From assembly GCA_024233345.1 (NCBI GenBank), contig JACKPT010000006.1, forward strand, positions 84,959 through 148,958: a stretch of DNA of 64,000 bases, given 5' to 3'. The DNA comes from Verrucomicrobiota bacterium (GTDB lineage: Bacteria > Verrucomicrobiota > Kiritimatiellia > CAIVKH01). Each line of letters begins with the position of its first letter. Within the stretch, counting starts at the first letter, position 1. The position numbers were made by a program, and so were the translations under genes. Under the pieces are notes generated by a model that ran no database searches, was not told the origin of the DNA, and saw only the letters and a program-made list of their open reading frames with translations. Below are positions 1 through 64,000 of this stretch, piece by piece.

Positions 1-645
1 ATCAAACCGGGGTTCAAGGAATCGATTGAGCGGTTCACAGCTTCGGGCGGTGTCTTCGTCACCACGTTTTTCAGCGGGGTGGTCAACGAGTTCGACGAGG
101 TGTTCCATGGCGGCTATCCGGGACCGCTGAGCGAGTTGCTTGGGGTCAAGGTGGAAGAGTTTGAGGCAATGAAGCCCTATGTGCAGAATCGGGTAGTCGT
201 TGGTGACGATCTGCCCGGCCTCTCGGGCGATTATGACGCCACCCTGTGGTGCGACATCCTCCAACTGCATGGAGCAACCCCGCTGGCCACGTTCGGCGAG
301 GACTACTTCAAAGGTTCGCCCGCGGTCACCATGAACGAATTCGGCAAGGGCCGGGCCTACTACATCGCCACGCTGCCAACCAAGGACTTCCTGAAGCCGT
401 TTTTGAAACAGCTCTGCGCGGAGCAGGGCGTTCGGCCAGTGCTGGAAACCCCGGAAGGCGTGGAGGCGGTGGTCCGATCACGGGACGGCACCGACTACCT
501 CTTTGTGTTGAATCACAACTACGAACCGGTCGAAGTAACCCTGCCACCTGGATGGCACTTCGACCTGTTGACCCAGATCCGGGTGGAGGGTGTTGTCGCC
601 CTCGGACCCGTTCAAACCCTCATTCTCAAGGAGAACCCCACATGA
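1..645 (+). CDS. GH42 beta-galactosidase, C-terminal part (5' end lies outside the window)
   Basis: Frame 1 is open from nt 1 (IKPGFKESIERFTASGGVFVTTFFSG...). The segment ...GYPGPLSELLGVKVEEFEA...FGKGRAYYIATLP...LFVLNHN... resembles the trimerisation/C-terminal domains of GH42 enzymes. The TGA stop at 643-645 overlaps the next ATG (ATGA). Confidence 0.85.
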   Translation: MKPGFKESIERFTASGGVFVTTFFSGVVNEFDEVFHGGYPGPLSELLGVKVEEFEAMKPYVQNRVVVGDDLPGLSGDYDATLWCDILQLHGATPLATFGEDYFKGSPAVTMNEFGKGRAYYIATLPTKDFLKPFLKQLCAEQGVRPVLETPEGVEAVVRSRDGTDYLFVLNHNYEPVEVTLPPGWHFDLLTQIRVEGVVALGPVQTLILKENPT

Positions 646-2831
646 GCAACGAAATCAAAGTACGGAAATATGGATTTACTCTGCCCGCACAGGCCGGCAT
701 GGATGACGTGGTTCTGGATCTGGCCAGGCGCTGGGGCGCGGATGCGTTCCGGGACTCGGATGGTACCGTGCTGTCCGATTCCATTACCAGTCTCGGCTAC
801 GACATCTATTCGACCCTCTGCCTGATCCGGGCGGATCAGGAATGGAACCGAGCGCATCCCGAGGACAACCAACAGAAGTATCTCTATTCCACGCCCCAGA
901 CCGCGCGCGACGTCGTCATGGAGATTGACATCCTTGCCCGATACTCCCCCGAACAGTACCGGATCGACGAAACCCACGCGTATAAGAAATACTGGGAGGT
1001 CATCAACCGTACCACCGGCGAGGTGGTGCCCGTTTCAGACTGGGACTACGCCGACGGCATTGTCACGGTGCGCAACTGCACCCGGTGGCACGTGTACAGC
1101 GTGAATTTCCTTGTCTACCAGATCTGGGAAACCACCTCGATGTACAACCACCTCACCAACAACTGGGGCGACAAACCCCACCAGTCGGGGGTGGATCCGC
1201 GCAAGCAGGCGACCCGCGAACATCTCGCGATGTTCCTCGACAAGTGGCTGGCCACCCATCCCGACACCGACTTCGTTCGGTTCACGTCGATGGCCTACCA
1301 GTTCCCCATCATCACCAACCCGAAGCACGAGACCCTCTACCAGGACTGGTACGGGTATCTGGACTGCATGTCCACCCAGGCGCTCGACGAATTCGAGGCG
1401 AAGAAGGGCTACCGCCTCCGCCCCAACGATCTCGTGGACGACGGCTACTTCAACTCCACCGACCGGGTGCCGAAAAAGGCCTACCTCGACTGGATCGAGT
1501 TTATCCACGACTTTATGGTGGAGTGGGCAAGCCAATGCGTGAATCAGGTTCATGCTGCGGGCAAGAAGGCGATCCTCTTCTATTGCGATCACTGGATCGG
1601 CACCGAGCCCTACAAGCCGCGGTTCCAGGAAATCGGTTACGACGGAATCATCGGGCCATGTATCAATGGACGCGAAGTCCGCCGGATCGCCGATGTCCCC
1701 GGTGACCTGGTCAAGGAGCTGCGGCTGTACCCGTATTTCTTCCCGGTGGATCTCCTCGACAAGCCCACCTTCCAGGCGGGCGGCGACCCGGTTGCCGATT
1801 GCCGAAAGTACTGGATGTGGATCCGGCGTGCCATGCTCCGCAAGATGGTTCACCGCATTGGCTACGGTGGCTACCTCGACCTCGCGGTGAAGTTCCCCGA
1901 TTTCATCGACTACCTGGAATACCAGACAAAGGAATTCTACGGGATGTGCGAACACACTGACTTCACCCCGGTGGAAAATGCCCCGTTCAAGGTGGCCATC
2001 CTCAACGCGTGGGGCAAGGACCGCTCCTGGGGGTTCGACCAGTCGTGGCCGGAGGGCGGCATCACCGAGTCCTTGTCCGGGCAGCCGTTTGACCTGATGT
2101 GGATCAACTTCGACGACCTGCGCAATGGGTTGCCGGACGATGTCGGGGTGATCATCAACCTCGGCCTTGCCAGGACATCGTGGAGCGGCGGGGAGAATTG
2201 GAAAGACCCGAACGTGGTCGCGGCGATTCGCGACTTCGTAGATGCCGGCGGCGGTTTCCTCGGGATACTCGACCCCTCGGCCTGCGAGCATGGAGGAGCC
2301 TTCTATCAACTCTGGGATATCCTCGGCGTGCAGAAGGAGGTCGGCCTGTCGAACGACTGCAAGAAGGTGATTCCTACCGACGTGACCGAGGGTCATTTCA
2401 TTGCCGAGGACTTCAACGGCCTTGCCCCTGCACTCGGCAAGCATGTGCAGCGTATCTACCCCGGTCTTGAATCCACCACGATCATTGCCAAGGACAGCGA
2501 AGGCAGCGTTACCATCGCCGCCAATCCCTTTGGTAGGGGACGTGGGGTCTATCTCGCCGGGTTCCAGCTTGGGGCGGAACAGAACCGCCTTCTGCAGCGG
2601 GCGATCTGGTACGCAGCGGGGAAGGAAGACCAGATGCCCAGGCGATGGTTCTCCGCCAACCTCCACACCGAGATCGCCGCCTACCCGGAAACCGGAAAGT
2701 ATATCGTGATTAATAACGCCAACGAGCCCCAGACCACGGTGATCACCGACGGGAATGGCATGGAACACACCGTCCGCCTCGAATCCAATGCATCACGCTG
2801 GTTCGATTTCGCGGGGAATGAACTAGCTTGA
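642..2831 (+). CDS. lnpA: GH112 1,3-beta-galactosyl-N-acetylhexosamine (galacto-/lacto-N-biose) phosphorylase
   Basis: MSNEIKVRKYGFTLP...ARRWGADAFRDSDGT..., KYWEVINRTTGEVV, MYNHLTNNWGDK, LDEFEAKKGYRLRP, DHWIGTEPYK, GYGGYLDLAVKFP, KVAILNAWGKDRSW and GRGRGVYLAGF are collinear with Bifidobacterium LNBP as I recall it. The start was chosen at ATG 642; the ORF-track extension from 246 is a high-GC artefact. Confidence 0.93.
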   Translation: MSNEIKVRKYGFTLPAQAGMDDVVLDLARRWGADAFRDSDGTVLSDSITSLGYDIYSTLCLIRADQEWNRAHPEDNQQKYLYSTPQTARDVVMEIDILARYSPEQYRIDETHAYKKYWEVINRTTGEVVPVSDWDYADGIVTVRNCTRWHVYSVNFLVYQIWETTSMYNHLTNNWGDKPHQSGVDPRKQATREHLAMFLDKWLATHPDTDFVRFTSMAYQFPIITNPKHETLYQDWYGYLDCMSTQALDEFEAKKGYRLRPNDLVDDGYFNSTDRVPKKAYLDWIEFIHDFMVEWASQCVNQVHAAGKKAILFYCDHWIGTEPYKPRFQEIGYDGIIGPCINGREVRRIADVPGDLVKELRLYPYFFPVDLLDKPTFQAGGDPVADCRKYWMWIRRAMLRKMVHRIGYGGYLDLAVKFPDFIDYLEYQTKEFYGMCEHTDFTPVENAPFKVAILNAWGKDRSWGFDQSWPEGGITESLSGQPFDLMWINFDDLRNGLPDDVGVIINLGLARTSWSGGENWKDPNVVAAIRDFVDAGGGFLGILDPSACEHGGAFYQLWDILGVQKEVGLSNDCKKVIPTDVTEGHFIAEDFNGLAPALGKHVQRIYPGLESTTIIAKDSEGSVTIAANPFGRGRGVYLAGFQLGAEQNRLLQRAIWYAAGKEDQMPRRWFSANLHTEIAAYPETGKYIVINNANEPQTTVITDGNGMEHTVRLESNASRWFDFAGNELA

Positions 2832-2910
2832 TCTCCAACGCGGGACGAGGCTTCAGTCATTGACCAAGCCCATCCCTTTCACAGGTGTAGACAAGGAAAG
2901 GCTGAACACG

Positions 2911-3411
2911 ATGAAAATCCAACTGTCGTCGCTGCTCGGGCTGGGACTGCTCATCAGCATCCAGAACGCACCGTTTGTCCAGGCTGGAAACGAAACCCTG
3001 GAAGATTCAACACCTCCCGAGCAGCAGGAAGAAATTGCGGTCGGGCCCGCAGCGGGAACCGAGAACAGCGGGGCAACCGTGGAGGCTAATGAACCCTCAC
3101 GGGACCACGAGCTCGCCGCTCTGGATGCACGGATCGCGCGTCTCGAAAGGGACGCTAAGGAACTCGCGGAAAAGAAGGACCAGGCACGGCTCTTCCAGGA
3201 TATGGCACAATCCCGCGATCAAACCGTCAACGCCAGGGAGGCTGGCGAACTCTACGAACGCTTGCACCGAGAGTGGGTGGCACTCCGCTCAGAGATTCAA
3301 CAAATCCGGGTGGAACGCGACAGACTGCTTGCCCAAAGGGAGATGGAGCCGGAGGAGATCGAACCTTCGCCTCCGGCCCCTCAACACGATGACCTCCCGG
3401 CAGGCGAATAG
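2911..3411 (+). CDS. secreted coiled-coil hypothetical protein
   Basis: ATG 2911 is preceded by AAGGAAAGG. There is a signal peptide (MKIQLSSLLGLGLLISIQNAPFVQA), followed by an acidic and heptad-like charged sequence. No family recognised. Confidence 0.5.
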   Translation: MKIQLSSLLGLGLLISIQNAPFVQAGNETLEDSTPPEQQEEIAVGPAAGTENSGATVEANEPSRDHELAALDARIARLERDAKELAEKKDQARLFQDMAQSRDQTVNAREAGELYERLHREWVALRSEIQQIRVERDRLLAQREMEPEEIEPSPPAPQHDDLPAGE

Positions 3412-3436
3412 AGCCGCGCCGAAGAAACACACGGCC

Positions 3437-5362
3437 ATGTCGGGGATGATCCGCAGCGTTTTTGTAATCTCCCTGATCATGCTATCGGCGCCGGCATTCG
3501 CCGAACCGGATGTACCAGCGACCCGGAACATCCCGGTGAAGAACCCCGGCTTCGAGTCCGGGAACCTCCAGGGATGGAATGAACGGAGTTGGCTGACCCG
3601 CCGGGCGCGGGTTGTCCGGAACCCGCACGAGGGCGACTATGCCCTCGCACTCGGGCCCGAAACGGGCCGGGCGGCCCAGCTCGTACCGATTCAACCCGGC
3701 GGGATCTACCGCTTGTCCGCCGTGGTCAAGACCGATGCCGGGTCGGAAGAGGTCCAGCTCATCGCCAGCGAGTACGGCGGAGTCAAGGCGTCGGTCTCCA
3801 GCGCCCTCACTCAGTTCACGAAGGTATCACTCGAGTTCGAGTCGGCCCGTGCGGCGGACCATGTCCTGATCACCGTTGCACACCCCGCGGGTCCAGGCCG
3901 AGGTTATGTCGACGAGATCGTGCTGACAAAGATCGGGGATACCCCCCCTCCCCGCATCGAGGACATGGCCCTGCCGAGGTCCCGCCATATTCTTGAAGAA
4001 GGCGGCGTTGCCCAGCAGCCCGACGAGGTGATGCAGTGGTTCCTTGACGCCAAATTCGGGATGTTCATCCACTGGGGCGTCTATGCGGCCATGGACGAGG
4101 GTGCGGAATGGGTGATGCACGACAAGGCGTATTCTCCCAAGGCCTACCGCGAACGGGCCGAGAATCCGGAAAGCGGATTTACCGCATCCAGTTATGATCC
4201 CGACGAATGGGCCGCGCTCGCCAAGGCCGCCGGCATGAAGTACGTCGTGCTTACCGCGCGCCACCATGACGGCTATGCGTTGTTCGACAGCCACCACGAG
4301 AACAGTTGGACCAGCGTGCAGCACCTTGGACGGGACTTCATTCGTGAATACGTCGAAGCGGTCCGCCGTGCGGGGCTGCAGGTAGGTCTGTACTACTCGC
4401 CCATGAGCTGGCGCTACCCCGGCTACTACAACGTCACCGGCCGTGACATGAAACCCAACGTCTGGAACTACCGGCCTGAGCCGTGGCACAAGGAAAACGC
4501 CCGCGTCATGAAGGAAGAAGCCTACGAGCAGGTTACCCGGCTTCTTTCCGATTATGGCCCGCGCGCGTATATGTTCTGGGACGGCGCCTGGCTTGGTCAG
4601 ACCATCGATCCCGAACTTGAGGACCGGTTCTGGGATACCGGCCGTTATCAGAATCCCGACAAAGAATGGCCGATCGGCGAATCCTGCGTGGTTCGGGAGG
4701 ACGGCACCGGGAAGGCCCTCGGCATCATGGGGCTGGTGCGGAAATTTCAACCGCGCATGATTGTCAATGAACGGTTCAGTTGGATCGGCGATGTTCACGC
4801 CGAAGAGGGCGTTTCCGCATCGTCCGGACCGATCCGCGACCGCCAGGTCATGGAAAAGTGCTTGCCACTGATGAAGGGCGGTTGGGGTTTCCGTCCGGAC
4901 CGGCCGGTATTCAGTTTTGAGGAAGTCGCGGTTTATCTTTCCGACTGCGCCATCCGCAACATCAACCTGCTCCTGAATGTTTCACCGGACCGGCACGGAC
5001 GCATTCCGGACAACCAGCGTGGGGTTCTGCTTGAGATGGGAAACTGGCTCGGTCGTGTCGGTGATGCGTTCTTCGGAACGCGCGGCGGACCCTGGCAGCC
5101 CCTCTTTGGCGAATATGGATTCACCTGGCGGGAGGACAAGATCTACTGCCATATCCTGCCCGGGTACGAAGGCATTGCATCCGCCTCCTTCACGACACAA
5201 TCCCTCGGCGGCCGGGACGTGACCGGGGTGCGCGACTTGTCGAGCAACCAGCCTCTTGACTGGATCGAAAATGAAAACGGAACCCTGACGGTGTCGGGTA
5301 TCGGTTATTCGACCGACCCTCCCGTGACGATTCTCGAACTCACCCTGGCCGAAAGCCTCTAG
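3437..5362 (+). CDS. GH29 alpha-L-fucosidase with an N-terminal CBM-like beta-sandwich
   Basis: Signal peptide MSGMIRSVFVISLIMLSAPAFA. N-terminal segment NPGFESGNLQGW...VDEIVL is CBM4/9-like. The catalytic region FGMFIHWGVYA...KYVVLTARHHDGYALFDS is typical of GH29. Confidence 0.85.
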   Translation: MSGMIRSVFVISLIMLSAPAFAEPDVPATRNIPVKNPGFESGNLQGWNERSWLTRRARVVRNPHEGDYALALGPETGRAAQLVPIQPGGIYRLSAVVKTDAGSEEVQLIASEYGGVKASVSSALTQFTKVSLEFESARAADHVLITVAHPAGPGRGYVDEIVLTKIGDTPPPRIEDMALPRSRHILEEGGVAQQPDEVMQWFLDAKFGMFIHWGVYAAMDEGAEWVMHDKAYSPKAYRERAENPESGFTASSYDPDEWAALAKAAGMKYVVLTARHHDGYALFDSHHENSWTSVQHLGRDFIREYVEAVRRAGLQVGLYYSPMSWRYPGYYNVTGRDMKPNVWNYRPEPWHKENARVMKEEAYEQVTRLLSDYGPRAYMFWDGAWLGQTIDPELEDRFWDTGRYQNPDKEWPIGESCVVREDGTGKALGIMGLVRKFQPRMIVNERFSWIGDVHAEEGVSASSGPIRDRQVMEKCLPLMKGGWGFRPDRPVFSFEEVAVYLSDCAIRNINLLLNVSPDRHGRIPDNQRGVLLEMGNWLGRVGDAFFGTRGGPWQPLFGEYGFTWREDKIYCHILPGYEGIASASFTTQSLGGRDVTGVRDLSSNQPLDWIENENGTLTVSGIGYSTDPPVTILELTLAESL

Positions 5363-5368
5363 CATACA

Positions 5369-7015
5369 ATGAAACGGGTATGGAAATACATGCTGTTCCC
5401 CGTCACCGTGCTCACGATGATCGTGACGGAAGCCGCAGAGCGACCGCATGTCCTTGTCATCGTGCTGGATGATTTTGGAACCGGTCAGTTTGCGCCAATG
5501 GCCCGCCAACTGGAATTGGATCAGATCGATCCCGGCCTGCTGGCGTATACCGATGAACTGGATGAGCCGTATGACCGGCAGGCCGCTTTGGCTGCAGCCC
5601 GGCATGCCATGCCGTTCATGGACACCTTGGCCGGGCATGGTGTGTTGTTCAGCCGGGCCTTCGCCGCCAACAGCCTGTGCGCCCCCAGCCGGCAGGCGAT
5701 TCTGACCGGGTCCAATCCGCTCCGCTGGGGTGCGTATCGCAACATCGACGTCGAGGCCTGCGGCCTGCAGGAACGGAGCCTCGCCGGACGGTTTCGCGAT
5801 GTCGGGTACCGCACCGCCTTCATCGGCAAGTGGCATGTTGGACCGTGGGACACCAATCTCCTCGCGGAAGTCGAGGCCCGGGGCGGTACCTATGCGGACG
5901 CACTCGATGCAGGCTACGAGGGCTCCGTCCGCGAAGCGGACCACCCCCTCAACAACGGTTTCGACTATGCCTTCTTCTACAACCGCTGGGAATGCCCCTA
6001 CTATGGCTCCCGGTTGCTCTGGGAGGACCGGACCTTCACCGGCGTTCAACCGGAGTACAACACCGACCTGTTCACCCGGAAAGCAGCTGCATTTCTTGCG
6101 AAGGCGCTGGATGAGGAACGTCCTTTCTTTCTCCAATTGGCCTTTCATACCGCCCACCTGCCGCTGGATGTCGATGCCCCCGAGGCTTATTCCGGCCGGT
6201 TCGATACCGGGCACCCGGCCATCAATCGTTTCTATACCCATCTCTTCGCAGTCGACAGTGCGGTGAAGCGTTTGGTCGACATGCTCCGGGCCCGTGGCGT
6301 GTGGGAAAACACAATCCTGTTCTTTACCTCCGATAACGGCGCGACCTGCAAGGTCGGCAACGGCGACCTGAGCCTGATTCCGGGCAATGGCATTCACCGT
6401 GGCCACAAGGGGCAATACTTTCTCGGCGGCATCCGGGTTCCGCTTCTGATGACCTGGCCCGCCGGAATCCGGGAACCGGCGCGGATCGATGCCGCGGTTT
6501 CACTGATGGACATCCTGCCCACCGCTCTGGCCGCGGCCGGGGCCGCCATCCCCGAAGGAATCGACGGCAGGAGTCTGCTCCCCCTGATCGCGGGCGAAAC
6601 GCCTTCCGTTCACGAACGTTTGTACTTCGCCGGCATTCATGCCGCGGCCTGGGGTTATTCCGGGGCCTACGTCTATGGCGATGCCCAGGCAAGGCGGGAT
6701 CTCTGGCCCGGAGCCTGGGCCGTGGTCGAAGGCGATTACATCCTGCGGTTCGTGGGCCGGCTCGACCGGGGCCTCGAACAGGCGTGGCCGGAGGGGCGCC
6801 CCTCCCACCTTGCCCTCTATGACCTTGCCGACGATCCGATCGAGCAGCATGACCTGTCGAAGAGGGACCCCGAACGGGTCGAGCGGATGAAGCGGGACTT
6901 CCAATCGTTCGCGAAAGAGCTTCCCCCGCCCCACCGATGGGACCGTCGCCGCTGGGAGGAATTGATTGCGCAAGGAGATGCACAAATGAACACCGACCGG
7001 AGGCCCTTACAATGA
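5369..7015 (+). CDS. Cys-type sulfatase (S1 family)
   Basis: VLVIVLDDFG...SLCAPSRQAILTG (CxPxR), GKWHVG and FFTSDNG motifs are present. The stop overlaps the next start (ATGA at 7012-7015). Confidence 0.9.
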   Translation: MKRVWKYMLFPVTVLTMIVTEAAERPHVLVIVLDDFGTGQFAPMARQLELDQIDPGLLAYTDELDEPYDRQAALAAARHAMPFMDTLAGHGVLFSRAFAANSLCAPSRQAILTGSNPLRWGAYRNIDVEACGLQERSLAGRFRDVGYRTAFIGKWHVGPWDTNLLAEVEARGGTYADALDAGYEGSVREADHPLNNGFDYAFFYNRWECPYYGSRLLWEDRTFTGVQPEYNTDLFTRKAAAFLAKALDEERPFFLQLAFHTAHLPLDVDAPEAYSGRFDTGHPAINRFYTHLFAVDSAVKRLVDMLRARGVWENTILFFTSDNGATCKVGNGDLSLIPGNGIHRGHKGQYFLGGIRVPLLMTWPAGIREPARIDAAVSLMDILPTALAAAGAAIPEGIDGRSLLPLIAGETPSVHERLYFAGIHAAAWGYSGAYVYGDAQARRDLWPGAWAVVEGDYILRFVGRLDRGLEQAWPEGRPSHLALYDLADDPIEQHDLSKRDPERVERMKRDFQSFAKELPPPHRWDRRRWEELIAQGDAQMNTDRRPLQ

Positions 7016-8391
7016 AATTCCTGCTCCCACCTATCGCGGCGACTCTGTTTCTGGCTTGCACCGTGGGTGCATCGACAGTGACAAAACCCAACCTGGTCAT
7101 CATCCTGACCGATGATCAGGGCTATGCAGATGTTGGATTCAATGGGTGCACCGACATCCCCACCCCGCATATCGACTCCATCGCGGATCTCGGCGGGCGT
7201 TTCTCGAATGGCTATGTCACCCACCCAGTGTGCGGACCCAGCCGGGCCGCCCTGTTGACGGGCCGCTATCAAGGGCGGTTCGGATTCAACACCAATCCCA
7301 GCGTGGATCCGGACAACCCGGACGTCGGGATCCCCCATGACCAGAAAAACATCGCCGAGGTGCTGTCCAAGGTGGGCTACACCAGCGCGGTCATCGGCAA
7401 GTGGCACATGGGCAGCCATCCCGACCACCATCCACTGAGTCGCGGGTTTGACTACTTCTTCGGGTTTCTGACCGGTGGACACCGCTATCTCCCCGGCGAA
7501 CTGACCCTGAACGACTTGTCTGAGGTGAAGCAGGACTGGGAATGGTACAAGACCCGGATCATGGAGAACCGCGAACGGGTGGATATCGACGACTACCTGA
7601 CCGACGCACTGACCGATGCGGGGGTGAGGTTTATCCGCAGGGCGGCTCAAAGCGACAAGCCGTTCATGCTCTACCTCGCCTACAACGCGCCCCACACCCC
7701 GCTCCAGGCCACGGAGAAATACCTGTCGCGGTTTCGGGACATCCGGGACGAGAACCGCCGTATCTATGCGGCAATGGTGAGCGCGGTGGACGACGGGGTG
7801 GGCCGCGTTCTGGAGACTCTCCGGGATCTCGGCCTCGAAGACAACACCATCGTCGCCTTCCTCTCGGACAACGGCGGGGCGCGGAACAACGCCTCCCGGA
7901 ATACCCCGCTTCGCGGCTTCAAGAGCGACTTTTTCGACGGCGGGTTGCGGGTGCCCTTCGCCATGATGTGGCCGGGCGTGATCCCCCCCGGCCTCCAGTA
8001 TGACAAGCCGGTGATCTCGCTCGATCTTCTCGGCACCATCGCCGGCGTCACCGGTGCGGGGATCGACCCGGAACGACCGCTCGATGGGGTCAACCTTATC
8101 CCCTACCTCACCGGGGAACAAGACGGCGCGCCGCACCAGGCACTCTACTGGCGGGCCCCCGGTCCCAACCAGATGGCCACACGCAAGGGTGAACTGAAAC
8201 TGGTGGCCAATCGCGACCGCCTTAAGGACACCTACCAGCTTTTCGATCTCGGGGAGGACATCGCCGAGCAAAACGACCTGCAGCCTGAACGCCAGGACGC
8301 GAAAACCGAGCTTCTGGAGGCATGGGAGGCCTGGAATTCGGAACTCAAGCCGCAACCCTTCCCCGCCCTCGGCGATGTGTGGTGGCGATGA
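7012..8391 (+). CDS. Cys-type sulfatase (arylsulfatase A/GALNS-like)
   Basis: Signal peptide, then NLVIILTDDQGYADVG...HPVCGPSRAALLTGRY, GKWHMG, AYNAPHTPLQ, FLSDNGG and GGLRVPF. Confidence 0.9.
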   Translation: MKFLLPPIAATLFLACTVGASTVTKPNLVIILTDDQGYADVGFNGCTDIPTPHIDSIADLGGRFSNGYVTHPVCGPSRAALLTGRYQGRFGFNTNPSVDPDNPDVGIPHDQKNIAEVLSKVGYTSAVIGKWHMGSHPDHHPLSRGFDYFFGFLTGGHRYLPGELTLNDLSEVKQDWEWYKTRIMENRERVDIDDYLTDALTDAGVRFIRRAAQSDKPFMLYLAYNAPHTPLQATEKYLSRFRDIRDENRRIYAAMVSAVDDGVGRVLETLRDLGLEDNTIVAFLSDNGGARNNASRNTPLRGFKSDFFDGGLRVPFAMMWPGVIPPGLQYDKPVISLDLLGTIAGVTGAGIDPERPLDGVNLIPYLTGEQDGAPHQALYWRAPGPNQMATRKGELKLVANRDRLKDTYQLFDLGEDIAEQNDLQPERQDAKTELLEAWEAWNSELKPQPFPALGDVWWR

Positions 8392-9179
8392 TGGTACGTT
8401 GCCTGTCCATGGCTGGTAAGGCCGTCGGAGCAATCCTGCTCATGGTTGGCGGAATGGCGGCGGCCGAAACCAACCCGCTCCAAGTCGTGGTCTGCGCGGG
8501 CCAGAGCAACATGCAGGGCGACGGCCAGGTGAGCGAACTGCCAGCGTACCTTGCCGCACCTCAACCCGACGTCCTCTTCTTCGATGGCCGGGAATGGAGT
8601 CCCCTCGCCCCCGGCAAGACGGCTCCCAGTCCCGCGAATTTCGGCCCGGAACTTTCGTTCGGGAAACGGTTCCAGGCCCTGGTCGGTGAAAACATCGGCC
8701 TGATCAAGCACAGCAAGGGCACGACCAACCTCGCGGTTGATCGGAATCCCGATCTCCCGGCTTCCCTGTATCAGCAGCTTCTGGCCAAGGTGCGGACGGC
8801 ACGGCAAACAAGGCCATTGGAGATCGTCGGGATGATCTGGATGCAGGGCGAGCGGGATACGACACGCGAAGACTGGGCCGAGGCCTACCGCGACAACCTG
8901 GAGGCGTTGATCGCGCGGGCCCGCAAGGACTTCCAAAGCCCCGGCATGTTCTTTGTCGCGGGCCGCGTCAACCCGCCCAACCGCGAATGGGCTCCGCTCG
9001 TCCGCGCTGCTCAGGAACATTGTTCTGCCCCCAGATACGCCTGGATCGACTGCGACGATCTGGCTGGAGCCGAGAACATGCATTACGGGTCATGGGGCTA
9101 CATCACCATGGGAAACAAGTTCGCCGACGCGTTGTGGAAGGGCATGGGTGAGGGGGCCGATCCGCCCTCCGGGGATTAA
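8388..9179 (+). CDS. SASA/DUF303-type carbohydrate esterase (sialate O-acetylesterase-like, short form)
   Basis: Signal peptide, then VVVCAGQSNMQGDG and WMQGERD motifs. ATG 8388 overlaps the preceding stop (ATGA). Confidence 0.7.
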   Translation: MMVRCLSMAGKAVGAILLMVGGMAAAETNPLQVVVCAGQSNMQGDGQVSELPAYLAAPQPDVLFFDGREWSPLAPGKTAPSPANFGPELSFGKRFQALVGENIGLIKHSKGTTNLAVDRNPDLPASLYQQLLAKVRTARQTRPLEIVGMIWMQGERDTTREDWAEAYRDNLEALIARARKDFQSPGMFFVAGRVNPPNREWAPLVRAAQEHCSAPRYAWIDCDDLAGAENMHYGSWGYITMGNKFADALWKGMGEGADPPSGD

Positions 9180-10588
9180 CGTACTCCGTCTGTCCCGGCC
9201 GGACCATCCGTCCGGAACCCTGCCACCGGAAGGCCGTTGGCGTCTGCGAGGGTGGCTATCGGATAGGCAGACCAAGCATAGCGAACCGCCATCGGCTCGA
9301 TCACGGTGTCATTCCATACCGCCACCCGGTTTCCGTCGATTACCCGGGCCTGCGCGGTGAGGAACTTCCCGTCGCATCCGGCAATGACAAACCCTTCGAC
9401 GGGTTGCGCGTCGGCAAGACCCTGCTCCGCATCGCGGAAGGAAATCACCGCCCGCCCGTTTGCGAACTCGGCTTTTTCAAATCGCGGGCTTCGGGCGTGG
9501 TGGTCCAGGCGGTACAGATCCTCCAGCGCGATACGGGCAAGGCGATGCCCCACGGATTGTTTGTCGGGGTAGTGGACGTCGCCGGGAATGCCAAGATCGT
9601 GGGTAACCGCCATGCCGGTGTCGGGCTCGGTCAGCGCCAGCATCTGGGCTTCCCGCAGCAGGGGCCAACCTCCCTTGGATTGAAACCATACAGGGGCATC
9701 GCCTTGCGTTGCGATCTGCGCGAAGTAGAAGGGACGTTCACCGAAGCCGGACCGCCACTCCCGGATCAAGGCAAGAAAAAGCGCCCGGTACTGCTCCGGT
9801 CGACCGGCATTTCCCTCGCCCTGGTACCAGAGAATCCCTCGCAAGGTGAACGGGAAGAGCGGCGCCAGCATCGAACGGTAGCAGGAGGACGGCAACCAGT
9901 GCGCCTGCTTCCATTCCCGGTCGAGACTGGCGGCGAATACCGGATCCGACTCGAGAACCTGACGGCTCATCCATGCCTCGATCGGGGTGCCGCTCCAGTT
10001 TACGTTCAGAAACGATTGGGGACGGCCGGTTTTCCGGAACAGTTCCCGAACAAAGAAGTAGGCCACGCCGCTGGCTTCGCCCACCGTATCCGGGGAGCAC
10101 ACCACCCAGCGACCCGCAGTCATCTTCGGTGGTGTGTCGTGAAGGATGCGCCGGGCCATGAAGATGCGGATCTCCGGATGATTCGCCGCCCCGATTTCCC
10201 GGGCTGCATGAAGACAGCTCTTCACCGGATACGCCATATTGGACTGACCGCCCGCCAGCCAGACATCGCCCACCAACACATTCTTGATACGGGTGACCTG
10301 GTTGCTGTCCGAGCCATGGATGACCAATGTCCTTGGGGATGAGGATGCCGGCATCGGATCGAGAACCACATGCCAGGCGCCGTCGGCACCCGCCCGGGAC
10401 TCCCGGATTTGGCCTCGATGGAAAACGGTGACAGGTTCGCCCGGAGCCGCCCAGCCCCAGATGCGAACGCTTCGGTCGGCCTGAAGCATCATGCCGTCGG
10501 AAATCACGTCCGGCAAGGTGACATCCGCACATACCGGCAGGAGAAGGCCGGCAACAAGATGGATGAGGGCAAATCTCTTCGGGTTCAT
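9176..10588 (-). CDS. sialate 9-O-acetylesterase-like protein (long form)
   Basis: MNPKRFALIHLVAGLLLPVCA, then LPDVISDGMMLQ...IWGWAAPGEPVTV...VLVGDVWLAGGQSNMAYPV...LWYQGEGNAG. The start was chosen at ATG 10588 rather than the ORF-track start at 10654. Confidence 0.8.
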   Translation of the reverse strand: MNPKRFALIHLVAGLLLPVCADVTLPDVISDGMMLQADRSVRIWGWAAPGEPVTVFHRGQIRESRAGADGAWHVVLDPMPASSSPRTLVIHGSDSNQVTRIKNVLVGDVWLAGGQSNMAYPVKSCLHAAREIGAANHPEIRIFMARRILHDTPPKMTAGRWVVCSPDTVGEASGVAYFFVRELFRKTGRPQSFLNVNWSGTPIEAWMSRQVLESDPVFAASLDREWKQAHWLPSSCYRSMLAPLFPFTLRGILWYQGEGNAGRPEQYRALFLALIREWRSGFGERPFYFAQIATQGDAPVWFQSKGGWPLLREAQMLALTEPDTGMAVTHDLGIPGDVHYPDKQSVGHRLARIALEDLYRLDHHARSPRFEKAEFANGRAVISFRDAEQGLADAQPVEGFVIAGCDGKFLTAQARVIDGNRVAVWNDTVIEPMAVRYAWSAYPIATLADANGLPVAGFRTDGPAGTDGVR

Positions 10589-10629
10589 GGCTGTTCTCCC
10601 CGTTTCGGTAGACAAACTGGTTGCATTTG

Positions 10630-10658
10630 TGTATACATTATATTGATTAATCACGCAA
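10630..10658 (-). promoter_or_regulatory. candidate sigma70-like promoter for the esterase gene
   Basis: On the minus strand: TTGCGT (10658-10653), a 17-nt spacer, then TATACA (10635-10630). It lies about 40 nt upstream of ATG 10588 in an AT-rich divergent intergenic region. Confidence 0.35.
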
Positions 10659-10716
10659 TGACAAGCGAGGCAAACAAGGACGTAGAGTACAGGATGAACC
10701 GACAGGATTCACAGAC

Positions 10717-13700
10717 ATGATAAAGCATACCATGATCGTTTCCGTGATAGCTGGCGTGTTGCTGACCGCCCAAGCAGGCGCCTACGAGATCTACTCGGCC
10801 AAAAAAGGCGTGGGGCAAACAAGCGGCGGAAACGGGATGTCCCCGCGGATTCAAAAGAACCGGATCGAAACCTTGCGGTGCAGTTGGTATTACACATGGG
10901 GCATCAACACGCGAAACGCCATCGTGGACCCCATGGTCGAGTTTGTTCCCATGAAATGGGGGGGCAACTCACTCCCGGGCAGCAACACGATGACCGAAGA
11001 TTTGGCTGCGCTTTTTACCCCGGAATGGGCTGGCTTTACCCCGGTCACTCACTTCTTGGGATTCAATGAGCCCGAGCATGTCGAACAGTCCAACGTATCG
11101 GTTGCCCATGCCTTGAGCGTCTGGCCGCTTCTGGAGGCGGCGGCGGCCTCGAACGGAATTTCTTCGATCGGAAGTCCAGGCTGCACGGGCGCGGACGGAC
11201 AAGATGGTCAATGGGTGACGAATTTCATGACCCAGGCCGGCACGCAGGGGCTGCAGGTTGACTTCATGTCTTTCCACTCGTATCCGGAGCCGACCAGCTC
11301 GACCATGCTATCCGAAGCCGCGACGTACTATAGCCGTTACGGCCGGGATGTATGGCTCACGGAGTTCAATGCGGCGGATTGGACGGCGCCCAATAATTAC
11401 ACCCACGAGCAATCGTATACGTGGATGGCGGAAATGCTTCACCGCCTGGAGAGCACACCCTATATCAAGCGCTATGCGATCTTCCCATGGGATGCCACCT
11501 ATGGCACACAAGCATCAGCATCGCACATCTTTGAGATTGATGTACCCAGCCCCGGGGTGACGAATCGCACCGCAATTCCCACCCCGCTCGGAAAACTGTA
11601 TGCCGTTTATCGGTCGTCCGACATCGACGGACCCTATCCCGGGGTCACCTACTACCTCCACAACAAGGGCAACCACCGACGCCTCTGGCATGACGGAGTG
11701 ACCCCGTCAACCGCTGATGTTTATACGGAAGGCGCCTCCGTGGATTTCAGGCTCGTCGATGCCGGCAGCGGCCGTTTCTACATCGTGAACACCGACGGCG
11801 CGAACCAGCGACTGGGCTACGACGGGACCAACCTCTTTTGGAGCAGCAACAACACCGGCGGCTCCGACCTGTGGAGTCTTATCGACAACGCCAACGGATG
11901 GAAGTATATCCGCCATGCCGGCACCGGGAGGCGGCTTGGCACGGCGGGCGGATCCGCCCTGACGACGGGCTCCCCCACCGCCACAGCGGACACCTACAAC
12001 TGGGCATTCATACGCTCGAATACCGGGGAATTCCCGTGGACCCCGCTGGTCAGCGACGACTTCGAGTCCGGGGGCTGGGGCAACTGGGTGGATGGCGGAA
12101 TCGACGCGTCCCTGGGCGGCATTTACTCCGCCAACGGCTCGCCCTGCATCAAGCTGCAGGACAACAGCGGCGTGGATTCGTCCACATGGCTGGCGAGCTC
12201 TCTGGATCTGACCGGGTACTCCGTGGTCACGATAGACTTCTCCTACATCGCGGTCGGCATGGAAAGCGGGGAGAATTTCCTGCTGCAATTCAGTGCCGAT
12301 GGCGGCTCGACATGGACCACCATCACCAACTACGTCAGCGGCACGGATTTCGACAACGCAATCCACATGCACCCCACTGTGACTATCGGCACCAACGACG
12401 TCCCCTTCACGACCAACGCGAACATCCGCTTTCAATGCGATGCCAGCGCCGACGACGACGCCGTCTTCATCGACGACATCGGTATCTACGGTTACGCCGA
12501 TGTGGTGACCACCTATGAACCATTTTTCTGGGCGAGCCCGATGGCCGCCGAAGATGCCTTGATCGATTCGACCTACAATCGTTCTATCGTCGGCGCCGCC
12601 GCCGATCTCGACAACGATACGTTGTCTTATGAGAAAACAGCAGGTCCGGCCTGGCTGACGATCGCGACCAATGGTGTGCTTTCGGGCACCCCGACCGCCG
12701 GAGATATCGGTCTCAACACCTTCACCGTCGAAGTCTCCGACGTAGACGGCGGCCGAGCCTCGGCGACTCTGGACATCCTGGTCAAGTCCGGCGCCATGCT
12801 GGTCGGCGACGCAACATGCAACGGCAACTTCAACGCCAACCCCGGCGTCGCAGTGGACTTTGCCAGCACCCCGTCATGGTACAATCTCGGCGGCGCGCAG
12901 ACCGTGGAATGCACACGCAGCAACCTGCCCTATGACGCATCCCAGAATGCAGTGTTGACCAGCGATAAGATCTTCGCGGTGGATACGGAACATACACTCA
13001 CTATGGGCGAGCGCTTCGACCTACGCTATGTATGGCGGGATGCATCGGGCTGGCTCGACGGCGTTGACCAACTGAGCGTCTCCCTCTTCGTCACCGATGA
13101 CGACACCCTGTTTGGCGTGCGGTCGAATCTGGTGCAGGATTGGTCCGGCCTCTCCACCGTGGACAGCGCCTACGAATCCGTCGAACGCACCGGGGTGTAC
13201 ACCGCGACGGCATCCGTCGCAGGCAAGCGGTTGTTTGCCGCCATCGAGGCCCCGTCTGCCTCCGGCTTCGCCCGGTTGGACAATTTCGAACTGATTCTCG
13301 TGGGGGAGAATCCCCCGTATTTCTGGTCGGACCCGATGACGGTTGCGGATGCGGTGGTCGATACGTCCTTCAACCATTCGATCGCCGGCAGCGCCGCCGA
13401 TATCAACGAGGATCCGCTGACCTACGCGAAGGTGGGCGGTCCGGACTGGCTGAATCTTGCCGGAAATGGCGTCCTGTCCGGCACGCCGACCTGGCGGGAT
13501 GTCGGAACGAATGCCTTTACCGTGCAGGTTGGCGACGGCAAGGGCGGTTTCAGCACAGCGACCCTGATGATCCGGGTCAAGTTCACCGAGGTTCTGGTGG
13601 GCGGACCCACCAGGAACGGGGACTTCAATGCCAACCCAGGCGTCGCCGTGGATTTTGCCGGTACCGCGGCATGGTACAACCTCGGCAGTTCACAGACCGT

Positions 13701-14517
13701 GGAGTGCACCAAGAGCAACCTGCCCTATGATGATAACTCCCAGAATGCCGTCTTGACCGGGGGCAGAAATTTCGGGGTGGACACAGAGCATGCTATCGCC
13801 GCAGGAGACTCCTTTGACCTCCGCTATGTGTGGCGGGATGCCTTCAACTGGGTGGATGAAGCCGACCAGATCACGGTTTCGCTCTTCATCACGGACGACG
13901 ACACCCTCACAGGCATGCGTTCGAACCTGGTGCAGACTCTTTCCGGCCTTTCATCGATGGACAACACGTACGAGTCGGTGGAACGCGGCGGGATCTACAC
14001 CGCAACCGCCGCGATTGCCGGCAAGCGTCTTTTCGCTGCCATCGAGACAGACGCTTCCGGATTCGCCCGTCTGGATAATTTTGAACTGATCGTTTCGCCA
14101 GAAATCGCGCCGGGATACGATGCCTGGGGAATGAGCCACGGCATGACCGGGATTCTGGCGCTGGCGACCAATGACTACGATGCCGACACCTGGAATAATC
14201 TGCTGGAGTACAGCCTGGCCGGCAACCCCACCAATCCACTGGTCACCGGTATGGAGCCCATCTTGGCGGGTCTTGGCCAGAGCGGAGGAACGAGTGGGGT
14301 TGTCTATGTCCACCTGCAGCGAACCAACCCGATCCCTGGACTCACCTACACGCTCCTGCAGACGAAAAACCTCCTGAACCAGCCATGGAGCAACTGCGTG
14401 GACACGGTGGTCACGGGTACGGGTCCGGCGCCGGACAGCGACTTCATCACGGTCACCAACTGGATCCCCACCAACGGAAAGACCGTGGAATTCATCGGAT
14501 TGCAGATCGGACCGTGA
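10717..14517 (+). CDS. 1266-aa secreted multidomain glycoside hydrolase (Glyco_hydro_cc/PF11790-like core, ricin-like repeats, beta-sandwich, 2x [putative-Ig + unassigned module], C-terminal module)
   Basis: Signal peptide; KKGVG...CSWYYTWG...VEFVPMKWGG...FLGFNEPEH...VWLTEFN in the catalytic core. Beta-trefoil-like repeats (YYLHNKG..RLW, FYIVNT...QRLGYDG, WKYIRHAGTGRRLG). He_PIG-like segments DTLSYEKTAGPAWLTIATNGVLSGTP and DPLTYAKVGGPDWLNLAGNGVLSGTP. NLLEYSLAGNPTNP precedes the terminal beta-rich domain. Confidence 0.75.
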   Translation: MIKHTMIVSVIAGVLLTAQAGAYEIYSAKKGVGQTSGGNGMSPRIQKNRIETLRCSWYYTWGINTRNAIVDPMVEFVPMKWGGNSLPGSNTMTEDLAALFTPEWAGFTPVTHFLGFNEPEHVEQSNVSVAHALSVWPLLEAAAASNGISSIGSPGCTGADGQDGQWVTNFMTQAGTQGLQVDFMSFHSYPEPTSSTMLSEAATYYSRYGRDVWLTEFNAADWTAPNNYTHEQSYTWMAEMLHRLESTPYIKRYAIFPWDATYGTQASASHIFEIDVPSPGVTNRTAIPTPLGKLYAVYRSSDIDGPYPGVTYYLHNKGNHRRLWHDGVTPSTADVYTEGASVDFRLVDAGSGRFYIVNTDGANQRLGYDGTNLFWSSNNTGGSDLWSLIDNANGWKYIRHAGTGRRLGTAGGSALTTGSPTATADTYNWAFIRSNTGEFPWTPLVSDDFESGGWGNWVDGGIDASLGGIYSANGSPCIKLQDNSGVDSSTWLASSLDLTGYSVVTIDFSYIAVGMESGENFLLQFSADGGSTWTTITNYVSGTDFDNAIHMHPTVTIGTNDVPFTTNANIRFQCDASADDDAVFIDDIGIYGYADVVTTYEPFFWASPMAAEDALIDSTYNRSIVGAAADLDNDTLSYEKTAGPAWLTIATNGVLSGTPTAGDIGLNTFTVEVSDVDGGRASATLDILVKSGAMLVGDATCNGNFNANPGVAVDFASTPSWYNLGGAQTVECTRSNLPYDASQNAVLTSDKIFAVDTEHTLTMGERFDLRYVWRDASGWLDGVDQLSVSLFVTDDDTLFGVRSNLVQDWSGLSTVDSAYESVERTGVYTATASVAGKRLFAAIEAPSASGFARLDNFELILVGENPPYFWSDPMTVADAVVDTSFNHSIAGSAADINEDPLTYAKVGGPDWLNLAGNGVLSGTPTWRDVGTNAFTVQVGDGKGGFSTATLMIRVKFTEVLVGGPTRNGDFNANPGVAVDFAGTAAWYNLGSSQTVECTKSNLPYDDNSQNAVLTGGRNFGVDTEHAIAAGDSFDLRYVWRDAFNWVDEADQITVSLFITDDDTLTGMRSNLVQTLSGLSSMDNTYESVERGGIYTATAAIAGKRLFAAIETDASGFARLDNFELIVSPEIAPGYDAWGMSHGMTGILALATNDYDADTWNNLLEYSLAGNPTNPLVTGMEPILAGLGQSGGTSGVVYVHLQRTNPIPGLTYTLLQTKNLLNQPWSNCVDTVVTGTGPAPDSDFITVTNWIPTNGKTVEFIGLQIGP

Positions 14518-15044
14518 CCGCCCTCTTGGTGCGGACCGTTATCACTGGCGAACATCACCACCGTATTGCTCTCGATGCCCAGCTCATCCAGGAGCACAAG
14601 GACCTCGCCCACCCCGTTGTCGAGACGCTCCATCATCGCGGGAAACGCTGCAATGGGATTCCGCACCCTGGAGCCGGAATAGGTCGAAACCACATCATCG
14701 AACTGGCGATAAAGCCTGCGGTACTTGTCATAAAGTTCCCGGGGAGCCTGCATGGCGGCGTGCGGGATGGTGACCGGAAGGTAACAAAATAATGTCCGGG
14801 CGCGATTCGCACGGATGAAGTCCAAAGCAGCCTTGATGATCAGGTCATGGGCGTAGGTGTACCCGTCGAGCCCAACCTTCACCCGGTTATGCCAGAGGTG
14901 ATCCGGGTAGTCGTTGTGGGTGAACCGCATGCCCTTGGCGGCCAATCGGTCAATGGATCCCGGTTGTCGAAGTTCATCGCCTGCCCGATTTGTGCTGCGT
15001 GCGCACGGAAATGCCCCGGGCAGATACTCAGAGAACTGGTGCAC
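14518..15044 (-). pseudogene. sulfatase relic (lacks the CxPxR region and the C-terminal third)
   Basis: The ORF 14346..15044 encodes IDRLAAKGMRFT...LFCYLPVTIPHAAMQAP...AMMERLDNGVGEVLVLLDELGIESNTVVMFASDNGPHQEGGHGP. There is no CxPxR or GKWH segment. The reading frame runs into the 3' end of the convergent hydrolase gene. Confidence 0.55.
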
Positions 15045-15120
15045 ACACCCGCATGAAAAAGAGGAAGCGACGGGGGCGTCGTGCGCCCTCCGCCGCTCTC
15101 TCCCATGCGTAGGTCAATAA

Positions 15121-15795
15121 TTATCCGCGCTTGCGAATGACCGCGAGAACGACGAGGCCCAGGCTGAACAGCGCCAGGGTACCCGGTTCCGGTACCACGG
15201 CGACCACGATGTTATCCACCCGGGCAAAATCGCCGCTGCCCAAGCCGCCATTGATCCCATAGGTTTGGATAAACAGCGTGCGGCCCGCCGCCGACGCCGA
15301 GACCGCCGCAGTCTGCCCAGAAACAGACTCCCAGGTCGCTGCGGTCGTCACCTTATCCAGAACCCACTCCCGCCAGATTTCCGTGCCGGTCACCGCGTTG
15401 TCGTTGTCATAAGCAGCCACCGCGACACGAACCTGGTCGTTGGCCTCCCAACCCGCAGCGTCACGCCAGTCGTAGCTGATGTTGAAATAGTCACCAAGCT
15501 GAAGCGTGTAACCGGTATTGACGGAATGAACGACTGCGCCGCCCAGTCCGTTGTCCGAAATCACCGCGTTCCAGCCGGACGCGGGGGCAGCCGACAATGT
15601 GTCGTTCACGGCGGTCGCGGTTTGGTTGCCGGTTCCGATGTTGTACCAATTTGGCGTCTGGTCGAAGGTTCGGGCCCCCGACCCCGTCGCACTGGTGTCG
15701 AAGGCTCCGTTCAAGTTTGTGGCATCCATGATGATGTCGGCGCGAATGGCGGCCGCCGACATACATACCAGTGCCGTTACAATTGCTCTCTTCAT
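15121..15795 (-). CDS. PEP-CTERM protein carrying one (divergent) copy of the unassigned module
   Basis: Signal peptide MKRAIVTALVCMSAAAIRA. Module motifs FDQTPNWYNIGTG, GDYFNISYDWRDAAGW and GDFARVDNIVV. C-terminus VPEPGTLALFSLGLVVLAVIRKRG is a PEP motif + TM + basic tail. Confidence 0.85.
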   Translation of the reverse strand: MKRAIVTALVCMSAAAIRADIIMDATNLNGAFDTSATGSGARTFDQTPNWYNIGTGNQTATAVNDTLSAAPASGWNAVISDNGLGGAVVHSVNTGYTLQLGDYFNISYDWRDAAGWEANDQVRVAVAAYDNDNAVTGTEIWREWVLDKVTTAATWESVSGQTAAVSASAAGRTLFIQTYGINGGLGSGDFARVDNIVVAVVPEPGTLALFSLGLVVLAVIRKRG

Positions 15796-15874
15796 GCCTC
15801 GTCCTTTCTGTTTCTCTTGTGCTCAATCATATACCTGTGTGGGCGCCGGTCCCGTCCTCTGCGCAGCCAGCCGG

Positions 15875-17863
15875 TCATTTCGGCGAATCCACCACCCGGA
15901 GAGCGTACGAAGGTCCGGCACCTGGTGCTCCGAAGACCATGACATTGGTGCCATCGGCGAAGCTGTTTGTGATCAAAGTCACCGGAATCCACACTTGTGG
16001 TTCGGCCAAGAGATCCGTGGTGTATTCAACTGCAGGCTCATGCGTAGAGACGCCGGTGGCGTGCAGGGTGAACGACGGACCCAAGGTGAACGTGGTCACG
16101 GAAACCATGTGCGCAAGGGCTGTGCCCGGATTGGCCAGTAATTGCACGTCATCGACCGGCGCGAAATCGTCGCCGTCGCCGTTTCCGTCCTGCACATCGA
16201 TGAGCATAAACAACCGCTTGCCAATAAATGCCCCGGTGGCAGCGGGTGAATCCGCCTCCATCATCTCAAAGGTGTTGCTCAGCGTGGAGGCCCCCGACAG
16301 CAGGGACGCAAGCACGGTCTGGGTTCCCCCGATCTTGTCGTTGTCGGTCACGAACATTCGGACCTCGACCTGATCGGCAGGATCCCAGCCATTGCCGTCC
16401 TTCCACACCAGACTGACCCGGAAAACGTCGCCTGAACCGATGGTGTACACCGGATTGATGGACAGGATACGATTGGAACTCGAAGCGGCTACCCCGAAGC
16501 GGGTGCCGTCGAATGGATCATTGGTGCGGGTGCACTCTGCGGTCTGGCCCTGTGCACCCAGATTCCACCAACTGGGAGTCTGCTCAAACGTGCGGCTGAT
16601 TGCGTCGGACGTGTCTTCATTGAAGTCACCGTTGTTCACCCCGGGACCGACAAGTACTTCATCGGCCGGAGGATTGACGACCAGTTCGAGGTTGTCGAAC
16701 CGGACGAAATCGTTGGCATCACCGTTGGCATCGTCGATGTACAAGCCGGCAAAGAGTTTCTTGCCCGCCCAGGCGGGGTCCGCAGGGGTGGATACGCCGG
16801 ATTCCTCCTGATATTGATTGTCGTTATTCGACAGCAGGGAGACCATGCTGGCGACTACGGTCTGGTTGCCAAGGATTCCGTCGTTATCGGTGACAAACAG
16901 CCTGATTTCCACCCGATCCTGAGCATCATCAAACCCGCTCGCATCCCGCCAATCGTAGCGAACCCGGAACACATCACCCGGACGCACGACATAATCCGTG
17001 CTCTGAGCGGGCACCCGGGATCCGGACGAATTCAGCACCGCATTCCGGGTATTGTCCACCGGAAGGTTGGTGCGCGTACACTCGAGCGACTGGTCGATGC
17101 CGGTTCCAATATTGTACCAACCTGGGGTGACGTCAAAATTCCGTGAATCGGTCGTCGACACATCGTCATTGAAGTCGCCGTTCCGCACCCCTGGTCCAAT
17201 CAGGGTCTCACTGACCGGATCAGGATTCACCGTCAGTTCAAAGTTGTCCAACTGCGCAAAATCATTGGTGTCTCCGTTCCCATCCATGATGTACAGGCCC
17301 ACAAACAGCGTTTTTCCGACTGCGGCAGGTGCGACCACGGGGGTGATTGCGGTTTCGGCCTGGTAGGCGTTCGAGCTGGCGGATGCTTCCGATAACAGGC
17401 TCGCCACCATAGTCTGGGTGCCGCCGATCAAGTCGGTATCCGTCACAAAGAGTCGGACCTCTACCCGGTCAGCGGGGTTCCACTGGAACCCATCGCGCCA
17501 CTCGTATCGCACCTGGAAAAAGTCACCGATCTGGTTGGTGTATCCGGTGTTTTGTGCGTGCACCCGGTTCCCGTCGGACGACAAGACAGCGTGGCGCGAC
17601 CCATCAACCGGTAGATTGGTCCGGGTGCATTCTACACTCTGGTCCGAGCCGCTCCCGATATTGAACCAGTTGGGGGTCACATCGAAGTTCCGCGAATCGG
17701 TTGAAGATACATCCGCATTAAAGTCCCCATTGCGTACCCCCGCGCCAATTAGGACCGTTTCCGCAGCAACATGACACGAAAACCCGATCGTCGCGACCAG
17801 TACGACTGCCCACCTTTTGATTACTCCCGTCTGCCTGTTCACCCATGCTCCTGTCATCATCAT
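15875..17863 (-). CDS. secreted protein with three tandem copies of the unassigned module plus a C-terminal beta-rich module
   Basis: ATG 17863 is preceded by GGGAGGG. There is a signal-like segment IKRWAVVLVATIGFSCHVAA. The block NGDFN..SR.F..TP.W.N.G...ECTRTN...W[RK]D...LFVTD...GK.LF...DNxEL occurs three times. The tail is ...VEYTTDLLAEPQVWIPV...YALRVVDSPK. Confidence 0.8.
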   Translation of the reverse strand: MMMTGAWVNRQTGVIKRWAVVLVATIGFSCHVAAETVLIGAGVRNGDFNADVSSTDSRNFDVTPNWFNIGSGSDQSVECTRTNLPVDGSRHAVLSSDGNRVHAQNTGYTNQIGDFFQVRYEWRDGFQWNPADRVEVRLFVTDTDLIGGTQTMVASLLSEASASSNAYQAETAITPVVAPAAVGKTLFVGLYIMDGNGDTNDFAQLDNFELTVNPDPVSETLIGPGVRNGDFNDDVSTTDSRNFDVTPGWYNIGTGIDQSLECTRTNLPVDNTRNAVLNSSGSRVPAQSTDYVVRPGDVFRVRYDWRDASGFDDAQDRVEIRLFVTDNDGILGNQTVVASMVSLLSNNDNQYQEESGVSTPADPAWAGKKLFAGLYIDDANGDANDFVRFDNLELVVNPPADEVLVGPGVNNGDFNEDTSDAISRTFEQTPSWWNLGAQGQTAECTRTNDPFDGTRFGVAASSSNRILSINPVYTIGSGDVFRVSLVWKDGNGWDPADQVEVRMFVTDNDKIGGTQTVLASLLSGASTLSNTFEMMEADSPAATGAFIGKRLFMLIDVQDGNGDGDDFAPVDDVQLLANPGTALAHMVSVTTFTLGPSFTLHATGVSTHEPAVEYTTDLLAEPQVWIPVTLITNSFADGTNVMVFGAPGAGPSYALRVVDSPK

Positions 17864-17983
17864 ACCCTCCCGGTACCAACCGCGATCGGGCCGGCACCGC
17901 CACCCCGACACATCGATACCATTTTATTTATTCGATCACACACATCCGTCATGTTCCGACTTACCCTGCCTCCAACCTAGCCC

Positions 17984-19540
17984 TCACAGGTCCGCCAGCG
18001 GTACGCTGCGGTCGCTGCGAATGGTTCGATTGTACGCCTTAAGCATCGCGGCAATACGGTCGGCTTGGTCAGGCTCCTTGACGAGGTCCTTCCTTTCGCC
18101 CGGATCCTCGGCCAAGTTGAATAGATTCCGGGGAGCATGATCCTTGGTGACCACCAGTTTCCAGGAACCCACCCGAAATGCCCGCGTCGAGCTCTGCCCC
18201 CATTCCGGTTCGTTGTTCGACTGAATGAGCAATTCGTCTCGCTGGTGGCCGGCCTCCCGGTTCTGTAAGACACCGAGAAACGAGAAACTATCCAGTGCCT
18301 CGTTGCGGGCCAGCGCGTGTCCGGTCAGTTCGGCCAGAGTGGCGTAGAGGTCTTGCAGGCCAATCAGTGCATCCGATCGGACGCCCGGCGGGACAGGCGA
18401 GGCGTCGGTGCCGTCACCCCACCTGACGATCAGCGGAACCCGGTGGCCGCCCTCCCAGACCTGGCCCTTGCCGCCTTTCAAGTTGCCGCTGGAGTTGTGG
18501 CTGGTATCGCCTTCCTGACGCTGGGACCAGCAGAGTCCGCCGTTGTCGCTGGTAAAGATGATCAGGGTGTTGTCCAGCTCGCCGGCCGCCCGGATCCGGT
18601 CCATGAGCAAGCCAAGGGTCACATTGCCTTCAAAAATAATGTCCAGGTGTGGGGAATGACCGCTGGCGCCATCGATCTTGACCCCGCCCAGTTCTTCCGG
18701 CGGCGTATGCGGCGTGTGGCAACTCTGACTGCTGTAATACAAGAGGAAGGGCTTGCGGGAACCGCCCGCCGATTGGGCGGCATAGTGTCGGTCGAGAAAT
18801 TCGAGGGCGTGGTGAGTCAGGTTGGGTCCCACGGCGGAACTATCCCAGTCCGGCATGCCCCAGCCAGTCGCCTTGACGGCCGAGCGGCCATAGGTTCCCT
18901 TTTCCCAGGTAATTATTTCGGCGGGATTTCCGAGCAGACGCCCATTTTCAAAGTAGGCATAAGGGGGGCCCTGGATTCCCTGCGGCAGTGAATATACGTA
19001 ATCGAATCCCTTGGTCTGTAACCCTTCCGGCATCGGTTGCGAGAAGTCCACCTCGTCCGGAGTGTATTTCCACTTTTGAAACACCTTCCCGGTCGCAGCT
19101 TCGATCAGACCGCCTCCGAGATGCTCCTTGCCGAAAAACGCCGTGTCATAGCCTTGTCGGCCAAGCATGTCCGCCAAGGTTTTCTGGCCGGGTCGGATCT
19201 GGGAGGGGCGCTGCACTGTCCAAGTACCGTTGGGCTCGCGTCCCCGCCAGGGAAAATTCCCGGTGAGAATGCTATACCGGGTCGGGGCACAAACCGCAGC
19301 GGGCGAATGCGCATCCGTAAACACCATGCCCTCCCTGGCCAGTTGCTCGACATGGGGCAACTCGACTTTGCAGTGTTCGTCATAGACCCGCGTATCGCCG
19401 ATGCCCATGTCATCCATCAGGAATATCAGCACGTTGGGCGGAGACACAATCGTCTCCGCTTCTGCCCGACACACAGGCCACCCAACCGCACACCCCGACA
19501 GGATTCCCAGTAGCATCGCACTGCGTATCGATTCTCTCAT
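17984..19540 (-). CDS. Cys-type sulfatase
   Basis: NVLIFLMDDMGIGD...AAVCAPTRYSILTG (CxPxR), FGKEHLGG, FTSDNGG and GGHRVPLIV. Confidence 0.9.
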   Translation of the reverse strand: MRESIRSAMLLGILSGCAVGWPVCRAEAETIVSPPNVLIFLMDDMGIGDTRVYDEHCKVELPHVEQLAREGMVFTDAHSPAAVCAPTRYSILTGNFPWRGREPNGTWTVQRPSQIRPGQKTLADMLGRQGYDTAFFGKEHLGGGLIEAATGKVFQKWKYTPDEVDFSQPMPEGLQTKGFDYVYSLPQGIQGPPYAYFENGRLLGNPAEIITWEKGTYGRSAVKATGWGMPDWDSSAVGPNLTHHALEFLDRHYAAQSAGGSRKPFLLYYSSQSCHTPHTPPEELGGVKIDGASGHSPHLDIIFEGNVTLGLLMDRIRAAGELDNTLIIFTSDNGGLCWSQRQEGDTSHNSSGNLKGGKGQVWEGGHRVPLIVRWGDGTDASPVPPGVRSDALIGLQDLYATLAELTGHALARNEALDSFSFLGVLQNREAGHQRDELLIQSNNEPEWGQSSTRAFRVGSWKLVVTKDHAPRNLFNLAEDPGERKDLVKEPDQADRIAAMLKAYNRTIRSDRSVPLADL

Positions 19541-19619
19541 GGCTGCTTGTCCTTATTCACCGTGTGTACCCTTCCGTCACCGCTCCAACAAGATTGCGTA
19601 TTTGTATTGGAATAATTGC

Positions 19620-19648
19620 ACTATAGTGCGGAGCTAACTGTTTGTAAA
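19620..19648 (-). promoter_or_regulatory. candidate sigma70-like promoter of the sulfatase/module-protein operon, with a dyad over the -10
   Basis: On the minus strand: TTTACA (19648-19643), a 17-nt spacer, then TATAGT (19625-19620). The 12-bp perfect palindrome GCACTATAGTGC (19618-19629) overlaps the -10. It lies about 75 nt upstream of ATG 19540. Confidence 0.45.
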
Positions 19649-19896
19649 CCTTCTTTTCATTTTTTCTCACCCCCCCGCGTGGCGGCACCAAGTCATATCA
19701 ATCCGACCGCCAAAGCGAGGCGGGAAGGGCAACTTCACCCGGATGGCATCCGGGATTTTACACCAGGCAACACTTGCATTATGTTCTCCTTTACAGTGCA
19801 CCAATACGCGATGACCTGCGGGCAGGCCCAGCGGGATCAAGGACCGAACAAGAAGTGGACCCGGAAATCTGTATCGTGTGAACGGAAGTGAGACCC

Positions 19897-22800
19897 ATGA
19901 AGCAACTCCGCCTGCTTGTTATTGTGCTGCTGCCTCGGATTCTCCATGCCGCCCCCATCACCCAAGGGGATGTGACTCTTGCGCTCGGTCCCGACTTTCT
20001 TCTGGATGATGCGGCAACCGGGGGCGGAGATACCAACCTCGTCACCGCAGAATTTGACCGGGACCTCACCGGTCTGTGGATCGGCACGGCAGGCTGCGAT
20101 GCATCGATTTCCGGTATCGGGTGGGCCTCCCCCGCAGGCGGTACCACCGCCACCCTCGCAACAGTCACCATCACCTACCTCGGGGCGGACGGGGCCGAGG
20201 GCGGCGGGGACGATGTCGGTTTCGGCTCGGTTACCGACACCCTGAACTTCACGGGAGTGGGCGAATATTTCTGGCAGTTCGACACCCCCCTCACCAATCG
20301 GATTGACGGCTCCAACACCACCTTTCGCATTCGCATCGAGGCCAACGACCACATCCGCTACAAGGTTGACGCCGGCGGAGCCAAGATCAGCGTGGCGGGA
20401 ACCTCCGCCGCCCTCGGCGACCCGATAGAGCTGCTGGCCGATGGCGGGTTCGAAAACCTGACCGTGACCGAACCGGACGCCGCCACCTCCCCGTGGGTCT
20501 CGGACAACCAATGGGACAACTTTGACGTGGTGCGCGAAACCAACGTGGTGCGGAGCGGCGCTCAATCTCTCCGACTCGGCTACGACGGGCACAACGATGC
20601 GCGGGTGCTCCAGATATCCGGAACCGCCAACGCCTCCCTGAACTACGCCCTGACCTTCTGGGCACATTCGTCGAACTCCAACGACCCTGCAGTGCGGGCT
20701 GAATTCCGGACCGACAATGGCGGAGGGTATGACTTCATCGCAACCGGAACCACCTTCAAAACCGAATCCCAATGGACCCCGCACGTCCTCTACGTGCCAG
20801 CCTCCGCGCTGGCCGGCCGGAGCGGTGAGCTGATCCAGGTACGTCTCCGACGCAACGACACCAAGGGCACGGTGTTCCTGGATGACCTCAGCCTCCAGAT
20901 CGTGCCCTCCATCGGCATCCCCCTCACCGGCATCCAGGGTCTCCCGCCGCACTTCCAGCATCCGAATGGCGGCTACCTGCCGCCCATGTTCCCGTTTGTC
21001 GACCGGTTCGGGCAATACAAGCATGCCACGTGGCGGGAAAAGGTTGCCGACGAGAGTGGTCTCGCGGCCTCCGCCGCAGCGGAGGCGGCGGACCTCGCGG
21101 CCAACCCCGGCTCCCCGGAATGGAACCTGTACGGCGGGTGGGACAACGGCCCCACGCGTACTGCCACCGGCTATTTCCGGGTCGAAAAGGTCAACGGGCG
21201 GTGGTGGTTCATCGATCCCCTCGGCAAGCTGTTCTTTTCCCACGGGATCACCGCCGTGAATACGGATTCAGCGGGAACCTCGGTCACCGGACGGGAGGAC
21301 TATTTCGAGGGCCTGCCGGAACCGGGCGATCCCGACGAGGCCTTTCTCACCATCGGCCTGATGTATCATGAGGAGGCCAATGCATTCCGAAAATACGGGA
21401 CCAATTGGGTGGAAACCCTTGCCGACCTCGCCCATCGCCGACTCCGGAGCTGGGGCATGAATACCATCGGCTCTTGGTCGGATTCCGCCATCTACCTGGA
21501 GCGGCGGACCCCCTATAGCCAGGTCCTCTATGCAGCACCCGGAAGCAGCCTTGCCCCCGGCATCCCCGACTACTTCAACAGCGCCTTCGGCCCGAATGTG
21601 GCGGCCGCCCTGAACAACGCCCTCGCCCAGGGTATCGGGGAGGATCCCTGGTGCCTTGGTTTGTACTTCCACAACGAGCTGGAGTGGGCGCGACCCAACA
21701 TGGTCGCAGTCAACGACATCGCCAAAGCCGCCATCCGCAAGGGCGCCTCGCAGCCGGGAAAGATCGCGTTCCGGGACATGCTCCAGAACACCTACAACGA
21801 CAACATCGCCGCCCTGAACACGGCGTGGGGAACCAGCTACGCCAACTGGAATAGCTTCCTGACCTCGACCAACCTCCCCAACGAAATCCTCGCCTCCCCG
21901 GATTACCGGGATTTCTATTTTCTGTATGCCAGCACCTATTACGCCACCATCAAGGCCCAGTTCACCGCCCACGCCCCCAACACACTCTATCTCGGCAGCC
22001 GTTTCACCAGCAATCCGCATGCACTGGCCGCCGAGGCCAGCGCGCTGTACGCGGACGTCAGCACGTATCATCCCTACCAGGTCACCCCAAATGTACCCCC
22101 GGCCTTCCTCGATGCCGATGTCCCGGTCCTGATCAGCGAGTGGCATTTCACCGCGCGGGATACCGGTCTGTATGGCGACGGTCTGCAAACGGCGATCGAT
22201 CAGGCCGACCGGGCGCAGAAGTACCTCGGCTATGCAGGATTCGCGGTCGATCACCCCAATCTCGTGGGCATCCACTGGTTTATGTATTACGACCGCCATA
22301 CCACCGGGGACTCCACCGGCCAGAACCTCGGGGCGAACTACCAGACCGGGTTCCTCACCATATGCGACGTTCCCTACATCCAGACCATCCAGGCCTCACG
22401 TCAGATCGGCACCGAGATGTATGGGCGCCGGTATCAAAGTTTCCCGCCCGAAATTGGATTTTCCCTGACCAGTTACCCCGACATTGAGGACTCGATACCC
22501 TATCAGGCTCCATTCAGCCTCAGCGACGACAGCTCCCCGCCCGAGAACCTCTCGGTATCAGCCTGGTCCGCCAATACCAACTTCATTCCGGATTCCGCCA
22601 TTGTAATCACCGGGACCGGGTCCAACCGCACCTTGTCCGTCACCCCGACAACTGCCGACCATTCCGGTGGGTTCATTACCGTGCGCGCGATCGATGCGTC
22701 GGGTGTACGAGCGGAAACCCCGGTGTTCTTCCTGCAGGGTCGGCCGGAGATGGCCCTGGACGTTCCCAGCTCCGGTCAACCCACGCTTTCCTGGATATCG

Positions 22801-22956
22801 ATCTCGAACATTAGCTATCAGGCCGAAGCGACCCTTACCTTCGAGGAATGGACCAGCACCGGCGTTCCATTACCCGGAACCGACGGCACACTGGAGACGG
22901 GCATACACCCGGGAAATCCGGGGGGCGCCTATCGCCTGAAGCTGATCCTGCCCTAG
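19897..22956 (+). CDS. ~1020-aa secreted clan GH-A-like glycoside hydrolase (family not assigned)
   Basis: Signal peptide MKQLRLLVIVLLPRILHA. DRFGQYKHATW...YFRVEKVNGRWWFIDPLGKLFFSHGI, FHNELEW (candidate acid/base NE) and VLISEWHF (candidate nucleophile). Ig-like segment. Terminal module ...LSWISISNISYQAEATLTFEEW...GAYRLKLILP. A GTG at 19888 is an alternative start. Confidence 0.7.
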   Translation: MKQLRLLVIVLLPRILHAAPITQGDVTLALGPDFLLDDAATGGGDTNLVTAEFDRDLTGLWIGTAGCDASISGIGWASPAGGTTATLATVTITYLGADGAEGGGDDVGFGSVTDTLNFTGVGEYFWQFDTPLTNRIDGSNTTFRIRIEANDHIRYKVDAGGAKISVAGTSAALGDPIELLADGGFENLTVTEPDAATSPWVSDNQWDNFDVVRETNVVRSGAQSLRLGYDGHNDARVLQISGTANASLNYALTFWAHSSNSNDPAVRAEFRTDNGGGYDFIATGTTFKTESQWTPHVLYVPASALAGRSGELIQVRLRRNDTKGTVFLDDLSLQIVPSIGIPLTGIQGLPPHFQHPNGGYLPPMFPFVDRFGQYKHATWREKVADESGLAASAAAEAADLAANPGSPEWNLYGGWDNGPTRTATGYFRVEKVNGRWWFIDPLGKLFFSHGITAVNTDSAGTSVTGREDYFEGLPEPGDPDEAFLTIGLMYHEEANAFRKYGTNWVETLADLAHRRLRSWGMNTIGSWSDSAIYLERRTPYSQVLYAAPGSSLAPGIPDYFNSAFGPNVAAALNNALAQGIGEDPWCLGLYFHNELEWARPNMVAVNDIAKAAIRKGASQPGKIAFRDMLQNTYNDNIAALNTAWGTSYANWNSFLTSTNLPNEILASPDYRDFYFLYASTYYATIKAQFTAHAPNTLYLGSRFTSNPHALAAEASALYADVSTYHPYQVTPNVPPAFLDADVPVLISEWHFTARDTGLYGDGLQTAIDQADRAQKYLGYAGFAVDHPNLVGIHWFMYYDRHTTGDSTGQNLGANYQTGFLTICDVPYIQTIQASRQIGTEMYGRRYQSFPPEIGFSLTSYPDIEDSIPYQAPFSLSDDSSPPENLSVSAWSANTNFIPDSAIVITGTGSNRTLSVTPTTADHSGGFITVRAIDASGVRAETPVFFLQGRPEMALDVPSSGQPTLSWISISNISYQAEATLTFEEWTSTGVPLPGTDGTLETGIHPGNPGGAYRLKLILP

Positions 22957-23088
22957 CCCACCGGGAGCCAACGAGCGACAACCAACACCGCATGACACAT
23001 TGCACAATAGTATAACTATCATGTAGCCCACCCCCCCAGCCTTGTGCTACATATCCCTTTTCGTCAGGTAAACTTGTAAGGAAATTTC

Positions 23089-24246
23089 ATGTATAAACGG
23101 GTTTTGTTTTCCACCAAATGGTACGAGATGCGGGTCCATCAGGGGGTCTTGGACTACGCGCAACGACACGGATGGGACGTTATCTCCTCCCATCACATGC
23201 CCGAATCTGCATTCAACATCCCCGCGCTCGACGGACAGATCGTGGAAATCGGCCCGAATGACCGTCGGCGCCGCCAGCTCACCGAGGCCTTCCCGGGTCC
23301 GGTGGTCGGGCTGGAAGATTTTGGCGCGGGGCTTGAGGTCCCCCGGGTGCATACCGACAACTATGCGGTGGGATGCCTCGCCGCGGAACATTTTCTCGAG
23401 CGTGGCTTCCGCCGGTTTGCCACCCTTTGCCGCGCCGACTATGCCTATGTGCGGGACCGCCTTCGCGGGTTTCACGACACAATCGGCGGCATGAACGGGG
23501 GCCTGCCCTGCCTGGATATCAAGCTCAAGACCTTCTGGAGCGATACCAATCACGTTGGCAAGGAGTACCGGGCCTCGAGCCTGCAGAAACTTCTGGCCAT
23601 TGATCGGCCGGCTGGCGTGTTCTGCGTGGATGACGATGACGCGGCAGGCCTGATTCGAAGTCTGATCAAACGGAACGTTTCGATCCCCGAGGAAATTGCC
23701 GTTGTCGGAGTCAACAACGACCCCTTGACCTGCCCCTATGGCCTCGTGCCCATCACCAGCATCGACCCCGGTTTCGAGAATATTGGCTACCGGGCAGCAG
23801 AACTTCTCGACCGGATGATGCAAGGAAAGCACATCCCCCCGAAAACCCACCTTGTTCCGCCACGGGGTCTCGTGGTGCGGCGAAGCTCTGATATCCGAGC
23901 GGTGGAGGACTTACAAGTCGCCCGCGCCCTGCGCTTCATCTGGGATCACCCCGAAAACCGGAAAGCCGTCGCAGACATCGCGGCCCACGTAAAATTACCG
24001 ATCCGCACCCTGCAGTGGCGGTTCAACAAGGCCATGGGCTACTCCCTTCAGGACGAGGTCACCAAACTGCGGATCGAACGTATTAAGGAACGGCTGATCC
24101 AATCCGACAAATCCATCCGCCAGATCGCGGATGAAATGGATTTTTCCTCCGTTCAGTACCTGATCCGTCTCTTCCGAAAAGAGACCGGCGTGTCTCCGCT
24201 AAAATTCCGACGGCAGCATAAACCGAACCCGCCCGCCGTAGCATAA
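23089..24246 (+). CDS. XylR-like hybrid regulator (periplasmic-binding/LacI-like sensor + AraC HTH)
   Basis: AAGGAAA lies upstream of the ATG. The N-terminal sugar-binding-like fold includes GVFCVDDDDAAGLIRSL...IPEEIAVVGVNND. The C-terminal AraC HTH is ...IADIAAHVKLPIRTLQWRFNKAMGYSLQDEVTKLRIERIKERL...IRQIADEMDFSSVQYLIRLFRKETGVSPLKFR. Confidence 0.85.
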   Translation: MYKRVLFSTKWYEMRVHQGVLDYAQRHGWDVISSHHMPESAFNIPALDGQIVEIGPNDRRRRQLTEAFPGPVVGLEDFGAGLEVPRVHTDNYAVGCLAAEHFLERGFRRFATLCRADYAYVRDRLRGFHDTIGGMNGGLPCLDIKLKTFWSDTNHVGKEYRASSLQKLLAIDRPAGVFCVDDDDAAGLIRSLIKRNVSIPEEIAVVGVNNDPLTCPYGLVPITSIDPGFENIGYRAAELLDRMMQGKHIPPKTHLVPPRGLVVRRSSDIRAVEDLQVARALRFIWDHPENRKAVADIAAHVKLPIRTLQWRFNKAMGYSLQDEVTKLRIERIKERLIQSDKSIRQIADEMDFSSVQYLIRLFRKETGVSPLKFRRQHKPNPPAVA

Positions 24247-24258
24247 ACGGCCCTCGCC

Positions 24259-25551
24259 TCAGACAACCGGCGAACGGTGGCGGAGCCGCCAAACCCCACA
24301 CCCGACCAGCCCGCTGACCAACACCACCAGGGCCACCACACCGAATGCCGGGATCATGACCAGGTTCGGGTTCACCACCAGGGTGAAATTGTCTAAGCGG
24401 GCGAAGTCGTTGGCGTCACCATTGGGATCGTAAATATGGATGCGGACAAACAGGTTTTCACCGTCAAAGGCTGCGCTGGCCGGGTCGGTGGTCCCGGACG
24501 CAAGTTGCCAGGCAGCGTTCTGGGTCGATAACCCCGACCGGAAACTGGCCAATTCGGTTGGCGTACCCCCGATCAAGCCATTGTCGGTGATATACAAAGT
24601 CACCTCGACCTCGTCCTGAGCGTCGTCGAAATCCTGACCATCCCGCCAGGCATAGTTGATCATGAACGTGTCGTATTGCTGGATCTCATACCCTGGATTG
24701 AGGGCATGAATGCGATCTGGACTGCTGAACAAAACCGCGTTGCGGGTACCATCATATGTGCTGTCGTTGCGGGTTGCTTCAGCATCCTGATCATATCCGG
24801 TTCCAATATTCTGCCAGGAAGGTGTCAAACCGAATGACCGGCTGTTATCCCCCGAGGTATCCTCGTTGAAATCTCCATTGTACACCCCCGGGCCGATCAG
24901 GGTGCCCGCGATCGTCTGGTTTGCCAAAACAATCAGATTATCGAACCGGGCAAAGTCATTGCCATCGCCGTTGCCGTCATCGATCTCTACCGCCACGAAC
25001 AGTCGCTTTCCAACAAACTCGCCCGCCACCGGTTTGGAATAAAACCCGGAGAACACCTCGTACGTACTGTCGGCAGTTGAATAACCGGAATAAAAGTTTT
25101 CCATTGTTGTCTGTGTCCCCCCGATGAGGTTGTTATCCGTGACAAACAACCGAACATTGATCCGGTCCTGATCGTCATCGAAGTTAAACGCATCCCGCCA
25201 AACATAGCTTACGCTGAAGATGTCGCCCTGAGCGATATCGTGCCCGGTGTTGAGCGCGTGGCGACGACTCGGGTTGCTGTAGATCACCGCATTACGGGTT
25301 CCGTCATAATCTTGATTGCTGCGGGTGGCCTCTTCGGTCTGTGCGCCTGTCCCCAGGTTCCACCAGGACGGCGTCACCGAGAAATTCCGACTGTCGGTGG
25401 CGGAGACATCGTCGTTGAAATCCCCGTTGTTGATTCCCGGCCCCACGACGATGGAGGCTGCTCCGGCGGGCAGCCCAACCACCCCCCAGACACCTGCGAA
25501 TATCGCGGCAATCCACCGGGTGGCGACTTGATGCATGATTCGATTCGACAT
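24259..25551 (-). CDS. secreted/anchored protein with two tandem copies of the unassigned module and a TM + basic C-terminus
   Basis: ATG 25551 is preceded by GGAGAAGG. N-terminal signal RWIAAIFAGVWGVVGLPAGAAS. Two module copies. C-terminus NLVMIPAFGVVALVVLVSGLVGCGVWRLRHRSPVV is PEP-CTERM-like in architecture but has no PEP motif. Confidence 0.8.
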   Translation of the reverse strand: MSNRIMHQVATRWIAAIFAGVWGVVGLPAGAASIVVGPGINNGDFNDDVSATDSRNFSVTPSWWNLGTGAQTEEATRSNQDYDGTRNAVIYSNPSRRHALNTGHDIAQGDIFSVSYVWRDAFNFDDDQDRINVRLFVTDNNLIGGTQTTMENFYSGYSTADSTYEVFSGFYSKPVAGEFVGKRLFVAVEIDDGNGDGNDFARFDNLIVLANQTIAGTLIGPGVYNGDFNEDTSGDNSRSFGLTPSWQNIGTGYDQDAEATRNDSTYDGTRNAVLFSSPDRIHALNPGYEIQQYDTFMINYAWRDGQDFDDAQDEVEVTLYITDNGLIGGTPTELASFRSGLSTQNAAWQLASGTTDPASAAFDGENLFVRIHIYDPNGDANDFARLDNFTLVVNPNLVMIPAFGVVALVVLVSGLVGCGVWRLRHRSPVV

Positions 25552-25873
25552 GACCTTCTCCTTCCGCGCGCAACGCCCATGAACCGGCGCCACTTACTGC
25601 GTAATAATTACCTAAATATTGCTATATTACGCATGCGTAGTAAAGCTTTTTTCAATGTTTCCCTCTATGTCGCGATCGCCCTCCCCCGGGCGATGGACCG
25701 TGGACAACAACGGGGTAAAAGGAGAGGGATGCTGCATTATTTTGTTATTTTTATTGCATTTTCATGCATATTATGCCAACCTTACACCCTAGCACTGAGG
25801 TCGTGCGGCGACCCGGACGCCCGGCGTCGGGACAAGGGAACGCCCCCGAACCACACTCAAGAAGGAGAAAAAA

Positions 25874-26260
25874 ATGAAAGCCGTACTGTTCGCGCTGGCC
25901 GCTCTGGTATTCAGCACCACCCTCGTAAGGGCTCAGGAAGAGGAAGAGGGCTGGACCAAGGAAAAATACATAAAGACCATGCTTGAGTGGTCCAAGAAGG
26001 ATCCAAAGTGGAACCCGACACGGGAATCCCTGGAAGCCAACTTCAACGAGCGGGATGTCGACGGCGATGGCCGCCTGACCACGACGGAACGCAAGGCCAA
26101 GGTGAAAAGCCAGTACATCAGACAGCAAATGCAATGGGCGGCGAAGGATCCAAGTTGGAATCCTACCGAAGAGAGCTTGTCCGCCAAGTTCGATGAACTC
26201 GACACCAACCACGACGGTTTGCTGTCCGAGGAAGAACAGGCCTCGGGTAAGAAGAAATAA
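25874..26260 (+). CDS. small secreted protein with two EF-hand-like repeats
   Basis: Strong SD (AAGGAGA) and a signal peptide. An internal ~50-aa duplication is present, each copy with a DxDxDG-type loop (DVDGDGRLT, DTNHDGLLS) and the motif KDP[KS]WNPT.ESL.A.F. Confidence 0.7.
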   Translation: MKAVLFALAALVFSTTLVRAQEEEEGWTKEKYIKTMLEWSKKDPKWNPTRESLEANFNERDVDGDGRLTTTERKAKVKSQYIRQQMQWAAKDPSWNPTEESLSAKFDELDTNHDGLLSEEEQASGKKK

Positions 26261-26276
26261 GGCCGGGTCTAGCACA

Positions 26277-26305
26277 GGCTGCCGCAGGCGCATGCTGCGG
26301 CAGCC
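26277..26305 (+). terminator. GC-rich hairpin downstream of the EF-hand gene (no U-tract)
   Basis: GGCTGCCGCAG-GCGCATG-CTGCGGCAGCC gives an 11-bp perfect stem, 17 nt after the stop. It is followed by a C-run rather than a T-run, so intrinsic-terminator status is uncertain. Confidence 0.35.
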
Positions 26306-26358
26306 CCCCCCAATCAGTTTCCGGAGTTTCGGGGGAGGCTCCGATCGGCAGCAACCCG

Positions 26359-27591
26359 ATGTCGGAACAAAAACAACATGGGAAAGACGGGCATCCGCCG
26401 ATAGCGGACAACTTTCTTCTCCAACTCCTGCGCCGTACCCCCGACAACATCTATTTCAAGGACGCTGCGGGACGATTTCTACTCATCAGCGACGCGATGG
26501 CCCGGTATTGCCATTACGCAGATCCCGCAGACGCTCGCGGTAAGACGGACTTCGATATTTTTTCCGAGGAACATGCACAACAGGCCTACGAAGATGAACA
26601 GTCAATCCTGAAAACGGGAACCCCCATCATCGGCAAGGAGGAAAAAGAAACCTGGCCGGATGGTCATGAAACCTGGGTGAGTACATCCAAGGAGCCGTTG
26701 TTCGATGACGAAGGCAGCATCATCGGCACCTTTGGCATCTCCCGTGACATCACTGCACGCAAGGAGGCCGAGGCCCGGGCCACCCGCTATGCGGAACGAT
26801 TGAAAGCGGCCAACGACGGGATGCTCGCGGACCTCGCGCTGGCGGGCGACCTCCAAACCGCCTTGCTACCGGGAGAATATCCGGTGTTCCCACCCGGAAC
26901 GAATCCAGAACACAGCACCCTGCGTTTTGCCCATGTCTATGAGCCGTCCCAGACGGTCAGCGGAGACTTGTTTTCAGTGCACCCTCAATCGGACACCGAA
27001 GCCTTTATTTTTATCAGTGACGGCATCGGCCACGGAGTTCGGGCCGCCTTGTTGGCGTCCATGTTGTCTGCCTTGCTTCGCGATCGGATCCGGGCTGACC
27101 ACAGTCCGGCCGAATGCCTTGCCCGGCTCGATCGCAGCCTGCGGGCGATTCTCAAAGCCCAGGAGGACGTCCTCTTCGCCACTGCGTTTTGCCTCACGGT
27201 GAACGCCGGGAACGGGGAGGTGACCTACGCGAACGCGGGACACCTTTCCCCGTTGATCCTCCGAGGCGGATCCGGCACGGTCGAACCACTGGAGACAGGC
27301 GACAAATCCAGCGGACCCGCACTCGGGCTCATGGAGAACGCCACCTTCCGGTCCGGAACCGCCCGGCTATATCCCGGCGACCGGATGATTCTGTTCACCG
27401 ATGGCCTCATCGAAGCGGTGGATGCCCGGTCGGAACCGTTCGGCGAACAACGCCTCGCATCATGCCTGAAGCAATACGCCGACCACTCGCCTGCGGAGAT
27501 GCTGGCGCATGCGCTGGAGACCGCCAGAGCGTTTGGCGGCGGACGATACTTTGAGGATGATGTCTGCGCGGTATGTGTAGAGCGGAACTGA
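26359..27591 (+). CDS. PAS-domain PP2C/SpoIIE-family serine phosphatase (RsbU-like)
   Basis: The N-terminal PAS segment is ...FKDAAGRFLLISDAMA...GKTDFDIF...ILKTGTPIIGKEEKETWPDGHETWVSTSKEPLFDDEGSIIGTFGISRDITARKEAE. The C-terminal PP2C-like region has SGDLFSV...ISDGIGHG...ANAGHLSPLI...LFTDGLIEA. Confidence 0.85.
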   Translation: MSEQKQHGKDGHPPIADNFLLQLLRRTPDNIYFKDAAGRFLLISDAMARYCHYADPADARGKTDFDIFSEEHAQQAYEDEQSILKTGTPIIGKEEKETWPDGHETWVSTSKEPLFDDEGSIIGTFGISRDITARKEAEARATRYAERLKAANDGMLADLALAGDLQTALLPGEYPVFPPGTNPEHSTLRFAHVYEPSQTVSGDLFSVHPQSDTEAFIFISDGIGHGVRAALLASMLSALLRDRIRADHSPAECLARLDRSLRAILKAQEDVLFATAFCLTVNAGNGEVTYANAGHLSPLILRGGSGTVEPLETGDKSSGPALGLMENATFRSGTARLYPGDRMILFTDGLIEAVDARSEPFGEQRLASCLKQYADHSPAEMLAHALETARAFGGGRYFEDDVCAVCVERN

Positions 27592-27597
27592 TGGACC

Positions 27598-28536
27598 TTA
27601 CCCGGCGGGCAGGACCGCCTGTGCCTGTACCAGCCGGTTGAGCAGCTCCCTCACCCGCCGCTTTGCATAATCCGCTTGCCGGGAGTCCGGGTGTTCGGTG
27701 AGAAAAGTCCGGAAAGCGGTCAGCCGGGTATTCACAGAGAACCGATCTCGGTCATAGAATTGCGCACATTGAAAGGCGAGGGCGTGAATCCGGCGGATGG
27801 TTTCCTCGAGCATGCGTTCTGCGGTACCCCGGTAACACCCGCTGGAGCCATGAGCCAGATAAGCCTCCAACACCCTTCGCGCCGACCGCGCCCGGTCCAG
27901 ACCCTCGCGATTGGACCGGGCGTCCCAGTACAGGATCCGCGCTTCCCCAAAAAATGCACGGTCATGCCATTCCCCCTCCGATTCCGCTGCCGCAGCATAG
28001 CGGTAATAAACGGTGGCGACTTCGGGTTGGCCGGCCTGCTCGTAATACAGGCCGAGATGGTACTGCACCCGGGCGGCACGGGGAGCCTGGGGATCGTTGA
28101 GATACACCTTCTCCAGCATGTCCTTCACGAGGGCGTGCGATCGGCGCCCGGGCTCCTGCCCGTCGGGGCTTTCCGGGGACATTAACCGGATACAAAGGTC
28201 GAGTTGCCGGTCATTGGCTCGACTGCGGAATCCCGGGTACTCATCGGCCACCCGCTGGTACAGACGGAATGCCTGCCGATCCCGGCCCTCCCGCTCGAGC
28301 AGCTCGGCAAGCTGGAGCCGCGCTTCCGCACATTCGCTCCGGCCGCGGTACCGGGAAGCAATGCGCACGAGGATTTGGCGCGCTTGAGCGTACTCGTCCT
28401 GCCGGATTCGTTTTGCAGCTTCCTCAAACAGGACAGACGCATCCGGATCATCCGCCCTGGCACACGACAGCACTGGTGCGAACAGGGGAAGCAAGGCCAC
28501 TGCCCACCCCGCCAGCCACAGGGCGGTCGGCCTCAT
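27598..28536 (-). CDS. TPR lipoprotein, BamD/YfiO-like
   Basis: Lipobox LFAPVLSC, then TPR-like helices (...EYAQARQILVRIASRY..., ...AFRLYQRVADEYPG..., ...VQYHLGLYYEQAGQPEVATVYYRYAA...). ATG 28536 overlaps the stop of the upstream 1512-aa gene (ATGA on the minus strand). Confidence 0.6.
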   Translation of the reverse strand: MRPTALWLAGWAVALLPLFAPVLSCARADDPDASVLFEEAAKRIRQDEYAQARQILVRIASRYRGRSECAEARLQLAELLEREGRDRQAFRLYQRVADEYPGFRSRANDRQLDLCIRLMSPESPDGQEPGRRSHALVKDMLEKVYLNDPQAPRAARVQYHLGLYYEQAGQPEVATVYYRYAAAAESEGEWHDRAFFGEARILYWDARSNREGLDRARSARRVLEAYLAHGSSGCYRGTAERMLEETIRRIHALAFQCAQFYDRDRFSVNTRLTAFRTFLTEHPDSRQADYAKRRVRELLNRLVQAQAVLPAG

Positions 28537-31500
28537 GGCGCCTCCATGTACCGGTAGGCCCGGACCTTGCCGGGAGGAAGCTCCAACGGAGAGGGGCGCC
28601 CGCTTGCCGGATCGCCGGCATCGTACCAGAGAACATTTGCACTCGCGGCGGTGACCGCGCCTGCCGACCGCCAGCCCGGATCCTGCGGCGTGTCCTGCCA
28701 ATCGATGGTATAGATCTTCCCTGGCTCCGTATCAAGGCATAGCTCGATCGCGGGTGGCTCTCCGGGCTCGATCGACAAGCGCATCCGGGTGATCAACAAC
28801 GGCGCGGCCCCGAAACCGGTCACCCCGCCAGGAGTGGTGGCAGTCAGCTCGAAGTTGTCCAGGCGCGCAAAGCCGTTCGGGTTTCCGTTCCCGTCCCACC
28901 CGTTGATCTCCACAAACAACTTTTTTCCGGCCGCTCCGGCACCTGCGGTATAGAACCCGGAATGCTCGAAGGACTCGTAGGCGGAATTGACGGTGGAGGC
29001 CCGCGAAGTCGAGGTCGCGAGCACGGTCCGGGTTCCAGAGATCGTGTCGGAGTCAGTCACAAACAGGGTTACCACGATCCGGTCCGCCCCGTCGTTCCAG
29101 TTGAATGCGTCGCGCCAGACATAGCTCACATCGAACAGATCGCCGAGGGAGATCTGGTATCCAGTATCCATGCCGGCGATCACGGTGTCGGTGTCGGTAA
29201 CCACCAGGTTGCGGGTGCCGTCAAAGTCGAGATTGAGCCGGGTGGCCTCCAGGGTCTGATCAGGTGCCGTCAGGCCGGTGTTTTGCCAGAACGGGGTAAC
29301 CGCGTAGTTACGGCTGTCCACCGCGCTGGTATCCGCGTTAAAGTTGCCATTCCGAATGTCGCCCCCGATGATTGCGGTAACGGATGGTCCACCCACCGCA
29401 GCAGCGGTGAACAGGTTGGATATCGACACTTCCGGCAGTTCGTCGGTCCAAAGCGCGACCTCATCGAGGCCGCCGGGGTGGTTGGCCCCGTCATCGCGAC
29501 GCCATGGGGAGAATCCGCCAGCGCTGCCGTTGCCGAGAATCCATCGGGAGCCGTCGCCGATTACTGCGGTATCATCAAGGTCGAGAACCCCCTCGGACAA
29601 GGTTCCGCCGACCGGGCTCAGCCACCAGTGCACTTCGCCCGCGTCCCGCGTGTCATCCCACGACAGGACGAGCAGGTACCATCGCGAGACTGGAAGTACC
29701 CCGGGATGAATCAGTGCATCGGCATCCCCAACCTTGAGGCGTAATCCGGTGAAGTCCACATGTACCACATTCAGTGCGTTGCCGGATCCCGTGTCGGTCC
29801 CCTGAGCAAGTAGATGCGCAAACAGCAGGGGCGCATCCGGGGTACGGAACAGAATTGACAGGGTTCCCCGGGCGCCGATGAGGTCATCCTGGTCGAGCGA
29901 GGCGTTGAAGGTGTTCATCCGGACCGACGACCCGGCCATGCCATAGGCATCATCACCAAACGTTGTTCCGGCGGCGACAAAATCCGCAACCGGCAGCGCA
30001 CCCGCGTTGGTGTAGTTGCCATCGAATCGGAACCAGTAGTCGGGATCGAGTGCGGTGAGGGTTTCCTCCAGATTCGGAGGCGGCGGGATCACCGACAGGA
30101 TCGCGGCCGCCGACGTAACCGATCCAAAATCGTCGAAGACCACTGCCCGGTATTGGTCGTTGCTCATCCCGGTGGTGACGGCCGGAATAGTCAGGGTGGC
30201 ATTGGTCGCGCCCGCATAAACCACTCCGTTGGATAACCATTGATAGGTGAGCGGCCCGATCCCGTCAGCGGCGACGGTAAACGAAGCCGGATCGCCGGAT
30301 GCCACCGTAAGATCTGCGGGCGGTGCGGTGACCGTGGGTCCTGCATAGAAAGTCGTATGGGACTGGAACTGGAGCTTGACCTCATCCTCGGTCAATTCCC
30401 GGAGCCAGAACGCGATTTCATCCACCGTTCCCGATTCGGTCCCCACCCGCAGCGCGTTATCCCACTCAACGCCGTTGCGGTGCCCCACATAGACCGGACC
30501 ATCGTCCCCGAACACATCTGTATTACCGACATCGACCACCCCGGAGTCGAGCGGACCGTCCAGTGGCCCGAGGTACCAGATCGCCTCCCCGGGGTCGCGA
30601 TCGAGATCCCAGGTCAGGGCGAAGTAATACCAGGTGTCCTGGAGAGGTTGACCGCTGATGAGGGTTGTGGTCACAGATCCGAGCAGCAGGGTCAGGCTGG
30701 CTGGGGAGAACCGCATGCTGAACGCATTACCGGAGGCCGGTGAACCGCCCTGGGCGAATACATGGCGGTTTGCACCGTCGAACGGCAGAGCCGGGGTGCG
30801 GAACAGAAGGGAAAATGCACCACGGTCGGAAACCATGTCGGCGGCTTGCGCGACATGATCGAACCCGCCGACAAGGTCAAAGGCATTGGAGGCATTGCCG
30901 AGGTTATCCGTGCCCCGGGGAAGGCGGTTTTTCACGTAGTTCCCCTCTGAGGTCAGATCGGCAGCGGGCTGGGCTCCGAAGTTCGCGAGCGTGTCATCGA
31001 GCGGAAACCAGTAGTCGGGTTGCTGACTCAGCACCGCTTTCTGGTAGACCCGGACCGGGGTTACCGTAACCGTGGCAGGCTGGGAGGTAACGGTGCCGAT
31101 GGCATTGGAGACAAACACGGTGAGTTGGGCTCCGTCATCCGCCAGGGTGACCCCGAGGCTGAGGTCGGTATTGGTGGCCCCAGGGATCGGCGCGCCATCG
31201 ATCCGCCATTGATAGTGGATCGGCCCCTCGCCAATGGCCTGCACCGTAAATCGGCCAGTTGCCCCGTCTGGGATCGTCTGGGAAACCGGATGGGTAACGA
31301 TGGCCACCGCTCCCGATGGCGCGGTCAGGGCCCCGAATTGGGTGGCCAGATCGAGCGGGGTCAGTTCCCGGTGCCAGATCGCAACCTCGTCCAATGCCCC
31401 CGGCCGCCCATCCTCATACCAGCTTTCCCACTGCCGGAAATCCCGGTTGGCGAGAATGAATGGCCGGTCATCATTGCCCGCATTCGAGGTATCGCTTACG

Positions 31501-33047
31501 CTTCGGGTGCCGGTGCTGAGCGAGCCGCCGAGTGGACCGTATGCCCAGTGGACCGTTCCTGAAGAAATATTCCAGCTCGCGCCGAAGTAATACCAAGTGT
31601 CGATTGCTGGCGGGGCGTTGTCGAGGGTGATCGTCGCGTTGCCAATCCGGAACGTAGCGGACGGCGAGGTAAAATAGAGGTAAAAGGCGTTCGGTGACCC
31701 GGTGCCTTGGGAAAAAATGACCCGGTTTTTGTCAATCGCCAGGGGTCTGGCCGGCGTCTTGAGCAGCAGGGAAATTGCCCCGACATTCTCGATGATGTCG
31801 TTGGTCTGGTACACCATGTCCTGCCCGCTGTCGGTGTAGTACGCGAGCTTTTCAAAGGTCTCGAAATCCGCATCAAATCGGCCCCCATGACCGAAGTCAC
31901 CGCCATCGAACAGCAGAGGGGAACCACCGAGCGTGCCAGAGTCGGTTGTGTTTCCGTCCATGCGATACCAGACCGGGGGAACCTGGCTGGCGAGAATGCC
32001 CTGGTAGTTGCCGTTGCCAGTACGGAGTACCGCGACCTCACTGGTCACCGCGCCGACCGCGTTGAATGCCACCACCCGGTATTCATCCCCATTTTCAACG
32101 ACTGTGCTGACGGTGTGGGTGTAGCTGGTGCCGATGGCGCCGGGGATGTTGACTCCGTTTCGTTGCCACTGAAACGACGGGGATGGCGCTCCCACCGCAG
32201 CGGTCCGGAACGTGACGGTTTGCCCGGGCAATGCCTGCTGGCTGAATGGCTGCTCGAAAATGTTGGGAAGCGACGGAGTGTTGACCATGAACCCAGAGCT
32301 GTAATGGGTCCCGTTGAGCAGCATGGCGGTATTGCCCGCCTTGTCCCGCAACAACATGTTGTACACAACCCACTGGCCAGCGGGGGCGGTGGGCGAGAGG
32401 ATCGTCGTTCCCCGGTACGTGTCCGGCGCGATCTCTGTCCACGTGTTGACCTGGCTTTGTCCGATCCCTGATTCGTGGGTCAGGTTCACGTACATGTTCG
32501 TGGGCTCCAGCCCGCTCACATCATCGGTCACCACCACGGTCACGGTGGCAGGCGCATTGAGCGTTGCGGGGTTCGGAGTCACCGTCACGCTGTGCATGAC
32601 CGGCGGCGCCCCGTCGGGGGTTGGACTGACGACTTGAAAGTTGACCCAGAAGTGGGTTCCGTAAAGGTAAAATGCGCCATTACGGTTCCGGTCGTAGACC
32701 AGCAGGGAATGAACCTTCCAGGTACCGGCCACGGCGTTTGGTCCGATCTGTCCACGCCCCTCGTACCAATCCCCGCCCAGCGACCGCCAGTCGTCCACCG
32801 TGATCTGCCCACCACCCTGAGGATTCAGCAAAATACCATAGATCCAGTTGGTATTCACCCCAACCCCCGTATCGGATATTCGTGCGGTTAGGGTCACATA
32901 CTGGCCCGCCTCCACCGGCGAGGATGCCGACAGGCTGATCAGCGAGGGTGGCGTTGTGTCCGACCAAGCGACCCCGGCCATGCAAGCCGCCATCAGCACC
33001 AGCGGCAGCACCAGCCTCCCCCCCAAGCGACCTGACCTTGGCTTCAT
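28533..33047 (-). CDS. ~1500-aa secreted surface protein: 2 N-terminal beta-sandwich repeats, alternating Ig(I-set-like) and LamG_3-like domains (x3), one unassigned module, C-terminal beta-rich module
   Basis: Signal MKPRSGRLGGRLVLPLVLMAACMAGVAWS. Ig-like segments (F.W.RNG..IPGA..., YQWRIDGAPIPGATN, YQWLSNGVVYAGATN). LamG-like segments (WY.MDGN..D..., DE[VI]A[IF]W.REL[TS]). Module ...IRNGNFNADTSAVDSRNYAVTPFWQNTG...VSYVWRDAFNW...LFVTDSD...FARLDNFEL. An ATG at 33071 is an alternative start. Confidence 0.8.
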   Translation of the reverse strand: MKPRSGRLGGRLVLPLVLMAACMAGVAWSDTTPPSLISLSASSPVEAGQYVTLTARISDTGVGVNTNWIYGILLNPQGGGQITVDDWRSLGGDWYEGRGQIGPNAVAGTWKVHSLLVYDRNRNGAFYLYGTHFWVNFQVVSPTPDGAPPVMHSVTVTPNPATLNAPATVTVVVTDDVSGLEPTNMYVNLTHESGIGQSQVNTWTEIAPDTYRGTTILSPTAPAGQWVVYNMLLRDKAGNTAMLLNGTHYSSGFMVNTPSLPNIFEQPFSQQALPGQTVTFRTAAVGAPSPSFQWQRNGVNIPGAIGTSYTHTVSTVVENGDEYRVVAFNAVGAVTSEVAVLRTGNGNYQGILASQVPPVWYRMDGNTTDSGTLGGSPLLFDGGDFGHGGRFDADFETFEKLAYYTDSGQDMVYQTNDIIENVGAISLLLKTPARPLAIDKNRVIFSQGTGSPNAFYLYFTSPSATFRIGNATITLDNAPPAIDTWYYFGASWNISSGTVHWAYGPLGGSLSTGTRSVSDTSNAGNDDRPFILANRDFRQWESWYEDGRPGALDEVAIWHRELTPLDLATQFGALTAPSGAVAIVTHPVSQTIPDGATGRFTVQAIGEGPIHYQWRIDGAPIPGATNTDLSLGVTLADDGAQLTVFVSNAIGTVTSQPATVTVTPVRVYQKAVLSQQPDYWFPLDDTLANFGAQPAADLTSEGNYVKNRLPRGTDNLGNASNAFDLVGGFDHVAQAADMVSDRGAFSLLFRTPALPFDGANRHVFAQGGSPASGNAFSMRFSPASLTLLLGSVTTTLISGQPLQDTWYYFALTWDLDRDPGEAIWYLGPLDGPLDSGVVDVGNTDVFGDDGPVYVGHRNGVEWDNALRVGTESGTVDEIAFWLRELTEDEVKLQFQSHTTFYAGPTVTAPPADLTVASGDPASFTVAADGIGPLTYQWLSNGVVYAGATNATLTIPAVTTGMSNDQYRAVVFDDFGSVTSAAAILSVIPPPPNLEETLTALDPDYWFRFDGNYTNAGALPVADFVAAGTTFGDDAYGMAGSSVRMNTFNASLDQDDLIGARGTLSILFRTPDAPLLFAHLLAQGTDTGSGNALNVVHVDFTGLRLKVGDADALIHPGVLPVSRWYLLVLSWDDTRDAGEVHWWLSPVGGTLSEGVLDLDDTAVIGDGSRWILGNGSAGGFSPWRRDDGANHPGGLDEVALWTDELPEVSISNLFTAAAVGGPSVTAIIGGDIRNGNFNADTSAVDSRNYAVTPFWQNTGLTAPDQTLEATRLNLDFDGTRNLVVTDTDTVIAGMDTGYQISLGDLFDVSYVWRDAFNWNDGADRIVVTLFVTDSDTISGTRTVLATSTSRASTVNSAYESFEHSGFYTAGAGAAGKKLFVEINGWDGNGNPNGFARLDNFELTATTPGGVTGFGAAPLLITRMRLSIEPGEPPAIELCLDTEPGKIYTIDWQDTPQDPGWRSAGAVTAASANVLWYDAGDPASGRPSPLELPPGKVRAYRYMEAP

Positions 33048-33089
33048 CTCTGTGCACCCCGCATGAGCCATCCTGCCTTCATTCCCGGA

Positions 33090-34196
33090 TCAATACCCCG
33101 GATCCATGAGATCTACCGAACCCTCCTCCGGCGGACGGTCCTCCATGAGAACGTCGGACTGGTTCGCTGATTGTTGCATATCCGAGGCCAGAGGCGCGAG
33201 ATCCTCCAGTGACGCTTGTTCAGCCTCTGCCTGGGCTTCCTCTTCGGCCTCCATGTCCTGGCGACGGATATCCGCGAGGGTTCCAGGCACCGTGGTAACC
33301 ACGGGAATCAGGCCCTGGGCAACCTCTTCCTGCACTGCAGGAGGCAGCGCGTCTGCGGTCACCGGCTGGGCGACGGGCTCGGACGCGGACTCAGGGCTGA
33401 ACTTTTTTTTTACCGGCTGCACATAGTCGGAGGTGTCACCAGCACCGCCGTTCAGTTCAGCGTATTTGAACTTGGAAAACTCACTGATGTAGTTGTCGGT
33501 CAATTCGTCGAGGATCGCAAGCTGGCCCGCGAGGTTTTCGTACGCATACACGCTCTTCGGGTCCCGCACATAATCCGACACATACTCACGGAACGTTTTG
33601 TACATGTTGACCATCTTGTTCATGAACTCGATCCGGTATGCGGCAATGAATCGATTGACCTGGGCAGCCTCGATCTCGTCGTTGTGGTAAATCAACTCAT
33701 TGAGGCGCCACGTGGCCTGCACAAAGTAGTTTTCCCGCCATCCCGTGCCGTCGTCCAGAGGCATGCTCACCGGAGACCTGTACTCGTAAAAGCGCTGTCG
33801 GTTGTAGGCGTCATTGTCACCCGTCTGGACATAACTGTCCAACGGATCGCCGGAAATGCGGATCGACGAATTGTCCGAGCTGTTCCATGTCCGGATGTCA
33901 CGTGTGGTTTCCTGAGAGAGCCGCTCAAACCGATCTTCCGTAACCTCGTTATAGCCGAAACGCACCTGCAGGTTGGGCAACAGGGTGGCCAGGCGCATCC
34001 GGCGGTCCCAGTCCTGCAACTCACCGAGCGACTTGGGAAGCGCACCCAGGGCATTTTCCAGCACCAACCTTACCGGCGGCAAGGTATCCGGGGTCAGGTA
34101 GCTCAGGTCTTCGGCCGGCGATTCTGCCAGAGCGGGCACAGACACCAGATTGGCCGACAATAATAAACAAACAACCCGTGCAATCGATTTCTTCAT
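33090..34196 (-). CDS. secreted hypothetical protein with an acidic C-terminus
   Basis: MKKSIARVVCLLLSANLVSVPALA is a signal peptide. The central region has a helix-rich pattern (...ATWRLNELIYHNDEIEAAQVNRFIAAYRIEFMNKMVNMYKTF...). The tail is acidic and low-complexity. No family recognised. Confidence 0.6.
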   Translation of the reverse strand: MKKSIARVVCLLLSANLVSVPALAESPAEDLSYLTPDTLPPVRLVLENALGALPKSLGELQDWDRRMRLATLLPNLQVRFGYNEVTEDRFERLSQETTRDIRTWNSSDNSSIRISGDPLDSYVQTGDNDAYNRQRFYEYRSPVSMPLDDGTGWRENYFVQATWRLNELIYHNDEIEAAQVNRFIAAYRIEFMNKMVNMYKTFREYVSDYVRDPKSVYAYENLAGQLAILDELTDNYISEFSKFKYAELNGGAGDTSDYVQPVKKKFSPESASEPVAQPVTADALPPAVQEEVAQGLIPVVTTVPGTLADIRRQDMEAEEEAQAEAEQASLEDLAPLASDMQQSANQSDVLMEDRPPEEGSVDLMDPGY

Positions 34197-34275
34197 GTTT
34201 GATGCCCTCATGGTCTGATTTCCACGGGTCCACGCAACGAATCCCGCGACTGATGTTTATCCTACATTGCTTATT

Positions 34276-34304
34276 ATGATAAGTTCAATGATATTTTCAC
34301 GCAA
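34276..34304 (-). promoter_or_regulatory. candidate sigma70-like promoter of the 34196->27598 operon
   Basis: On the minus strand: TTGCGT (34304-34299), a 17-nt spacer, then TATCAT (34281-34276), in an AT-rich gap. It shares the extended box ATTGCGTGA with the 10.65-kb promoter candidate. Confidence 0.4.
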
Positions 34305-34333
34305 TTCTTTCCCTTTTCTCATCGTCGGGTCCA

Positions 34334-35083
34334 TCATGCCGCATCCGACGCGGAAAGGAAAGCGCGGGCCTTACGCCTGCGAAGCCACACCGCCAAGGCA
34401 CCGACAATGAACAGCCCGGCTGTTCCCGGTTCGGGTACATTGTCTCCCGGTTCCCAATTCCGAATTCCAAACACGACATCATCGACAAAAATACGATGGC
34501 TGGTGTTGGTGTTCGATTTGACCAAGCGGATCTGGATGTATTCCCCCTCCGCTGCCGGAATGTCGGCACCATCAATATTGGCATTGATTTGCGTCCAATC
34601 CTCGCCAGGGTTCGGCCAATAGATTCCGTACCGCCACGTGTAGGTTCCTCCCAGCGTCGGACTTGTCAGCAGGATCAGGCTTAGGTCCGGACTGTTCTCA
34701 TGAGCCACATTCCCACTCGGATCATCGTACATGGTCCACGCGGATAATGCATAATCGCGGGACGTCGACCATCGGGCGTTGAGGTTTTGCAGGACGATCG
34801 CGTCATCGTAGTAATATGAAAATACGAGGGCATCGTTACCGCTGCGAATGTTTTGCGTCACCGGCGCACTGGTCACACTGCGCACCGAGAAATCATTATC
34901 CTCTCCGTTGGTCAGCCATGGGCTGGAATCCGAATCGGGCTCGGTACCCGAAAGGTTCTCAAATCCCGGATCCTCCACCAGATTGAGGATGGCCGCGTTC
35001 ACCGGTGCCTCCTCAAAGACGAACCCCGCGCCTGCCAGAACCAATATTCCAACAGCCCTTACGGTGCTCCGATACCACGCCAT
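34334..35083 (-). CDS. PEP-CTERM protein with a CBM4/9-like beta-sandwich
   Basis: MAWYRSTVRAVGILVLAGAGFVF..., LVEDPGFENLSG...SPW (CBM-like N-terminal motif) and ...IFVDDVVFG. C-terminus VPEPGTAGLFIVGALAVWLRRRKARAF. An ATG at 35125 is an alternative start. Confidence 0.8.
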   Translation of the reverse strand: MAWYRSTVRAVGILVLAGAGFVFEEAPVNAAILNLVEDPGFENLSGTEPDSDSSPWLTNGEDNDFSVRSVTSAPVTQNIRSGNDALVFSYYYDDAIVLQNLNARWSTSRDYALSAWTMYDDPSGNVAHENSPDLSLILLTSPTLGGTYTWRYGIYWPNPGEDWTQINANIDGADIPAAEGEYIQIRLVKSNTNTSHRIFVDDVVFGIRNWEPGDNVPEPGTAGLFIVGALAVWLRRRKARAFLSASDAA

Positions 35084-35133
35084 TTCACCCCGGCAACCAC
35101 CGCCCTTTATTGCGTTATAGTGCACAATTTATT

Positions 35134-35162
35134 GTCATATTAAACATCAACCTTCTTGTCAA
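35134..35162 (-). promoter_or_regulatory. candidate sigma70-like promoter of the PEP-CTERM gene
   Basis: On the minus strand: TTGACA (35162-35157), a 17-nt spacer, then TATGAC (35139-35134). The near-dyad TGCACTATAACGCA (minus strand, 35124-35111) lies between the -10 and the start codon. Confidence 0.4.
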
Positions 35163-35682
35163 CGTAGAAATGAATCACCAGCCTCCAGGCGAAACCATGA
35201 CATCCATGGAATGGATCGTGGCCACCTGTTCTAGGACCTGACACACACAGTCACCGAGATGCCTGGATTCCAGCTGCTGGTCCAAGTAAACCCACATCCC
35301 CTGCGCGGAAGCACACAAGGCTCTGGGCTTGTGCCCGATCCTCGCGCTGATGGTAGACCGGGCTAACCCCAGAGTGGACACTCCCACCCGGAAAGTAGCC
35401 TCAGCTTCGGTAAGCGGGCTTAACCCGTGTCAATATTGGCAGGACCCTGTTCAGTTCGGTTGGTGCGCAGCAAGGTACGTCAGGCATGACCTTGGACACC
35501 TGGAGTGAAACGATCGCCGCAAGGTGGAGGTTCACCCAAAACACCGGAATCACCGAGGAATTCCGACCCTGCGAACAGCTCGTTACCTTCAACACGACTC
35601 GTTCTCTGTCCCTTTGGATCTCTATGCGCAAATTCCTCAAGACGTTGAAGAAGCCTCTCCTCATTCAGGTGTGGAGGAGTGG

Positions 35683-35931
35683 TTAAGCCAGAAGTCGCTT
35701 TTTCGCAAATGCTTTCCCGGAGTGCGATTTCAGGTAGGCTTCAAAGTCTAGGGCTGTTTTCTTGTTCAGAAAGGCCGAGTAAAAGAGGAGCTTCCATGGC
35801 GTGTGCTTGGCGGTGTGAGGTGACTTGCCGCTGTTGTGGCAAGTGAGTCTCGTCTTTAGATCGGCTGAATAGCCGACGTAGCGGTGAGAGGGATATGACT
35901 CGCTTTGTATGATGTCGACGTAATGCAGCAT
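35683..35931 (-). CDS. GIY-YIG nuclease-family small protein
   Basis: MLHYVDIIQSESYPSHRYVGYSADLKTRLTCHNSGKSPHTAKHTPWKLLFYSAFLNKKTALDFEAYLKSHSGKAFAKKRL has GIY/YIG-type spacing, and ...HN.G....T....PW.L.Y.E.F....A...E..LK is typical of stand-alone GIY-YIG proteins. Confidence 0.85.
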   Translation of the reverse strand: MLHYVDIIQSESYPSHRYVGYSADLKTRLTCHNSGKSPHTAKHTPWKLLFYSAFLNKKTALDFEAYLKSHSGKAFAKKRLLA

Positions 35932-35954
35932 GGGTACTTTCTGTGATTGTGCCG

Positions 35955-36147
35955 TGCCAGCCCCGCTTCCTGCTTCACCCTGCGGGCTTCGCAGGACACT
36001 GTCGCTCTTTGTAAATCAGAATAAGTGGCTGCGCCAGCCCCGCTTCGCTCTTCGAGCTACGCAGGGCATGCTTCACCTTTCGCGATGATCGGCTCTTGGG
36101 ATGGCTGCGCCATGCGTAGCCTTGAGCGTAGCGAAAGGTGAAGCATG
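35955..36147. repeat. degenerate ~77-bp direct repeats plus a 17-bp perfect inverted repeat between the GIY-YIG gene and tRNA-Phe
   Basis: GCCAGCCCCGCTTC occurs at 35956-35969 and 36033-46. CATGCTTCACCTTTCGC (36067-36083) is the exact inverted complement of GCGAAAGGTGAAGCATG (36131-36147). The right arm abuts and overlaps the CCA end of the tRNA. Confidence 0.75.
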
Positions 36148-36221
36148 GTGGCCAGACTCGGAATCGAACCGAGGACACAAGGATTTTCAGTCCTTTGCTC
36201 TACCAACTGAGCTATCTGGCC
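36146..36221 (-). tRNA. tRNA-Phe (anticodon GAA), CCA encoded
   Basis: The minus strand reads GGCCAGATAGCTCAGTTGGTAGAGCAAAGGACTGAAAATCCTTGTGTCCTCGGTTCGATTCCGAGTCTGGCCACCA. This folds as a canonical cloverleaf: 7-bp acceptor, GCTC/GAGC D stem, AAGGA/TCCTT anticodon stem, CTGAAAA loop and a TTCGATT T-loop. Confidence 0.95.
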
Positions 36222-36263
36222 CCATAGAGGAGAATGGGGATAGTACGGAGATCGGCCGGGTTG

Positions 36264-36827
36264 TCAATCGCTTTGCGGATGGGTGTCCGGGGTCTTCTCC
36301 GGGGGCACTTCGGGGGTGTCGGGTTGGGCGGCATCGGCGAGGCCGAGCAATTCGCGAACTTCCTGTTGAACGGTGGAGAGGTCATCGAGCCGGAGATCGG
36401 GATCGACGAGGGCAAACATTTCTCCGGTCCTGCGGTGCTCATAGATCCGCAGCCGAGTTCCGTCCTCCCGTTCCTGGACATCGCGTTCGATCAGTTCGCG
36501 TTTGCGCTCCAGCATGACCGCGAGAATAAACATCACCGCGACTTTGGCATCATCCTCGCGGGAGATAAACTGACGCAGCAGGGTTTCCGCAGTTTCCTTT
36601 TTCAAGGGTTCGGCGGTCGGGGGCGGCGGCGCGTGATACACGGATTTCCAGGTGCTGAGGGCCTGGTTGTGCAGCTCCTCATTCCATGCGGATTCCGCAA
36701 CATCGGTGCGCTCGTACCCTTCCGGTCCCAGCTTCAGGGAGGTATAGATCACCTGACCATCTTCAAAGGGCTGACCCGTGACGGTACAGACCCGGCTTCG
36801 CGATTTGATATCCCAATCCTGAGCCAT
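36264..36827 (-). CDS. conserved-looking hypothetical protein (no family recognised)
   Basis: A 187-aa ORF starts 2 nt after the TPR gene stop. Coding-like composition; acidic, Pro-rich C-terminus. Confidence 0.55.
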   Translation of the reverse strand: MAQDWDIKSRSRVCTVTGQPFEDGQVIYTSLKLGPEGYERTDVAESAWNEELHNQALSTWKSVYHAPPPPTAEPLKKETAETLLRQFISREDDAKVAVMFILAVMLERKRELIERDVQEREDGTRLRIYEHRRTGEMFALVDPDLRLDDLSTVQQEVRELLGLADAAQPDTPEVPPEKTPDTHPQSD

Positions 36828-36829
36828 GA

Positions 36830-39346
36830 TTATCCTTCTGAACCGGTCGATTCCGGGGTGGTTTGTTCGGCTGGAGGGGCGGCATCCCCGGGCGGTTGCT
36901 CCTGCGCACGGGGGTGATCAGGATAGCGCTCCTGAAGCTCCTGGAGGGCATGGCGCCGATCCTGCTCGCGGCCCAGTTTGGCAAAGGCCTCTGAGGCCTG
37001 ATACAGTGCTTCGGGGGATTGCTCGGGGTCATCGAACAGCACCGCCACGCTCATGAAGAATCGTGCCGCCTCTTCCGGGTTGTCGCGATCGCGATAGAGG
37101 GCGCCGAGATCAAAATAGGCGCTGGCCTTGATATCGAGATTCGCGTCGTCTCCGGCCCACTCGGCGGCTTGGCGGTAGGCCTGCTCGGCTTGATCGAGAT
37201 CTCCCTCGGCCTGGTGAGCCTGACCCAACAGGAGGGCAGCCTCTGCCCGCTCCCGCCCTGCGACATCGGCGGCGACCGCTTTTTCAAGCGCAACAATGGC
37301 ATCGCCGGTCAGCCCATCCCGAAACCGGGCCACCCCGGCCATAAACCAACCGAGCTGTTGCCAGCGCAGATCCTTGGAGGTGTCGGACAAATACACGGCA
37401 GCCTGGGCCGCATCGGCATAGCGCTCCTGCTCCAGATTCCAACGGGCGAGCCATTCCACCAGAGGCTCGGGGATGTCGGGGGTTTGCTCGGCGGTCAGAA
37501 TGGCCTTGAGCATCTCGGCCGCATCCGCCCCCCGGCCCAGCCGCTGCAGCACAGCAATGCGGCGGAACCGGAGCCGGGACAACAGCGGTTCTCCGGGATT
37601 GAGGCGCAGGGCGCTCTGGTATTGGTAGTCGGCAGCTTCGTATTGTTCTTCCTGTTCCATCAGTTGTCCGCGCTGATAGAGGGCATCTGCGGCATACTCG
37701 CCATCGGGAAAGTCGCGGATCAGATCGTCCAGCACGGTTCGGGCGGCATCGTATTCCTCCATCTCGATCAAGGTGCTGGCCAGGCGGTAGCTCACCGACT
37801 CCCGATTCTCGTAGTCGGGATAGGTTTTGAGCAAGGTTTCCCAGAGTATTCTGGCCCGGCCATTCTGGCCGAGGCGGCGGGTGGCGGTGCCTGCATAGTC
37901 AAAAGCGGCGGCCGCGAGCGGGTTGGTTTTGTAGTCGCGGGCAAATTGTTCATAGCGAACCGCCATATCCTCCCAGCGTTCATCACGCTGGGCAACCCGG
38001 GCCAATTCAAACAGGACGGAGGCGCGGCGCGACGCCTCATCCTTGTCGTCAAGCAACGCATGGAGCAACCGTTCCGCTTCCTTGAGCCGCCCGGTTTCGC
38101 TGTAGGCGAGCGCAAGCATCCACCTGCGGTCCCCGGCCCGGGCTCCCTGTTCGTCGAGCGGACTCAACAGGGTAAGAACCGCAGCATATTCTCCCCGCTC
38201 GATCTGGAGGGCGGCCAATTCGATCGCCGCAGAACGCCGGGTGTCGCCCTCGGCCTGACGCAAGACATCGCGATAGACCTCCATCGCCTGGTCCGCCTGC
38301 CCGGTCAATCGCAGGGCATTGGCCTGGATATAGAGCCAGTTACTCTGCTCGTCCCCCGAGGCCTGGGCCAGCCCCTGCCCTGCGAGTTCGAGGGCCAGCT
38401 CGGGGCGGCCAGCATAGAGCGACGCGAGGGCCGCCCGCGAAGCGGCGGAGCGCGCGCGGGAGTCACCGGGATAGGTGTTCACCAGTTGATCGTACAGGGC
38501 AAGCACTTTGCTGTAGTCAGCCTCGCCCCACTCCAGATCCATCCACCGGGCCAGCGCTTCAGCGCCCTGGGCAGCGGTTTCCGGCCGGTCGGCAACCTGT
38601 CGATAGAGCGAGCGGATCTTGTTTGCCGGGGCCTGTTGCTTTACGAGCAATTCCGCCAGCGACATGGCTGCGTAGGAAGCAAACGGGGATCGTTTGAAGT
38701 TCTTGATCACCATGCGGAAGCTGCTTTCCGCGTCCTGGTCGAGTCCGCGCCGGAGATAGGCCAGCCCCTTGTAGTAATGTGCGGAGGCGGCGATATCCGC
38801 AGGGGGATTTGCCGCCAACAGATCATCAAACCACCCCCCGGCGGTTTCGTAGTCTTCCTGCTGAAACGCAAGCTCGGCCCGGCGGAAGGCGGCCCGATGG
38901 GCAAACAGGCTGTCTGGATACTCCGCCAACAGGCGGGCATAAGCGGCCAGGGCTTTCGTTGACTGCCCGAGGAACCGGTAACTTTCCCCCATTCGAAACA
39001 AGGCAACATCGGCAATTTCCGCCTTCACCGCGGCATCAAGCAGCCCCTCATATTCGCGGACGGCCAGGTCATACATGCCCCGTTTATAGAGGCCGTCGGC
39101 AAACTGAAGCCGTTCTGCGGCGCCGGCAATGACCGCGTGGCTCTGGAGAGCAGGCAGCAAGATGAAGGCGGCGAGGAGGAGCAGCAGGGCGAGTCCGGTA
39201 AATGGTTTCCGGCGCCGATAACGTGGCCCGTTCGGGCTCGCATAGCTCGCCCCTCCAATGGACTCGATCAGCCCTTCAGGTTGAGGACCCGTTCCACCAG
39301 CCAACATAGACCGACCGACAATTGCCCATGGTGTCCAATGCTTCAT
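36830..39346 (-). CDS. large TPR-repeat protein with an N-terminal membrane anchor
   Basis: TM segment TGLALLLLLAAFILLPAL, followed by more than 15 TPR-like helical pairs (...YYKGLAYLRRG..., ...ALLLGQAHQAEGDLDQAEQAYRQA...). The start is uncertain (ATG 39346, 39376 or 39307). It lies directly downstream of exbBD. Confidence 0.75.
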   Translation of the reverse strand: MKHWTPWAIVGRSMLAGGTGPQPEGLIESIGGASYASPNGPRYRRRKPFTGLALLLLLAAFILLPALQSHAVIAGAAERLQFADGLYKRGMYDLAVREYEGLLDAAVKAEIADVALFRMGESYRFLGQSTKALAAYARLLAEYPDSLFAHRAAFRRAELAFQQEDYETAGGWFDDLLAANPPADIAASAHYYKGLAYLRRGLDQDAESSFRMVIKNFKRSPFASYAAMSLAELLVKQQAPANKIRSLYRQVADRPETAAQGAEALARWMDLEWGEADYSKVLALYDQLVNTYPGDSRARSAASRAALASLYAGRPELALELAGQGLAQASGDEQSNWLYIQANALRLTGQADQAMEVYRDVLRQAEGDTRRSAAIELAALQIERGEYAAVLTLLSPLDEQGARAGDRRWMLALAYSETGRLKEAERLLHALLDDKDEASRRASVLFELARVAQRDERWEDMAVRYEQFARDYKTNPLAAAAFDYAGTATRRLGQNGRARILWETLLKTYPDYENRESVSYRLASTLIEMEEYDAARTVLDDLIRDFPDGEYAADALYQRGQLMEQEEQYEAADYQYQSALRLNPGEPLLSRLRFRRIAVLQRLGRGADAAEMLKAILTAEQTPDIPEPLVEWLARWNLEQERYADAAQAAVYLSDTSKDLRWQQLGWFMAGVARFRDGLTGDAIVALEKAVAADVAGRERAEAALLLGQAHQAEGDLDQAEQAYRQAAEWAGDDANLDIKASAYFDLGALYRDRDNPEEAARFFMSVAVLFDDPEQSPEALYQASEAFAKLGREQDRRHALQELQERYPDHPRAQEQPPGDAAPPAEQTTPESTGSEG

Positions 39347-39350
39347 CCTG

Positions 39351-39767
39351 TCAATTCTCCGGCAGGGTGGTGGCAAAGGAGATATTCCAGATATCGGCTT
39401 TGCGGCAGAGATCGAGCACCTCGATGATTCGCTCGTAGGGAGTCAGGCGGTCGGCGCGAATGATCACCGGCTGACCGGGAAACATCCGGGCAAGCTGGGC
39501 CAGCATCTCTCCAAGGTCAGATCGGGCAAGATCGCGGCCATTGATGATGGTCTGCCCGGTATCGGTGATATTGATGATCAATTCGCCGGGAAGCCGCTGG
39601 GGGATTTCGCCGGTCTGAGCGGTGGGAAGGGCAATATTGATCTCCGCTTCCCATTGGGCAAACAACTGGCTGGTGACAAAAAAGCACAGCAGCAGGAAAA
39701 CCACATCGATCATCGGAGTCATTTGAAACCCCGGACTTTCGGCCTTGGCGGTTTGCCGGAAGTTCAT
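39351..39767 (-). CDS. exbD: ExbD/TolR-family biopolymer transport protein
   Basis: MTPMIDVVFLLLCFFV, a single TM segment and a periplasmic domain. The start overlaps the exbB stop. Confidence 0.85.
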   Translation of the reverse strand: MNFRQTAKAESPGFQMTPMIDVVFLLLCFFVTSQLFAQWEAEINIALPTAQTGEIPQRLPGELIINITDTGQTIINGRDLARSDLGEMLAQLARMFPGQPVIIRADRLTPYERIIEVLDLCRKADIWNISFATTLPEN

Positions 39768-40522
39768 TCGCCCTTTTCCTGAATCATCCGCGAAGCGAGG
39801 TTGGCGGCGGTGGTTTCCAGGTCGGCAATCAACTTGGAGGTATGCCCCCGGAAGTAGGCGTAGGCGATCATCGCCGGGATGGCCACAATCAGGCCGGCGA
39901 CCGTGGTGACGAGAGCCTGGGAAACGCCGCCCGCCAACTCGATGGGGCGGGCCTTGGCGATGTCGAGGGCGACCGAATTAAACGCCTTGAGCATCCCCAT
40001 CACGGTGCCGAGCAGCCCGACCATGGGGGCAATGACCGCAATATCGAGCAGGTACTGGGTGCGGGTCAGAATCTGGTTGGCCTGGCGCCCCCCCTCGCCC
40101 TCGATGATCTCCCGGAGCAGGGCAGGATTCGGGGCGTCGGTGCGGCGGATGTATCCGATCGCGGCATCGACGATGGCGGCAAGCGGATTGGGGTTGGCGC
40201 GACAGGCGGTTTGCACGCCTTCATGGTCATGCCGATTCAGCAGTCCCTCCACATCCCGCACCCATGCGGTGGGCAAAATCTGTTCCCGGCGGAGACTGAG
40301 AAAGAAATAGACCACCAGCGCCAGCCCGATCATGGACATGGCAAAGAGGACATAGATCAGAAAACCGCCCGCCTCGATAATTTGGCTGAGGGAAAGCCCG
40401 GAGGCGGCTTCGGCGGGTGTGGCTTCCGGTTGGGCGAAGACCGCACACGGCAGCCACCAGATGCCCCCAAGGGCGATGGCAAGGGCGTGGCGAGCGAATA
40501 CAGAGCGTGTTGTTCTATTCAT
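39764..40522 (-). CDS. exbB: MotA/TolQ/ExbB-family proton channel
   Basis: Three TM segments and a C-terminal conserved region ...IAPMVGLLGTVMGMLKAFNSV...ELAGGVSQALVTTVAGLIVAIPA. Confidence 0.85.
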   Translation of the reverse strand: MNRTTRSVFARHALAIALGGIWWLPCAVFAQPEATPAEAASGLSLSQIIEAGGFLIYVLFAMSMIGLALVVYFFLSLRREQILPTAWVRDVEGLLNRHDHEGVQTACRANPNPLAAIVDAAIGYIRRTDAPNPALLREIIEGEGGRQANQILTRTQYLLDIAVIAPMVGLLGTVMGMLKAFNSVALDIAKARPIELAGGVSQALVTTVAGLIVAIPAMIAYAYFRGHTSKLIADLETTAANLASRMIQEKGE

Positions 40523-41124
40523 GAAGTCAGATCCCGGTGTTGTTGAAAATACAGGAAGCCGGAGGCCACGGTGATCAGGGCCACGCCGATCGCCACCCCC
40601 CGGGCGATGATCACCAGCCCAAAATCAAAGTCGGCAATGGTTTTGGCATCGGCATGCCGGAGGAAATCATACCGATAGGAGAGCGCAAGCAGGATGACGA
40701 CGATGGAGACAATCTGCCAGACCGTCTTGTGTTTCCCCCACTTGCCGGCGGCGATCACCACCCCCCGGTTGGTGGCCAGCAACCGTAAGCCGGTGACCAG
40801 AAACTCCCGGGAGATGATCACCACGACAATCCAGGCAGGAATCAGGGGCACCCATCGTCCCTGGTACATAAACTGCATTTCCACAAACGACACATAGAGC
40901 GCGCACACCATGACCTTGTCGGTCAGGGGATCCATCAGCTTCCCAAAGGAGGAGACAATATTCATCTTCCGGGCAAAATAGCCATCGAGATAATCGGTGA
41001 TGCCGGCAATCACAAACAGCACGAGGGAGATGGTCTTGGCAAAGGGAATGCTGGAGGTCAGCAGAACCATGATCACAAAGGCAAATCCGAGGCGGCTGAG
41101 GGTCAGGATATTGGGCAGGTTCAT
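40519..41124 (-). CDS. pgsA: CDP-diacylglycerol--glycerol-3-phosphate 3-phosphatidyltransferase
   Basis: MNLPNILTLSRL... and the CDP-alcohol phosphatidyltransferase motif DGYFARKMNIVSSFGKLMDPLTDK. ATGA overlaps are present at both ends. Confidence 0.85.
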   Translation of the reverse strand: MNLPNILTLSRLGFAFVIMVLLTSSIPFAKTISLVLFVIAGITDYLDGYFARKMNIVSSFGKLMDPLTDKVMVCALYVSFVEMQFMYQGRWVPLIPAWIVVVIISREFLVTGLRLLATNRGVVIAAGKWGKHKTVWQIVSIVVILLALSYRYDFLRHADAKTIADFDFGLVIIARGVAIGVALITVASGFLYFQQHRDLTS

Positions 41125-41702
41125 GGTGATTTGGATTCCGGGTTTCCCGAGGGAAGGTAGGGTGGCGGGGGCTCCGCCAGCAGGGAGGACGATTGTAACA
41201 GACGGCGGGGATCCTCGGGGCTGTTGCGCTTTTCCGCGGAAGAACCGAGACAACGATTGAGCCCGGTCACGAGGAACAGCAGGATCAGGATGGCACCGCC
41301 GGCGCGTACAAGATGGGGGGTCCAGGCCTTGAGCGTCTTGGGGTGCAGCCACCCTCCCCCGGCGGTCAGGGGGGCGGCCGGCGTGTCGACCGGTTCATCC
41401 CCGGTCACCGGTTCCGGTTGCGGTTGCGAGGGGGGGACCACGGCCGCAGATGCCTGCCGGGGCTTGCCCTCAAGATGAACCTCCTGATACTCCGCCAGCA
41501 GCGGAGCCGGATCCAAATCCAGCAGCTCGGCATACAGTTTGATGAATCCCTTCGCATAGGCCGGGGCGGGCATCTTGCTGAAGTCGTCGACCTCCATGCC
41601 CTCGATCAATTGGATCTTGATGCGGGATATCGCCGCCGCACGGGAAAGCGTGAGCTTCTTCCGTTCGCGGGCCTCCCGAAATCGTTGTCCCATGGTTTTC
41701 AT
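41121..41702 (-). CDS. RodZ-like HTH membrane protein
   Basis: GQRFREARERKKLTLSRAAAISRIKIQLIEGMEVDDFSKMPAPAYAKGFIKLYAELLDLD is an HTH_25/RodZ-like N-terminus. A Pro-rich linker and a TM segment GGAILILLFLVTGL follow. Confidence 0.7.
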   Translation of the reverse strand: MKTMGQRFREARERKKLTLSRAAAISRIKIQLIEGMEVDDFSKMPAPAYAKGFIKLYAELLDLDPAPLLAEYQEVHLEGKPRQASAAVVPPSQPQPEPVTGDEPVDTPAAPLTAGGGWLHPKTLKAWTPHLVRAGGAILILLFLVTGLNRCLGSSAEKRNSPEDPRRLLQSSSLLAEPPPPYLPSGNPESKSP

Positions 41703-41720
41703 CAGTGGTTCCGGTTTTTT

Positions 41721-44072
41721 CTACACATCCGAGGAGTTGGTCGGCACATCCCCATCCAGGTCGATCAGGATTTCCCGGGGCTCTGCGCCCTGAGCCGGAC
41801 CGACAATTCCCTTTTGCTCGAGGATGTCCATCACCCGGGCGGCCCTTGTATACCCGATCCGAAGCCGTCTTTGCAACGAAGAGGTCGAAGCCCGTTTGGT
41901 TTGACGGATGATTTCCACCGCCTGTTCAAGCAGGTCATCATTCTCCTCCATGTCGGGAATATCCGCCGCCTGATTTTCGATCTTTTCCTTCACCTCATTT
42001 TCATAATCCGGGGTGCCCTGGTCCTTGATGAATTGGACAACGTTGTTGATGTCGTTATCGGTGGTGTAGGTTCCCTGGGCGCGAATGAGCTTGGGGCTTC
42101 CCGGGGGCAGGAAGAGGAGGTCGCCCTTGCCGAGGAGTTTTTCCGCGCCCGGGGCATCGAGAATGGTCCGGCTGTCCACCTTCTGGGCGACCTGAAAGGA
42201 GATGCGGGCAGGGAAATTGGCCTTGATGGTTCCGGTGATCACATTGACGGACGGGCGCTGGGTGGCAAGGATCATATGGATCCCCACGGCCCGGGAGAGC
42301 TGGGCCAGCCGGGCAATCGAATTTTCAATTTCCGCCTGGGCCACCAGCATGAGGTCGGCCAGTTCATCCACCACGATGACAATATAGGGTACCCGCTCGG
42401 GCAGACCATCGCCGGGCGGGGTTTCCTCACCCTCTCCGGTTTCAAACAAGGATTCCTGTTGAACAATGGGCCGGCTGTTATACCCCTTGATATTGCGGAC
42501 CCCGGCCTTGGCAAAAAGCTTGTAGCGCTTTTCCATTTCATTGATCGCCCACCGCAGGCCATGCATGACCTTCTTGGCCTCGGTGATCACCGGGACCACA
42601 AGATGGGGCAGGTGGTTGTAGGACGCGAACTCGACAATTTTGGGGTCGACCAGCATCAGCTTCATTTCATCCGGAGTCCGGGAGGCAAGCAGGCCGGTGA
42701 GGATGGAATTCATGCAGACCGTCTTGCCCGAACCGGTCGCCCCGGCGATCAGCATGTGGGGCATGTCCGCGAGGTCGGCGACCAGCACATGTCCCCCGAC
42801 GTCTTTTCCGAGGGCGAGAGGCAGGGCGGCCTTGCCACTGGTCCAGGGGGCACTTTCCAGAACTTCGCGGAGATAGACCGTGGTGGTGGACGAGTTGGGA
42901 ATTTCGATACCGACCACGCCCTTGCCGGGGATCGGGGCCTGGACCCGAATGCTCTCGGCTTTCATGGAGAGGGCGATGTTGTTGCTAAGGCCGGAAATGC
43001 GTTCGACCTTCACCCCGGGGGCGGGCAACAATTCAAACCGGGTGACCACCGGGCCCTGCTCAACCGCGGTGACCTCCACCTCCACCCCGAAATCGGCGAG
43101 GGTTTCCTTCAGGAGCGCGCCCATGCTGTTGAGGTCGGCGGAGGGAATCGGGGAGGTATCGTAATGGATTGGTTCGAGCAATTCCAGCGGCGGCAACTTG
43201 AACCGGCTCTGGCTATGGGCGGTCAGGACCGGTTCGGGTTGGGGCGGCGGCGGGGTGGGTTTGGCTGCGGTCTTTCGGGGGGTGGGTTCCGGGACCACCA
43301 CTACCGAAGGCGGCGGGGGCTCAACCTCCGGCTCCGGGATGGCCTTGGGTTCCGGCGCCGGGCGCTTCTTGGGCTCCACCGGCTCCTTCTTCATCGCTCG
43401 CTCAAGCCGCTGACGGCGCTTGGCCAATTCCTGCTCCTCGTCTTCAATCTGACCGATTCGATCCCTTCGAGCCACCCGCCAGGCATCCCATTTTTCCAGC
43501 AACCCGCGGGTCCACGTCCCCGCGCTTCGGGCCAGAATCGCGGGGTGCACGTCAATCATCATGATCAATCCGGCCAGCAGCAGGGCCGAGCCGAGAATAC
43601 CCGCGCCGATGGGGCCGATCACCGGTTCGAGCAGGCGGTGGGCGAGAATTTCTCCGAGAGCCCCCCCCGAGCTGGTCAGATTCAGCTTGGCGCGGAGCGC
43701 GACAAATCCATCCGGCTGCAAATCGAACAACAGGGTCAGCGCCATCAAGACCGCGAGGGTCCAGGCCACCCGGGGCCACAGTTTGCCCTCGCGCTGGAAA
43801 AGGCAAAGCAGCCCAATGAACGCCATCGCCACCGGCACCAGGTAGGCCGCCACCCCGAAGGCCATGAACAGGATGAAACTATACCAGGCCCCGGCGGGAC
43901 CAATAAAATTCCCGGGCGGCTGGACCGGGGGCGAGACAAAAACAGGAATGTCTCTCCACGAATAGGAAATCAGGCTCAGGAAGCTCAACAGGCAGCCGGC
44001 CAGCAGCAATACGCCGGCGACCTCCTGCCACCCGGTTTTGATTGTTTCTTTCTTTACCACCATTCCGCTCAT
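41721..44072 (-). CDS. ftsK: DNA translocase FtsK
   Basis: N-terminal TM helices and a Pro-rich linker. The motor domain has the Walker A motif IAGATGSGKTVCMN and VVDELADLM. The gamma domain is ...LLEQAVEIIRQTKRASTSSLQRRLRIGYTRAARVMDILEQKGIVGP. Confidence 0.95.
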   Translation of the reverse strand: MSGMVVKKETIKTGWQEVAGVLLLAGCLLSFLSLISYSWRDIPVFVSPPVQPPGNFIGPAGAWYSFILFMAFGVAAYLVPVAMAFIGLLCLFQREGKLWPRVAWTLAVLMALTLLFDLQPDGFVALRAKLNLTSSGGALGEILAHRLLEPVIGPIGAGILGSALLLAGLIMMIDVHPAILARSAGTWTRGLLEKWDAWRVARRDRIGQIEDEEQELAKRRQRLERAMKKEPVEPKKRPAPEPKAIPEPEVEPPPPSVVVVPEPTPRKTAAKPTPPPPQPEPVLTAHSQSRFKLPPLELLEPIHYDTSPIPSADLNSMGALLKETLADFGVEVEVTAVEQGPVVTRFELLPAPGVKVERISGLSNNIALSMKAESIRVQAPIPGKGVVGIEIPNSSTTTVYLREVLESAPWTSGKAALPLALGKDVGGHVLVADLADMPHMLIAGATGSGKTVCMNSILTGLLASRTPDEMKLMLVDPKIVEFASYNHLPHLVVPVITEAKKVMHGLRWAINEMEKRYKLFAKAGVRNIKGYNSRPIVQQESLFETGEGEETPPGDGLPERVPYIVIVVDELADLMLVAQAEIENSIARLAQLSRAVGIHMILATQRPSVNVITGTIKANFPARISFQVAQKVDSRTILDAPGAEKLLGKGDLLFLPPGSPKLIRAQGTYTTDNDINNVVQFIKDQGTPDYENEVKEKIENQAADIPDMEENDDLLEQAVEIIRQTKRASTSSLQRRLRIGYTRAARVMDILEQKGIVGPAQGAEPREILIDLDGDVPTNSSDV

Positions 44073-44186
44073 GTAATCACGGGACTACCCCGTGCGCAAG
44101 ACAAGGATGGAGCGGCTTTTCATGGACAACCTGGCGTCACCTCCCTACACTCGGTTGTGCAATGAACCTGTGCTTTGGATTCAGCC

Positions 44187-45026
44187 ATGATTAAATCCAT
44201 ACTGACCTGTACGGATGGATCCGCCTACAGCGAGACGGCGGCGCACTACGCGGTTGACCTGGCGTCCAGCCTGCGGGCACGACTGGCGGGGTTGCATGTT
44301 CTGGACTCCCGGCTGCTCGAGGGGCCCTTCCTTGCCAATGTATCAGGGTGGATCGGGGCCCAGCCCTGTGCGGACAGCCTCGGACAGTTCAGGGCCTTGA
44401 TGCAGGAAAACGGCAAGGCCATGCTGGCGGCCTGGCGGATCAAGCCAGCCGGAAGGACATTGACCTGGAGCCCTCGAGGACTGGGGACACCGGCACGCAT
44501 CATTCTGCAACAGGAAATCCACACCGAACTGGTCGTGCTGGGGTTGCGCGGTGAGCATGCCGACCTGAACCCGGAATTGGTGGGTCGACGACCGACCGGG
44601 TGGTGCGCCACAGCACCCAGCCCTGTCTGCTCACCCCGGCGAGCCATCGCCCGATTCGACGATTGATGGCGGCCTATGACGACAGCGCCTACTCTGCGAG
44701 GGCGCTTCAGGTCGCGATCGACCTCGCCCTCTCCCTGCAGGCCCCTGTTGGTGATTCTCTCCGTGGTGGAAAATGGAGACCATGAACTGGCCATGGATCA
44801 CGCAGACGCGGCAATGAAACTGGCCCGGGCGCACGAATGTGCGGCAGCCTATATGGTGGCGGAGGGCAATGTTCACGAAGTGATTCTCGAGCAGGCCGAG
44901 GCGCTGAACTGTGACCTGATCATCGCGGGCGCTCACGGACACGCGCGCATACGCGAACTGATTCTCGGCAGCACCGCGACCTATCTGATGAACCATACCG
45001 AGCGGCCCCTGCTGCTGGCCCGGTGA
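44187..45026 (+). pseudogene. tandem universal-stress-protein (UspA) gene broken by frameshifts
   Basis: Usp-like sequence continues across three frames. Segment 1: MIKSILTCTDGS...ELVVLGLRGEHA (44187 to ~44580). Segment 2: GGSTTDRVVRHSTQPCLLTP...RRLMAAYDDSAYSARALQVAIDLA (~44580-44750). Segment 3: LLVILSVVENGD...DLIIAGAHGHARIRELILGSTATYLMNHTERPLLLAR (to 45026). The frame switches lie at GGTGGG and CCCC runs. Confidence 0.6.
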
Positions 45027-46112
45027 GCCAGCAGGAAGTCATTCTCGTGGTTGGCCTGGCCCTGCTGGGGGTGGTGGTCCTGTCTTTTACCCTTCGGGCC
45101 GGACTCAACAGTATTCGCCGCAGCACGCTGGAACAGCTTCTTCTGCTCCAGAACCAGCTTCTGGCCGGGAACCAGCAAGCGACACAACAGATCGAGTCCT
45201 TCCGGCAAACCCTGCAGACGGTGACCGGGCAAATCAACCAGACCGTCGAGGTCGGGCGACGGGCCATCGACAACCGGCTTGGGAATGCCCAGGAAGCCAT
45301 TCTCCGGGTCAGTTCCCAGCTTGGGAAACTCGATGCCTCCACCCAGCGCATGGTGGAAATCGGGGAGGATGTGCAGAGTTTGCAAAACATACTGCGCTCT
45401 CCCAAACTGCAGGGCAACCTCGGGGAACTGTTCTGGCCGACCTACTCGCCCAGATCCTGCCGCCCCGGCATTTCCAATTGCAGTACACGTTCAAGGGAAA
45501 CCGTGGACGCGGTAGTCCTGCTCAAGGCCGGATGGTTCCGGTGGATGCCAAATTCCCGCTCGAAAACTTTCAACGCCTGAGCCAAGCTCCTGACGCCGCC
45601 CGCCGAGCCCTGAGACGGGAATTTCTGCGCGATGTGAAAAGCATGTCGATGCGATCGCCGACAAATACATCCGGCCCGATGAAAACACTTTCCCGTTTGC
45701 CCTGATGTATATCCCCGCAGAAAATGTCTACTACGAGGCCATTTTGCGGGAAGAGGAGGACGAAAGCGGCCCGTCCCTGTTTGCCTATACCCTGAGCCGC
45801 CGGGTCATCCCGGTCTCCCCCAACAGTTTTTTTGCCTACCTGCAGACCATCCTCCTTGGGCTCAAGGGCCTGAAAATCGAGGAGAGCGCGCGGGAGATTT
45901 TGAACCATCTCGATCGGCTCAAGCAGGAAACCGAGAAATTTTCCGAACATTTCCGTCTGGTGGGCGCACATCTGGACAATGCCCGGAAGAAATACGACGA
46001 TGCCGACAAACAACTGGGCCGGGTGGACGAAAAACTGGATGTACTGCTTGGCCTGGTGAAGTACGAAGACAGAACCGGGCAACCGGAGCAGAACTCAACC
46101 GAGCAGGATTGA
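45023..46112 (+). pseudogene. rmuC: DNA recombination protein RmuC gene broken by multiple frameshifts
   Basis: RmuC-like sequence must be pieced together from alternating frames: ...LQNILRSPKLQGNLGEL | LADLLAQILPPRHFQLQYTFKGN | VDAVVLLKAG | MVPVDAKFPLENFQRL...REFLRDVK | KHVDAIADKYIRPDENTFPFALMYIPAENVYYE...VIPVSPNSFFAYLQTILLGLKG. That is at least four frame changes between ~45425 and ~45645. The GTG start overlaps the usp stop. Confidence 0.7.
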
Positions 46113-46119
46113 TCGATCT

Positions 46120-46932
46120 ATGAAGACACATGTGATTGCGGTGGCGAATCAAAAGGGCGGGGTCGGCAAGACCACCACCACGGTCAACCTGTCCGCCTGC
46201 CTGGCCGAGCGGGGACGGCGGGTCTTGCTCATCGACATGGATGCCCAGGCTAACGCCACCAGCGGGCTGGGAATCGACAAGCAGGAGGGCCGCAGCCTGT
46301 ATCCGGTGCTGCTGGGGGAGGCTGATCCCCGCGAGTTTGTCTTGTCCACAGCCCATAAGCGGCTCGACCTGATTCCCGCCGAGGTCAATCTCGCCGGGGC
46401 AGAAATCGAGGTGGCCCGGCTCGACCGTTATCTGCACCGGCTTTCCGAGGCCCTCCAACCTCTGCTCGCCGAGGCTGGGTATGACTACATCCTGATCGAC
46501 TGCCCGCCCTCGCTCGGTATCCTCACCATGAACGCCCTCACTGCCGCTGACGCCCTGCTCATGCCGATCCAGTGCGAGTACTATGCGCTGGAGGGATTAT
46601 CGGTCATGTCGAAGCTGATCCAACAATTGCGGGACAGCGGGGCAAACCCCGGACTCGGCATTGAAGGCATTGTCATGACCATGTACGACATGCGCACCAA
46701 TCTGTCGCAACAGGTGGTCCAACAGGTTCTCCAGCACTTCGGTGAAAGCGTCTACGAAACCCTGATCCCCCGCGGGGTCCGGATCAGCGAGGCCCCCAGC
46801 CATGGCCAACCGATCATCACCTATGACCCCCACTGCACTGGAGCCACCGCCTACCGCGAACTCGCCAGGGAATTTCTGGCCCGGCGAAACGGGGGCAAAC
46901 AGGAACAACCGCCGGACACCGCAGAATCCTGA
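46120..46932 (+). CDS. parA: ParA/Soj-family partition ATPase
   Basis: VIAVANQKGGVGKTTTTVNLSACLA (deviant Walker A), ...LLIDMDAQANAT..., ...ILIDCPPSLG... Confidence 0.9.
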   Translation: MKTHVIAVANQKGGVGKTTTTVNLSACLAERGRRVLLIDMDAQANATSGLGIDKQEGRSLYPVLLGEADPREFVLSTAHKRLDLIPAEVNLAGAEIEVARLDRYLHRLSEALQPLLAEAGYDYILIDCPPSLGILTMNALTAADALLMPIQCEYYALEGLSVMSKLIQQLRDSGANPGLGIEGIVMTMYDMRTNLSQQVVQQVLQHFGESVYETLIPRGVRISEAPSHGQPIITYDPHCTGATAYRELAREFLARRNGGKQEQPPDTAES

Positions 46933-47065
46933 GCCCCAGAGTTCCGTTGCCACCCGTGCCCTGTGTTTCCTCTGGTTTGCCAATAGCTCAGTGGGTTGCG
47001 TTGGTCTGAATGCCCACGGATCTTGCGGATCGCACGGATGAGGATTAGATTGGATAAAATAGGGG

Positions 47066-47177
47066 TCGGGCAATGAGTCATCGATGTCGCGCGTAGCGCC
47101 CATCTCCGAATGGGCGTTGGCTGTTTCGGCGAGCGGGGCAAGTCGCCGATATGGAAATCGGCGCTACACTCCGGGGG
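47066..47177 (+). repeat. left copy of the 112-bp direct repeat bracketing the lower-GC island
   Basis: 109/112 identical to 55057-55168. It contains two hairpins: AGCGCCCAT-CTCCGA-ATGGGCGTT and CGCCGAT-ATGGAA-ATCGGCG. Confidence 0.9.
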
Positions 47178-47205
47178 GGAGCGGAAAAGGGGGACAAGTA
47201 GATTT

Positions 47206-47679
47206 TTAATCACGCGAACAATTTGGAGCCATGGTCTCCTTCCGCCAGGAACAGAGCTGGAGAGCTGCCAACAATAATGGCAGAACAAATATCACGGCCA
47301 GATGAATGTGGGTCACCAGGCGGTCGGCATTCGCGCCGCCGAACTGTGCCGCTAACACCAAGCCAGTGTTGATGCCAGCCATAATTGATCCAGAGATGAT
47401 GCCGGTCACGATGCTATGCTTCCCGCGAACTTTTATGATAATGCATCCGGCAATAAACAATACGCTGTTCTGAATTCCCATCCAAAGGCCATGAGCAAAT
47501 ACATTGCGCCAGAAGATCACCATCTTACTCGTCGAAGGGTAGCTCGTGTCGTCCCATAACCTGGCCCAATTTCCACTAAGAGCAAGAGTCACGAGCGCAA
47601 GAAGGCATGCTGTCACCACAGCGGAGAGGACTGCCCTCACGTACGGATTGGTTAGTCGTTTCTTTTGCATATCATGCAT
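47206..47679 (-). CDS. hypothetical 4-TM membrane protein (island)
   Basis: Hydrophobic segments AVLSAVVTACLLALVTLAL, GIQNSVLFIAGCIII, IISGSIMAGINTGLVLAA and LAVIFVLPLLLAAL. The start is uncertain (47679, 47670 or 47736). Confidence 0.5.
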   Translation of the reverse strand: MHDMQKKRLTNPYVRAVLSAVVTACLLALVTLALSGNWARLWDDTSYPSTSKMVIFWRNVFAHGLWMGIQNSVLFIAGCIIIKVRGKHSIVTGIISGSIMAGINTGLVLAAQFGGANADRLVTHIHLAVIFVLPLLLAALQLCSWRKETMAPNCSRD

Positions 47680-47692
47680 TGAACGCTGCCGT

Positions 47693-48007
47693 TCACCAGT
47701 CGTTGGCAGATGCGTCCGTATGGCTGTCAACGGCATGGTGGGAGGGCTTGTTCGGACTGTCTTCTCGATTGTGTTTTGACCTGGACCACAGAAACAGGAA
47801 TGGAACTGTGATGATCAGCATCCAGAAGGAGACGTGGGCGGCAAAGCGCAGCCGCTCGGGAACGGTGTCGAATGCGAGGGAAAGCGAAACAGGAGAGACC
47901 GCGGGGAGAGTTGCCGCACAGCATCCGAGGGCGTAGAGCAACAGGAACGCGACAGCGTAGATCACGACTGCTGCGATGCCGAATCGTTTCCATTCTGCTC
48001 TCATCAT
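47693..48007 (-). CDS. hypothetical small membrane protein (island)
   Basis: 104 aa with 2-3 TM segments (FGIAAVVIYAVAFLLLYALGCC, VSFWMLIITVPFLFLW). It is preceded by a CTGACGTTCGGA box 7 nt upstream of the ATG. Confidence 0.5.
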   Translation of the reverse strand: MMRAEWKRFGIAAVVIYAVAFLLLYALGCCAATLPAVSPVSLSLAFDTVPERLRFAAHVSFWMLIITVPFLFLWSRSKHNREDSPNKPSHHAVDSHTDASANDW

Positions 48008-48103
48008 CTCATCGTCCGAACGTCAGTGATTACCGGGTTCCGAGCCCGCAGCGGGTGAGGAATTCGATGGATCGCGTTAGCACATCCGATTATAGATACT
48101 GTT

Positions 48104-49357
48104 TCATGGAAGGACCATTCGGTAGCGAAGTGCCTTGGCATTAAGAATGCTGCCCGACGAGACAACCCAGCGGTTGCTGACAAGGTCGGGAATTAGGTGG
48201 GTGTTCTCCCAAGAACTATCCGTAAGGTTGATCGTCTGCTGGAGAATTCCGCGTGGACCACTACCGTCCCATCCGACAGAAATCGCATCAGCAGTCACGG
48301 TAAACGCTGATATCGGAACAATGGGCATGACCCTGAATCCCTTGAACATATACGTCGTGCCGCTTGCGTAACTCAGACTTGAAACATCAATCACACCCCG
48401 CACACAAGCCGCGATGGCATTGGTCGGAGATATCAAGGAGTACAACCGTGAAAACATGTGTGCATCGACCGGTGATACATGTTCACCTTCATCATGCGCA
48501 ATAACGATGCCGTTTGTGTCCAGCCAATGAATTTCAACCCATGCCTCCGAGGTCCACGGGTTATCTGAATAGATAACGCCATAGGCCACGTACATCGAGC
48601 CGGGAGATACAGGAAAGCATTGATAAATTGCGGGGTATACATTCGTCTCTTCCGCCATATGAGTATATCGTGCAACATGGTTGTACTCTTCCCAGAGGTA
48701 GGATCTACTCCACTGAGTGCCGATAGTGCTCCACCCCTCGAGGTCATCAACTGCAAAATCCGGATTCGCCAGCAAGCCTTGCGGGTTCTGTTCAAACGAG
48801 AATTGGTCAAACCCGTAGGTGTCTGTATCGGATGGCGACGAAAACGAGCGATCGACGACGGCCGCTACCCGTACAGTCACCGCTTCATTCGGTGCCACCA
48901 GCGACAAGGCTTGTTGCGACGGCTGATAATCTTGGTTCGAGTTTATTGAGGTCGTCCTCTGTGAATAGATGGTACTTCCATCGTTCCTTTTCCATTCGAT
49001 CTCCAGCCAGCATTCAGAGGATGAAATATTGTCTGCCAGGACAAACATATGTGCAGAATAGTATGCCCCCTGTGTGACCGGCACGTCCTGATATAGTAGG
49101 ATCTCGCTGCCCCAATTGGATATATCCGACTGAAATATCGCGCCATTCGCGTCGTCGCTATTACTCACTCCCTGCCCGATGCTCCATCCTGTGCCGACGG
49201 TGGTCCAACCAGAAAAATCCCCTGATTCAAACTGTCGATTGGTTAGCAAATCGGCATGAGAATATGGAACGAAGCAGACTAGTGCGGACAGTACGCTTCG
49301 TTGACATAGCCATCGCGGCGCGAAACGATTGAGTGGCAGCCTGTGTGTTGTCTTCAT
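48104..49357 (-). CDS. secreted protein with two CBM4/9-like beta-sandwich domains and a C-terminal beta-rich module (island)
   Basis: Signal-like N-terminus. LLTNRQFESGDFSGWTTVGTGWS and LLANPDFAVDDLEGWSTIGTQWS start the two domains. The tail is ...ISVGWDGSG...LTDSSWEN...ALRYRMVLP. Confidence 0.65.
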   Translation of the reverse strand: MKTTHRLPLNRFAPRWLCQRSVLSALVCFVPYSHADLLTNRQFESGDFSGWTTVGTGWSIGQGVSNSDDANGAIFQSDISNWGSEILLYQDVPVTQGAYYSAHMFVLADNISSSECWLEIEWKRNDGSTIYSQRTTSINSNQDYQPSQQALSLVAPNEAVTVRVAAVVDRSFSSPSDTDTYGFDQFSFEQNPQGLLANPDFAVDDLEGWSTIGTQWSRSYLWEEYNHVARYTHMAEETNVYPAIYQCFPVSPGSMYVAYGVIYSDNPWTSEAWVEIHWLDTNGIVIAHDEGEHVSPVDAHMFSRLYSLISPTNAIAACVRGVIDVSSLSYASGTTYMFKGFRVMPIVPISAFTVTADAISVGWDGSGPRGILQQTINLTDSSWENTHLIPDLVSNRWVVSSGSILNAKALRYRMVLP

Positions 49358-49369
49358 TATATTGTGCGA

Positions 49370-49759
49370 TTAGGATGACGGTTCGTCTGGAGACGCGCTC
49401 GGCGCGGCTCCAGGCGATACCTGTCGACTCTTTGGTTCGGATTCCCTTTCCTTAATGTATCCCAAGAGCAACAGTATCCCTGCCACATTGAGAATCAATG
49501 CGATGGGGTACAGCCCCGTCGCCACAAGGTATGCGACGGCATAGAGCTTGCCCGGGTACACAGCTTGGACGGCCTGCTCGCCGATTCCCGCGAGCAAGTT
49601 GTTAAGGCACATCAGGATGACGATTGGGGAGGAACAGGCGAAGCAGACAAGGAACCTGCGGCGGCCGAAACGTCTCACGCCCCAGAGAAGTGCACCGAAG
49701 ATAACGAGGTTGCCGAGCAGAGCCGCTGCGTTTGCTGTGTGATGAAAGGCGTCAATCAT
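49370..49759 (-). CDS. hypothetical 3-4-TM membrane protein (island)
   Basis: 129 aa, hydrophobic throughout. It is preceded by CGTTCGGAT 9 nt upstream of the ATG. Confidence 0.5.
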   Translation of the reverse strand: MIDAFHHTANAAALLGNLVIFGALLWGVRRFGRRRFLVCFACSSPIVILMCLNNLLAGIGEQAVQAVYPGKLYAVAYLVATGLYPIALILNVAGILLLLGYIKERESEPKSRQVSPGAAPSASPDEPSS

Positions 49760-49783
49760 ATCTCTTAATCCGAACGACTCGAA

Positions 49784-50668
49784 TCACGGTTTTTCAGAAG
49801 AGGCGCCGCTAAGCGCGGCTTCTGAAAATACCTGTGAATTCGTTAGTTGAGCCTCTTCTGTTTCGACCCAAAGTCCTTTCTGTTTGAGAAGCGCTTCGGC
49901 TTCCTTGTGACGTACAGGTGTCTCCAGAGCCAGTATCACCTTCCTGTCGGGCAAGTACCTTGTGACCTTGCTGAGACGAAATTCACCGGATGCACTGTTC
50001 GGGCCGGATGGCACCATTATGCTCCAGGATCTCATTCCTGCCATTTTGACGAACACAAAACAGACAGGATCCCAATCGTGCTCCGCATGTGTTCGCCCTT
50101 CGGCGATCCATTCTTCTGTCGTACGAATCAGCTCATCCCCAACTCCGTAAGCACGACACTCCATCGCGCGTGGTGAACGAGAGACGTGCAACGCATCTGC
50201 CCTCGGTTCCCAATGCAAACCAGCCATGTTCGGGCCAACGAGTGAGCACCATAGTGAGTGATGTCCGCCAAGCCAGCCGGTGAATGGTGCACTCTCAAAT
50301 CCCTCTGCCCCGCGTCGCTTCATCTCCTCCTCGTGAAGTCGGAAATCGGCGATGAGACGGTCCATGTGAACGTCGAGTTGGGGGATGGAGTTCACTTTGA
50401 TGATCTGCGTTGGTGTTGAATCAACTGTGATGGCCTCGGGCAGAGCCCCGTCACTTGCTTCACGAATGGCAGCATTTACCATGGCAACGACGTTGGTCAT
50501 CGGTTCCATTTCAAACTGGAGATCCGGTCGCACGTACGAATCCCACTTGTAGGGGAGTTGATGTGCTATCGGGTGCAACCAGCGGTATACCACAGGGGTG
50601 AGCAGTAGGCCACCGAGCAGAAGCACCGAAACCAACGCAGCAATCAGGCATCCTCGTTTTATCTTCAT
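49784..50668 (-). CDS. hypothetical N-terminally anchored protein (island)
   Basis: MKIKRGCLIAALVSVLLLGGLLLTPVV is an anchor or signal, followed by a soluble domain with no recognised family. The ORF-track N-terminal extension (to 50995) runs into the intron and was rejected. Confidence 0.55.
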   Translation of the reverse strand: MKIKRGCLIAALVSVLLLGGLLLTPVVYRWLHPIAHQLPYKWDSYVRPDLQFEMEPMTNVVAMVNAAIREASDGALPEAITVDSTPTQIIKVNSIPQLDVHMDRLIADFRLHEEEMKRRGAEGFESAPFTGWLGGHHSLWCSLVGPNMAGLHWEPRADALHVSRSPRAMECRAYGVGDELIRTTEEWIAEGRTHAEHDWDPVCFVFVKMAGMRSWSIMVPSGPNSASGEFRLSKVTRYLPDRKVILALETPVRHKEAEALLKQKGLWVETEEAQLTNSQVFSEAALSGASSEKP

Positions 50669-50735
50669 GGGCACAACACCTAGCTGAGGGGCGATGTGCC
50701 GCGCAGCGGTACATCGTCCCTCTCCAGGTCTTTGT

Positions 50736-52610
50736 GTGCGCCCAGCATGGGCGCGTTGTAAATGGGGTGCAAGTCCCCTGTAGAAAGGACCAGCACATGT
50801 ATATGTGTAACAACTACCACGCGAATCCAACGCCGGAAGGGTAACCGACCGGTGGGAGGAAGGATAGCGGAAACCGGTGGGCCGATGGACAAGAATCGCA
50901 TAGCAAGGCCGTTCGTGGCGCGATGAGTTGGCACAACACAACGAAGTCGCGGGTCCAACCACGGAGGTAAATGCGGCGGTCGTGCCGGGAAGCAACGCGC
51001 TCTTACCTGGGGAGATCCCTTCCGGGTATAACCGGGAGGAAGTCAGCAGAGGCCATAGTACCGAGCAGCGAGCCGGGGGATGAAAGAAGCCCGCTTAAAC
51101 TACGTAACCGGAAGACTCGATGTCGGGAAGGGCTGAACCGACAAGGAAGGTTCCGACCACGGATTGGACGTGAGGCCCGAACACGCCGGGATGGCGAGGG
51201 AACCACGAGAGCCGAACCGATGGGAAGCATGGGAGCCTTCGAGAATAGAACCATGATCGAACAGATACTCGACAGTGAGAACATGCAACGGGCCTGGCAA
51301 CGCGTCAGGTCCAACGCTGGGGCACCGGGTATCGACAGGATGACCGTCGATGCCTTCCCGGCGTTCTGCCGATCTCACTGGCCCCGGATTCGTTCGATGC
51401 TGATCGAGGGAACCTACCGCCCGGCGCCGGTGCGCCGGGTGTTCATTCCCAAGCCTGACGGGTCGCAACGCCCGTTGGGGGTGCCGACGGTGTTGGATCG
51501 CGTCATCCAGCAAGCAACAGCACAGGTCCTGACCCCGCTCTTCGAGAGCGGTTTCAGTGAGCACAGCTACGGCTTCCGCGAAGGCCGCAACGCCCATCAG
51601 GCGGTGCAGTCGGTGGAAGCCGGTTGGAAGGAAGGTCGCCGCCACGCAGTGGATTGTGACCTGAAAGCCTTCTTCGACACCGTGGACCATCAACGGCTGA
51701 TGGGGCAACTGCGGGAGAAGATCAGGGACCGCAAGGTCCTGAAGCTGATCCACCGGTACCTCGTGGCCGGAGTGGTATTGCCGGACGGAACCCGAGAGGC
51801 AACCCCTCAAGGCGTCCCTCAGGGTGGGCCACTCTCGCCCCTGTTGGCGAACATCGTGCTTGATCCACTCGACAAGGAACTCGAACGCCGAGGGCATCAT
51901 TTTGCCCGCTATGCGGATGATTTTCTTGTATTAGTGAAAAGCCCGAAGGCTGCCGAACGGGTGATGAGCAGTCTTACACGATTCGTTGAGGGTCGCCTCA
52001 AGCTGACAGTCAACCGGGCCAAAAGCAAAGCCGCGCCGCTCAAACAATGTGCCTTTCTGGGATTCCAGATCGGGCGCGGAGGTAAAGTGGTGTGGTCAAC
52101 CAAGGCCCTCGCACGCTTCAAGAGCCGGGTGAAAGAAATCACCCGGCGAAACCGGGGCCACCGGGTGCAGGACGTCATTGACGAATTGCGCCGGTATGTC
52201 ACGGGCTGGATCAACTACTTCCATATCAGCCACACCTACACGGCGGTGGAGGAACTGGCAGAATGGATTCGGCGAAGAGTGCGGCTGTACTTCTGGAAGC
52301 AATGGAAGCAACCACGGACCCGCCGCCGCCATCTGCTCGCTCTGGGCATCCCGCCCGGAGAGGTGCATATGGCTACACGGAGCCGGAAAGGATACTGGCG
52401 GATGAGTTCCAACAGCATCCTCCAACGGGCACTGACCAACCAACGGCTGCATGAGCAAGGCGTCCCAGATCTGCGCACGCTATGGATCAAACTCCACTAT
52501 GGGCCAAACGCCCGAGTCTAGTCGGAACCGCCCGGTGCGGACCCGCATGCCGGGTGGTGTGGGACTCGTGACTGGCTGAGGTTCCCCTCAGTCAGTCACG
52601 GGGACCCGAT
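50736..52610 (+). mobile_element. complete bacterial group II intron (about 1.87 kb; boundaries +/- a few nt)
   Basis: The 5' end is GTGCGCCCAGC... at 50736, and the RT/maturase ORF sits in domain IV. A DV-like hairpin at 52527-52558 has a 9-bp lower helix CCGCCCGG.../...CCGGGUGG, a 2-nt bulge, a 4-bp upper helix and a 4-nt loop. A long DVI-like stem at 52561-52607 has an unpaired A at 52604, 6 nt before the proposed ...GAT 3' end. Confidence 0.8.
51220..52521 (+). CDS. group II intron reverse transcriptase/maturase (no endonuclease domain evident)
   Basis: ...MQRAWQRVRSNAGAPGIDRMTVDAF..., RRVFIPKPDGSQRPLGVPTVLDRVIQQA, GFREGRNAHQAV, PQGGPLSPLLANI, and YADDFLVLV (the YADD box). The maturase X region is ...RYVTGWINYF.... 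The start is ATG 51220 or 51253. Confidence 0.92.
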   Translation: MGSMGAFENRTMIEQILDSENMQRAWQRVRSNAGAPGIDRMTVDAFPAFCRSHWPRIRSMLIEGTYRPAPVRRVFIPKPDGSQRPLGVPTVLDRVIQQATAQVLTPLFESGFSEHSYGFREGRNAHQAVQSVEAGWKEGRRHAVDCDLKAFFDTVDHQRLMGQLREKIRDRKVLKLIHRYLVAGVVLPDGTREATPQGVPQGGPLSPLLANIVLDPLDKELERRGHHFARYADDFLVLVKSPKAAERVMSSLTRFVEGRLKLTVNRAKSKAAPLKQCAFLGFQIGRGGKVVWSTKALARFKSRVKEITRRNRGHRVQDVIDELRRYVTGWINYFHISHTYTAVEELAEWIRRRVRLYFWKQWKQPRTRRRHLLALGIPPGEVHMATRSRKGYWRMSSNSILQRALTNQRLHEQGVPDLRTLWIKLHYGPNARV

Positions 52611-53121
52611 TGGCATTATCATTCTCTTGTCTGTACTCGTTCACCGCTTGAGCGAATCGCTTCTCGAAGTTCTCCAGTTCTGAACAGTTTGATTTCGAGT
52701 GTAATATGAATAGTGCCCGGTCGCCATTCTTCTTGCGGATGATTGTCCAGTCGAATTGTCTGAGTCGCCATGCTCCAGCGATCAGCGCCCAGACTCCTGG
52801 CACGGCAAGAAATGGAGCAAGTAGCGGAATCTGCTTGTTGAACTCTGAGAAGTAAACACATGCAGAACCGGCGAGGAATATCATGGCTTTTCGCAGAAGG
52901 GTACGGCTCCCGTGTCCGAATTCCGTTTGGTGATCGAGTTGCGGCGACAGGTCTGCGAGAGGATAACGCTGACTGCCTCTGCTCGTGTTCGCAGGTGTTG
53001 TCCACTCTCTTGTTAGAGCTTCAGTCGTCAACGTGAAAGTGTAGTGCCATGGCCACGAGGCTGAGTGAACGGTGCAAAGCGTTGTCTCTGTCTTCTTCAT
53101 TTCGTATTCTGCCAACGTCAC
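52588..53121 (-). CDS. hypothetical membrane protein whose 3' end is replaced by intron sequence (island)
   Basis: 177 aa with two central TM segments (AMIFLAGSACVYF, LLAPFLAVPGVWALIAGAW). The last 6 codons and the stop (RVPVTD*) lie inside the intron 3' end. The GTG 53121 start overlaps the upstream stop (GTGA); ATG 53100 is an alternative. Confidence 0.55.
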   Translation of the reverse strand: MTLAEYEMKKTETTLCTVHSASWPWHYTFTLTTEALTREWTTPANTSRGSQRYPLADLSPQLDHQTEFGHGSRTLLRKAMIFLAGSACVYFSEFNKQIPLLAPFLAVPGVWALIAGAWRLRQFDWTIIRKKNGDRALFILHSKSNCSELENFEKRFAQAVNEYRQENDNANRVPVTD

Positions 53122-53984
53122 GCCTCAGCAGACCCGGAGGGCGCGTCCGCGCGCCCTTCGGGGTATGCTGGAGGCGATGGTTCGGTGTTCTCCTGTTCTT
53201 GATTCGATTGAAGCTTCCGCCTCTTGATCAGGAACAGGATGGCTCCAAGGGGAAATGAGACCGTGAGAATCCATGGCGCATAGAGCCCCATCTTTGCCAT
53301 TCCCGCTCCGGGAATCTGCAATGCGATGGGCTGGAAGCCCATCTGTCCTGTTGTCCAGTTCAGGTTGAGCTTTGCGATCCCGACAAGAATGAAGATGATC
53401 CACAACCACTTCTTCCGGATCTTGGTGCGGACGCAAAGAACAAACGTCCAGATAATGAAGATGGGGACAGCGACGGCAAGGGCAAGTAGCACATAGTGCT
53501 GGATGCCTTTACCCGACAGGGTGAAGGCATTCAGCTCTCCAAGAGATTTCGGGATTGGGTTCACGTTCAAACCGAACACCTTTTTGTTCCCGTCTACGGT
53601 GTCGATCGTGATTGCGGCAAGAACCCAGGCATTGGTGAACTGGTATTGGTAGGTAAGGTGTGAGCGTTTCTTGTCCGGTGTTGTGAAGACATTACAGCCG
53701 ACGAGTTCCAAGGACAATGGGTCGCCGTGGTCGAGCATGGCGGCAACCTGGGTCAGATTGGACTCGATCCCGGGCTTGACGAACTGAGGATCAAGCTGCT
53801 CCGTCACAATCTTGAAATCCCCTGCAAGCAGGGCAGAAAGGCATTGTTTCGCAAGGGCCTCGTCATCATCTGGGGCCATTCGGTTCATCATGTTGCTCAA
53901 GTAATCATTGGGATTGCATCCGCATAGCGCTGTCATGAGAATGGCCACGATGACGAGCCTGAATTTCATCTGGATTCCTTTCAT
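53118..53984 (-). CDS. hypothetical lipoprotein-like membrane protein (island)
   Basis: MKFRLVIVAILMTALCGC is a lipobox. A soluble domain follows, then 3-4 C-terminal TM segments. It is preceded by AACGTTCGGT close upstream of ATG 53984; ATG 53969 is an alternative start. Confidence 0.55.
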   Translation of the reverse strand: MKGIQMKFRLVIVAILMTALCGCNPNDYLSNMMNRMAPDDDEALAKQCLSALLAGDFKIVTEQLDPQFVKPGIESNLTQVAAMLDHGDPLSLELVGCNVFTTPDKKRSHLTYQYQFTNAWVLAAITIDTVDGNKKVFGLNVNPIPKSLGELNAFTLSGKGIQHYVLLALAVAVPIFIIWTFVLCVRTKIRKKWLWIIFILVGIAKLNLNWTTGQMGFQPIALQIPGAGMAKMGLYAPWILTVSFPLGAILFLIKRRKLQSNQEQENTEPSPPAYPEGRADAPSGSAEA

Positions 53985-54048
53985 CTCTCACCGAACGTTG
54001 AATTCAGCGGCGCGGTATTCCGCGTACGCTGGAATTTGGTGTTCGGAT

Positions 54049-54495
54049 TTAGAATACTGCATGACTCACATACAGGATTATCCGGTTGTCTTCCTTGGTC
54101 AATACGGCCCTGAAGTAGTCATTGTCTGGTTGGTGGCACTGCCTGTCGATTAGGATCGACTCCTTCGGGGGAGGCCACCAATCCACCTTTTCCCCGGGAC
54201 CTCCTGAAATGTTGATGTCTTCGTTCTGAATGGCCTCGATTTGCTTAAGCACGCTATCACTGGCTGCCTCTGGGATTTCCACCCTTGCGACGAATGAGGG
54301 GTCAATCGGAGGGCTGTATCGGAAGTTGAGACCGCGAGTTCCTTGCGGCAGCTTCAGACCACTGTCGTCATTAATCATTTGCATTGCCTCAGGGTCAAAG
54401 GTATCTGGGCCTAGCTCAAACTCCCGGAACCAGCGAGAGTCGCTGCATCCAGCAAGAAGTACGGCGGCAAGGACGCAAAGTATTGCATTTTTCAT
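54049..54495 (-). CDS. hypothetical lipoprotein (island)
   Basis: MKNAILCVLAAVLLAGCSD is a lipobox; 148 aa. It is preceded by CTGACGTTCGGA 7 nt upstream of the ATG. Confidence 0.55.
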   Translation of the reverse strand: MKNAILCVLAAVLLAGCSDSRWFREFELGPDTFDPEAMQMINDDSGLKLPQGTRGLNFRYSPPIDPSFVARVEIPEAASDSVLKQIEAIQNEDINISGGPGEKVDWWPPPKESILIDRQCHQPDNDYFRAVLTKEDNRIILYVSHAVF

Positions 54496-54857
54496 TTTAT
54501 TATCCGAACGTCAGCATTGATGATCATGGACTTGTCCATGTGTCATCGGATGCGCTGTTCTGCCCTTTTGGTCCTGTGATTTCAAACTATCCAAAACCTC
54601 TTGCCACCTCTTCGTCATGCCGGCCTCAGGACCTTTAAAGCGCATCCCGCCTTCGTCGGCAGCAACCCCGTTCTGCTGCGAAGGTGGGAGCAAGATCGCA
54701 GTCGGAAGCGCGGACAGCCTTGTGGGCTGTCAAATCCCGCAAAGCGGGACTTGCCGCCCCCGGCGGCTTACGCTTCCGGGGCGATTCTAGTCCTTGTCCT
54801 GAGGCTGGCAAGACGTTTCCGATCCCAAAAAATCATAACCACCCTAGCAGAACAGGT

Positions 54858-54959
54858 TTATTCCCGGACACCATGTCGCTTATAGCGGTAGGTGGATAAA
54901 CCGAGCCGCTGGGCGCAAATCTTGCGGGGGTGTCCGGAGGGTTTGATTGCTTTGGACAT
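54858..54959 (-). pseudogene. possible transposase N-terminal HTH scrap
   Basis: A 33-codon ORF, MSKAIKPSGHPRKICAQRLGLSTYRYKRHGVRE*. The segment ICAQRLGLSTYRYKR resembles the ...AC..LG.SRS.YY.... HTH found at the N-terminus of IS3/integrase-core transposases. No catalytic part follows. This is weak evidence. Confidence 0.25.
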
Positions 54960-55056
54960 GGGTGCGCGCCACCTCATGGCCTTATGCTGGCGATTTGGCG
55001 GGGGATAATCCAGCCCGAAATCGCAAAATGTCGATTCTGAGTAGTCTCGGGCAAAA

Positions 55057-55168
55057 TCGGGCAATGAGTCATCGATGTCGCGCGTAGCGCCGATCTCCGA
55101 ATGGGCGTTGGCTGTTTCGGCGAGCGGGGTAAGTCCCCGATATGGAAATCGGCGCTACACTCCGGGGG
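55057..55168 (+). repeat. right copy of the 112-bp direct repeat bracketing the island
   Basis: It differs from 47066-47177 at three positions (C/G, C/T, G/C). Confidence 0.9.
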
Positions 55169-55290
55169 AACGACGCTTGGTCCCTCTGGTTTGTCGACTG
55201 CCTCCGGGTCAATGGGTCGATCAAGGGCGGGGGTTCGCGAGCGAGGCGTATTGCCAGGCAGTTGAGCATACCGAGGGCATTGTGCCAGTT

Positions 55291-55367
55291 TTCCAACGCT
55301 TGGAAAAAGAGGCGAAAAAAGTTCCAAAGGCTGGAACTTTTCGGCTGGTCTATTCCAAGGGTTGGAA
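55291..55367. promoter_or_regulatory. three TTCCAA-N3-TTGGAA-type palindromes phased at exactly 31 bp (protein-binding array or hairpin terminators)
   Basis: TTCCAACGCTTGGAA (55291-55305), TTCCAAAGGCTGGAA (55322-55336) and TTCCAAGGGTTGGAA (55353-55367). The spacer sequences are not conserved. The middle site is flanked by A4 and T4-6 runs, so it could be a bidirectional intrinsic terminator for def. Confidence 0.4.
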
Positions 55368-55429
55368 GATTGCGGGGCGAACCTGGTGCGCGGTGGCCTG
55401 TGCCTTTTGCTGCGGAAGCAACGTTGGTG

Positions 55430-55990
55430 TCAACCCGCCGCCAGTTCCGCCTCAGTTTCCGCCTTCAGGCGCTTGAGGCGGTTGCGGATGGAGATTTTCT
55501 TGGCCGGGCTCATGCGATCGATGAACAGCACGCCATTGAGATGATCGACTTCATGTTGGACCACCCGGGCGATGAAGTCATGGACCTCGGTGACATGCTC
55601 CGTGCCTTCGAGATCCTGGTAGGTCAGGCGGATGGATACCGGGCGCACGATATTCCCGCGTAAATCCGGAAAGCTCAGGCAGCCTTCCTCGTGGGAGTCG
55701 GTGCGGCGCGAGGGCTCGGAGATGACCGGGTTGATCAGCACCCACGGCATCGGAATCTCCGGATTGAACCGGGTGCCATCTTCGTCCTGATCATACTCCT
55801 CCGGAACCTCGATCACACAGATGGCCCGGGTCTCCCCAATCTGCTGGGCGGCCAGCCCCACCCCCCGGCTCGCCCGCATGGTTTCGATCATGTCCCCGGC
55901 CAATGACTTGAGCTCATCATCAAACGCGGTTATTTTTTTGAACGATTCCCGCAAAACGGGATCTCCATAGAAGTGTATGGTCCGTATCAC
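55430..55990 (-). CDS. def: peptide deformylase
   Basis: Motifs GVGLAAQQIG, EGCLSFP and QHEVDHLNG are present in order. Confidence 0.93.
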   Translation of the reverse strand: MIRTIHFYGDPVLRESFKKITAFDDELKSLAGDMIETMRASRGVGLAAQQIGETRAICVIEVPEEYDQDEDGTRFNPEIPMPWVLINPVISEPSRRTDSHEEGCLSFPDLRGNIVRPVSIRLTYQDLEGTEHVTEVHDFIARVVQHEVDHLNGVLFIDRMSPAKKISIRNRLKRLKAETEAELAAG

Positions 55991-56106
55991 AAGCGGCCTT
56001 TCATTTCTGCATCCATGGCGACAAGATAAAGGGAAAAACTTCAGGAATCAATCATCCACGGCTTGCGAACCACATCCAAACCCTTCATGATCCAGGCGAT
56101 CCAACT

Positions 56107-56874
56107 ATGAACGACACCCTGATTGTCATCCCGACCTATAATGAAATCGACAACATCCGTCTGATTGCCCAGGCGGTGCATCGTTCGGCGCCCTGGGCGG
56201 ATATCCTGTTTGTCGACGACAGCTCGCCGGATGGCACGGGGGACGTGGCAGACGAGATGGGGCAGCAGGATTCGAGAATCCATGTGCTGCACCGGGAAGC
56301 CAAGCAGGGGCTTGGCCGGGCCTATCTCGCGGGTTTCTCGTGGGCGCTGGAACGGGGATACGAGTTCATCTTTGAGATGGACGCGGACTTTTCCCACGAT
56401 CCGGGAGCCATCCCCAGCTTCCGGGAAGCCGCCAAGCAGGCCGACCTGTGCCTGGGCACCCGCTACAAGGGGGGGATCCGGGTCATTAACTGGCCCCTGT
56501 CCCGCCTGGCCCTGAGCAAAGGCGCGGCCGCGTATGTACAACTGGTCACCGGGATGCCCTTCACCGACCCGACCGGCGGTTACAAATGCTTTCGACGCTC
56601 CGTGCTGGAGGCTCTCAACCTCGATGCCGTCAGCTCCAACGGCTATTCATTCCAGATCGAATTGACCCACAAAGCCTGGATGATGGGGTTTGAGATCGTG
56701 GAGGTTCCCATCACATTCGAAGAGCGGCGCTCGGGAGCCTCCAAGATGAGCGCAGCCATCGTCCGGGAGGCCCTCCGGGTGGTGTGGAAGCTCTATATCG
56801 GGTGCGGATGCCGACGCAGGCCGGTGGCGGGTCGCCACCCGGACAGCATTGTAAACCAGCCAGAGCAGGCATGA
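56107..56874 (+). CDS. GT2 polyprenyl-phosphate hexose synthase (dolichyl/polyprenol-phosphate mannosyltransferase-like)
   Basis: LIVIPTYNEIDNI...ILFVDDSSPDGTG...HREAKQGLGRAYLAGF...FEMDADFSHDP...GGYKCFRR is typical of Dpm1/Ppm1-type GT2 enzymes. Confidence 0.85.
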   Translation: MNDTLIVIPTYNEIDNIRLIAQAVHRSAPWADILFVDDSSPDGTGDVADEMGQQDSRIHVLHREAKQGLGRAYLAGFSWALERGYEFIFEMDADFSHDPGAIPSFREAAKQADLCLGTRYKGGIRVINWPLSRLALSKGAAAYVQLVTGMPFTDPTGGYKCFRRSVLEALNLDAVSSNGYSFQIELTHKAWMMGFEIVEVPITFEERRSGASKMSAAIVREALRVVWKLYIGCGCRRRPVAGRHPDSIVNQPEQA

Positions 56875-57761
56875 AAATCCTTCCCCTGATCCAGGCCCTT
56901 CGGCCCAAGCAGTGGACCAAAAATGCCGTGGTTCTGGCGGCCTTTGTGTTTGCCCTTGGCGATCCCGGCCAGAGCATGGAGCCGGTTCAGGCCCTACGGA
57001 CCGCGCTGGAAGCGATGTTCCTGTTTTGTCTGGTATCGAGTGCGGTCTATTTGCTCAACGATTTGCGCGACAGGGCCTTGGACCGCCAGCATCCGGTCAA
57101 GAAAAACCGACCCATCGCCTCGGGGCAGGTCCGGCCCATCACTGCCCTGGTCACCGCAGGCATCCTGTTGACCGTTGGCCTGACCGGGGCCTATTGGATC
57201 GAACCCAACTTCTTCCTGATTCTCAGCGCCTACCTGGTGCTGCAAATCGCCTACACCCTGAAACTCAAGCAGATCGCCCTGCTGGATATTTTCATCATTG
57301 CTTCGGGCTTTGTGCTGCGGGCCATGGGCGGGGGCTTTGCCATTGGGGTCGCGGTCTCCCCCTGGCTGCTGCTCTGCACCCTGCTGCTGGCCCTGTTTCT
57401 CGCCCTTTGCAAACGCAGACAGGAGCGCATTCATCACGAAACCGGCGACTCCCGCTCCAGACCCTCCCTTCAAGACTACGATGAACAGCTCCTGGATCAA
57501 CTCGTCTCCATGACCGGAGCCGCAACCATGGTCAGCTATGCCCTCTACACCCTGGCCCCGGAAACCGTAGCCAAATTCGGTTCCTACAAGCTTGGATTTA
57601 CCATTCCCTTCGTCATTTTTGGGATTTTCCGCTACCTCGATCTGGTCTACCGCCACAAGAAGGGCGAGCGCCCCGAGCAGGTCCTCCTCACCGATGGGCC
57701 TCTGCTCGTGACGGTGGGCCTGTATGGCCTGACCGCCCTCGGCCTGCTGCTCTGGCTATAG
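56871..57761 (+). CDS. UbiA-superfamily polyprenyl-phosphate phosphoribosyltransferase-like protein (DPPR-synthase-like)
   Basis: LRPKQWTKNAVVLAAFVFA and LNDLRDRALDRQHPVKKNRPIASG (NDxxDxxxD followed by HPxKxxRPxAxG) resemble mycobacterial UbiA/Rv3806c-type enzymes. There are 8-9 TM segments. The ATG overlaps the GT2 stop (ATGA). Confidence 0.75.
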   Translation: MKILPLIQALRPKQWTKNAVVLAAFVFALGDPGQSMEPVQALRTALEAMFLFCLVSSAVYLLNDLRDRALDRQHPVKKNRPIASGQVRPITALVTAGILLTVGLTGAYWIEPNFFLILSAYLVLQIAYTLKLKQIALLDIFIIASGFVLRAMGGGFAIGVAVSPWLLLCTLLLALFLALCKRRQERIHHETGDSRSRPSLQDYDEQLLDQLVSMTGAATMVSYALYTLAPETVAKFGSYKLGFTIPFVIFGIFRYLDLVYRHKKGERPEQVLLTDGPLLVTVGLYGLTALGLLLWL

Positions 57762-57973
57762 TCATCCCGCAAGCCCGCCCCCCCCCGTTGCCTCGACCCT
57801 TGGACGCCAGGTGGCCTCTCTATGCGAGCGGCACGAACTTTTCCCTACGTGTAAATTGAGCATACTTCCGGCCAGAAGGTCTGACCAATGCGGTTCTTGA
57901 CGGGATAAACCCCGGCACCCTACCCTATGCGCTTTCATGTCAGGGGCCTGAAGGCAAAACCGGAGACAAAAAA

Positions 57974-60900
57974 ATGGCTGTCCAAGACGATCAAAATCGA
58001 GCGGGGGATGTTCAGGAGCAGGTGACGCTCGAAGCAACCAACGAATTTTTCAACCGGCAACAGGGTCCCTTTTTCCGCCGCATCGACTGGATGGCCTTTT
58101 TCATCTGTTTCATCATTTCCTTCGGGGTCTATTTCTACACCATGGCCCCCACCGTGACCCTGGAGGATTCCGGAGAGCTGGCGGTCGCCTCCGACTATCT
58201 GGGCGTGCCTCACCCTCCGGGTTACCCGATCTGGACGCTGCTGACCTGGTTTTCCCAGTGGATCTTCCACTGGGTGAAATACTTCGGGGTTCCGGATGGA
58301 AACCTGACCCTGTTGTTCAAATCCTTCGGCGCCCTGTTCACGCCCGGGGTACAAGGCTACCCGAATCCAGCCTGGGGGGTTACCCTGGGGGGATCGGTTT
58401 TCGCCGGGGCTCTCGCCTGTGGTTTTCTCGCTCTGCTGACCAGCCGCTCCGGTGCGGACATCATGCGGGGTTACCGCCGGGCCATGGACGTGATTGGCAT
58501 CCAGTCCGAAAACTGGTTCTGCCTGACCTGTGGGGTGACCGCGGGGCTGCTGTTCGCCTTCAGCCCGGTTCTTTGGTCCCAATCCACCATTGTCGAAGTG
58601 TACAGCCTGAACGCCCTGTTCATGGTGCTGACCATGCTGTTGACCTACCGGTGGATGTGCCGGCCGGAAGAGGATGCAACCCTCTATATCACCGCCTTCA
58701 TCTTTGGTCTCGGCCTGACCAACCACCAAAGCCTGGTCTTTCTCGCCCCCGCCCTGATCATCGGCATCGCCCTGCGCCGGATTGAATTGTTCCGCGATTG
58801 CATGGCCATTCTGATGTGGATGGCCTCGGGCCTGATGTTCTACAAAGCCAGCCAGATCACCGGGACCCCCAGCCCGGAGATGCTTCAGACCAAGCAAACC
58901 CAGATCACCCTCGGCATTCTTCTGCTCATTGCCCCGGGGGCGCTTTTCCTGATCAAGCGACGCCTTCTCACCACCTGGAAACAATATGTTCCCATGGTCC
59001 TGCTGGCTGTGCTGGGCATCTCCTTTTACGCCTACCTCCCGGTTTCCTCGGAACAGAATCCCCCCATGAACTGGGGTTATCCGCGCACACCCGAGGGGTT
59101 CTGGCATGCCCTCAGCCGCGGGCAGTACGAGAAAATTGATCCCGTGGATAACTTTAAGGATGCCGTCGCCAACCCTGCCTATTTCTTCAACCTGGTCGAC
59201 AAGGTGATCTTTGACTTTCGCGATGCCACCTCGGTGGTTGCTCAATACAAGTGGTACCTTGCCCTGTTCATTCTGGTTCCACTGTTTTTCCTCCATCGCA
59301 TCAAGAAGCCCATGCTGGGATGGTTGCTCACCACCTTTGTCGCCTTCTTTTTTCTGACCTTTGTCTTTCTGATCTTCCAGTACCCCAAACCGGATGTGCA
59401 GACCCTGTTCATCGGGCGGGTTCAATACATTCAAGCCCACGCCATCTTTGCGCTGTGGATCGGCTATGGCATGATCTTTACCCTGACCCTGCTCGAGCTG
59501 CTCCTCAAGGGCAACCGCCTGGTCGCGTTGATCGGGATTCCCCTGGTTCTCAGCACCGTGATGATTCCCATCAACCGTAATCAAAATGACGAGGAGTTCA
59601 TTCGGGAAGTCGGCGGTTGCGAACAAAATGGCCACGATTTCGGGTGGCAATTCGGTCACTGGCAACTGGAAGGGGTCAGGGCCTTGGAAAAAGAATTGTC
59701 CGAGGAGGAGTGGGCGAGCTTCCCCACCCCGGATTATCCGCCTCCGATGACCACCAATGCCATCTTTTATGGCGGCACCGACCCCGGCCGGTTTGTCCCC
59801 ACCTACATGATCTATTCCGCCCATGTCCGGGAGGATGTGTACCTGATCACCCAGAACGCCCTCGCCGACAATACCTACATGAACGTCATGCGCGACTTGT
59901 ATGGCGACCGGATCTGGATCCCCTCCCAGCAGGACAGCAACCTCGCCTTCCAGGAGTATGTGCAGGATGTGCAGTCCGGAAAAATCCAGGCCGGGGCCGA
60001 TGTGAACATCGAGAACGGCCGGGTCAGCGTCCAGGGGGTTCAGGGAGTCATGACCATCAATGGCATCCTCGCCCGCAAGATTTTCGATGCCAACAAACAC
60101 ATCCACGACTTTTATGTTGAGGAAAGCTATGTCATCCCCTGGATGTATCCCTTCCTGGAGCCGCACGGGTTGATCATGAAGCTGAACCGGGAGGAACTCC
60201 CGCGCCTCTCCGAGGAGGTGGTCGACAATGACCGCAAGTTCTGGGACTGGTACGTAGACCGTCTGGTTGGCAATGAAAAATTCCACCGGGATGTTGTCGC
60301 GCGCAAAACCTTCTCCAAGCTGCGCAGCGCGATTGCCGGCCTGTACGCGGCCCGCCGCATGTTCCCGGAAAGTGAATATGCCTTCCAACAGGCGATTGAC
60401 CTGTATCCCTTGAGCCCCGAAGCGAATTTCCGTCTCGCCGACATCTATATCCAGCAACTCCGGTTCAAGGAGGCGCGGGACGTCATCGAGACCTTTCTGG
60501 TCGAAGATCCAGGCAATGACCGGGTCGGAGAATTTTTGGAACAGATCAAGCAGTTGGAAACCCGGGATACCCGGCGCCGGGAGCTGGAGGAATCTCTGCG
60601 CGAGGGCGGGGATGTCAATCTTGCTCTCGAGCTGGCGGAGATTTATCGCAGCATGAACATGGGGCCGATGTTCGAGAACCTGACCCAACGGATTTTACAG
60701 CAGGCGAACATGCCCCCCGAGGTCATCCTGCGCATCGCCCAGATGTATGCCGGATCCGGACGGGCCGACCTGTTTGCCAATGCCCTCCAACAGTACTTGC
60801 AGAGAGATCCCAACAATGCCCGGGTGTGGGTGGATCTTGCTGCGGCACAGTTCTCGATGCAGCGCACCGGCGATGGCTTGCAGTCGCTCCGGCGGGCGGT

Positions 60901-61048
60901 TTCCATCGGGGGGCGTGCGATTCAGGATCAGGTCCGGCAGGATCCGCGGTTTGAACCCATCCGCAATGCCCCGGAGTTCCAGGCGATCATCCCCACGGTT
61001 CAGGCCCAGCCCCAGATTCCGTCTAATTTCCGGCTACCGGGATTCTGA
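57974..61048 (+). CDS. DUF2723 (TMEM260-like) GT-C-fold glycosyltransferase with C-terminal TPR repeats
   Basis: MAPTVTLEDSGELAVASDYLGVPHPPGYPIW is the hallmark DUF2723 N-terminal motif. More than 10 TM segments are present. The C-terminal TPR-like part is ...EYAFQQAIDLYPLSPEANFRLADIYIQQ..., ...ALQQYLQRDPNNARVWVDLAAAQ... Confidence 0.8.
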   Translation: MAVQDDQNRAGDVQEQVTLEATNEFFNRQQGPFFRRIDWMAFFICFIISFGVYFYTMAPTVTLEDSGELAVASDYLGVPHPPGYPIWTLLTWFSQWIFHWVKYFGVPDGNLTLLFKSFGALFTPGVQGYPNPAWGVTLGGSVFAGALACGFLALLTSRSGADIMRGYRRAMDVIGIQSENWFCLTCGVTAGLLFAFSPVLWSQSTIVEVYSLNALFMVLTMLLTYRWMCRPEEDATLYITAFIFGLGLTNHQSLVFLAPALIIGIALRRIELFRDCMAILMWMASGLMFYKASQITGTPSPEMLQTKQTQITLGILLLIAPGALFLIKRRLLTTWKQYVPMVLLAVLGISFYAYLPVSSEQNPPMNWGYPRTPEGFWHALSRGQYEKIDPVDNFKDAVANPAYFFNLVDKVIFDFRDATSVVAQYKWYLALFILVPLFFLHRIKKPMLGWLLTTFVAFFFLTFVFLIFQYPKPDVQTLFIGRVQYIQAHAIFALWIGYGMIFTLTLLELLLKGNRLVALIGIPLVLSTVMIPINRNQNDEEFIREVGGCEQNGHDFGWQFGHWQLEGVRALEKELSEEEWASFPTPDYPPPMTTNAIFYGGTDPGRFVPTYMIYSAHVREDVYLITQNALADNTYMNVMRDLYGDRIWIPSQQDSNLAFQEYVQDVQSGKIQAGADVNIENGRVSVQGVQGVMTINGILARKIFDANKHIHDFYVEESYVIPWMYPFLEPHGLIMKLNREELPRLSEEVVDNDRKFWDWYVDRLVGNEKFHRDVVARKTFSKLRSAIAGLYAARRMFPESEYAFQQAIDLYPLSPEANFRLADIYIQQLRFKEARDVIETFLVEDPGNDRVGEFLEQIKQLETRDTRRRELEESLREGGDVNLALELAEIYRSMNMGPMFENLTQRILQQANMPPEVILRIAQMYAGSGRADLFANALQQYLQRDPNNARVWVDLAAAQFSMQRTGDGLQSLRRAVSIGGRAIQDQVRQDPRFEPIRNAPEFQAIIPTVQAQPQIPSNFRLPGF

Positions 61049-61221
61049 GGCACAGCAGGGATGGTGAGTGGTAAGTTGGGATCGGAACAAGCTCCAGAGC
61101 GATAAACCTGAAGCCATGCTCTAGAGCCGCTTAAGGTAAACTGTAGCCGTTCGGTTTGTCACGGGCAGGCCCGGTGAACCCTGTATGGCTGCGGCATTAC
61201 TTAAACGGCTCTAAAGACAAA

Positions 61222-61443
61222 GGGCTCGCATAGCTCGCCCCTCCATCCATGATTTGGAGGGCTGAGCTATGCGAAGCCGATGCCCCAACCTCAAATGGAG
61301 GGCTGAGCTATGCGAAGCCGATCCCCCAGCCCCAAATGGATGGCTGAGCTATGCGAAGCCGATGCCCCAACCCAAATTGGAGGGCTGAGCTATGCGAAGC
61401 CGATGTCCCAGCCCAAATGGAGGGCTGAGCTATGCGAAGCCGG
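61222..61443. repeat. one inverted plus five direct copies of a ~41-bp repeat (TGGAGGGCTGAGCTATGCGAAGCCGATGCCCCAACC-CAAA)
   Basis: The direct copies start at 61255, 61296, 61337, 61378 and 61418. An inverted partial copy at 61222-61245 can pair with copy 1 to form a ~23-bp stem. The array lies between the convergent DUF2723 and rseP genes. Confidence 0.85.
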
Positions 61444-61481
61444 AATGCAGGATGCCGACAAATCACGCCACTTGAACAGCG

Positions 61482-62876
61482 CTATGGGGTGGAATTCACC
61501 GAAGGCGCTGCCTCAGGAAGAATCTCCTCCACCTTGTTGGAGGGCGCATCCTGCCCGGTCCGGTTGTTGACGATAAACCGGATATCCTTGAAGGTCAGGG
61601 TCAGGAACAGGGCGAGCAGCATCACCGTGCCGACATTCCACACTGCGGTCACCACCTTGGGGCTGACCGGCTTGCGGGTAATGCCCTCGATCACCGACAA
61701 TACAATATGCCCGCCATCCAGAACCGGCAGGGGCAGGAGATTCAGCACCGCAAGGTTCACATTCAACAGGCAGGCAAAACTCAGAATCGCCATCAACCCC
61801 ACCGCGGAGACCCGCAGCAGCATATCGATAATCAACACCGGACCCCCAATCCCTTCGGCGGCAGCCTTGGCCTCGCTCGGGGTCACCAGGGCTTTCAGAA
61901 TCCGAAAGATCAGGGTCGCATGCGAGACCACCTGATCCATCGGTTTCTTCACCTCGTTCACATAAAACTCAATCCCGATCAACGCCCGTCCCAGTTCTTC
62001 ATCAAATTCCGGAGCGATCGAAAGTTCGAAGGTCGTCCCATCCCGTTCCACGGTCATCGGCACTTCCTCCCCCTGGACCTTGTTGACCTCCTCGATCATC
62101 TGGGCCCGGCTGTAGAGGGAAACCCCATTGAAGGTGAGAATGCGGTCACCCGAGGCAAGCCCGGCCCGCTTGGCCGGGGAGTCCGGCCTCACCCCCAAGA
62201 CAAAACAAGCACTCATGGGATAGATCCCATCCAGCATCCTCACCCCGGAAAACTTTTTCGTCGGCAGGGTGACCTCGCGGGATTCTCCTGCTGCGGACTG
62301 TACCGAGAGCACCACCTCGTCATTCAGGGCCGCCACCACCATCAGTTCTTCCCAATTCGAGACCGCTTCCCCGTTCACGGCGGAAACCACATCGCCCACC
62401 GCCAGACCTGAGGCCGCGGCAGCGCTGCCGTCTTCGAGATAGCCGATGGTGGCGTTGGAAAATCCCGGATCGAAGGCCCGACCCTCCAGATACACCGCCC
62501 ACGCGAGCAGGTAGGCGAGGATCATGTTGCAGGTGACCCCGGCGACGGAAACGAGAATTTTCTTGCCGGGACTGATCCGGGGGAGCTTCCGGGCCTGTTC
62601 TTCATTGCTGTCCCCCACGCCCACCCCGCCGCTGCCGGTAGGATCCAGTTGGGGCAGCGCGACATAGCCGCCCAGGGGCAGGATGCCGATTTTATACAGC
62701 ACCCCATGGATCCTCTTTTTCCAGATCGCAGGGCCGAATCCAACCGAAAAGGCATCCACCTGAAGCCCGCACCACCGGGCGACCAGAAAATGTCCCAATT
62801 CATGCACAAAGATCGTGATCCCAAACACAAGGAGGGCCACCACAATTGACCAGGCTAAGGATAGAATGGATTCCAT
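61482..62876 (-). CDS. rseP: RIP site-2 zinc metalloprotease RseP
   Basis: VHELGHFLVARWCG (HExxH), PDZ-like region(s), and NLAVLNLLPLPVLDGGH (NxxPxxxLDG). Confidence 0.9.
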   Translation of the reverse strand: MESILSLAWSIVVALLVFGITIFVHELGHFLVARWCGLQVDAFSVGFGPAIWKKRIHGVLYKIGILPLGGYVALPQLDPTGSGGVGVGDSNEEQARKLPRISPGKKILVSVAGVTCNMILAYLLAWAVYLEGRAFDPGFSNATIGYLEDGSAAAASGLAVGDVVSAVNGEAVSNWEELMVVAALNDEVVLSVQSAAGESREVTLPTKKFSGVRMLDGIYPMSACFVLGVRPDSPAKRAGLASGDRILTFNGVSLYSRAQMIEEVNKVQGEEVPMTVERDGTTFELSIAPEFDEELGRALIGIEFYVNEVKKPMDQVVSHATLIFRILKALVTPSEAKAAAEGIGGPVLIIDMLLRVSAVGLMAILSFACLLNVNLAVLNLLPLPVLDGGHIVLSVIEGITRKPVSPKVVTAVWNVGTVMLLALFLTLTFKDIRFIVNNRTGQDAPSNKVEEILPEAAPSVNSTP

Positions 62877-62894
62877 GATGCCTACTATACCGCC

Positions 62895-63752
62895 TCAGGG
62901 AATGATGTCCATGAACAGACGTGTATAGATGTAGAGAATGGGTGCGGTGAACAGCAGGCTGTCCAGCACATCGAGGAATCCGCCCATACCCTGGATCCAG
63001 GAGCCAGAATCCTTGACCCCGGCCGAGCGCTTGAGCAGGGATTCGGCGAGATCGCCGATAATCCCGAAAACCGAAAGCAGAGGCGCAAGCAGTATGATGT
63101 CATACAGCCCGATATCGAGGCTGCCCCACTTCTGATAGAAGAACATGTAGACAAGGACCGCCCCGATCAACCCGGACGCCACCCCGCCCGCGCAGCCTTC
63201 CCAGGTTTTGGCCGGGGAGACCTTGGGGATCAGCTTGGTGCGGCCAAATCCGCATCCCACCACGTAGGCCCCGATGTCGGTCATCTTCACCACCACAATC
63301 AGCAAAAAGACCAGGAATCGTCCTTCGGAATCGCCAAAGGTGAACAAAAGTTTGGTGAAGTAATTGAGCAGGAAGCCGATATACATCACCCCGAGAAAGG
63401 TGCTGGCCATGGCATCCCAGGGCCGCTGGTTCTTCCTGGTGAACATCTGACGGAGCAGAATTGCCGCCACCACCAGGAACAGCAGCACGCCGCTGACATC
63501 ATACCGGACTGCATTTTCCGGGGGTAGTTGAAGCCCCAGCCAGGTTCCAAACATCAGGAACAGGCCCAGACTGACCCCGAGCTTCTTGAAGTGGGGAATG
63601 CCCACCGAATCCAACAGGGCATAAAACTCCAGCATCGCCAGGGCTCCCGCCGCCATCAGAACCACCATGGCGATCGGTCCGGGCAGTAGAAACAAACTGC
63701 CCAGGAAAAAAACCGCCAGCAAAACACCGCTCCGCACCCGATCCATATTCAT
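62895..63752 (-). CDS. cdsA: phosphatidate cytidylyltransferase (CDP-diglyceride synthase), with an atypical signature
   Basis: Polytopic membrane protein. The C-terminal signature region SLLKRSAGVKDSGSWIQGMGGFLDVLDS aligns to the CdsA pattern S-x-x-KR-x4-KD-...-HGG-x-x-D-[RK]-x-D, but with H->M and R->V. Confidence 0.8.
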   Translation of the reverse strand: MNMDRVRSGVLLAVFFLGSLFLLPGPIAMVVLMAAGALAMLEFYALLDSVGIPHFKKLGVSLGLFLMFGTWLGLQLPPENAVRYDVSGVLLFLVVAAILLRQMFTRKNQRPWDAMASTFLGVMYIGFLLNYFTKLLFTFGDSEGRFLVFLLIVVVKMTDIGAYVVGCGFGRTKLIPKVSPAKTWEGCAGGVASGLIGAVLVYMFFYQKWGSLDIGLYDIILLAPLLSVFGIIGDLAESLLKRSAGVKDSGSWIQGMGGFLDVLDSLLFTAPILYIYTRLFMDIIP

Positions 63753-64000
63753 TTACTGAATCCCCCCAAACCTCCGGTGACGCCCCTGATAATTGACGAG
63801 GGCGGCCTCGAATTCCGCCTCCCGGAAATCCGGCCACAGGACCGGTGTTACATACAGTTCCGAATAAGAGCATTGCCAGAGCAAAAAGTTGCTGATCCGG
63901 TACTCGCCACTGGTTCGGATCAGCAGGTCCGGATCGGGCACATCCGGGGCATAGAGGTGGCCCGCCACCGTTTGTTCGGTGATGGTATCGGGGGCGAGCT
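63753..64000 (-). CDS. uppS: undecaprenyl-diphosphate synthase, C-terminal part (5' end lies outside the window)
   Basis: ...[38 protein letters not shown]...RRFGG is the conserved cis-prenyltransferase C-terminus. The frame is open to the window edge. Confidence 0.9.

Follow-up and report, generated by a model that had tools for sequence, protein, structure and literature searches.

A module of 168-180 amino acids, encoded nine times in a 64 kb stretch of DNA from an uncultured Kiritimatiellia bacterium (the window; GCA_024233345.1, JACKPT010000006.1, 84,959-148,958), is a candidate new CBM family. Our preferred reading, held with moderate confidence, is that the module folds autonomously into a non-catalytic, extracellular domain of CBM type, belongs to a small family of PVC bacteria and binds a polysaccharide.

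Nine copies in five signal-peptide proteins

Translation and motif search identified nine collinear copies spread over five signal-peptide proteins (Table 1). The first-pass annotation had recognized the same nine segments by eye; HMM and alignment agree with it, and the newly set boundaries differ from its coordinates by a few bases. Pairs of modules share 27-72% identity, and 19 columns are invariant in the alignment of the nine copies. An HMM built from them recovered precisely these nine domains from the six-frame translation of the 64 kb window, with no further module detected there, and gave no match to 180 shuffled segments. When each protein was left out of the HMM in turn, all nine copies were still recovered, with E-values from 2e-31 (B1) to 1e-66, calculated for a nominal database of 1e6 sequences. 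The nine segments are homologous copies of one domain. B1, earlier singled out as the most divergent copy, is indeed so by its identities and its leave-out E-value, the weakest of the set. The ordered motifs previously listed for the module stand as a consensus but not for every copy: B1 deviates in several of them (NGAFD, VAVAAYDND, GRTLF), and A1 and A2 possess neither the SRxF motif nor the D/N/G-rich loop preceding the last strand.

Table 1. Host proteins and module copies, in window coordinates
Feature	Position	Strand	Remarks
Protein A	10717..14517	+	1266 aa; NCBI name hypothetical protein, MCB1069147.1
Module A1	12796-13299	+	protein A residues 694-861; leave-out E = 1.9e-43
Module A2	13591-14094	+	protein A residues 959-1126; 72-73% identity to A1
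Protein B	15121..15795	-	224 aa; signal peptide + single module + PEP-CTERM anchor
Module B1	15196-15735	-	most divergent; 27-33% identity to the others; leave-out E = 2.2e-31
Protein C	15875..17911	-	678-aa ORF; 655 aa from internal GTG
Module C1	17228-17755	-	alignment, HMM, leave-one-protein-out test
Module C2	16676-17206	-	alignment, HMM, leave-one-protein-out test
Module C3	16133-16657	-	alignment, HMM, leave-one-protein-out test
Protein D	24259..25593	-	444-aa ORF; 430 aa from Met
Module D1	24922-25452	-	alignment, HMM, leave-one-protein-out test
Module D2	24373-24903	-	alignment, HMM, leave-one-protein-out test
Protein E	28533..33071	-	1512-aa ORF
Module E1	28839-29375	-	protein E residues 1233-1411; copy modelled by AlphaFold2

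Protein A contains, in order, a signal peptide, a PF11790 (GH128-type) catalytic core (E 4.9e-38, residues 51-259), a ricin-B-like segment, another jelly-roll segment, two successive Ig-plus-module units (He_PIG/Big_9 matches at residues 623-689 and 875-952) and an unassigned C-terminal domain. The tandem duplication proposed for this ~265-aa unit is evident from residues 597-861 and 862-1126, which share 65% amino acid and 71% nucleotide identity. In protein B, as had been noted, the module constitutes the mature part of a PEP-CTERM protein; the anchor (residues 201-222, window 15130-15195) comprises a PEP motif, a hydrophobic helix and a basic cluster, scores over residues 201-223 above the cut-offs of PF07589 (27.2 bits, cut-off 20.7) and TIGR02595 (24.2 bits, cut-off 16), and agrees with the NCBI name, PEP-CTERM sorting domain-containing protein. 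No exosortase was found among the scanned ORFs of the window. In protein C, three tandem modules with short Pro-containing linkers between them follow a signal peptide and precede an 83-aa tail, and the same three-module architecture is found in relative P0023 (667 aa). Protein D has a signal peptide and two tandem modules and ends in a hydrophobic helix and the residues RLRHR; this C-terminus resembles a PEP-CTERM-type anchor, although the PEP motif is absent. Its architecture recurs in P0025 (431 aa), the second module of which is the closest relative of D2 (60%). Protein E combines a signal peptide, Ig (I-set/Ig_3) and LamG (Laminin_G_3) domains, the single module and a 99-aa tail, and has its module (60%) and tail in common with P0045 (2439 aa). 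All five N-termini, read by eye, combine basic and hydrophobic stretches with an Ala-rich motif of the cleavage type; signal peptides and anchors together suggest an extracellular location of the module.

Copies within one protein are mutual closest relatives (A1/A2 73%, C1/C2 62%). For A, B, D (D2) and E, module identity is 60-68% to counterparts from other genomes versus 30-52% to the modules of the other window proteins, and C1 likewise has a 59% match in P0023. B1 is nearest (64-68%) to P0011 and P0012, which are PEP-CTERM proteins with one module, and to P0026, a PF11790 protein with three. On this evidence, the five genes are old, co-located paralogue lineages. The earlier statement that the module "expanded locally" is thus valid for tandem duplication inside genes, but not for the five genes themselves, which are not a recent burst.

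Predicted fold and relation to known families

An AlphaFold2 model of the isolated E1 module, built from 40 diverse family sequences, contains about ten strands (pLDDT 96, pTM 0.91). From this model and its structural matches, the module is predicted to be an autonomous all-β domain with a CBM-type β-jelly roll ("galactose-binding-domain-like"), in accordance with the beta-rich, CBM-like module envisaged in the first-pass annotation. A Foldseek search of the PDB gave 71 chains at E = 1e-3 or better (probability 1.0, TM 0.45-0.65), all of which are jelly-roll CBM, MAM, Stig-cyclase or related domains. The nearest structures are the HpiC1/Stig cyclases (TMq 0.60-0.65, TMt 0.56-0.61, E ~1e-5, identity 13-16%), followed by the CBM22 of C. 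thermocellum Xyn10B (TM 0.51-0.53); other matches include the CBM22 of Xyn10C, CBM16, CBM15, CBM30, CBM28, CBM4 (1ulo) and the meprin MAM domain, with TM about 0.5 for CBM16, CBM4 and MAM. Identity does not exceed 16% in any of these best matches, and the likeness is at the level of fold only (TM <=0.65, rmsd ~5 Å). The jelly-roll fold also has non-glycan roles, for example, in MAM domains, Stig cyclases, the Vip3 toxin and gingipain adhesin domains.

The position of the Ca-dependent Stig cyclases as top structural neighbours, together with the high conservation of several Asp residues (D86, D95 and D169), would be compatible with the jelly roll itself being a small enzyme, akin to the Stig cyclases or acting as a minimal glycoside hydrolase or lyase, yet we consider such a catalytic role very improbable. 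None of 40 diverse modules matched the Pfam HpiC1-like family (PF22825) at E up to 10; two matches were obtained among full-length relatives, and these probably lie outside the module, since no lone module gives one. Among the best 50 fold matches, the jelly-roll families GH11, GH12, GH16 and PL7 are absent. The Stig/HpiC1 cyclases of hapalindole biosynthesis resemble the module in length (~200 aa) and in their flattened jelly roll, but they are dimeric secondary-metabolite enzymes of cyanobacteria, whereas the module occurs in tandem or appended to already complete enzymes, which is non-catalytic behaviour. The cyclases are themselves CBM4-like and derive from the CBM fold: HpiC1 is a flattened β-jelly roll, with a xylanase CBM (PDB 2Y64) as its nearest structural homologue (bioRxiv 10.1101/173674).

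Similar to CBM4, CBM9, CBM16 and CBM22 in fold class (Foldseek probability 1.0, TM 0.5-0.55 over ~160 columns) and in size, the module is, like them, attached as one copy or as tandem copies to secreted enzymes that act on glycans. An NGxF start and a DNxxL end form the customary first- and last-strand pattern of CBM4/9/22-type modules. The family consensus starts with NG[DG]F[NE] and ends with FARxDNxxL, and the module shares with the four CBM families the strand motifs NGxF[EN] at the N-terminus and xDNxxL at the C-terminus. Unlike them, the module shows no sequence-level match (identity to matched solved CBMs 7-17%) and is, as sampled, PVC-restricted, and about half of its fetched members stand alone, most of these being PEP-CTERM-anchored.

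Searches of Pfam-A, NCBIfam and PDB sequences gave no match to the module at curated threshold or significance. With CBM_4_9 (PF02018; gathering score 25.9 bits), none of the nine window modules gave a match up to E = 10, and a single one of 40 diverse modules gave one at E = 0.41, short of the gathering score. Profile searches of the complete set of PDB chain sequences, in which numerous CBM families are represented, yielded nothing significant, the best match being CBM70 (E = 0.17) over the N-terminal part only (profile positions 6-87 of 180). In hhalign comparisons with three jelly-roll segments from the window, E was no better than 0.1. NTTRR-F1 (NF033675), for which no functional literature was found, aligned partially with one divergent relative (E = 2.5e-6, 27.7 bits, positions 2-135 of 155), far under its cut-off of 70 bits; just two of the 40 diverse modules and none of the nine window copies gave any match, and the alignment suggests a remote homology between the two domains. 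The first-pass annotation could not name a family, which accords with the absence of the module from Pfam-A, NCBIfam and PDB sequences; the module is probably a new, lineage-restricted family.

Distribution, fusion partners and gene neighbourhoods

The family consists of 339 clusters at 50% identity among 1.84 billion representatives, with members named "hypothetical" or generic PEP-CTERM protein in their sources. All genome loci found belong to the PVC group, with carriers in Kiritimatiellia, Verrucomicrobiota, Planctomycetota and Lentisphaeria; on this sampling the family is PVC-restricted, and it is both small and uncurated. Architectures were counted in 165 fetched members, 83 of which are shorter than 320 aa and contain a signal peptide and a single module; 48 of these short members end in xPEP, a hydrophobic stretch and an Arg-rich tail. 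The fusion partners among 56 multidomain relatives are PF11790 (8), sulfatase (6), Laminin_G_3 (5), GH16 (4), SASA (2) and chondroitinase B (1). Fusion to a sulfatase occurs in the cultured Roseibacillus ishigakijimensis KCTC 12986, and fusion to a SASA esterase in one Lentisphaeria MAG.

The window bears out the earlier remark that the module lies beside sulfatases and glycosidases: its genes include GH112, GH29, two sulfatases and two SASA esterases, as well as regulators of the sugar-sensor type. In relatives, the module is fused to such enzymes. The P0012 and P0013 loci hold sulfatases together with PF11790 proteins and further GHs, and P0012 also has a SASA esterase next to it. A sulfatase lies within 10 kb in 20 of 40 genome loci and is fused to the module in five of them. 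The P0003 locus is a counter-example, its sole glycan-degradation gene being a GH43 about 8 kb off.

Probable polysaccharide binding and proposed surface roles

Two generic features of a CBM are found in the module: it forms a discrete autonomous fold, as judged from the AlphaFold2 model and its occurrence as a lone module in at least 48 PEP-CTERM representatives, and it is present within carbohydrate-active enzymes, namely those of relatives and the PF11790 protein A. A jelly roll of this kind might instead serve as an adhesin, oligomerisation domain or spacer with no carbohydrate ligand, since meprin MAM, gingipain K1/K3 adhesin and Vip3Aa domains are also among the Foldseek matches, the partners extend to non-CAZymes (a subtilase and a PhoD-like phosphatase) and to Ig/cadherin-like repeats, and few residues are conserved across the whole family. 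This explanation appears unlikely, because the top non-cyclase structural matches are bona fide CBMs, the most frequent catalytic partners are glycan-active enzymes and sulfatases and GHs abound at the loci of relatives. In addition, three Trp residues (W32, W89 and W95, model numbering) are conserved at 91-98%, which is typical of sugar-stacking platforms, although they could equally be core residues.

Another explanation, also unlikely if slightly less so, is that the ligand is not a nutrient glycan but the producer's own capsule, exopolysaccharide or outer envelope, the module keeping proteins attached to the cell. PEP-CTERM proteins are associated with exopolysaccharide-producing bacteria (exosortase system), and Kiritimatiellales isolates are reported to make sulfated GAG-like exopolymers (PMC7356697). 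Moreover, scans with Pfam-A and NCBIfam revealed no recognised membrane anchor in proteins A, C and E, which would need other means of retention. Against this, at least 48 module-only members are already anchored by PEP-CTERM, so that an anchor-only role would be redundant in them; A-type proteins hold a separate C-terminal domain fixed at the protein end, which is a better anchor candidate; and the steady fusion to degradative enzymes is a substrate-targeting pattern. As for the nature of the ligand, the modules are uniformly acidic (median pI 4.14), so that neither a basic sulfate-binding surface nor simple electrostatic binding of sulfated glycans gains support; the remainder of each protein, however, is just as acidic.

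Under the preferred reading, in which the module binds a polysaccharide, fusion would keep secreted GH128-type, GH16, sulfatase, sialate-O-acetylesterase-type and PL6-type enzymes on their substrate, and tandem arrays of two or three modules would provide extra avidity. Where only a signal peptide and a PEP-CTERM anchor flank the module, it would keep glycan at the cell surface. The SusE/SusF-like proteins of Bacteroidota are likewise small, surface-anchored, non-catalytic and glycan-locus-encoded, with a CBM-like β-sandwich; the analogy is functional only, as they belong to another phylum, have no sequence relationship to the module and use a lipoprotein anchor instead of PEP-CTERM. By this analogy, the lone-module PEP-CTERM proteins of the PVC group would play a part similar to that of the surface glycan-binding proteins in the polysaccharide utilisation loci of Bacteroidota.

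Module copies and their history

The ordered motifs described in the first-pass annotation are visible in the translations of all five ORFs, and the delimited copies (168-180 aa) are collinear, share 27-72% identity and have 19 invariant columns in the alignment of the nine. With the whole window translated in six frames, a hidden Markov model (HMM) built from the nine copies matched those nine domains alone, and shuffled controls (n = 180) yielded no match. HMMs from which one protein had been left out still recovered the left-out copies, with E values from 2e-31 (B1) to 1e-66. The translations, the HMM and the leave-one-out recovery bear out the earlier count of nine modules in five proteins. 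The 265-aa Ig + module unit that had been proposed as duplicated in tandem in protein A is likewise confirmed, its copies being 65% identical in amino acids and 71% in nucleotides.

Coordinates of the module proteins, the module copies and other features of the window
Feature	Position	Strand	Remark
Protein A ORF	10717-14517	+	Ordered motifs in translation
Protein B ORF	15121-15795	-	Ordered motifs in translation
Protein C ORF	15875-17911	-	Ordered motifs in translation
Protein D ORF	24259-25593	-	Ordered motifs in translation
Protein E ORF	28533-33071	-	Ordered motifs in translation
Modules A1, A2	12796-13299, 13591-14094	+	In protein A
Module B1	15196-15735	-	In protein B
Modules C1, C2, C3	17228-17755, 16676-17206, 16133-16657	-	In protein C
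Modules D1, D2	24922-25452, 24373-24903	-	In protein D
Module E1	28839-29375	-	In protein E
AraC-type HTH fused to periplasmic-binding-protein-like sugar sensor	23089-24246	+	Flanks protein D
PAS + SpoIIE (PP2C) phosphatase	26359-27591	+	Flanks protein D
Protein A, residues ~442-600	12040-12516	+	Putative lectin-like segment
Protein A, residues 1129-1266	14101-14514	+	C-terminal domain, about 120-138 aa
Protein D, C-terminus	24259-24372	-	Hydrophobic helix, then RLRHR
ORF, 1022 aa	19888-22956	+	No Pfam match at E = 1e-3 or better; inside module cluster, between sulfatase gene and regulator
ORF, 373 aa	33090-34211	-	No Pfam match at E = 1e-3 or better
ORF, 950 aa	41313-44165	+	No Pfam match at E = 1e-3 or better
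Second PEP-CTERM protein, 263 aa	34334-35125	-	PF07589, 21.6 bits; module absent
GH29 fucosidase, residues 188-301	3536-3877	+	CBM_4_9, 22.9 bits (cut-off 25.9)
417-aa ORF (48104-49357), residues 36-139	48941-49252	-	CBM_4_9, 21.5 bits (cut-off 25.9)
tRNA gene	36149-36221	-	Rfam RF00005, 74.6 bits
Group II intron	50835-52521	+	Rfam group-II-D1D4-3 at 50835-51001, 99 bits
ORF of group II intron	50971-52521		Reverse transcriptase (RVT_1) and maturase (GIIM) domains

The module had also been described as locally expanded. Nine modules in 17 kb are exceptional, since other loci contain one or two per 20 kb and at most four. Mutual nearest relatives are found only among copies of the same protein (A1/A2, 73%; C1/C2, 62%), and the modules of proteins A, B, D (D2) and E resemble counterparts in other genomes more closely than those of the other window proteins (30-52%). 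B1 is nearest to the outside relatives P0011 (68%) and P0026 (67%), D2 is 60% identical to P0025, E1 60% to P0045 and the A modules 61% to P0038, and C1 matches P0023 at 59%. The counterparts share whole architectures: P0023 carries three modules, P0025 carries two and a C-terminal helix, and P0045 possesses the tail of protein E. The closer outside counterparts, together with the 62-74% nucleotide identity of the tandem copies, therefore indicate five old paralogue lineages with older tandem duplications within genes, and a recent local gene burst was rejected on the same grounds. Local expansion thus holds for the duplications inside genes, but not for the five genes themselves.

Sequence family and predicted fold

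Pfam-A (models up to 2025) and NCBIfam release 20 were searched with the five proteins, the nine modules and 40 diverse family modules. No match at a curated threshold fell on the module except one to DUF1510 in protein C (28.6 bits, above the model cut-off), which spans 26 residues (488-513) inside C3 and was judged spurious. Far below threshold, DUF4627 (E = 1.7e-4) and NTTRR-F1 each matched two of the 40 diverse modules, the best NTTRR-F1 match (27.7 bits vs a cut-off of 70) being to one divergent relative aligned over positions 2-135 of 155. The BT_4411 hyaluronan-binding family matched two of the 40 at E = 0.057, and CBM_4_9 matched one at E = 0.41, far below threshold. Weak matches of protein B to NCBIfam PEP-CTERM families, which reach into the module, were ascribed to the PEP-CTERM tail, because they disappeared once tail-less modules were scanned. 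Profiles of 9 and 40 sequences retrieved nothing significant from PDB chain sequences; the best match, the CBM70 of a hyaluronate lyase (E = 0.17), covers only the N-terminal part of the module. Alignment of the family profile by hhalign with three other jelly-roll segments of the window (the GH29 CBM_4_9-like region, ORF 48104-49357 and protein A residues 442-600) gave E = 0.1 or worse, a weak test with single-sequence templates, and the two sub-threshold CBM_4_9 regions showed no profile-level relation to the module. In NCBI, where the records of the window proteins stem from metagenome-assembled genomes (MAGs) named Kiritimatiellia or Verrucomicrobia bacterium (e.g., MCB1069147.1), these proteins are annotated as "hypothetical protein" or generically as "PEP-CTERM sorting domain-containing protein". 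Ten further family representatives, the most divergent included, are nameless or "hypothetical protein" in every source, and no description of the module was found in the literature on PEP-CTERM and CBM in PVC bacteria or on NTTRR-F1. The absence of a named family, which the first-pass annotation had left to profile searches, accordingly stands against Pfam-A, NCBIfam and PDB sequences.

AlphaFold2 modelled the module with a pLDDT of 82 when the nine copies alone served as alignment, and with a pLDDT of 96 and a pTM of 0.91 when 40 diverse family sequences were supplied; the latter model contains about ten beta-strands and no long helix. The family consensus starts with NG[DG]F[NE] and ends with FARxDNxxL, which we take to be the usual first- and last-strand signature of CBM4/9/22-type modules, a resemblance rather than a test. 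A Foldseek search of the PDB with the predicted model returned jelly-roll domains only, namely Stig/HpiC1 cyclases (TMq 0.60-0.65, E about 1e-5, identity 13-16%), the CBM22 of Xyn10B and Xyn10C (TM 0.51-0.55), CBM16, CBM15, CBM30, CBM28 and CBM4, as well as the meprin MAM domain, Vip3Aa domains and gingipain adhesin domains. The authors who described HpiC1 saw in it a flattened beta-jelly roll and named the xylanase CBM PDB 2Y64 as its nearest structural homologue (bioRxiv 10.1101/173674); all matches therefore point to one fold class. The beta-rich, CBM-type fold suspected earlier is supported by model and matches alike. As modelled, the module is a CBM-like jelly roll, of which the fold class is well known and the sequence family is new. 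A catalytic role resembling that of the Stig cyclases, or a protein-binding or structural role like that of MAM or gingipain adhesin domains, would agree with some of these structural matches; both fit part of the evidence less well than non-catalytic glycan binding, which is compatible with the CBM fold and with the attachment to glycan-active enzymes.

Distribution, architectures and genomic setting

An exhaustive HMM search of 1.84 billion representatives yielded 339 clusters (at 50% identity) at E = 1e-3 or better, 101 of them at 1e-30 or better. Most of the 165 fetched proteins carry one module (148), with two in 12, three in 4 and four in 1. Half are short (83/165 below 320 aa), and 48 of the short ones finish with an xPEP + hydrophobic + Arg-rich tail. 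The domains accompanying the module in 56 multidomain members are PF11790 (8), Big_9 (8), He_PIG (8), sulfatase (6), Laminin_G_3 (5), GH16 (4), SASA (2), beta-helix (2) and chondroitinase B (1). Genome loci revealed fusions to a sulfatase in the cultured Roseibacillus ishigakijimensis KCTC 12986, a SASA esterase in a Lentisphaeria MAG, a PhoD-like phosphatase in a clade of Verrucomicrobiales proteins of about 1500 aa, a subtilase in a Kiritimatiellae MAG, and F5/8-C + LamG domains in a Phycisphaerae MAG. Species-representative genomes yielded 40 loci, all of them in PVC bacteria, in a survey that used two peptide patterns from a three-sequence alignment (VWRDA[FS][NG]W or GFARLDNF) and is therefore biased towards the A/E-like subfamily. 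The phyletic range of the family is restricted, and its stand-alone use with a PEP-CTERM anchor is unusual.

In the window, the module lies in a glycan-degradation locus, with a lacto-N-biose phosphorylase, a GH29 fucosidase, two sulfatases, two SASA-type esterases, an AraC/periplasmic-binding-protein regulator and a PAS-SpoIIE phosphatase as neighbours. PF11790, the type of the catalytic core of protein A, is annotated as CAZy GH128 (PMC9830802). The pairing of a B-type PEP-CTERM protein with an adjoining module-bearing PF11790 enzyme recurs in another genome (L041). In a further locus (L043), two single-module genes lie side by side amid sulfatases, GH39, GH4 and a PF11790 protein, and a GntR/periplasmic-binding-protein regulator has a setting equivalent to that of the regulators beside protein D. 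In 20 of 40 loci a sulfatase lies no more than 10 kb away, and in 5 of these the sulfatase and the module are fused; PVC genomes are sulfatase-rich, and no enrichment is claimed. All five proteins have signal-peptide-like N-termini, as read by eye from the sequence, which together with the neighbouring sulfatases and glycosidases supports the proposed extracellular location and glycan-enzyme context. No exosortase was found among the scanned window ORFs.

Several other segments of the module proteins deserve mention. The C-terminal domain of protein A, a second domain without a Pfam or NCBIfam match, begins with a Ca-loop-like motif (NDYDADTWNNLLEYSLAGNPTNP) and ends with EFIGLQIGP. Jackhmmer detected it in about 30 large (>= 330 aa) fetched family representatives, nearly always ending 0-35 residues from the C-terminus, a position that suggests a sorting or anchoring domain. 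The tail of protein D (PAFGVVALVVLVSGLVGCGVWRLRHRSPVV) resembles a PEP-CTERM anchor without the PEP motif or a PF07589 match, and the D-like relative P0025 has a similar tail. Two putative lectin-like segments precede the Ig + module units of protein A: residues 343-420, with a weak ricin-B-like match (E = 0.0046), and residues ~442-600 (DDFESGGWGNW...FIDDIGIYGY), with a weak Reelin-subrepeat-B match and, by hhalign, unrelated to the module family.

Putative function and significance

A putative non-catalytic glycan-binding module is the best-supported reading, because of the CBM fold, the predicted extracellular location, the single or tandem attachment to glycan-active enzymes, the presumed stand-alone display at the cell surface and the residence in degradation loci. 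Retention of the proteins on the cell's own EPS is a less likely alternative, which fits part of the evidence less well. Three tryptophans (W32, W89 and W95, model numbering) are conserved at 91-98%, and several Asp/Asn residues are also conserved; judged by conservation, these are candidates for a sugar-stacking or Ca2+ site. The median pI of the module is 4.14 and the non-module parts of the same proteins are also acidic, so that charge is uninformative on the ligand and was rejected as a clue to a sulfated one; a basic sulfate-binding face nevertheless finds no support in it.

PVC bacteria (Kiritimatiellia, Verrucomicrobiota, Planctomycetota and Lentisphaeria) are major degraders of sulfated and fucosylated polysaccharides, and they are not known to possess the Sus-type surface machinery by which Bacteroidota capture glycans. 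The module could credibly represent a new CBM family and the surface glycan-capture proteins of these bacteria. A more detailed proposal, possible but rather doubtful as a whole, is that it founds a PVC-specific CAZy CBM family in which the single-module PEP-CTERM forms would serve PVC polysaccharide-utilisation loci as surface glycan-binding proteins, functionally analogous to the SusE/F-like proteins of Bacteroidota. The glycans captured by such forms at the cell surface would be sulfated or fucosylated and of marine or host origin, possibly bound via Ca2+-mediated contacts because the loops are acidic and Asp/Asn-rich, and the enzyme-fused and tandem forms would direct GH128-type hydrolases and sulfatases to the same polymer. 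Even if it binds no glycan, the module would still be a well-defined, confidently modelled domain deserving a family entry. The sulfatase fusion of the cultured R. ishigakijimensis makes it experimentally tractable. If the function is confirmed, the module would constitute a new CBM family, provide an annotation handle for the proteins of 339 clusters now labelled "hypothetical", and be a candidate for how PVC bacteria hold substrate at their surface and target sulfatases and GH128-type enzymes.

Follow-up and report, generated by a model that had tools for sequence, protein, structure and literature searches.

A probable integron-type gene-cassette array between parA and def in a wastewater Kiritimatiellia bacterium, bracketed by copies of a dispersed REPIN-like element

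Integron integrases insert gene cassettes singly, as circles, by cutting between G and TT of a folded single-stranded attC, whose textbook core consensus is RYYYAAC / GTTRRRY. Integron mobilisation units are integrons bracketed by MITE-like repeats, and they carry terminal inverted repeats, target duplications and intI. The name CALIN, for a cluster of attC sites without an integron integrase, follows PMC7923331 and Cury et al. 2016 as cited there. S.ma.I2 and other group IIC-attC introns insert into the bottom strand of attC, within the R'' box at TTGT/T and antisense to the cassettes, and do so in CALINs as well (PMC3001079, PMC7923331). REPINs are REP doublets that form hairpins and are mobilised by RAYTs, with BIME mosaics in enterobacteria (PMC3390384, PMC8049555), and REP elements have been proposed to serve as recombination sites (PMC3390384). 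Our literature search returned nothing on arrays of the kind described here in Kiritimatiellia.

The locus fills the 8.5-kb gap between two housekeeping genes, parA and def, of a wastewater Kiritimatiellia bacterium, and was analysed within a window of 64,000 nucleotides taken from a MAG with indel errors. We read it, with a probability of about 0.8, as an integron-type gene-cassette array without an adjacent integrase, similar to a CALIN. On the minus strand, downstream of def, come a REPIN-like repeat, a module called the S-head, a cassette without an ORF, and then the genes i8, i7, i6, i5, i4 with i3, i2 and i1. In window coordinates, the components are:

46966-47065, plus strand: A-head module, a second multi-copy repeat, abutting the left 112-bp copy; Logan word depth 12-50x that of the flanks
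47066-47177, plus strand: left 112-bp repeat, made of a linker (47066-47085, 20 nt) and a REPIN-like core (47086-47177, ~92 nt); core depth 20-58x
47178-47683, minus strand: cassette 7, starting TTCAAT, with i1 (47206-47679, 157 aa, multi-TM)
47684-48020, minus strand: cassette 6, with i2 (47693-48007, 104 aa, TM)
48021-49774, minus strand: cassette 5, with two genes, i4 (49370-49759, 129 aa, TM) and i3 (48104-49357, 417 aa, secreted)
49775-50676, minus strand: cassette 4, with i5 (49784-50668, 294 aa, N-terminal TM anchor)
50736-52610, plus strand: group II intron, 1875 nt, from GTGCG to GAT (Rfam RF02001, 99 bits)
52611-53115, minus strand: proximal part of cassette 3, starting TTGGCA, with i6 (start 53100)
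53116-53995, minus strand: cassette 2, with i7 (53118-53984, 288 aa, lipoprotein signal and 4 TM)
53996-54508, minus strand: cassette 1, with i8 (54049-54495, 148 aa, lipoprotein)
54509-54852, minus strand: cassette 0, ORF-less, 344 nt, highly structured, with 2-5 exact metagenome copies
54853-55056, minus strand: S-head, the array-proximal junction site, ending GGGAATAAACCTG/TT
55057-55168, plus strand: right 112-bp repeat, linker and REPIN-like core; core depth 20-60x
55169-55308, plus strand: B-tail of the right element, including TTCCAA palindromes; part of the dispersed unit, not unique flank

The interior is lower in GC than the remaining window (54.9%, or 53.2% without the intron, against 59.9%). 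It is the window's minimum at the 7.9-kb scale, where non-overlapping stretches have a mean of 60.1% (sd 0.9) and none falls below 58.2%, and tetranucleotide distance along the window peaks at 47-51 kb; an earlier note on this DNA had described such a low-GC interior, and the systematic profile bears it out. Single cassettes range from 50.6 to 57.3% GC, against ~60% for the genome. The same site is empty in relatives: USP-rmuC-parA is immediately joined to def-GT2, with no array between, in L020/L021, and def and parA are likewise adjacent in L022/L023, which is the adjacency that the earlier note had proposed to look for.

Eight cassettes can be delimited, all on the minus strand. Each opens with TTNNNN right after a G, and a hairpin attC with the layout R''-L''...L'-R' closes every cassette except the last. 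Manual reading gives six usable sites and one degenerate site (G), the stem of H being degenerate too:

54503-54563, minus strand: attC A, R'' GCAGAAC, R' GTTCGGA; DNA fold z -3.4
53990-54047, minus strand: attC B, R'' TCCGAAC, R' GTTCGGT; DNA fold z -4.7
53110-53186, minus strand: attC C, R'' ACCGAAC, L'' GCCTCCAG, L' CTGAGGC, R' GTTGGCA; DNA fold z -4.85
50671-50735, minus strand: attC D, distal part, with the last R'' bases (AC), spacer, L'', L' and R' GTTGTGC; the first five R'' bases (TGCCA) lie at 52611-52615, beyond the intron
49769-49852, minus strand: attC E, R'' GCTCAAC, R' GTTCGGA, overlapping the 3' end of i5; DNA fold z -5.0
48015-48103, minus strand: attC G, degenerate, with R' GTTCGGA retained and R'' and stem decayed; z +0.5
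47678-47756, minus strand: attC H, stem degenerate, R'' TCCGAAC, R' GTTCAAT, overlapping the 3' end of i2

Each of sites A, B, C and E forms one DNA hairpin (z -3.4 to -5.0) in which AAC pairs with GTT, and D, with the intron taken out, also has a strong fold. To search the whole 64 kb, filters off, we used a covariance model trained only on the attC sites of an unrelated array, L013. Its best match in the window (53099-53188, 26.2 bits, E 6e-5) is attC C at the i7/i6 junction and its second (53979-54049, 21.3 bits, E 1.6e-3) is attC B at the i8/i7 junction, both on the gene strand; attC D gave a weak match (50657-50742, 10.4 bits), and all matches in the window other than the top two have E > 1. 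The model missed sites A, E and H, which were identified by eye. The core sites read xxxGAAC / GTTCGGx, off the textbook consensus, and a strict scan for the textbook motif found 0 sites. Three model matches, the one at D being weak, and four further sites read by eye lie close together on one strand.

The boundaries are further marked by the R'' boxes. In 6/6 evaluable cassettes R'' agrees better with the first hexamer of its own cassette than with that of the neighbouring site, at 6/6 bases in five and 5/6 in one: TTCTGC with GCAGAAC in cassette 0, TTCGGA with TCCGAAC in cassette 1, TTCGGT with ACCGAAC in cassette 2, TTGGCA with TGCCAAC in cassette 3, TTGTGC with GCTCAAC in cassette 4 (5 of 6), and TTCGGA with TCCGAAC in cassette 6. 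Such complementarity between R'' and the start of its cassette is predicted by the recombination of circular cassettes, where it would be the scar left by a circle cut at G/TT.

The group II intron, which the earlier note had put at the right end of the island, lies in its middle, between i6 and i5 and antisense to the cassettes. Its target is TTGT/T in the R'' box of the attC D bottom strand: the edges read CTTTGT/GTGCG...CCGAT/TGGCA, and removal of the intron gives the junction TGCCA/ACAAAG and a restored R'' of TGCCAAC. The i6 frame once ran 18 codons further through the attC, into 50735-50682. The intron protein (~51220-52521) matches RVT_1 and GIIM (Pfam) and TIGR04416, with reverse transcriptase and maturase and no endonuclease domain. 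In its insertion site, orientation, small size, domain content and separation of a gene from its attC it resembles S.ma.I2-type group IIC-attC introns (PMC3001079, PMC7923331); the assignment here is by insertion site and domain content, and, unlike the described introns, this one is multi-copy in metagenomes, so it probably uses other targets too.

At the def-proximal end, the array starts from the S-head, whose end sequence is ...AAACCTG/TT and which is not a canonical attC. It carries a conserved 33-codon ORF (54858-54959), previously taken for a transposase scrap, whose stop codon is shared by two other contigs. The last ~55 nt of the module fold into a hairpin that is multi-copy, with a depth of 4-7x at 54843-54908 and single copy further in. 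Loci L008 and L011 share the S-head up to G/TT and then diverge into cassettes beginning TTGGGC and TTAGCT, and loose ends in Logan add more S-head partners; in total the ...AAACCTG/TT junction is found with at least four different first cassettes, a fifth being joined at a slightly different junction. For cassette 0, exact Logan contigs cover 54505/54519-54853 at 2-5x the flank depth and are joined to other flanks at either side, and the boundaries of these copies coincide with the G/TT junctions. Its RNA fold reaches -167.7 kcal/mol (z -7.9), and no Rfam or Pfam match was found for it. The exact multi-copy cassette and the variable first cassettes at one junction may be taken as indirect support for recombination by IntI.

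None of the eight island ORFs matched a Pfam, NCBIfam or PADLOC family, and the earlier description of eight minus-strand ORFs without a recognised family holds to that extent; i7, in contrast, is no orphan, since it belongs to a large uncharacterised family with 2048 representative clusters matched. A holin-like Pfam match to i2 is weak and below cutoff, and the true start of i1 is 47679. The i3 protein has two beta-sandwich, CBM4/9-like domains. The aromatic-Arg terminal domain that it was said to share with other proteins is reduced to a 9-residue motif (ALRYRMVLP vs AYRLKLILP) with no significant BLAST similarity, and the same-lineage origin drawn from it is a weak argument: the only homologue of i3 (56% identity) lies within a multi-gene cassette of L013, a foreign, lower-GC array. 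Cassette 7 has no attC after i1, whose stop codon lies just 28 nt from the left repeat.

No integrase, recombinase or phage gene was found among the island ORFs, flanking ORFs and IntI-sized window ORFs (Phage_integrase, Pfam/NCBIfam/PADLOC), as the earlier note had said of integrases and recombinases, and within these ORFs no integron integrase lies within a few kb of the attC sites. The array head has no intI, the 577 nt from the first junction to def being all repeats, and the combination of intI, adjacent attI and promoter that heads a complete integron was not found there. The locus resembles CALINs and sedentary chromosomal integron arrays in several respects: its small genes are co-oriented, tightly packed and for the most part unknown; cassettes have at their 3' ends a hairpin attC with AAC/GTT ends; G/TT junctions lie a few bases before start codons; and there are multi-gene and ORF-less cassettes with no intI nearby. 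It differs from them in its core sites, in the absence of the last attC, and in its proximal end, where a conserved non-attC junction beside a REPIN-like repeat occupies the usual place of intI/attI.

The direct repeats at the two ends are 109/112 identical on re-counting, as first reported, and the three differences (47101 C/G, 47139 C/T, 47145 G/C) fall in or beside two hairpins; a repeat 32-mer occurs 2 times against 0 expected by chance. The left core consists of two inverted 24-nt palindromic units (47093-47116 and 47144-47167), 27 nt apart and 19/24 identical when inverted, with a compensating C/G swap; minus-strand folds have z -2.8 to -3.6, the left copy being at -2.8. In four sludge metagenomes the core reaches 20-60x single-copy depth with many different flanks in Logan, an estimate that is drawn from metagenome contigs and concerns a repeat family common to a sister species. 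Core copies also occur in 4 other metagenome loci, and all five readable loci adjoin cassette junctions. The bases 55092 G and 55136 C of the right copy are absent from all Logan contigs. The modules around the core are dispersed too: the A-head aligns with the heads of L007a and L007b and is seen after other core copies (the 'goes back 208' joints in Logan), and the B-tail has a 92% match to L006/L009, where it stands beside another gene.

The 112-bp repeats are two copies, in the same orientation, of a REPIN-like double-hairpin element of this lineage that is mosaic and high-copy, and not the att sites that the earlier note had listed as one possibility; its suggested copy-number check, made here in metagenomes, did reveal many dispersed copies, and its alternative of a segment between two dispersed REP/MITE-like copies is right as a description of the ends. 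As in REPINs and BIMEs, two inverted ~24-nt palindromic units are separated by a short spacer, and in the metagenomes the element is high-copy, intergenic, mosaic with other modules and sometimes clustered; the acquired DNA between the copies carries none of them, much like a 'REP desert'. Here, unlike in REPINs, the readable loci adjoin cassette junctions and the 'head' and 'tail' modules are variable, of 100-200 nt. An array with a short non-coding repeat in direct orientation at each end also recalls integron mobilisation units, of whose terminal inverted repeats, target duplications and intI none was seen here.

A decayed integrative element, such as a prophage or ICE remnant with the 112-bp repeats as att, was tried and is rejected as very improbable. 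Direct repeats around a compositionally deviant stretch missing from relatives would suit it; it is largely refuted by the lack of an integrase, recombinase or phage gene among the ORFs searched, by a repeat core that is high-copy and dispersed rather than confined to two ends, by the retention of the right copy and its B-tail downstream of def in L015, a relative whose Def is 94% identical, and by an interior built of cassettes. We also consider it improbable that the genes form an ordinary lineage-specific operon of envelope proteins, with hairpins that are terminators or other repeat families. A loose scan for AAC...GTT hairpins was indeed non-specific and did not discriminate, and the array reading has weak points in the degenerate attC G and H and the last cassette without attC. 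Against an operon, however, the model matches on the gene strand are the top two in the window, hairpin sequences vary among themselves yet keep their AAC/GTT ends, R'' varies together with the opposite end of its own cassette, the intron sits at TTGT/T, one cassette is multi-copy with edges at G/TT, and i3 has its homologue in a true array. A cassette array had been named last and without evidence in the earlier note; junction attC sites, R'' boxes matching their own hexamers and an attC-inserted intron now provide it.

A refinement rather than a replacement of the cassette-array reading is that the array and one 112-bp copy moved as a unit, which we regard as possible but doubtful. A circle of linker-core, S-head and cassettes may, with the same reservation, have recombined with a resident A-head/linker/core/B-tail between parA and def, duplicating the 112 bp. 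Homology between the copies begins exactly where the heads diverge and ends exactly at the core end, the joined flanks would make one full head-linker-core-tail element, and the tail opens with the shared 'CCTCTGGTTTG' box, as in L007 and the 'goes back 208' joints. Both copies have the same 20-nt linker, which is close to single-copy depth in metagenomes, the attC of the last cassette is lost right at the repeat, L007 is a second small array with the same bracketing, and the use of REP elements as recombination sites has a precedent in the proposal of PMC3390384. On the other hand, the left core is no closer to the right one (96.6%) than to L006b at another locus (96.6%), and other loci have S-head+linker+core and A-head+linker+core in complete form, so that the layout is explained equally well by two independent copies. 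The island is at about flank depth in 8 metagenome runs, and no empty-site or excised-circle junction is visible in short-read contigs, which break in the repeat.

The attC sites, cassette limits and intron target, like the dispersal of the repeat and the empty site in relatives, are shown by the data above. On the cassette-array reading, the cassettes would have been inserted one by one as circles by an integron integrase; since no integrase was found, we infer this from sequence scars alone. With no integrase gene in the window, the enzyme would be encoded elsewhere in the genome or have been lost. The group IIC-attC-type intron would have arrived later, antisense, in R'' of the i6/i5 attC. 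The array may be expressed by read-through from def, and the flanking repeats may have a role in its movement.

A more speculative reading, which we think rather unlikely, is that the REPIN-like element with its head module is a dispersed docking platform for cassettes, without an integrase of its own, in this Kiritimatiellia lineage. On this view an integrase supplied in trans would start new arrays at many places in the chromosome, and homologous recombination between the direct repeat copies at their ends could move entire arrays. If so, such arrays may already carry clinical cassettes, as blaVEB-1 adjoins the same repeat family in L009.

The two 112-bp sequences bounding the island (47066-47177 and 55057-55168), which the earlier note had described as direct repeats, are indeed 109/112 identical with sharp boundaries, and a 32-mer taken from them occurs twice in the window (0 expected by chance). 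The lower GC content estimated there for the interior also held when computed (54.9%, or 53.2% without the intron, vs 59.9% for the remaining window): the interior is the lowest-GC 7.9-kb stretch of the window, more than 5 sd under other stretches, and tetranucleotide distance is maximal at 47-51 kb. The source is a metagenome-assembled genome (MAG) for whose Def and ParA proteins the named relatives are Kiritimatiellia. The stretch is present in 20 activated-sludge and wastewater runs, and in eight runs, from at least seven studies and representing the species itself, the island has about the depth of its flanks. Logan contigs (short-read metagenome assemblies) of several runs show single-base indels relative to the window at 44430, 44470, 44489, 44581, 44746, 45494, 45529 and 45636, so that the frameshifts clustered in USP and rmuC most likely reflect MAG consensus error and not biology; further such positions are 51037 and 51188.

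Eight minus-strand ORFs (i1-i8) fill the interior and, as had been noted from the sequence alone, fall into no recognised family, Pfam, NCBIfam and PADLOC giving only weak sub-threshold matches. Lipoprotein signals are found in i8 and i7, i1, i2 and i4 are multi-TM proteins, and i5 has a membrane anchor at its N-terminus. The AlphaFold model of i3 (417 aa; low confidence, mean pLDDT 52) contains two beta-sandwich domains with weak CBM4/9 likeness, and PDB sequence searches with i3 and i7 were empty. A single homologue of i3 was found among 5.8 billion sequences (56% identity), on the metagenome contig L013. For i7 (53118-53984, minus strand; 288 aa, lipoprotein/4-TM), 2048 representative clusters matched at E<=1e-3 and 558 at 1e-30, with full-length matches, and there was no match in Pfam, NCBIfam or PDB; it belongs to a large unnamed family. 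Several secreted proteins end in the motif A-[YL]-R-[YL]-x-[LM]-x-L-P (ALRYRMVLP, AYRLKLILP, AYRYQLLLP), namely those at 48104-49357, 19882-22953 and 28536-33089 of the window and protein P0002. The common C-terminal domain proposed earlier is therefore reduced to a short recurrent motif, as BLAST detected no domain-level similarity among these proteins; it may represent a lineage-specific terminal strand or sorting signal.

The contig carrying the i3 homologue provided the model for reading the island. Its region 1-21242 (JGI 3300014202, 55-kb contig; 42-50% GC) contains about ten ~65-nt repeats with attC layout, and is thus an integron cassette array; among the cassette products are a KAP NTPase, a DnaJ-CXXCXGXG protein, Yip1-like and BamE-like proteins and many unknowns, and the i3 homologue lies within one three-gene cassette. 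A covariance model built from these attC sites only was run over the whole window with no filters (a preceding version using the structure from RNAalifold contained just 5 pairs and was dropped). The best match (53099-53188, 26.2 bits, E 6e-5) lies on the gene strand at the junction of i7 and i6, and the second (53979-54049, 21.3 bits, E 1.6e-3), also on the gene strand, at that of i8 and i7; a weak match lies at the junction of i6 and i5, and all others had E > 1. The sites below were read from the minus strand at the junctions; for A, B, C and E, the DNA folds into a single hairpin (z -3.4 to -5.0).

attC sites of the island.
54503-54563, minus strand, attC A
53990-54047, minus strand, attC B
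53110-53186, minus strand, attC C
50671-50735 plus 52611-52615, minus strand, attC D, split by the intron
49769-49852, minus strand, attC E
48015-48103, minus strand, attC G, degenerate
47678-47756, minus strand, attC H, degenerate stem

In cassette arrays, the R'' box of an attC is expected to be complementary to the first six bases of its own cassette, hundreds of bases upstream, and not to match the adjacent R' bases, which belong to the next cassette. This pattern was observed in 6/6 evaluable cassettes; it is the strongest test of the cassette-array reading and is internal to the island.

Cassette starts, own R'' boxes and matching bases.
TTCTGC, GCAGAAC, 6/6
TTCGGA, TCCGAAC, 6/6 (first of two such cassettes)
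TTCGGT, ACCGAAC, 6/6
TTGGCA, TGCCAAC, 6/6
TTGTGC, GCTCAAC, 5/6
TTCGGA, TCCGAAC, 6/6 (second such cassette)

The CGTTCGG box that precedes start codons is the R' core site. A strict RYYYAAC...GTTRRRY scan of the island returned no site because the core sites differ from the standard consensus, and a loose AAC...GTT hairpin scan had no discrimination in the GC-rich DNA of the window. The last cassette (i1) is without attC, its stop codon lying only 28 nt from the left repeat, and a search past this repeat did not find the missing site. The window has no integrase, as the earlier note had already remarked for the island, so we can only infer that the cassettes were inserted by one. With model matches at gene junctions and R'' boxes matching their own cassette starts, the cassette array listed there among three options is the one that stands: the interior is a CALIN-type array (attC sites lacking an integron integrase) with an attC-targeting intron. 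We found no literature reports of such arrays in the host phylum.

The group II intron (50736-52610, GTGCG...GAT), first placed at the right end of the island, lies in its middle and antisense to the cassettes. Its insertion point reads TTGT|T in the R'' box of attC D, on the bottom strand, and its removal restores R'' TGCCAAC and lengthens i6 by 18 codons. Group IIC-attC introns have been described as inserting exactly so, CALINs included (PMC3001079, PMC7923331); the antisense intron of the window sits in an attC. An intron-less joint in one run (50754 to 52590) was ignored, as one side has only 23 nt and it does not fit the intron boundaries. Joints between window positions 52562 and 50735 in runs X6 and X10 lead from the 3' part of the intron (to 52562) through 34-38 other letters to its 5' start, which suggests that elsewhere in the community the intron occurs in nested or head-to-tail copies.

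One cassette of 344 nt (54509-54852, minus strand) has no ORF. It recurs in metagenomes as 2-5 exact copies with different neighbours on both sides, and the boundaries of these copies coincide with G|TT cassette junctions. Its fold is a long, branched hairpin (-167.7 kcal/mol, z -7.9). It has no Rfam match and carries a 10/12 sigma-70-like site directed towards the downstream cassettes, the promoter scan as such being at chance level; a role as promoter or sRNA cassette is conceivable. At the array head, the junction ...GGGAATAAACCTG|TT leads into TTCTGC in the window and, on two metagenome contigs, into TTGGGC (L008) and TTAGCT (L011); among Logan loose ends, TTCGGC follows the identical junction and TTGGCT a slightly different one. 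The S-head, the repeat module at this end (54853-55056), is not a canonical attC and is at most a candidate attI.

The 112-bp repeats had been considered either as att sites of a decayed element or as copies of a dispersed REP/MITE-like element. When Logan contigs of four runs were aligned to the island boundaries, the ~92-nt core (47086-47177, 55077-55168) reached 20-60 times single-copy flank depth, contigs ended inside it and many different sequences adjoined it, while the 20-nt linker preceding it had about single-copy depth. A metagenome scan added four loci with true copies (L006/L009, L007, L008 and L011). The island cores are 96.6% identical to each other, exactly as the left copy is to L006b, and the private bases of the right copy (55092 G, 55136 C) are absent from all Logan contigs. 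High depth, many flanks and equal identity to a copy from another locus show that the island repeats are members of a dispersed family and not att sites. Within the core, two palindromic units of 24 nt stand inverted to each other, 27 nt apart and 19/24 identical with a compensating C/G swap, a layout matching that of REPINs; on the minus strand, the core folds more stably than shuffled sequences (z -2.8 to -3.6). Copies are mosaic, combining the core with varied heads (A-head, 46966-47065; S-head) and tails. The B-tail (55169-55308), at 2-6 times flank depth, recurs beside a different gene in L006/L009 (92% conserved) and also follows def in a 94% relative; three TTCCAA-N3-TTGGAA palindromes (55239-55337) lie within this dispersed unit. 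Rfam gave nothing at either boundary or in repeat copies, and the repeat matched no plasmid. The island ends are marked by a lineage-specific REPIN-like repeat.

All readable loci with repeat copies adjoin cassette features.

Cassette features beside repeat copies.
L009, blaVEB-1 cassette, then a second cassette that has its own attC
L007, two repeat copies enclosing two genes with an attC-like site
L008 and L011, S-head junctions

The blaVEB-1 integron cassette (L009:1541-2615, Ga0116151_10043349) is 99.7% identical to plasmid copies, has exact G|TT boundaries and lies about 335 nt from the REPIN-like copy; the small cassette after it has its attC at 2798-2885. The flanks have no plasmid match, and host assignment is tentative for this single contig. 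The small array of L007 (1243-1831, minus strand), between two REPIN-like elements, encodes a nucleotidyltransferase (weak AbiEii/DUF2204 matches) with a 62-aa upstream partner, and looks like a toxin-antitoxin cassette.

Empty sites were sought in relatives, and parA and def were found adjacent without the island. In those with 73% ParA identity (L020/L021), USP-rmuC-parA abuts def-GT2 with a 4-nt overlap, and in L022/L023 the two genes are co-directional neighbours. The 87% relative has other genes after parA and other genes after def. These differing neighbours show that the parA-def junction is variable in the clade. The island itself is an insertion between the two genes, and its array takes the place next to parA where the usual neighbour would be. 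In the closest other relative (L018:4581-5683, ParA 87%), parA is followed by a glycosyltransferase and then a 303-aa Y1 (IS200-like) transposase. The latter has 42-nt inverted repeats of its own on either side and was rejected as unrelated to the repeat family. Exact look-ups gave no match for ParA and one 2.4-kb contig only for Def. Joining both island flanks would restore one complete head-linker-core-tail element, as if the array had integrated in Campbell fashion together with one repeat copy. We regard this as possible but rather unlikely. Two independent copies account for the data equally well, and short-read contigs cannot show the empty site.

What had been an unexplained island of small envelope unknowns can thus be recognised as a cassette array, found in a little-studied phylum of the PVC group that is common in wastewater plants, and its eight genes get a mode of acquisition, one-by-one capture from an environmental cassette pool. 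Should the hairpin repeat family truly be linked to cassette junctions, this would be an unusual way to organise and move arrays. Exchange of cassettes between such arrays and clinical integrons is suggested by the related contig with a blaVEB-1 cassette.

Follow-up and report, generated by a model that had tools for sequence, protein, structure and literature searches.

A probable attC-homing group IIC intron in an integron-type cassette array of a Verrucomicrobiota genome

The group II intron described here is, with high confidence, an attC-homing bacterial group IIC intron that sits in the attC site of one cassette of an integron-type array. It was found in a window of 64,000 nucleotides (the whole stretch of DNA that was analysed), where, lying antisense to the cassettes, it splits the R'' core of the site on the bottom strand of attC, at TTGT/T (Table 1). 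A preliminary description of this DNA had reported a group II intron inserted antisense into the 3' end of an operon gene, from whose mRNA it could not be spliced. The intron, its antisense orientation and its inability to splice from the host mRNA were all borne out by the analysis; the target, however, is the R'' core on the attC bottom strand and not the gene end as such, and the supposed operon is a cassette array with attC sites.

Table 1 Features of the intron, its target site and the neighbouring cassettes. R1 is a covariance model made from the genome's own attC sites, with both intron targets in its seed, and its matches are to that extent circular
Feature	Position	Strand	Remarks
Group II intron	50736-52610	+	1,875 nt, GTGCG...CCCGAT
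Intron-encoded protein (RT and maturase X)	51253-52521	+	422 aa, YADD present, no endonuclease domain
Domain V	52527-52558	+	32 nt, 2-nt bulge (RNAfold)
Domain VI	52560-52608	+	long 17-bp stem (RNAfold)
Split attC, larger part (bottom strand)	50671-50735	+	R1 56.5 bits, E 7e-12
Rest of R'' core (TGGCA of GT/TGGCA), severed from its attC by the intron	52611-52617	+	sequence
Host cassette ORF as it stands	52588-53100	-	small protein, two hydrophobic stretches, no family match
Displaced native end of host ORF (KDLERDDVPLRGTSPLS and stop)	50680-50735	-	encoded by attC itself
Next cassette ORF downstream of host ORF	49784-50668	-	ATG 2 nt after R' core
attC	48011-48088	+ (bottom strand)	R1 36.4 bits, E 9e-7
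attC between 288-aa ORF and host ORF	53106-53192	+ (bottom strand)	R1 48.6 bits, E 7e-10; outside model seed
attC	53986-54053	+ (bottom strand)	R1 21.3 bits, E 0.006
attC, first of array	54499-54569	+ (bottom strand)	R1 17.7 bits, E 0.05; weak match

The intron was recognized in an Rfam scan by a match of 99 bits to RF02001 (group-II-D1D4-3) at 50835-51001 on the plus strand, next to a weak match to RF01998 at 51004-81; the domain V/VI model RF00029 gave no match in the intron, even at E ≤ 1. Since RF00029 was silent, domains V and VI were read from an RNAfold and manual fold and from comparison with L013, an intron of a class 1 integron. Domain V has the architecture of that of L013, with compensatory changes, and a CGC catalytic triad with a G.U wobble was read in it by eye. 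In the RNAfold structure of domain VI, the bulged A at 52604 is a candidate branch point, at a distance of 7 nt from the intron's 3' terminus. Domains D1-D3 are compact and the Rfam layout is that of class 1 integron introns. A full second copy, 97% identical and aligned over positions 1-1875, was found in the same genome (contig C6, 30659-32533, minus strand). Because the similarity of the two copies begins exactly at GTGCG (50736) and stops exactly at CCCGAT (52610), both intron ends are fixed, and they coincide with the boundaries that had been predicted. The 5' GTGCG and the 3' GAT agree with the ends of group II introns (5' GUGYG, 3' AY), and the terminal sequences agree with those of class 1 integron introns. 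The search for other copies that the preliminary description had proposed showed that the genome holds, besides the window intron, two further full-length introns, this second copy and a third, divergent one, as well as a 5' fragment of 48 nt.

The intron-encoded protein (IEP), whose ORF occupies domain IV, matched the Pfam families RVT_1 (8.6e-41) and GIIM (2.8e-17) and scored 398 bits against TIGR04416 (cutoff 300), while no En/HNH domain was found in it by Pfam. Its best PDB match was the GsI-IIC RT (391 bits), followed by 7UIM (324 bits), the IIA protein LtrA (146 bits) and a IIB RT (143 bits). The TIGR04416 and PDB matches identify a bona fide intron maturase and exclude an RT from a non-intron retroelement. 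By the IEP matches, the absent En domain and the compact D1-D3, the intron can be assigned to group IIC (bacterial class C). In an IEP tree, built without a curated reference set, a clade of 23 members united the window IEP with the classic attC introns, and a terminator-type clade stood apart from it with a support of 100/99. Within these 23, the window IEP belonged to a 4-member PVC clade. This PVC clade branched outside the classic gammaproteobacterial attC introns and took no firmly supported position in the larger clade, which also contains a terminator-type lineage and the Synoicihabitans introns (TGGA/ junction).

The IEPs of the two near-identical copies are both intact (422 aa), are 98.6% identical, keep the YADD motif and lie at different attC sites. 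Judged from two copies so alike at different sites, the intron is probably still mobile. It is rather improbable that the window copy is an inactive relic without present effect: the missing RF00029 match and the lack of an outward promoter would fit such a relic, but the intact IEPs of two 97% identical copies at different attC sites, together with the intact domains V and VI, argue against it. The promoter scan, made with a sigma-70 model that may not suit a PVC host, revealed nothing resembling the published Pout on either strand between 50500 and 52800. A scan for terminator-like hairpins returned six, all on the minus strand and within the intron; shuffled versions of the region gave an expectation of 1.7 for the two strands together. 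The GC skew on contig C6 was mostly negative and the two near-identical copies lie on opposite strands; no consistent replication-strand bias of intron insertion emerged from this skew and these two copies.

The island around the intron is a cassette array of the integron type; its ORFs lie on the minus strand and are separated by attC sites in one orientation. R1 detected 5 to 7 sites in the window, two of them weak matches (E about 0.3), all on the plus strand between minus-strand ORFs. In the whole genome it gave 61 matches at E ≤ 1, about 50 of these at E < 0.01, in same-strand clusters, which puts the genome total at about 50-60 attC sites, and in four arrays the coding strand was opposite to that of the attC matches. 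As a positive control, R1 recovered a genuine class 1 integron site, the attC of aadA1 (L013, 865-934), in bottom-strand orientation. With nhmmer, a sequence-only HMM search, just two of the window sites were recovered, and the covariance model was needed for the rest. The sites have xxxAAC/GTTxxx cores and stems with compensatory changes, and their single-strand folds show the canonical R-box, spacer and L-box, with one base of the 3' arm left extrahelical. The split site itself folds as single-strand DNA into an R-box, a spacer, an L-box and a central stem and aligns with 24 other sites of the genome; its cores, TGCCAAC/GTTGTGC, are only a loose fit to the RYYYAAC/GTTRRRY consensus. An integron integrase is encoded in the genome (C16:108-1367; TIGR02249, 443 bits, cutoff 265). 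The integrase gene is on another contig than the window array, which has no integrase next to it, and there is no attC within 6 kb of the integrase gene. As no integrase adjoins it, the window array is a CALIN. Reading the island as a cassette array accounts for the close packing of its genes, for ORFs extending into palindromes and for the conserved CGTTCGG box ahead of start codons, which is the attC R' core.

Group IIC introns commonly home after terminators, and it could be argued that the palindromes are terminator hairpins or REP-like repeats and the intron an ordinary terminator-homing member of this group. Relatives at 44-47% identity do insert after a hairpin and a T-run, and no integrase adjoins the array. 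Here, however, the T-run is missing, no gene precedes the hairpin when the intron is read in sense, an R box is formed by pairing of the AAC/GTT cores, and the arrays run in one orientation between small ORFs. With R1 matching the genuine aadA1 attC and an integron integrase in the genome as well, the terminator or REP reading is very unlikely.

An attC target is further supported by the junction. The larger part of the split site comprises the R' core GCACAAC (50671-77), the central palindrome (50686-50722) and, from the R'' core, its two initial bases (GT). TTGT/T is the published IBS1/IBS3 consensus for IIC-attC introns (PMC7923331). These introns enter R'' at TTGT/T on the bottom strand of attC and point against the transcription of the cassettes, the antisense orientation being the rule, and insertion at attC has also been described in CALINs (PMC3001079, PMC7923331). 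The window intron shows the same strand, the same R'' position and the same orientation relative to the cassettes. In both near-identical copies, a hairpin lies 13-15 nt 5' of the insertion point, and the only exon sequence near the junction that is common to the two is (C)TTGT/T; both insertion sites thus display the homing next to a stem-loop, with a short IBS1 of 3-4 bp and no IBS2, that is characteristic of class C. A candidate EBS1, able to pair with UUGU, is the ACAA(G) that the RF02001 consensus leaves unpaired. No EBS1-IBS1 covariation was seen across about 50 relatives, terminator-type introns also retain ACAA(G), and no EBS3 was located. In the third, divergent intron and in the 5' fragment of 48 nt (contig C1), the intron sequence likewise follows an attC site at TGT/T, and the attC position is also used by a relative in a genome of the same family and by many others elsewhere. 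It is highly improbable that the gene itself was the target and that the intron chanced to insert, in antisense, near the end of the coding sequence of an ordinary gene in an operon: the insertion does lie inside an open frame, excision on paper lengthens the ORF and homologues carry comparable tails, but the other introns, the 5' fragment and the relatives share the structured site and TTGT/T, not the host gene, and without the read-through of this cassette's ORF into its attC there would be no coding overlap.

The host ORF now ends in ...NDNANRVPVTD; domain VI, read in antisense, supplies its last six codons and its stop, as had been noted earlier. This antisense sequence (GTGACTGACTGA) has stop codons in all three frames and terminates the host ORF; the RVPVTD tail is therefore intron-encoded and should not be read as native protein. 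Excision in silico restores the frame in the way that had been described: with 50735 joined to 52611, the product becomes ...NDNAN-KDLERDDVPLRGTSPLS, with a TAG stop at 50680-82, 11 nt from the ATG at 50668. The preliminary description correctly held that a native tail, here counted as 17 residues, was replaced by six intron residues. One detail of it required correction: of the ORF that it placed at 52588-53121 the end stands, but the GTG at 53121 falls within the upstream attC (53106-53192), and the start is likely the ATG at 53100 (MKKTE...), 9 nt past the R' core of that upstream site.

The native 17-residue tail was lost because the host ORF reads through its attC. Six homologues with 53-65% identity were found, none of which ends naturally in RVPVTD, and most of them likewise read through their own attC. 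Most also keep the dipeptide AN (GCC AAC, R'' core), after which 11-20 further residues form the tail; in an intact homologous cassette (L097) the stop lies just before its R'. Neither the host gene nor an orthologous empty site was present in 40 related genomes, and the homologous cassettes are metagenomic only. To judge from the poor conservation of this attC-encoded tail, its loss probably has a small effect on the host protein. The split attC should be annotated as one site.

In the proposed mechanism, the intron RNA would recognize the folded attC bottom strand as a DNA stem-loop, together with a short exon pairing (IBS1 TTGT, IBS3 T), and would then reverse-splice into the R'' core and be copied into DNA. 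The intron necessarily lies antisense to the cassettes, because the attC bottom strand is their antisense strand. A cassette ORF that reads through its attC would come to end in intron antisense sequence, and the attC would be left split, with R'' 1.9 kb distant from L''-L'-R', which may block excision of the cassette. Transcription of the downstream cassettes would have to cross 1.9 kb of antisense intron, so that polarity on 49784-50668 is possible. We infer that polarity on the downstream cassettes and the splitting of the recombination site are likelier effects than the change in the protein.

Compared with the IIC-attC introns of class 1 integrons, such as S.ma.I2 of Serratia marcescens and its relatives, the window intron has the same bottom-strand R'' TTGT/T site and antisense position, near-identical ends (GTRCGCCCAGCATGGGC ... 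ACCCGAT), the same Rfam layout, a similar size of about 1.9 kb and an IEP that also consists of RT plus X without En. The nearest plasmid relatives, with an IEP amino acid identity of about 50%, are L013 (Enterobacter hormaechei IncC plasmid) and L014 (Klebsiella IncN plasmid). In these relatives the intron is placed, in antisense, between two cassettes of a class 1 integron, and they have the common junction CTTTGT/GTACGCCCAGCATGGGC...ACCCGAT/T. Apart from this limited IEP identity, the window intron differs from them in its separate PVC clade in the IEP tree, shorter D2-D3, a much longer domain VI, the unmatched RF00029 and the lack of a detected sigma-70-like outward promoter. It resides in a CALIN on the chromosome of an uncultured PVC bacterium, with cassettes of unassigned function and not resistance genes. 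The terminator-homing IIC introns (GsI-IIC, E. rectale 7UIM, L058-L070) have an IEP of the same class (391 bits to the GsI-IIC RT) and likewise use a DNA stem-loop and a very short IBS1/IBS3 without an endonuclease domain; unlike the window intron, they lie behind a hairpin with a T-run, are oriented like the gene upstream of them and form a separate IEP clade (100/99). The introns reported from halophile CALINs share with the window intron the location in an array without a neighbouring integrase, but they belong to group IIB, with an AGC triad, IBS2 and CL1 or class E IEPs (PMC7923331), whereas the window intron is IIC.

The insertion behaviour is that known for group IIC-attC introns, and what is new here is the bacterial lineage, a PVC-group MAG. 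Introns of this kind are best known from clinical resistance integrons; in uncultured PVC bacteria, cassette arrays on the chromosome appear to harbour active ones too. The wider claim, that attC homing by IIC introns is not confined to the gammaproteobacterial resistance-integron lineage and extends to a possibly mobile PVC clade, is put forward with low confidence. IIC-attC introns were reportedly once proposed to help create or disperse cassette arrays. If the PVC clade gained attC targeting independently, or if the intron and a genome-specific repeat help to form or disperse such arrays, this genome would make a natural test system for cassette genesis. The cassettes of the genome are spread over many mini-arrays, and most of the small ones are flanked by a genome-specific repeat of 90-112 bp.

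A group II intron at 50736-52610 had been placed in the 3' end of an island gene in the preliminary description; the insertion and the change to the open reading frame (ORF) were borne out, but the target is an attC site and not the end of a gene. The earlier reading was supported in part; what it describes is better called an attC-homing intron of group IIC that sits within a cassette array. In Rfam, RF02001 (group II intron D1-D4) matched the plus strand at 50835-51001 with 99 bits, adjoined by a weaker match to RF01998 (51004-51080, plus strand); RF00029 gave no match to the intron. In the intron ORF (51253-52521, plus strand) the domain search detected RVT_1 and GIIM (group II maturase) but no endonuclease domain, and the ORF's score of 398 bits on TIGR04416, the NCBIfam group II RT/maturase equivalog, passes the cutoff of 300. 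When the genome (25 contigs, 3.1 Mb) was searched for other copies, a second full-length one, 97% identical, was found at C6:30659-32533 on the minus strand (copy 2). Similarity between the two begins exactly at GTGCG (50736) and ends exactly at ...CCCGAT (52610), and because it starts and stops so sharply both boundaries are nucleotide-exact, in agreement with the ends predicted earlier. On folding, the final 89 nt showed a domain V of 32 nt with the usual 2-nt bulge and a long domain VI with a bulged A 7 nt from the 3' end. EBS1 and EBS3 were looked for and neither was established.

A long hairpin lies 13-15 nt upstream of both insertion points, and the two sites have in common GCCGCGCAGCGG in the loop region of the hairpin and ...CTTGT/T at the junction (slashes mark junctions). 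A motif search led to a dispersed family of sites of 70-80 nt, whose two ends carry xxxAAC and GTTxxx and which take the classic attC shape when folded as single-stranded DNA: inside an outer R-box stem, in which the AAC core is paired with the GTT core, come a spacer without pairing, an L-box stem whose 3' arm has an additional base, and a central stem that varies. Compensatory changes are numerous in the aligned stems. A covariance model, R1, was trained on 25 of these sites, all from the same genome, and every match in the window lies on the plus strand between minus-strand ORFs. Across the genome 61 matches were obtained at E<=1 (about 50 at E<0.01), grouped in clusters that each comprise 2 to 8 sites on one strand, with the coding strand opposite to the attC matches in each array examined. 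As a control, R1 also picks, in bottom-strand orientation, a genuine attC from a class 1 integron, that of aadA1 (L013 865-934). The 'CGTTCGG(A/T) box' seen before start codons is the core of the attC box R' (GTTCGGA on the cassette strand); the next start codon is only 2-12 nt past it, an unusually tight packing of cassettes.

Sites, cassette and repeats in and around the array
Feature	Coordinates	Strand	Remark
attC match	54499-54569	+	R1
attC match	53986-54053	+	R1
attC match	53106-53192	+	R1
attC match, intron target	50666-50746	+	R1
attC match	48011-48088	+	R1
attC match, weak	49765-49858	+	R1
attC match, weak	47674-47762	+	R1
R' core box	53110-53116, 53990-53997, 54503-54510, 48015-48022		closes each cassette just ahead of next ORF
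Host cassette	53115 to 50677	-	564 bp without intron
90-112-bp repeat	47066-47177 and 55057-55168		97% direct repeat bracketing the window's cassette array
90-112-bp repeat, examples	C2:132692, C5:54067, C10:53741 and 59088, C1:90817 and 93137		

On the plus (bottom) strand, the split site reads GCACAAC (R', 50671-77), spacer, palindrome (50686-50722) and ...CTTTGT/TGGCA; hence, the core of the R'' box, GT/TGGCA, is split by the intron. This is the published insertion point of group IIC-attC introns, which lie opposite to cassette transcription and are found also in CALINs, attC arrays without a neighbouring integrase (PMC7923331); PMC3001079 agrees on the insertion point and gives the lineage its name. 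The window intron is another example of this already known type. Copy 2 sits in another attC (61.7 bits with R1), and a third, divergent intron (C1:284414-286423), with an intron-encoded protein (IEP, RT/maturase) 56% identical, is preceded by an attC at ...CATGT/T. A 5' intron fragment of 48 nt at C1:278598 follows yet another attC at ...GTGT/. In a genome of the same family, a 77%-identical intron occupies ...GCTTGT/TAGAG of an attC-like site. The comparison took in 80 loci from other genomes; the closest in the tree for the most part follow TTGT/ or TTG/ after attC-like palindromes, one insertion site being identical to the aadA-type attC, and the more distant relatives (44-47% identity) are preceded by a hairpin and T-run, that is, by terminators.

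The attC at C3:231003-231084 (minus strand) continues into ...TTTGT/GTGCGGATTCG, which may be what is left of the 5' end of another intron; no RT was found near it. Two further attC sites, C10:56884-56942 and C17:36585-36630 (both minus), are truncated at ...CTT/CGC..., their R'' end apparently replaced by something else. In a Thiolinea MAG (L032), attC-type IIC introns stand head-to-tail at 2393, 4321 and 6249, spaced by exactly 1,928 nt, and loci L069 and L077 also hold such tandems; at the junction, the 3' end ...CTACCCGAT is directly fused to GTACGCCC of the following copy.

The solved structures nearest to the IEP are IIC RTs (GsI-IIC, 391 bits; 7UIM, 324 bits), far above IIA and IIB RTs. 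Its best plasmid relatives, with 50% identity over the full length, lie in antisense orientation within class 1 integrons, flanked by dfrA14 and arr-2 or by blaGES-24 and qacEdelta1; these introns have the same Rfam layout as the window intron and nearly the same ends. The closest relatives are from Verrucomicrobiia MAGs, with which the IEP forms a 4-member clade (100/99) in a maximum-likelihood tree. This lies within a 23-member clade that also holds classic attC introns and is set apart from a terminator-type clade (100/99); the larger clade includes a terminator-type lineage as well, and the order of its subclades is not resolved by the tree. The window intron is therefore of the IIC-attC type in functional terms, and the tree does not settle its membership of the named monophyletic lineage.

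As described earlier from the sequence, the host ORF ends in intron-derived RVPVTD and a stop, and removal of the intron restores the end KDLERDDVPLRGTSPLS, its stop 11 nt ahead of the next ATG. Six homologues of the restored protein, each of 170-184 aa (53-65% identity), were found, none of which ends in RVPVTD, and a seventh match is a 112-aa fragment; neither the restored protein nor its homologues matched a Pfam family. The dipeptide AN, at GCC AAC in the R'' core of the window, is kept in 5/6 homologues, followed by variable tails of 11-20 residues. On the contig of the closest homologue (L097), R1 matches the bottom strand across the 3' end of the ORF, which ends just ahead of R' (GTTCGGG), with the next ATG within about 20 nt. 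Since most of these homologues read into their own attC, the proposed pre-insertion state is the natural state of the cassette family. The missing tail is encoded by the attC and weakly conserved, so its loss probably costs the protein little of its function. The host ORF start is better placed at ATG 53100, because GTG 53121 falls inside the upstream attC. The tail of a 288-aa ORF (53118-53984, minus) overlaps attC 53106-53192, making it another read-through cassette ORF; at copy 2, a 410-aa ORF (L108 2446-3678) that reads through R'' of its own attC has been cut likewise and now ends ...ESGPRD. The antisense of domain VI (52576-52586) reads GTGACTGACTGA, with stops in all three frames 4-6 codons from the junction, so that an ORF entering from upstream soon meets a stop whatever its frame; such stops also occur in relatives L016 and L101 but are lacking from the introns of class 1 integrons.

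The window intron should not be spliceable from cassette transcripts. It was reported that S.ma.I2 impedes transcription from the integron promoter and that an outward promoter drives the next cassette (PMC3001079). No sigma-70-like promoter was found at the window intron by consensus scan, and six hairpins resembling terminators lie inside the intron, all on the minus strand; hence, polarity on ORF 49784-50668 is plausible. With R'' parted from the rest of the attC, the bottom strand would be unable to fold into an integrase substrate, and this loss would leave the host cassette fused to the next one. The two copies, 97% identical and in different attC sites, both encode an intact IEP that retains YADD (98.6% identity between the two), and they argue for recent mobility.

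An integron integrase gene (C16:108-1367, L110; 443 bits on TIGR02249, cutoff 265) is not adjacent to the window array, which is therefore a CALIN. The gene stands at a contig end, and R1 found no attC in the 6 kb upstream of it. The integrase may be In0-like, with no array next to it, in which case all cassettes would reside in CALINs, or its array may be located past the end of the contig. A dispersed repeat of 90-112 bp, with about 30 copies in the genome, was not found in 20 related genomes and gave no significant fold. It borders most other small attC clusters, often in pairs, and its strand is in every case that of the attC bottom strand. The repeat could be the signature of a unit carrying mini-arrays that is mobile or undergoes recombination.
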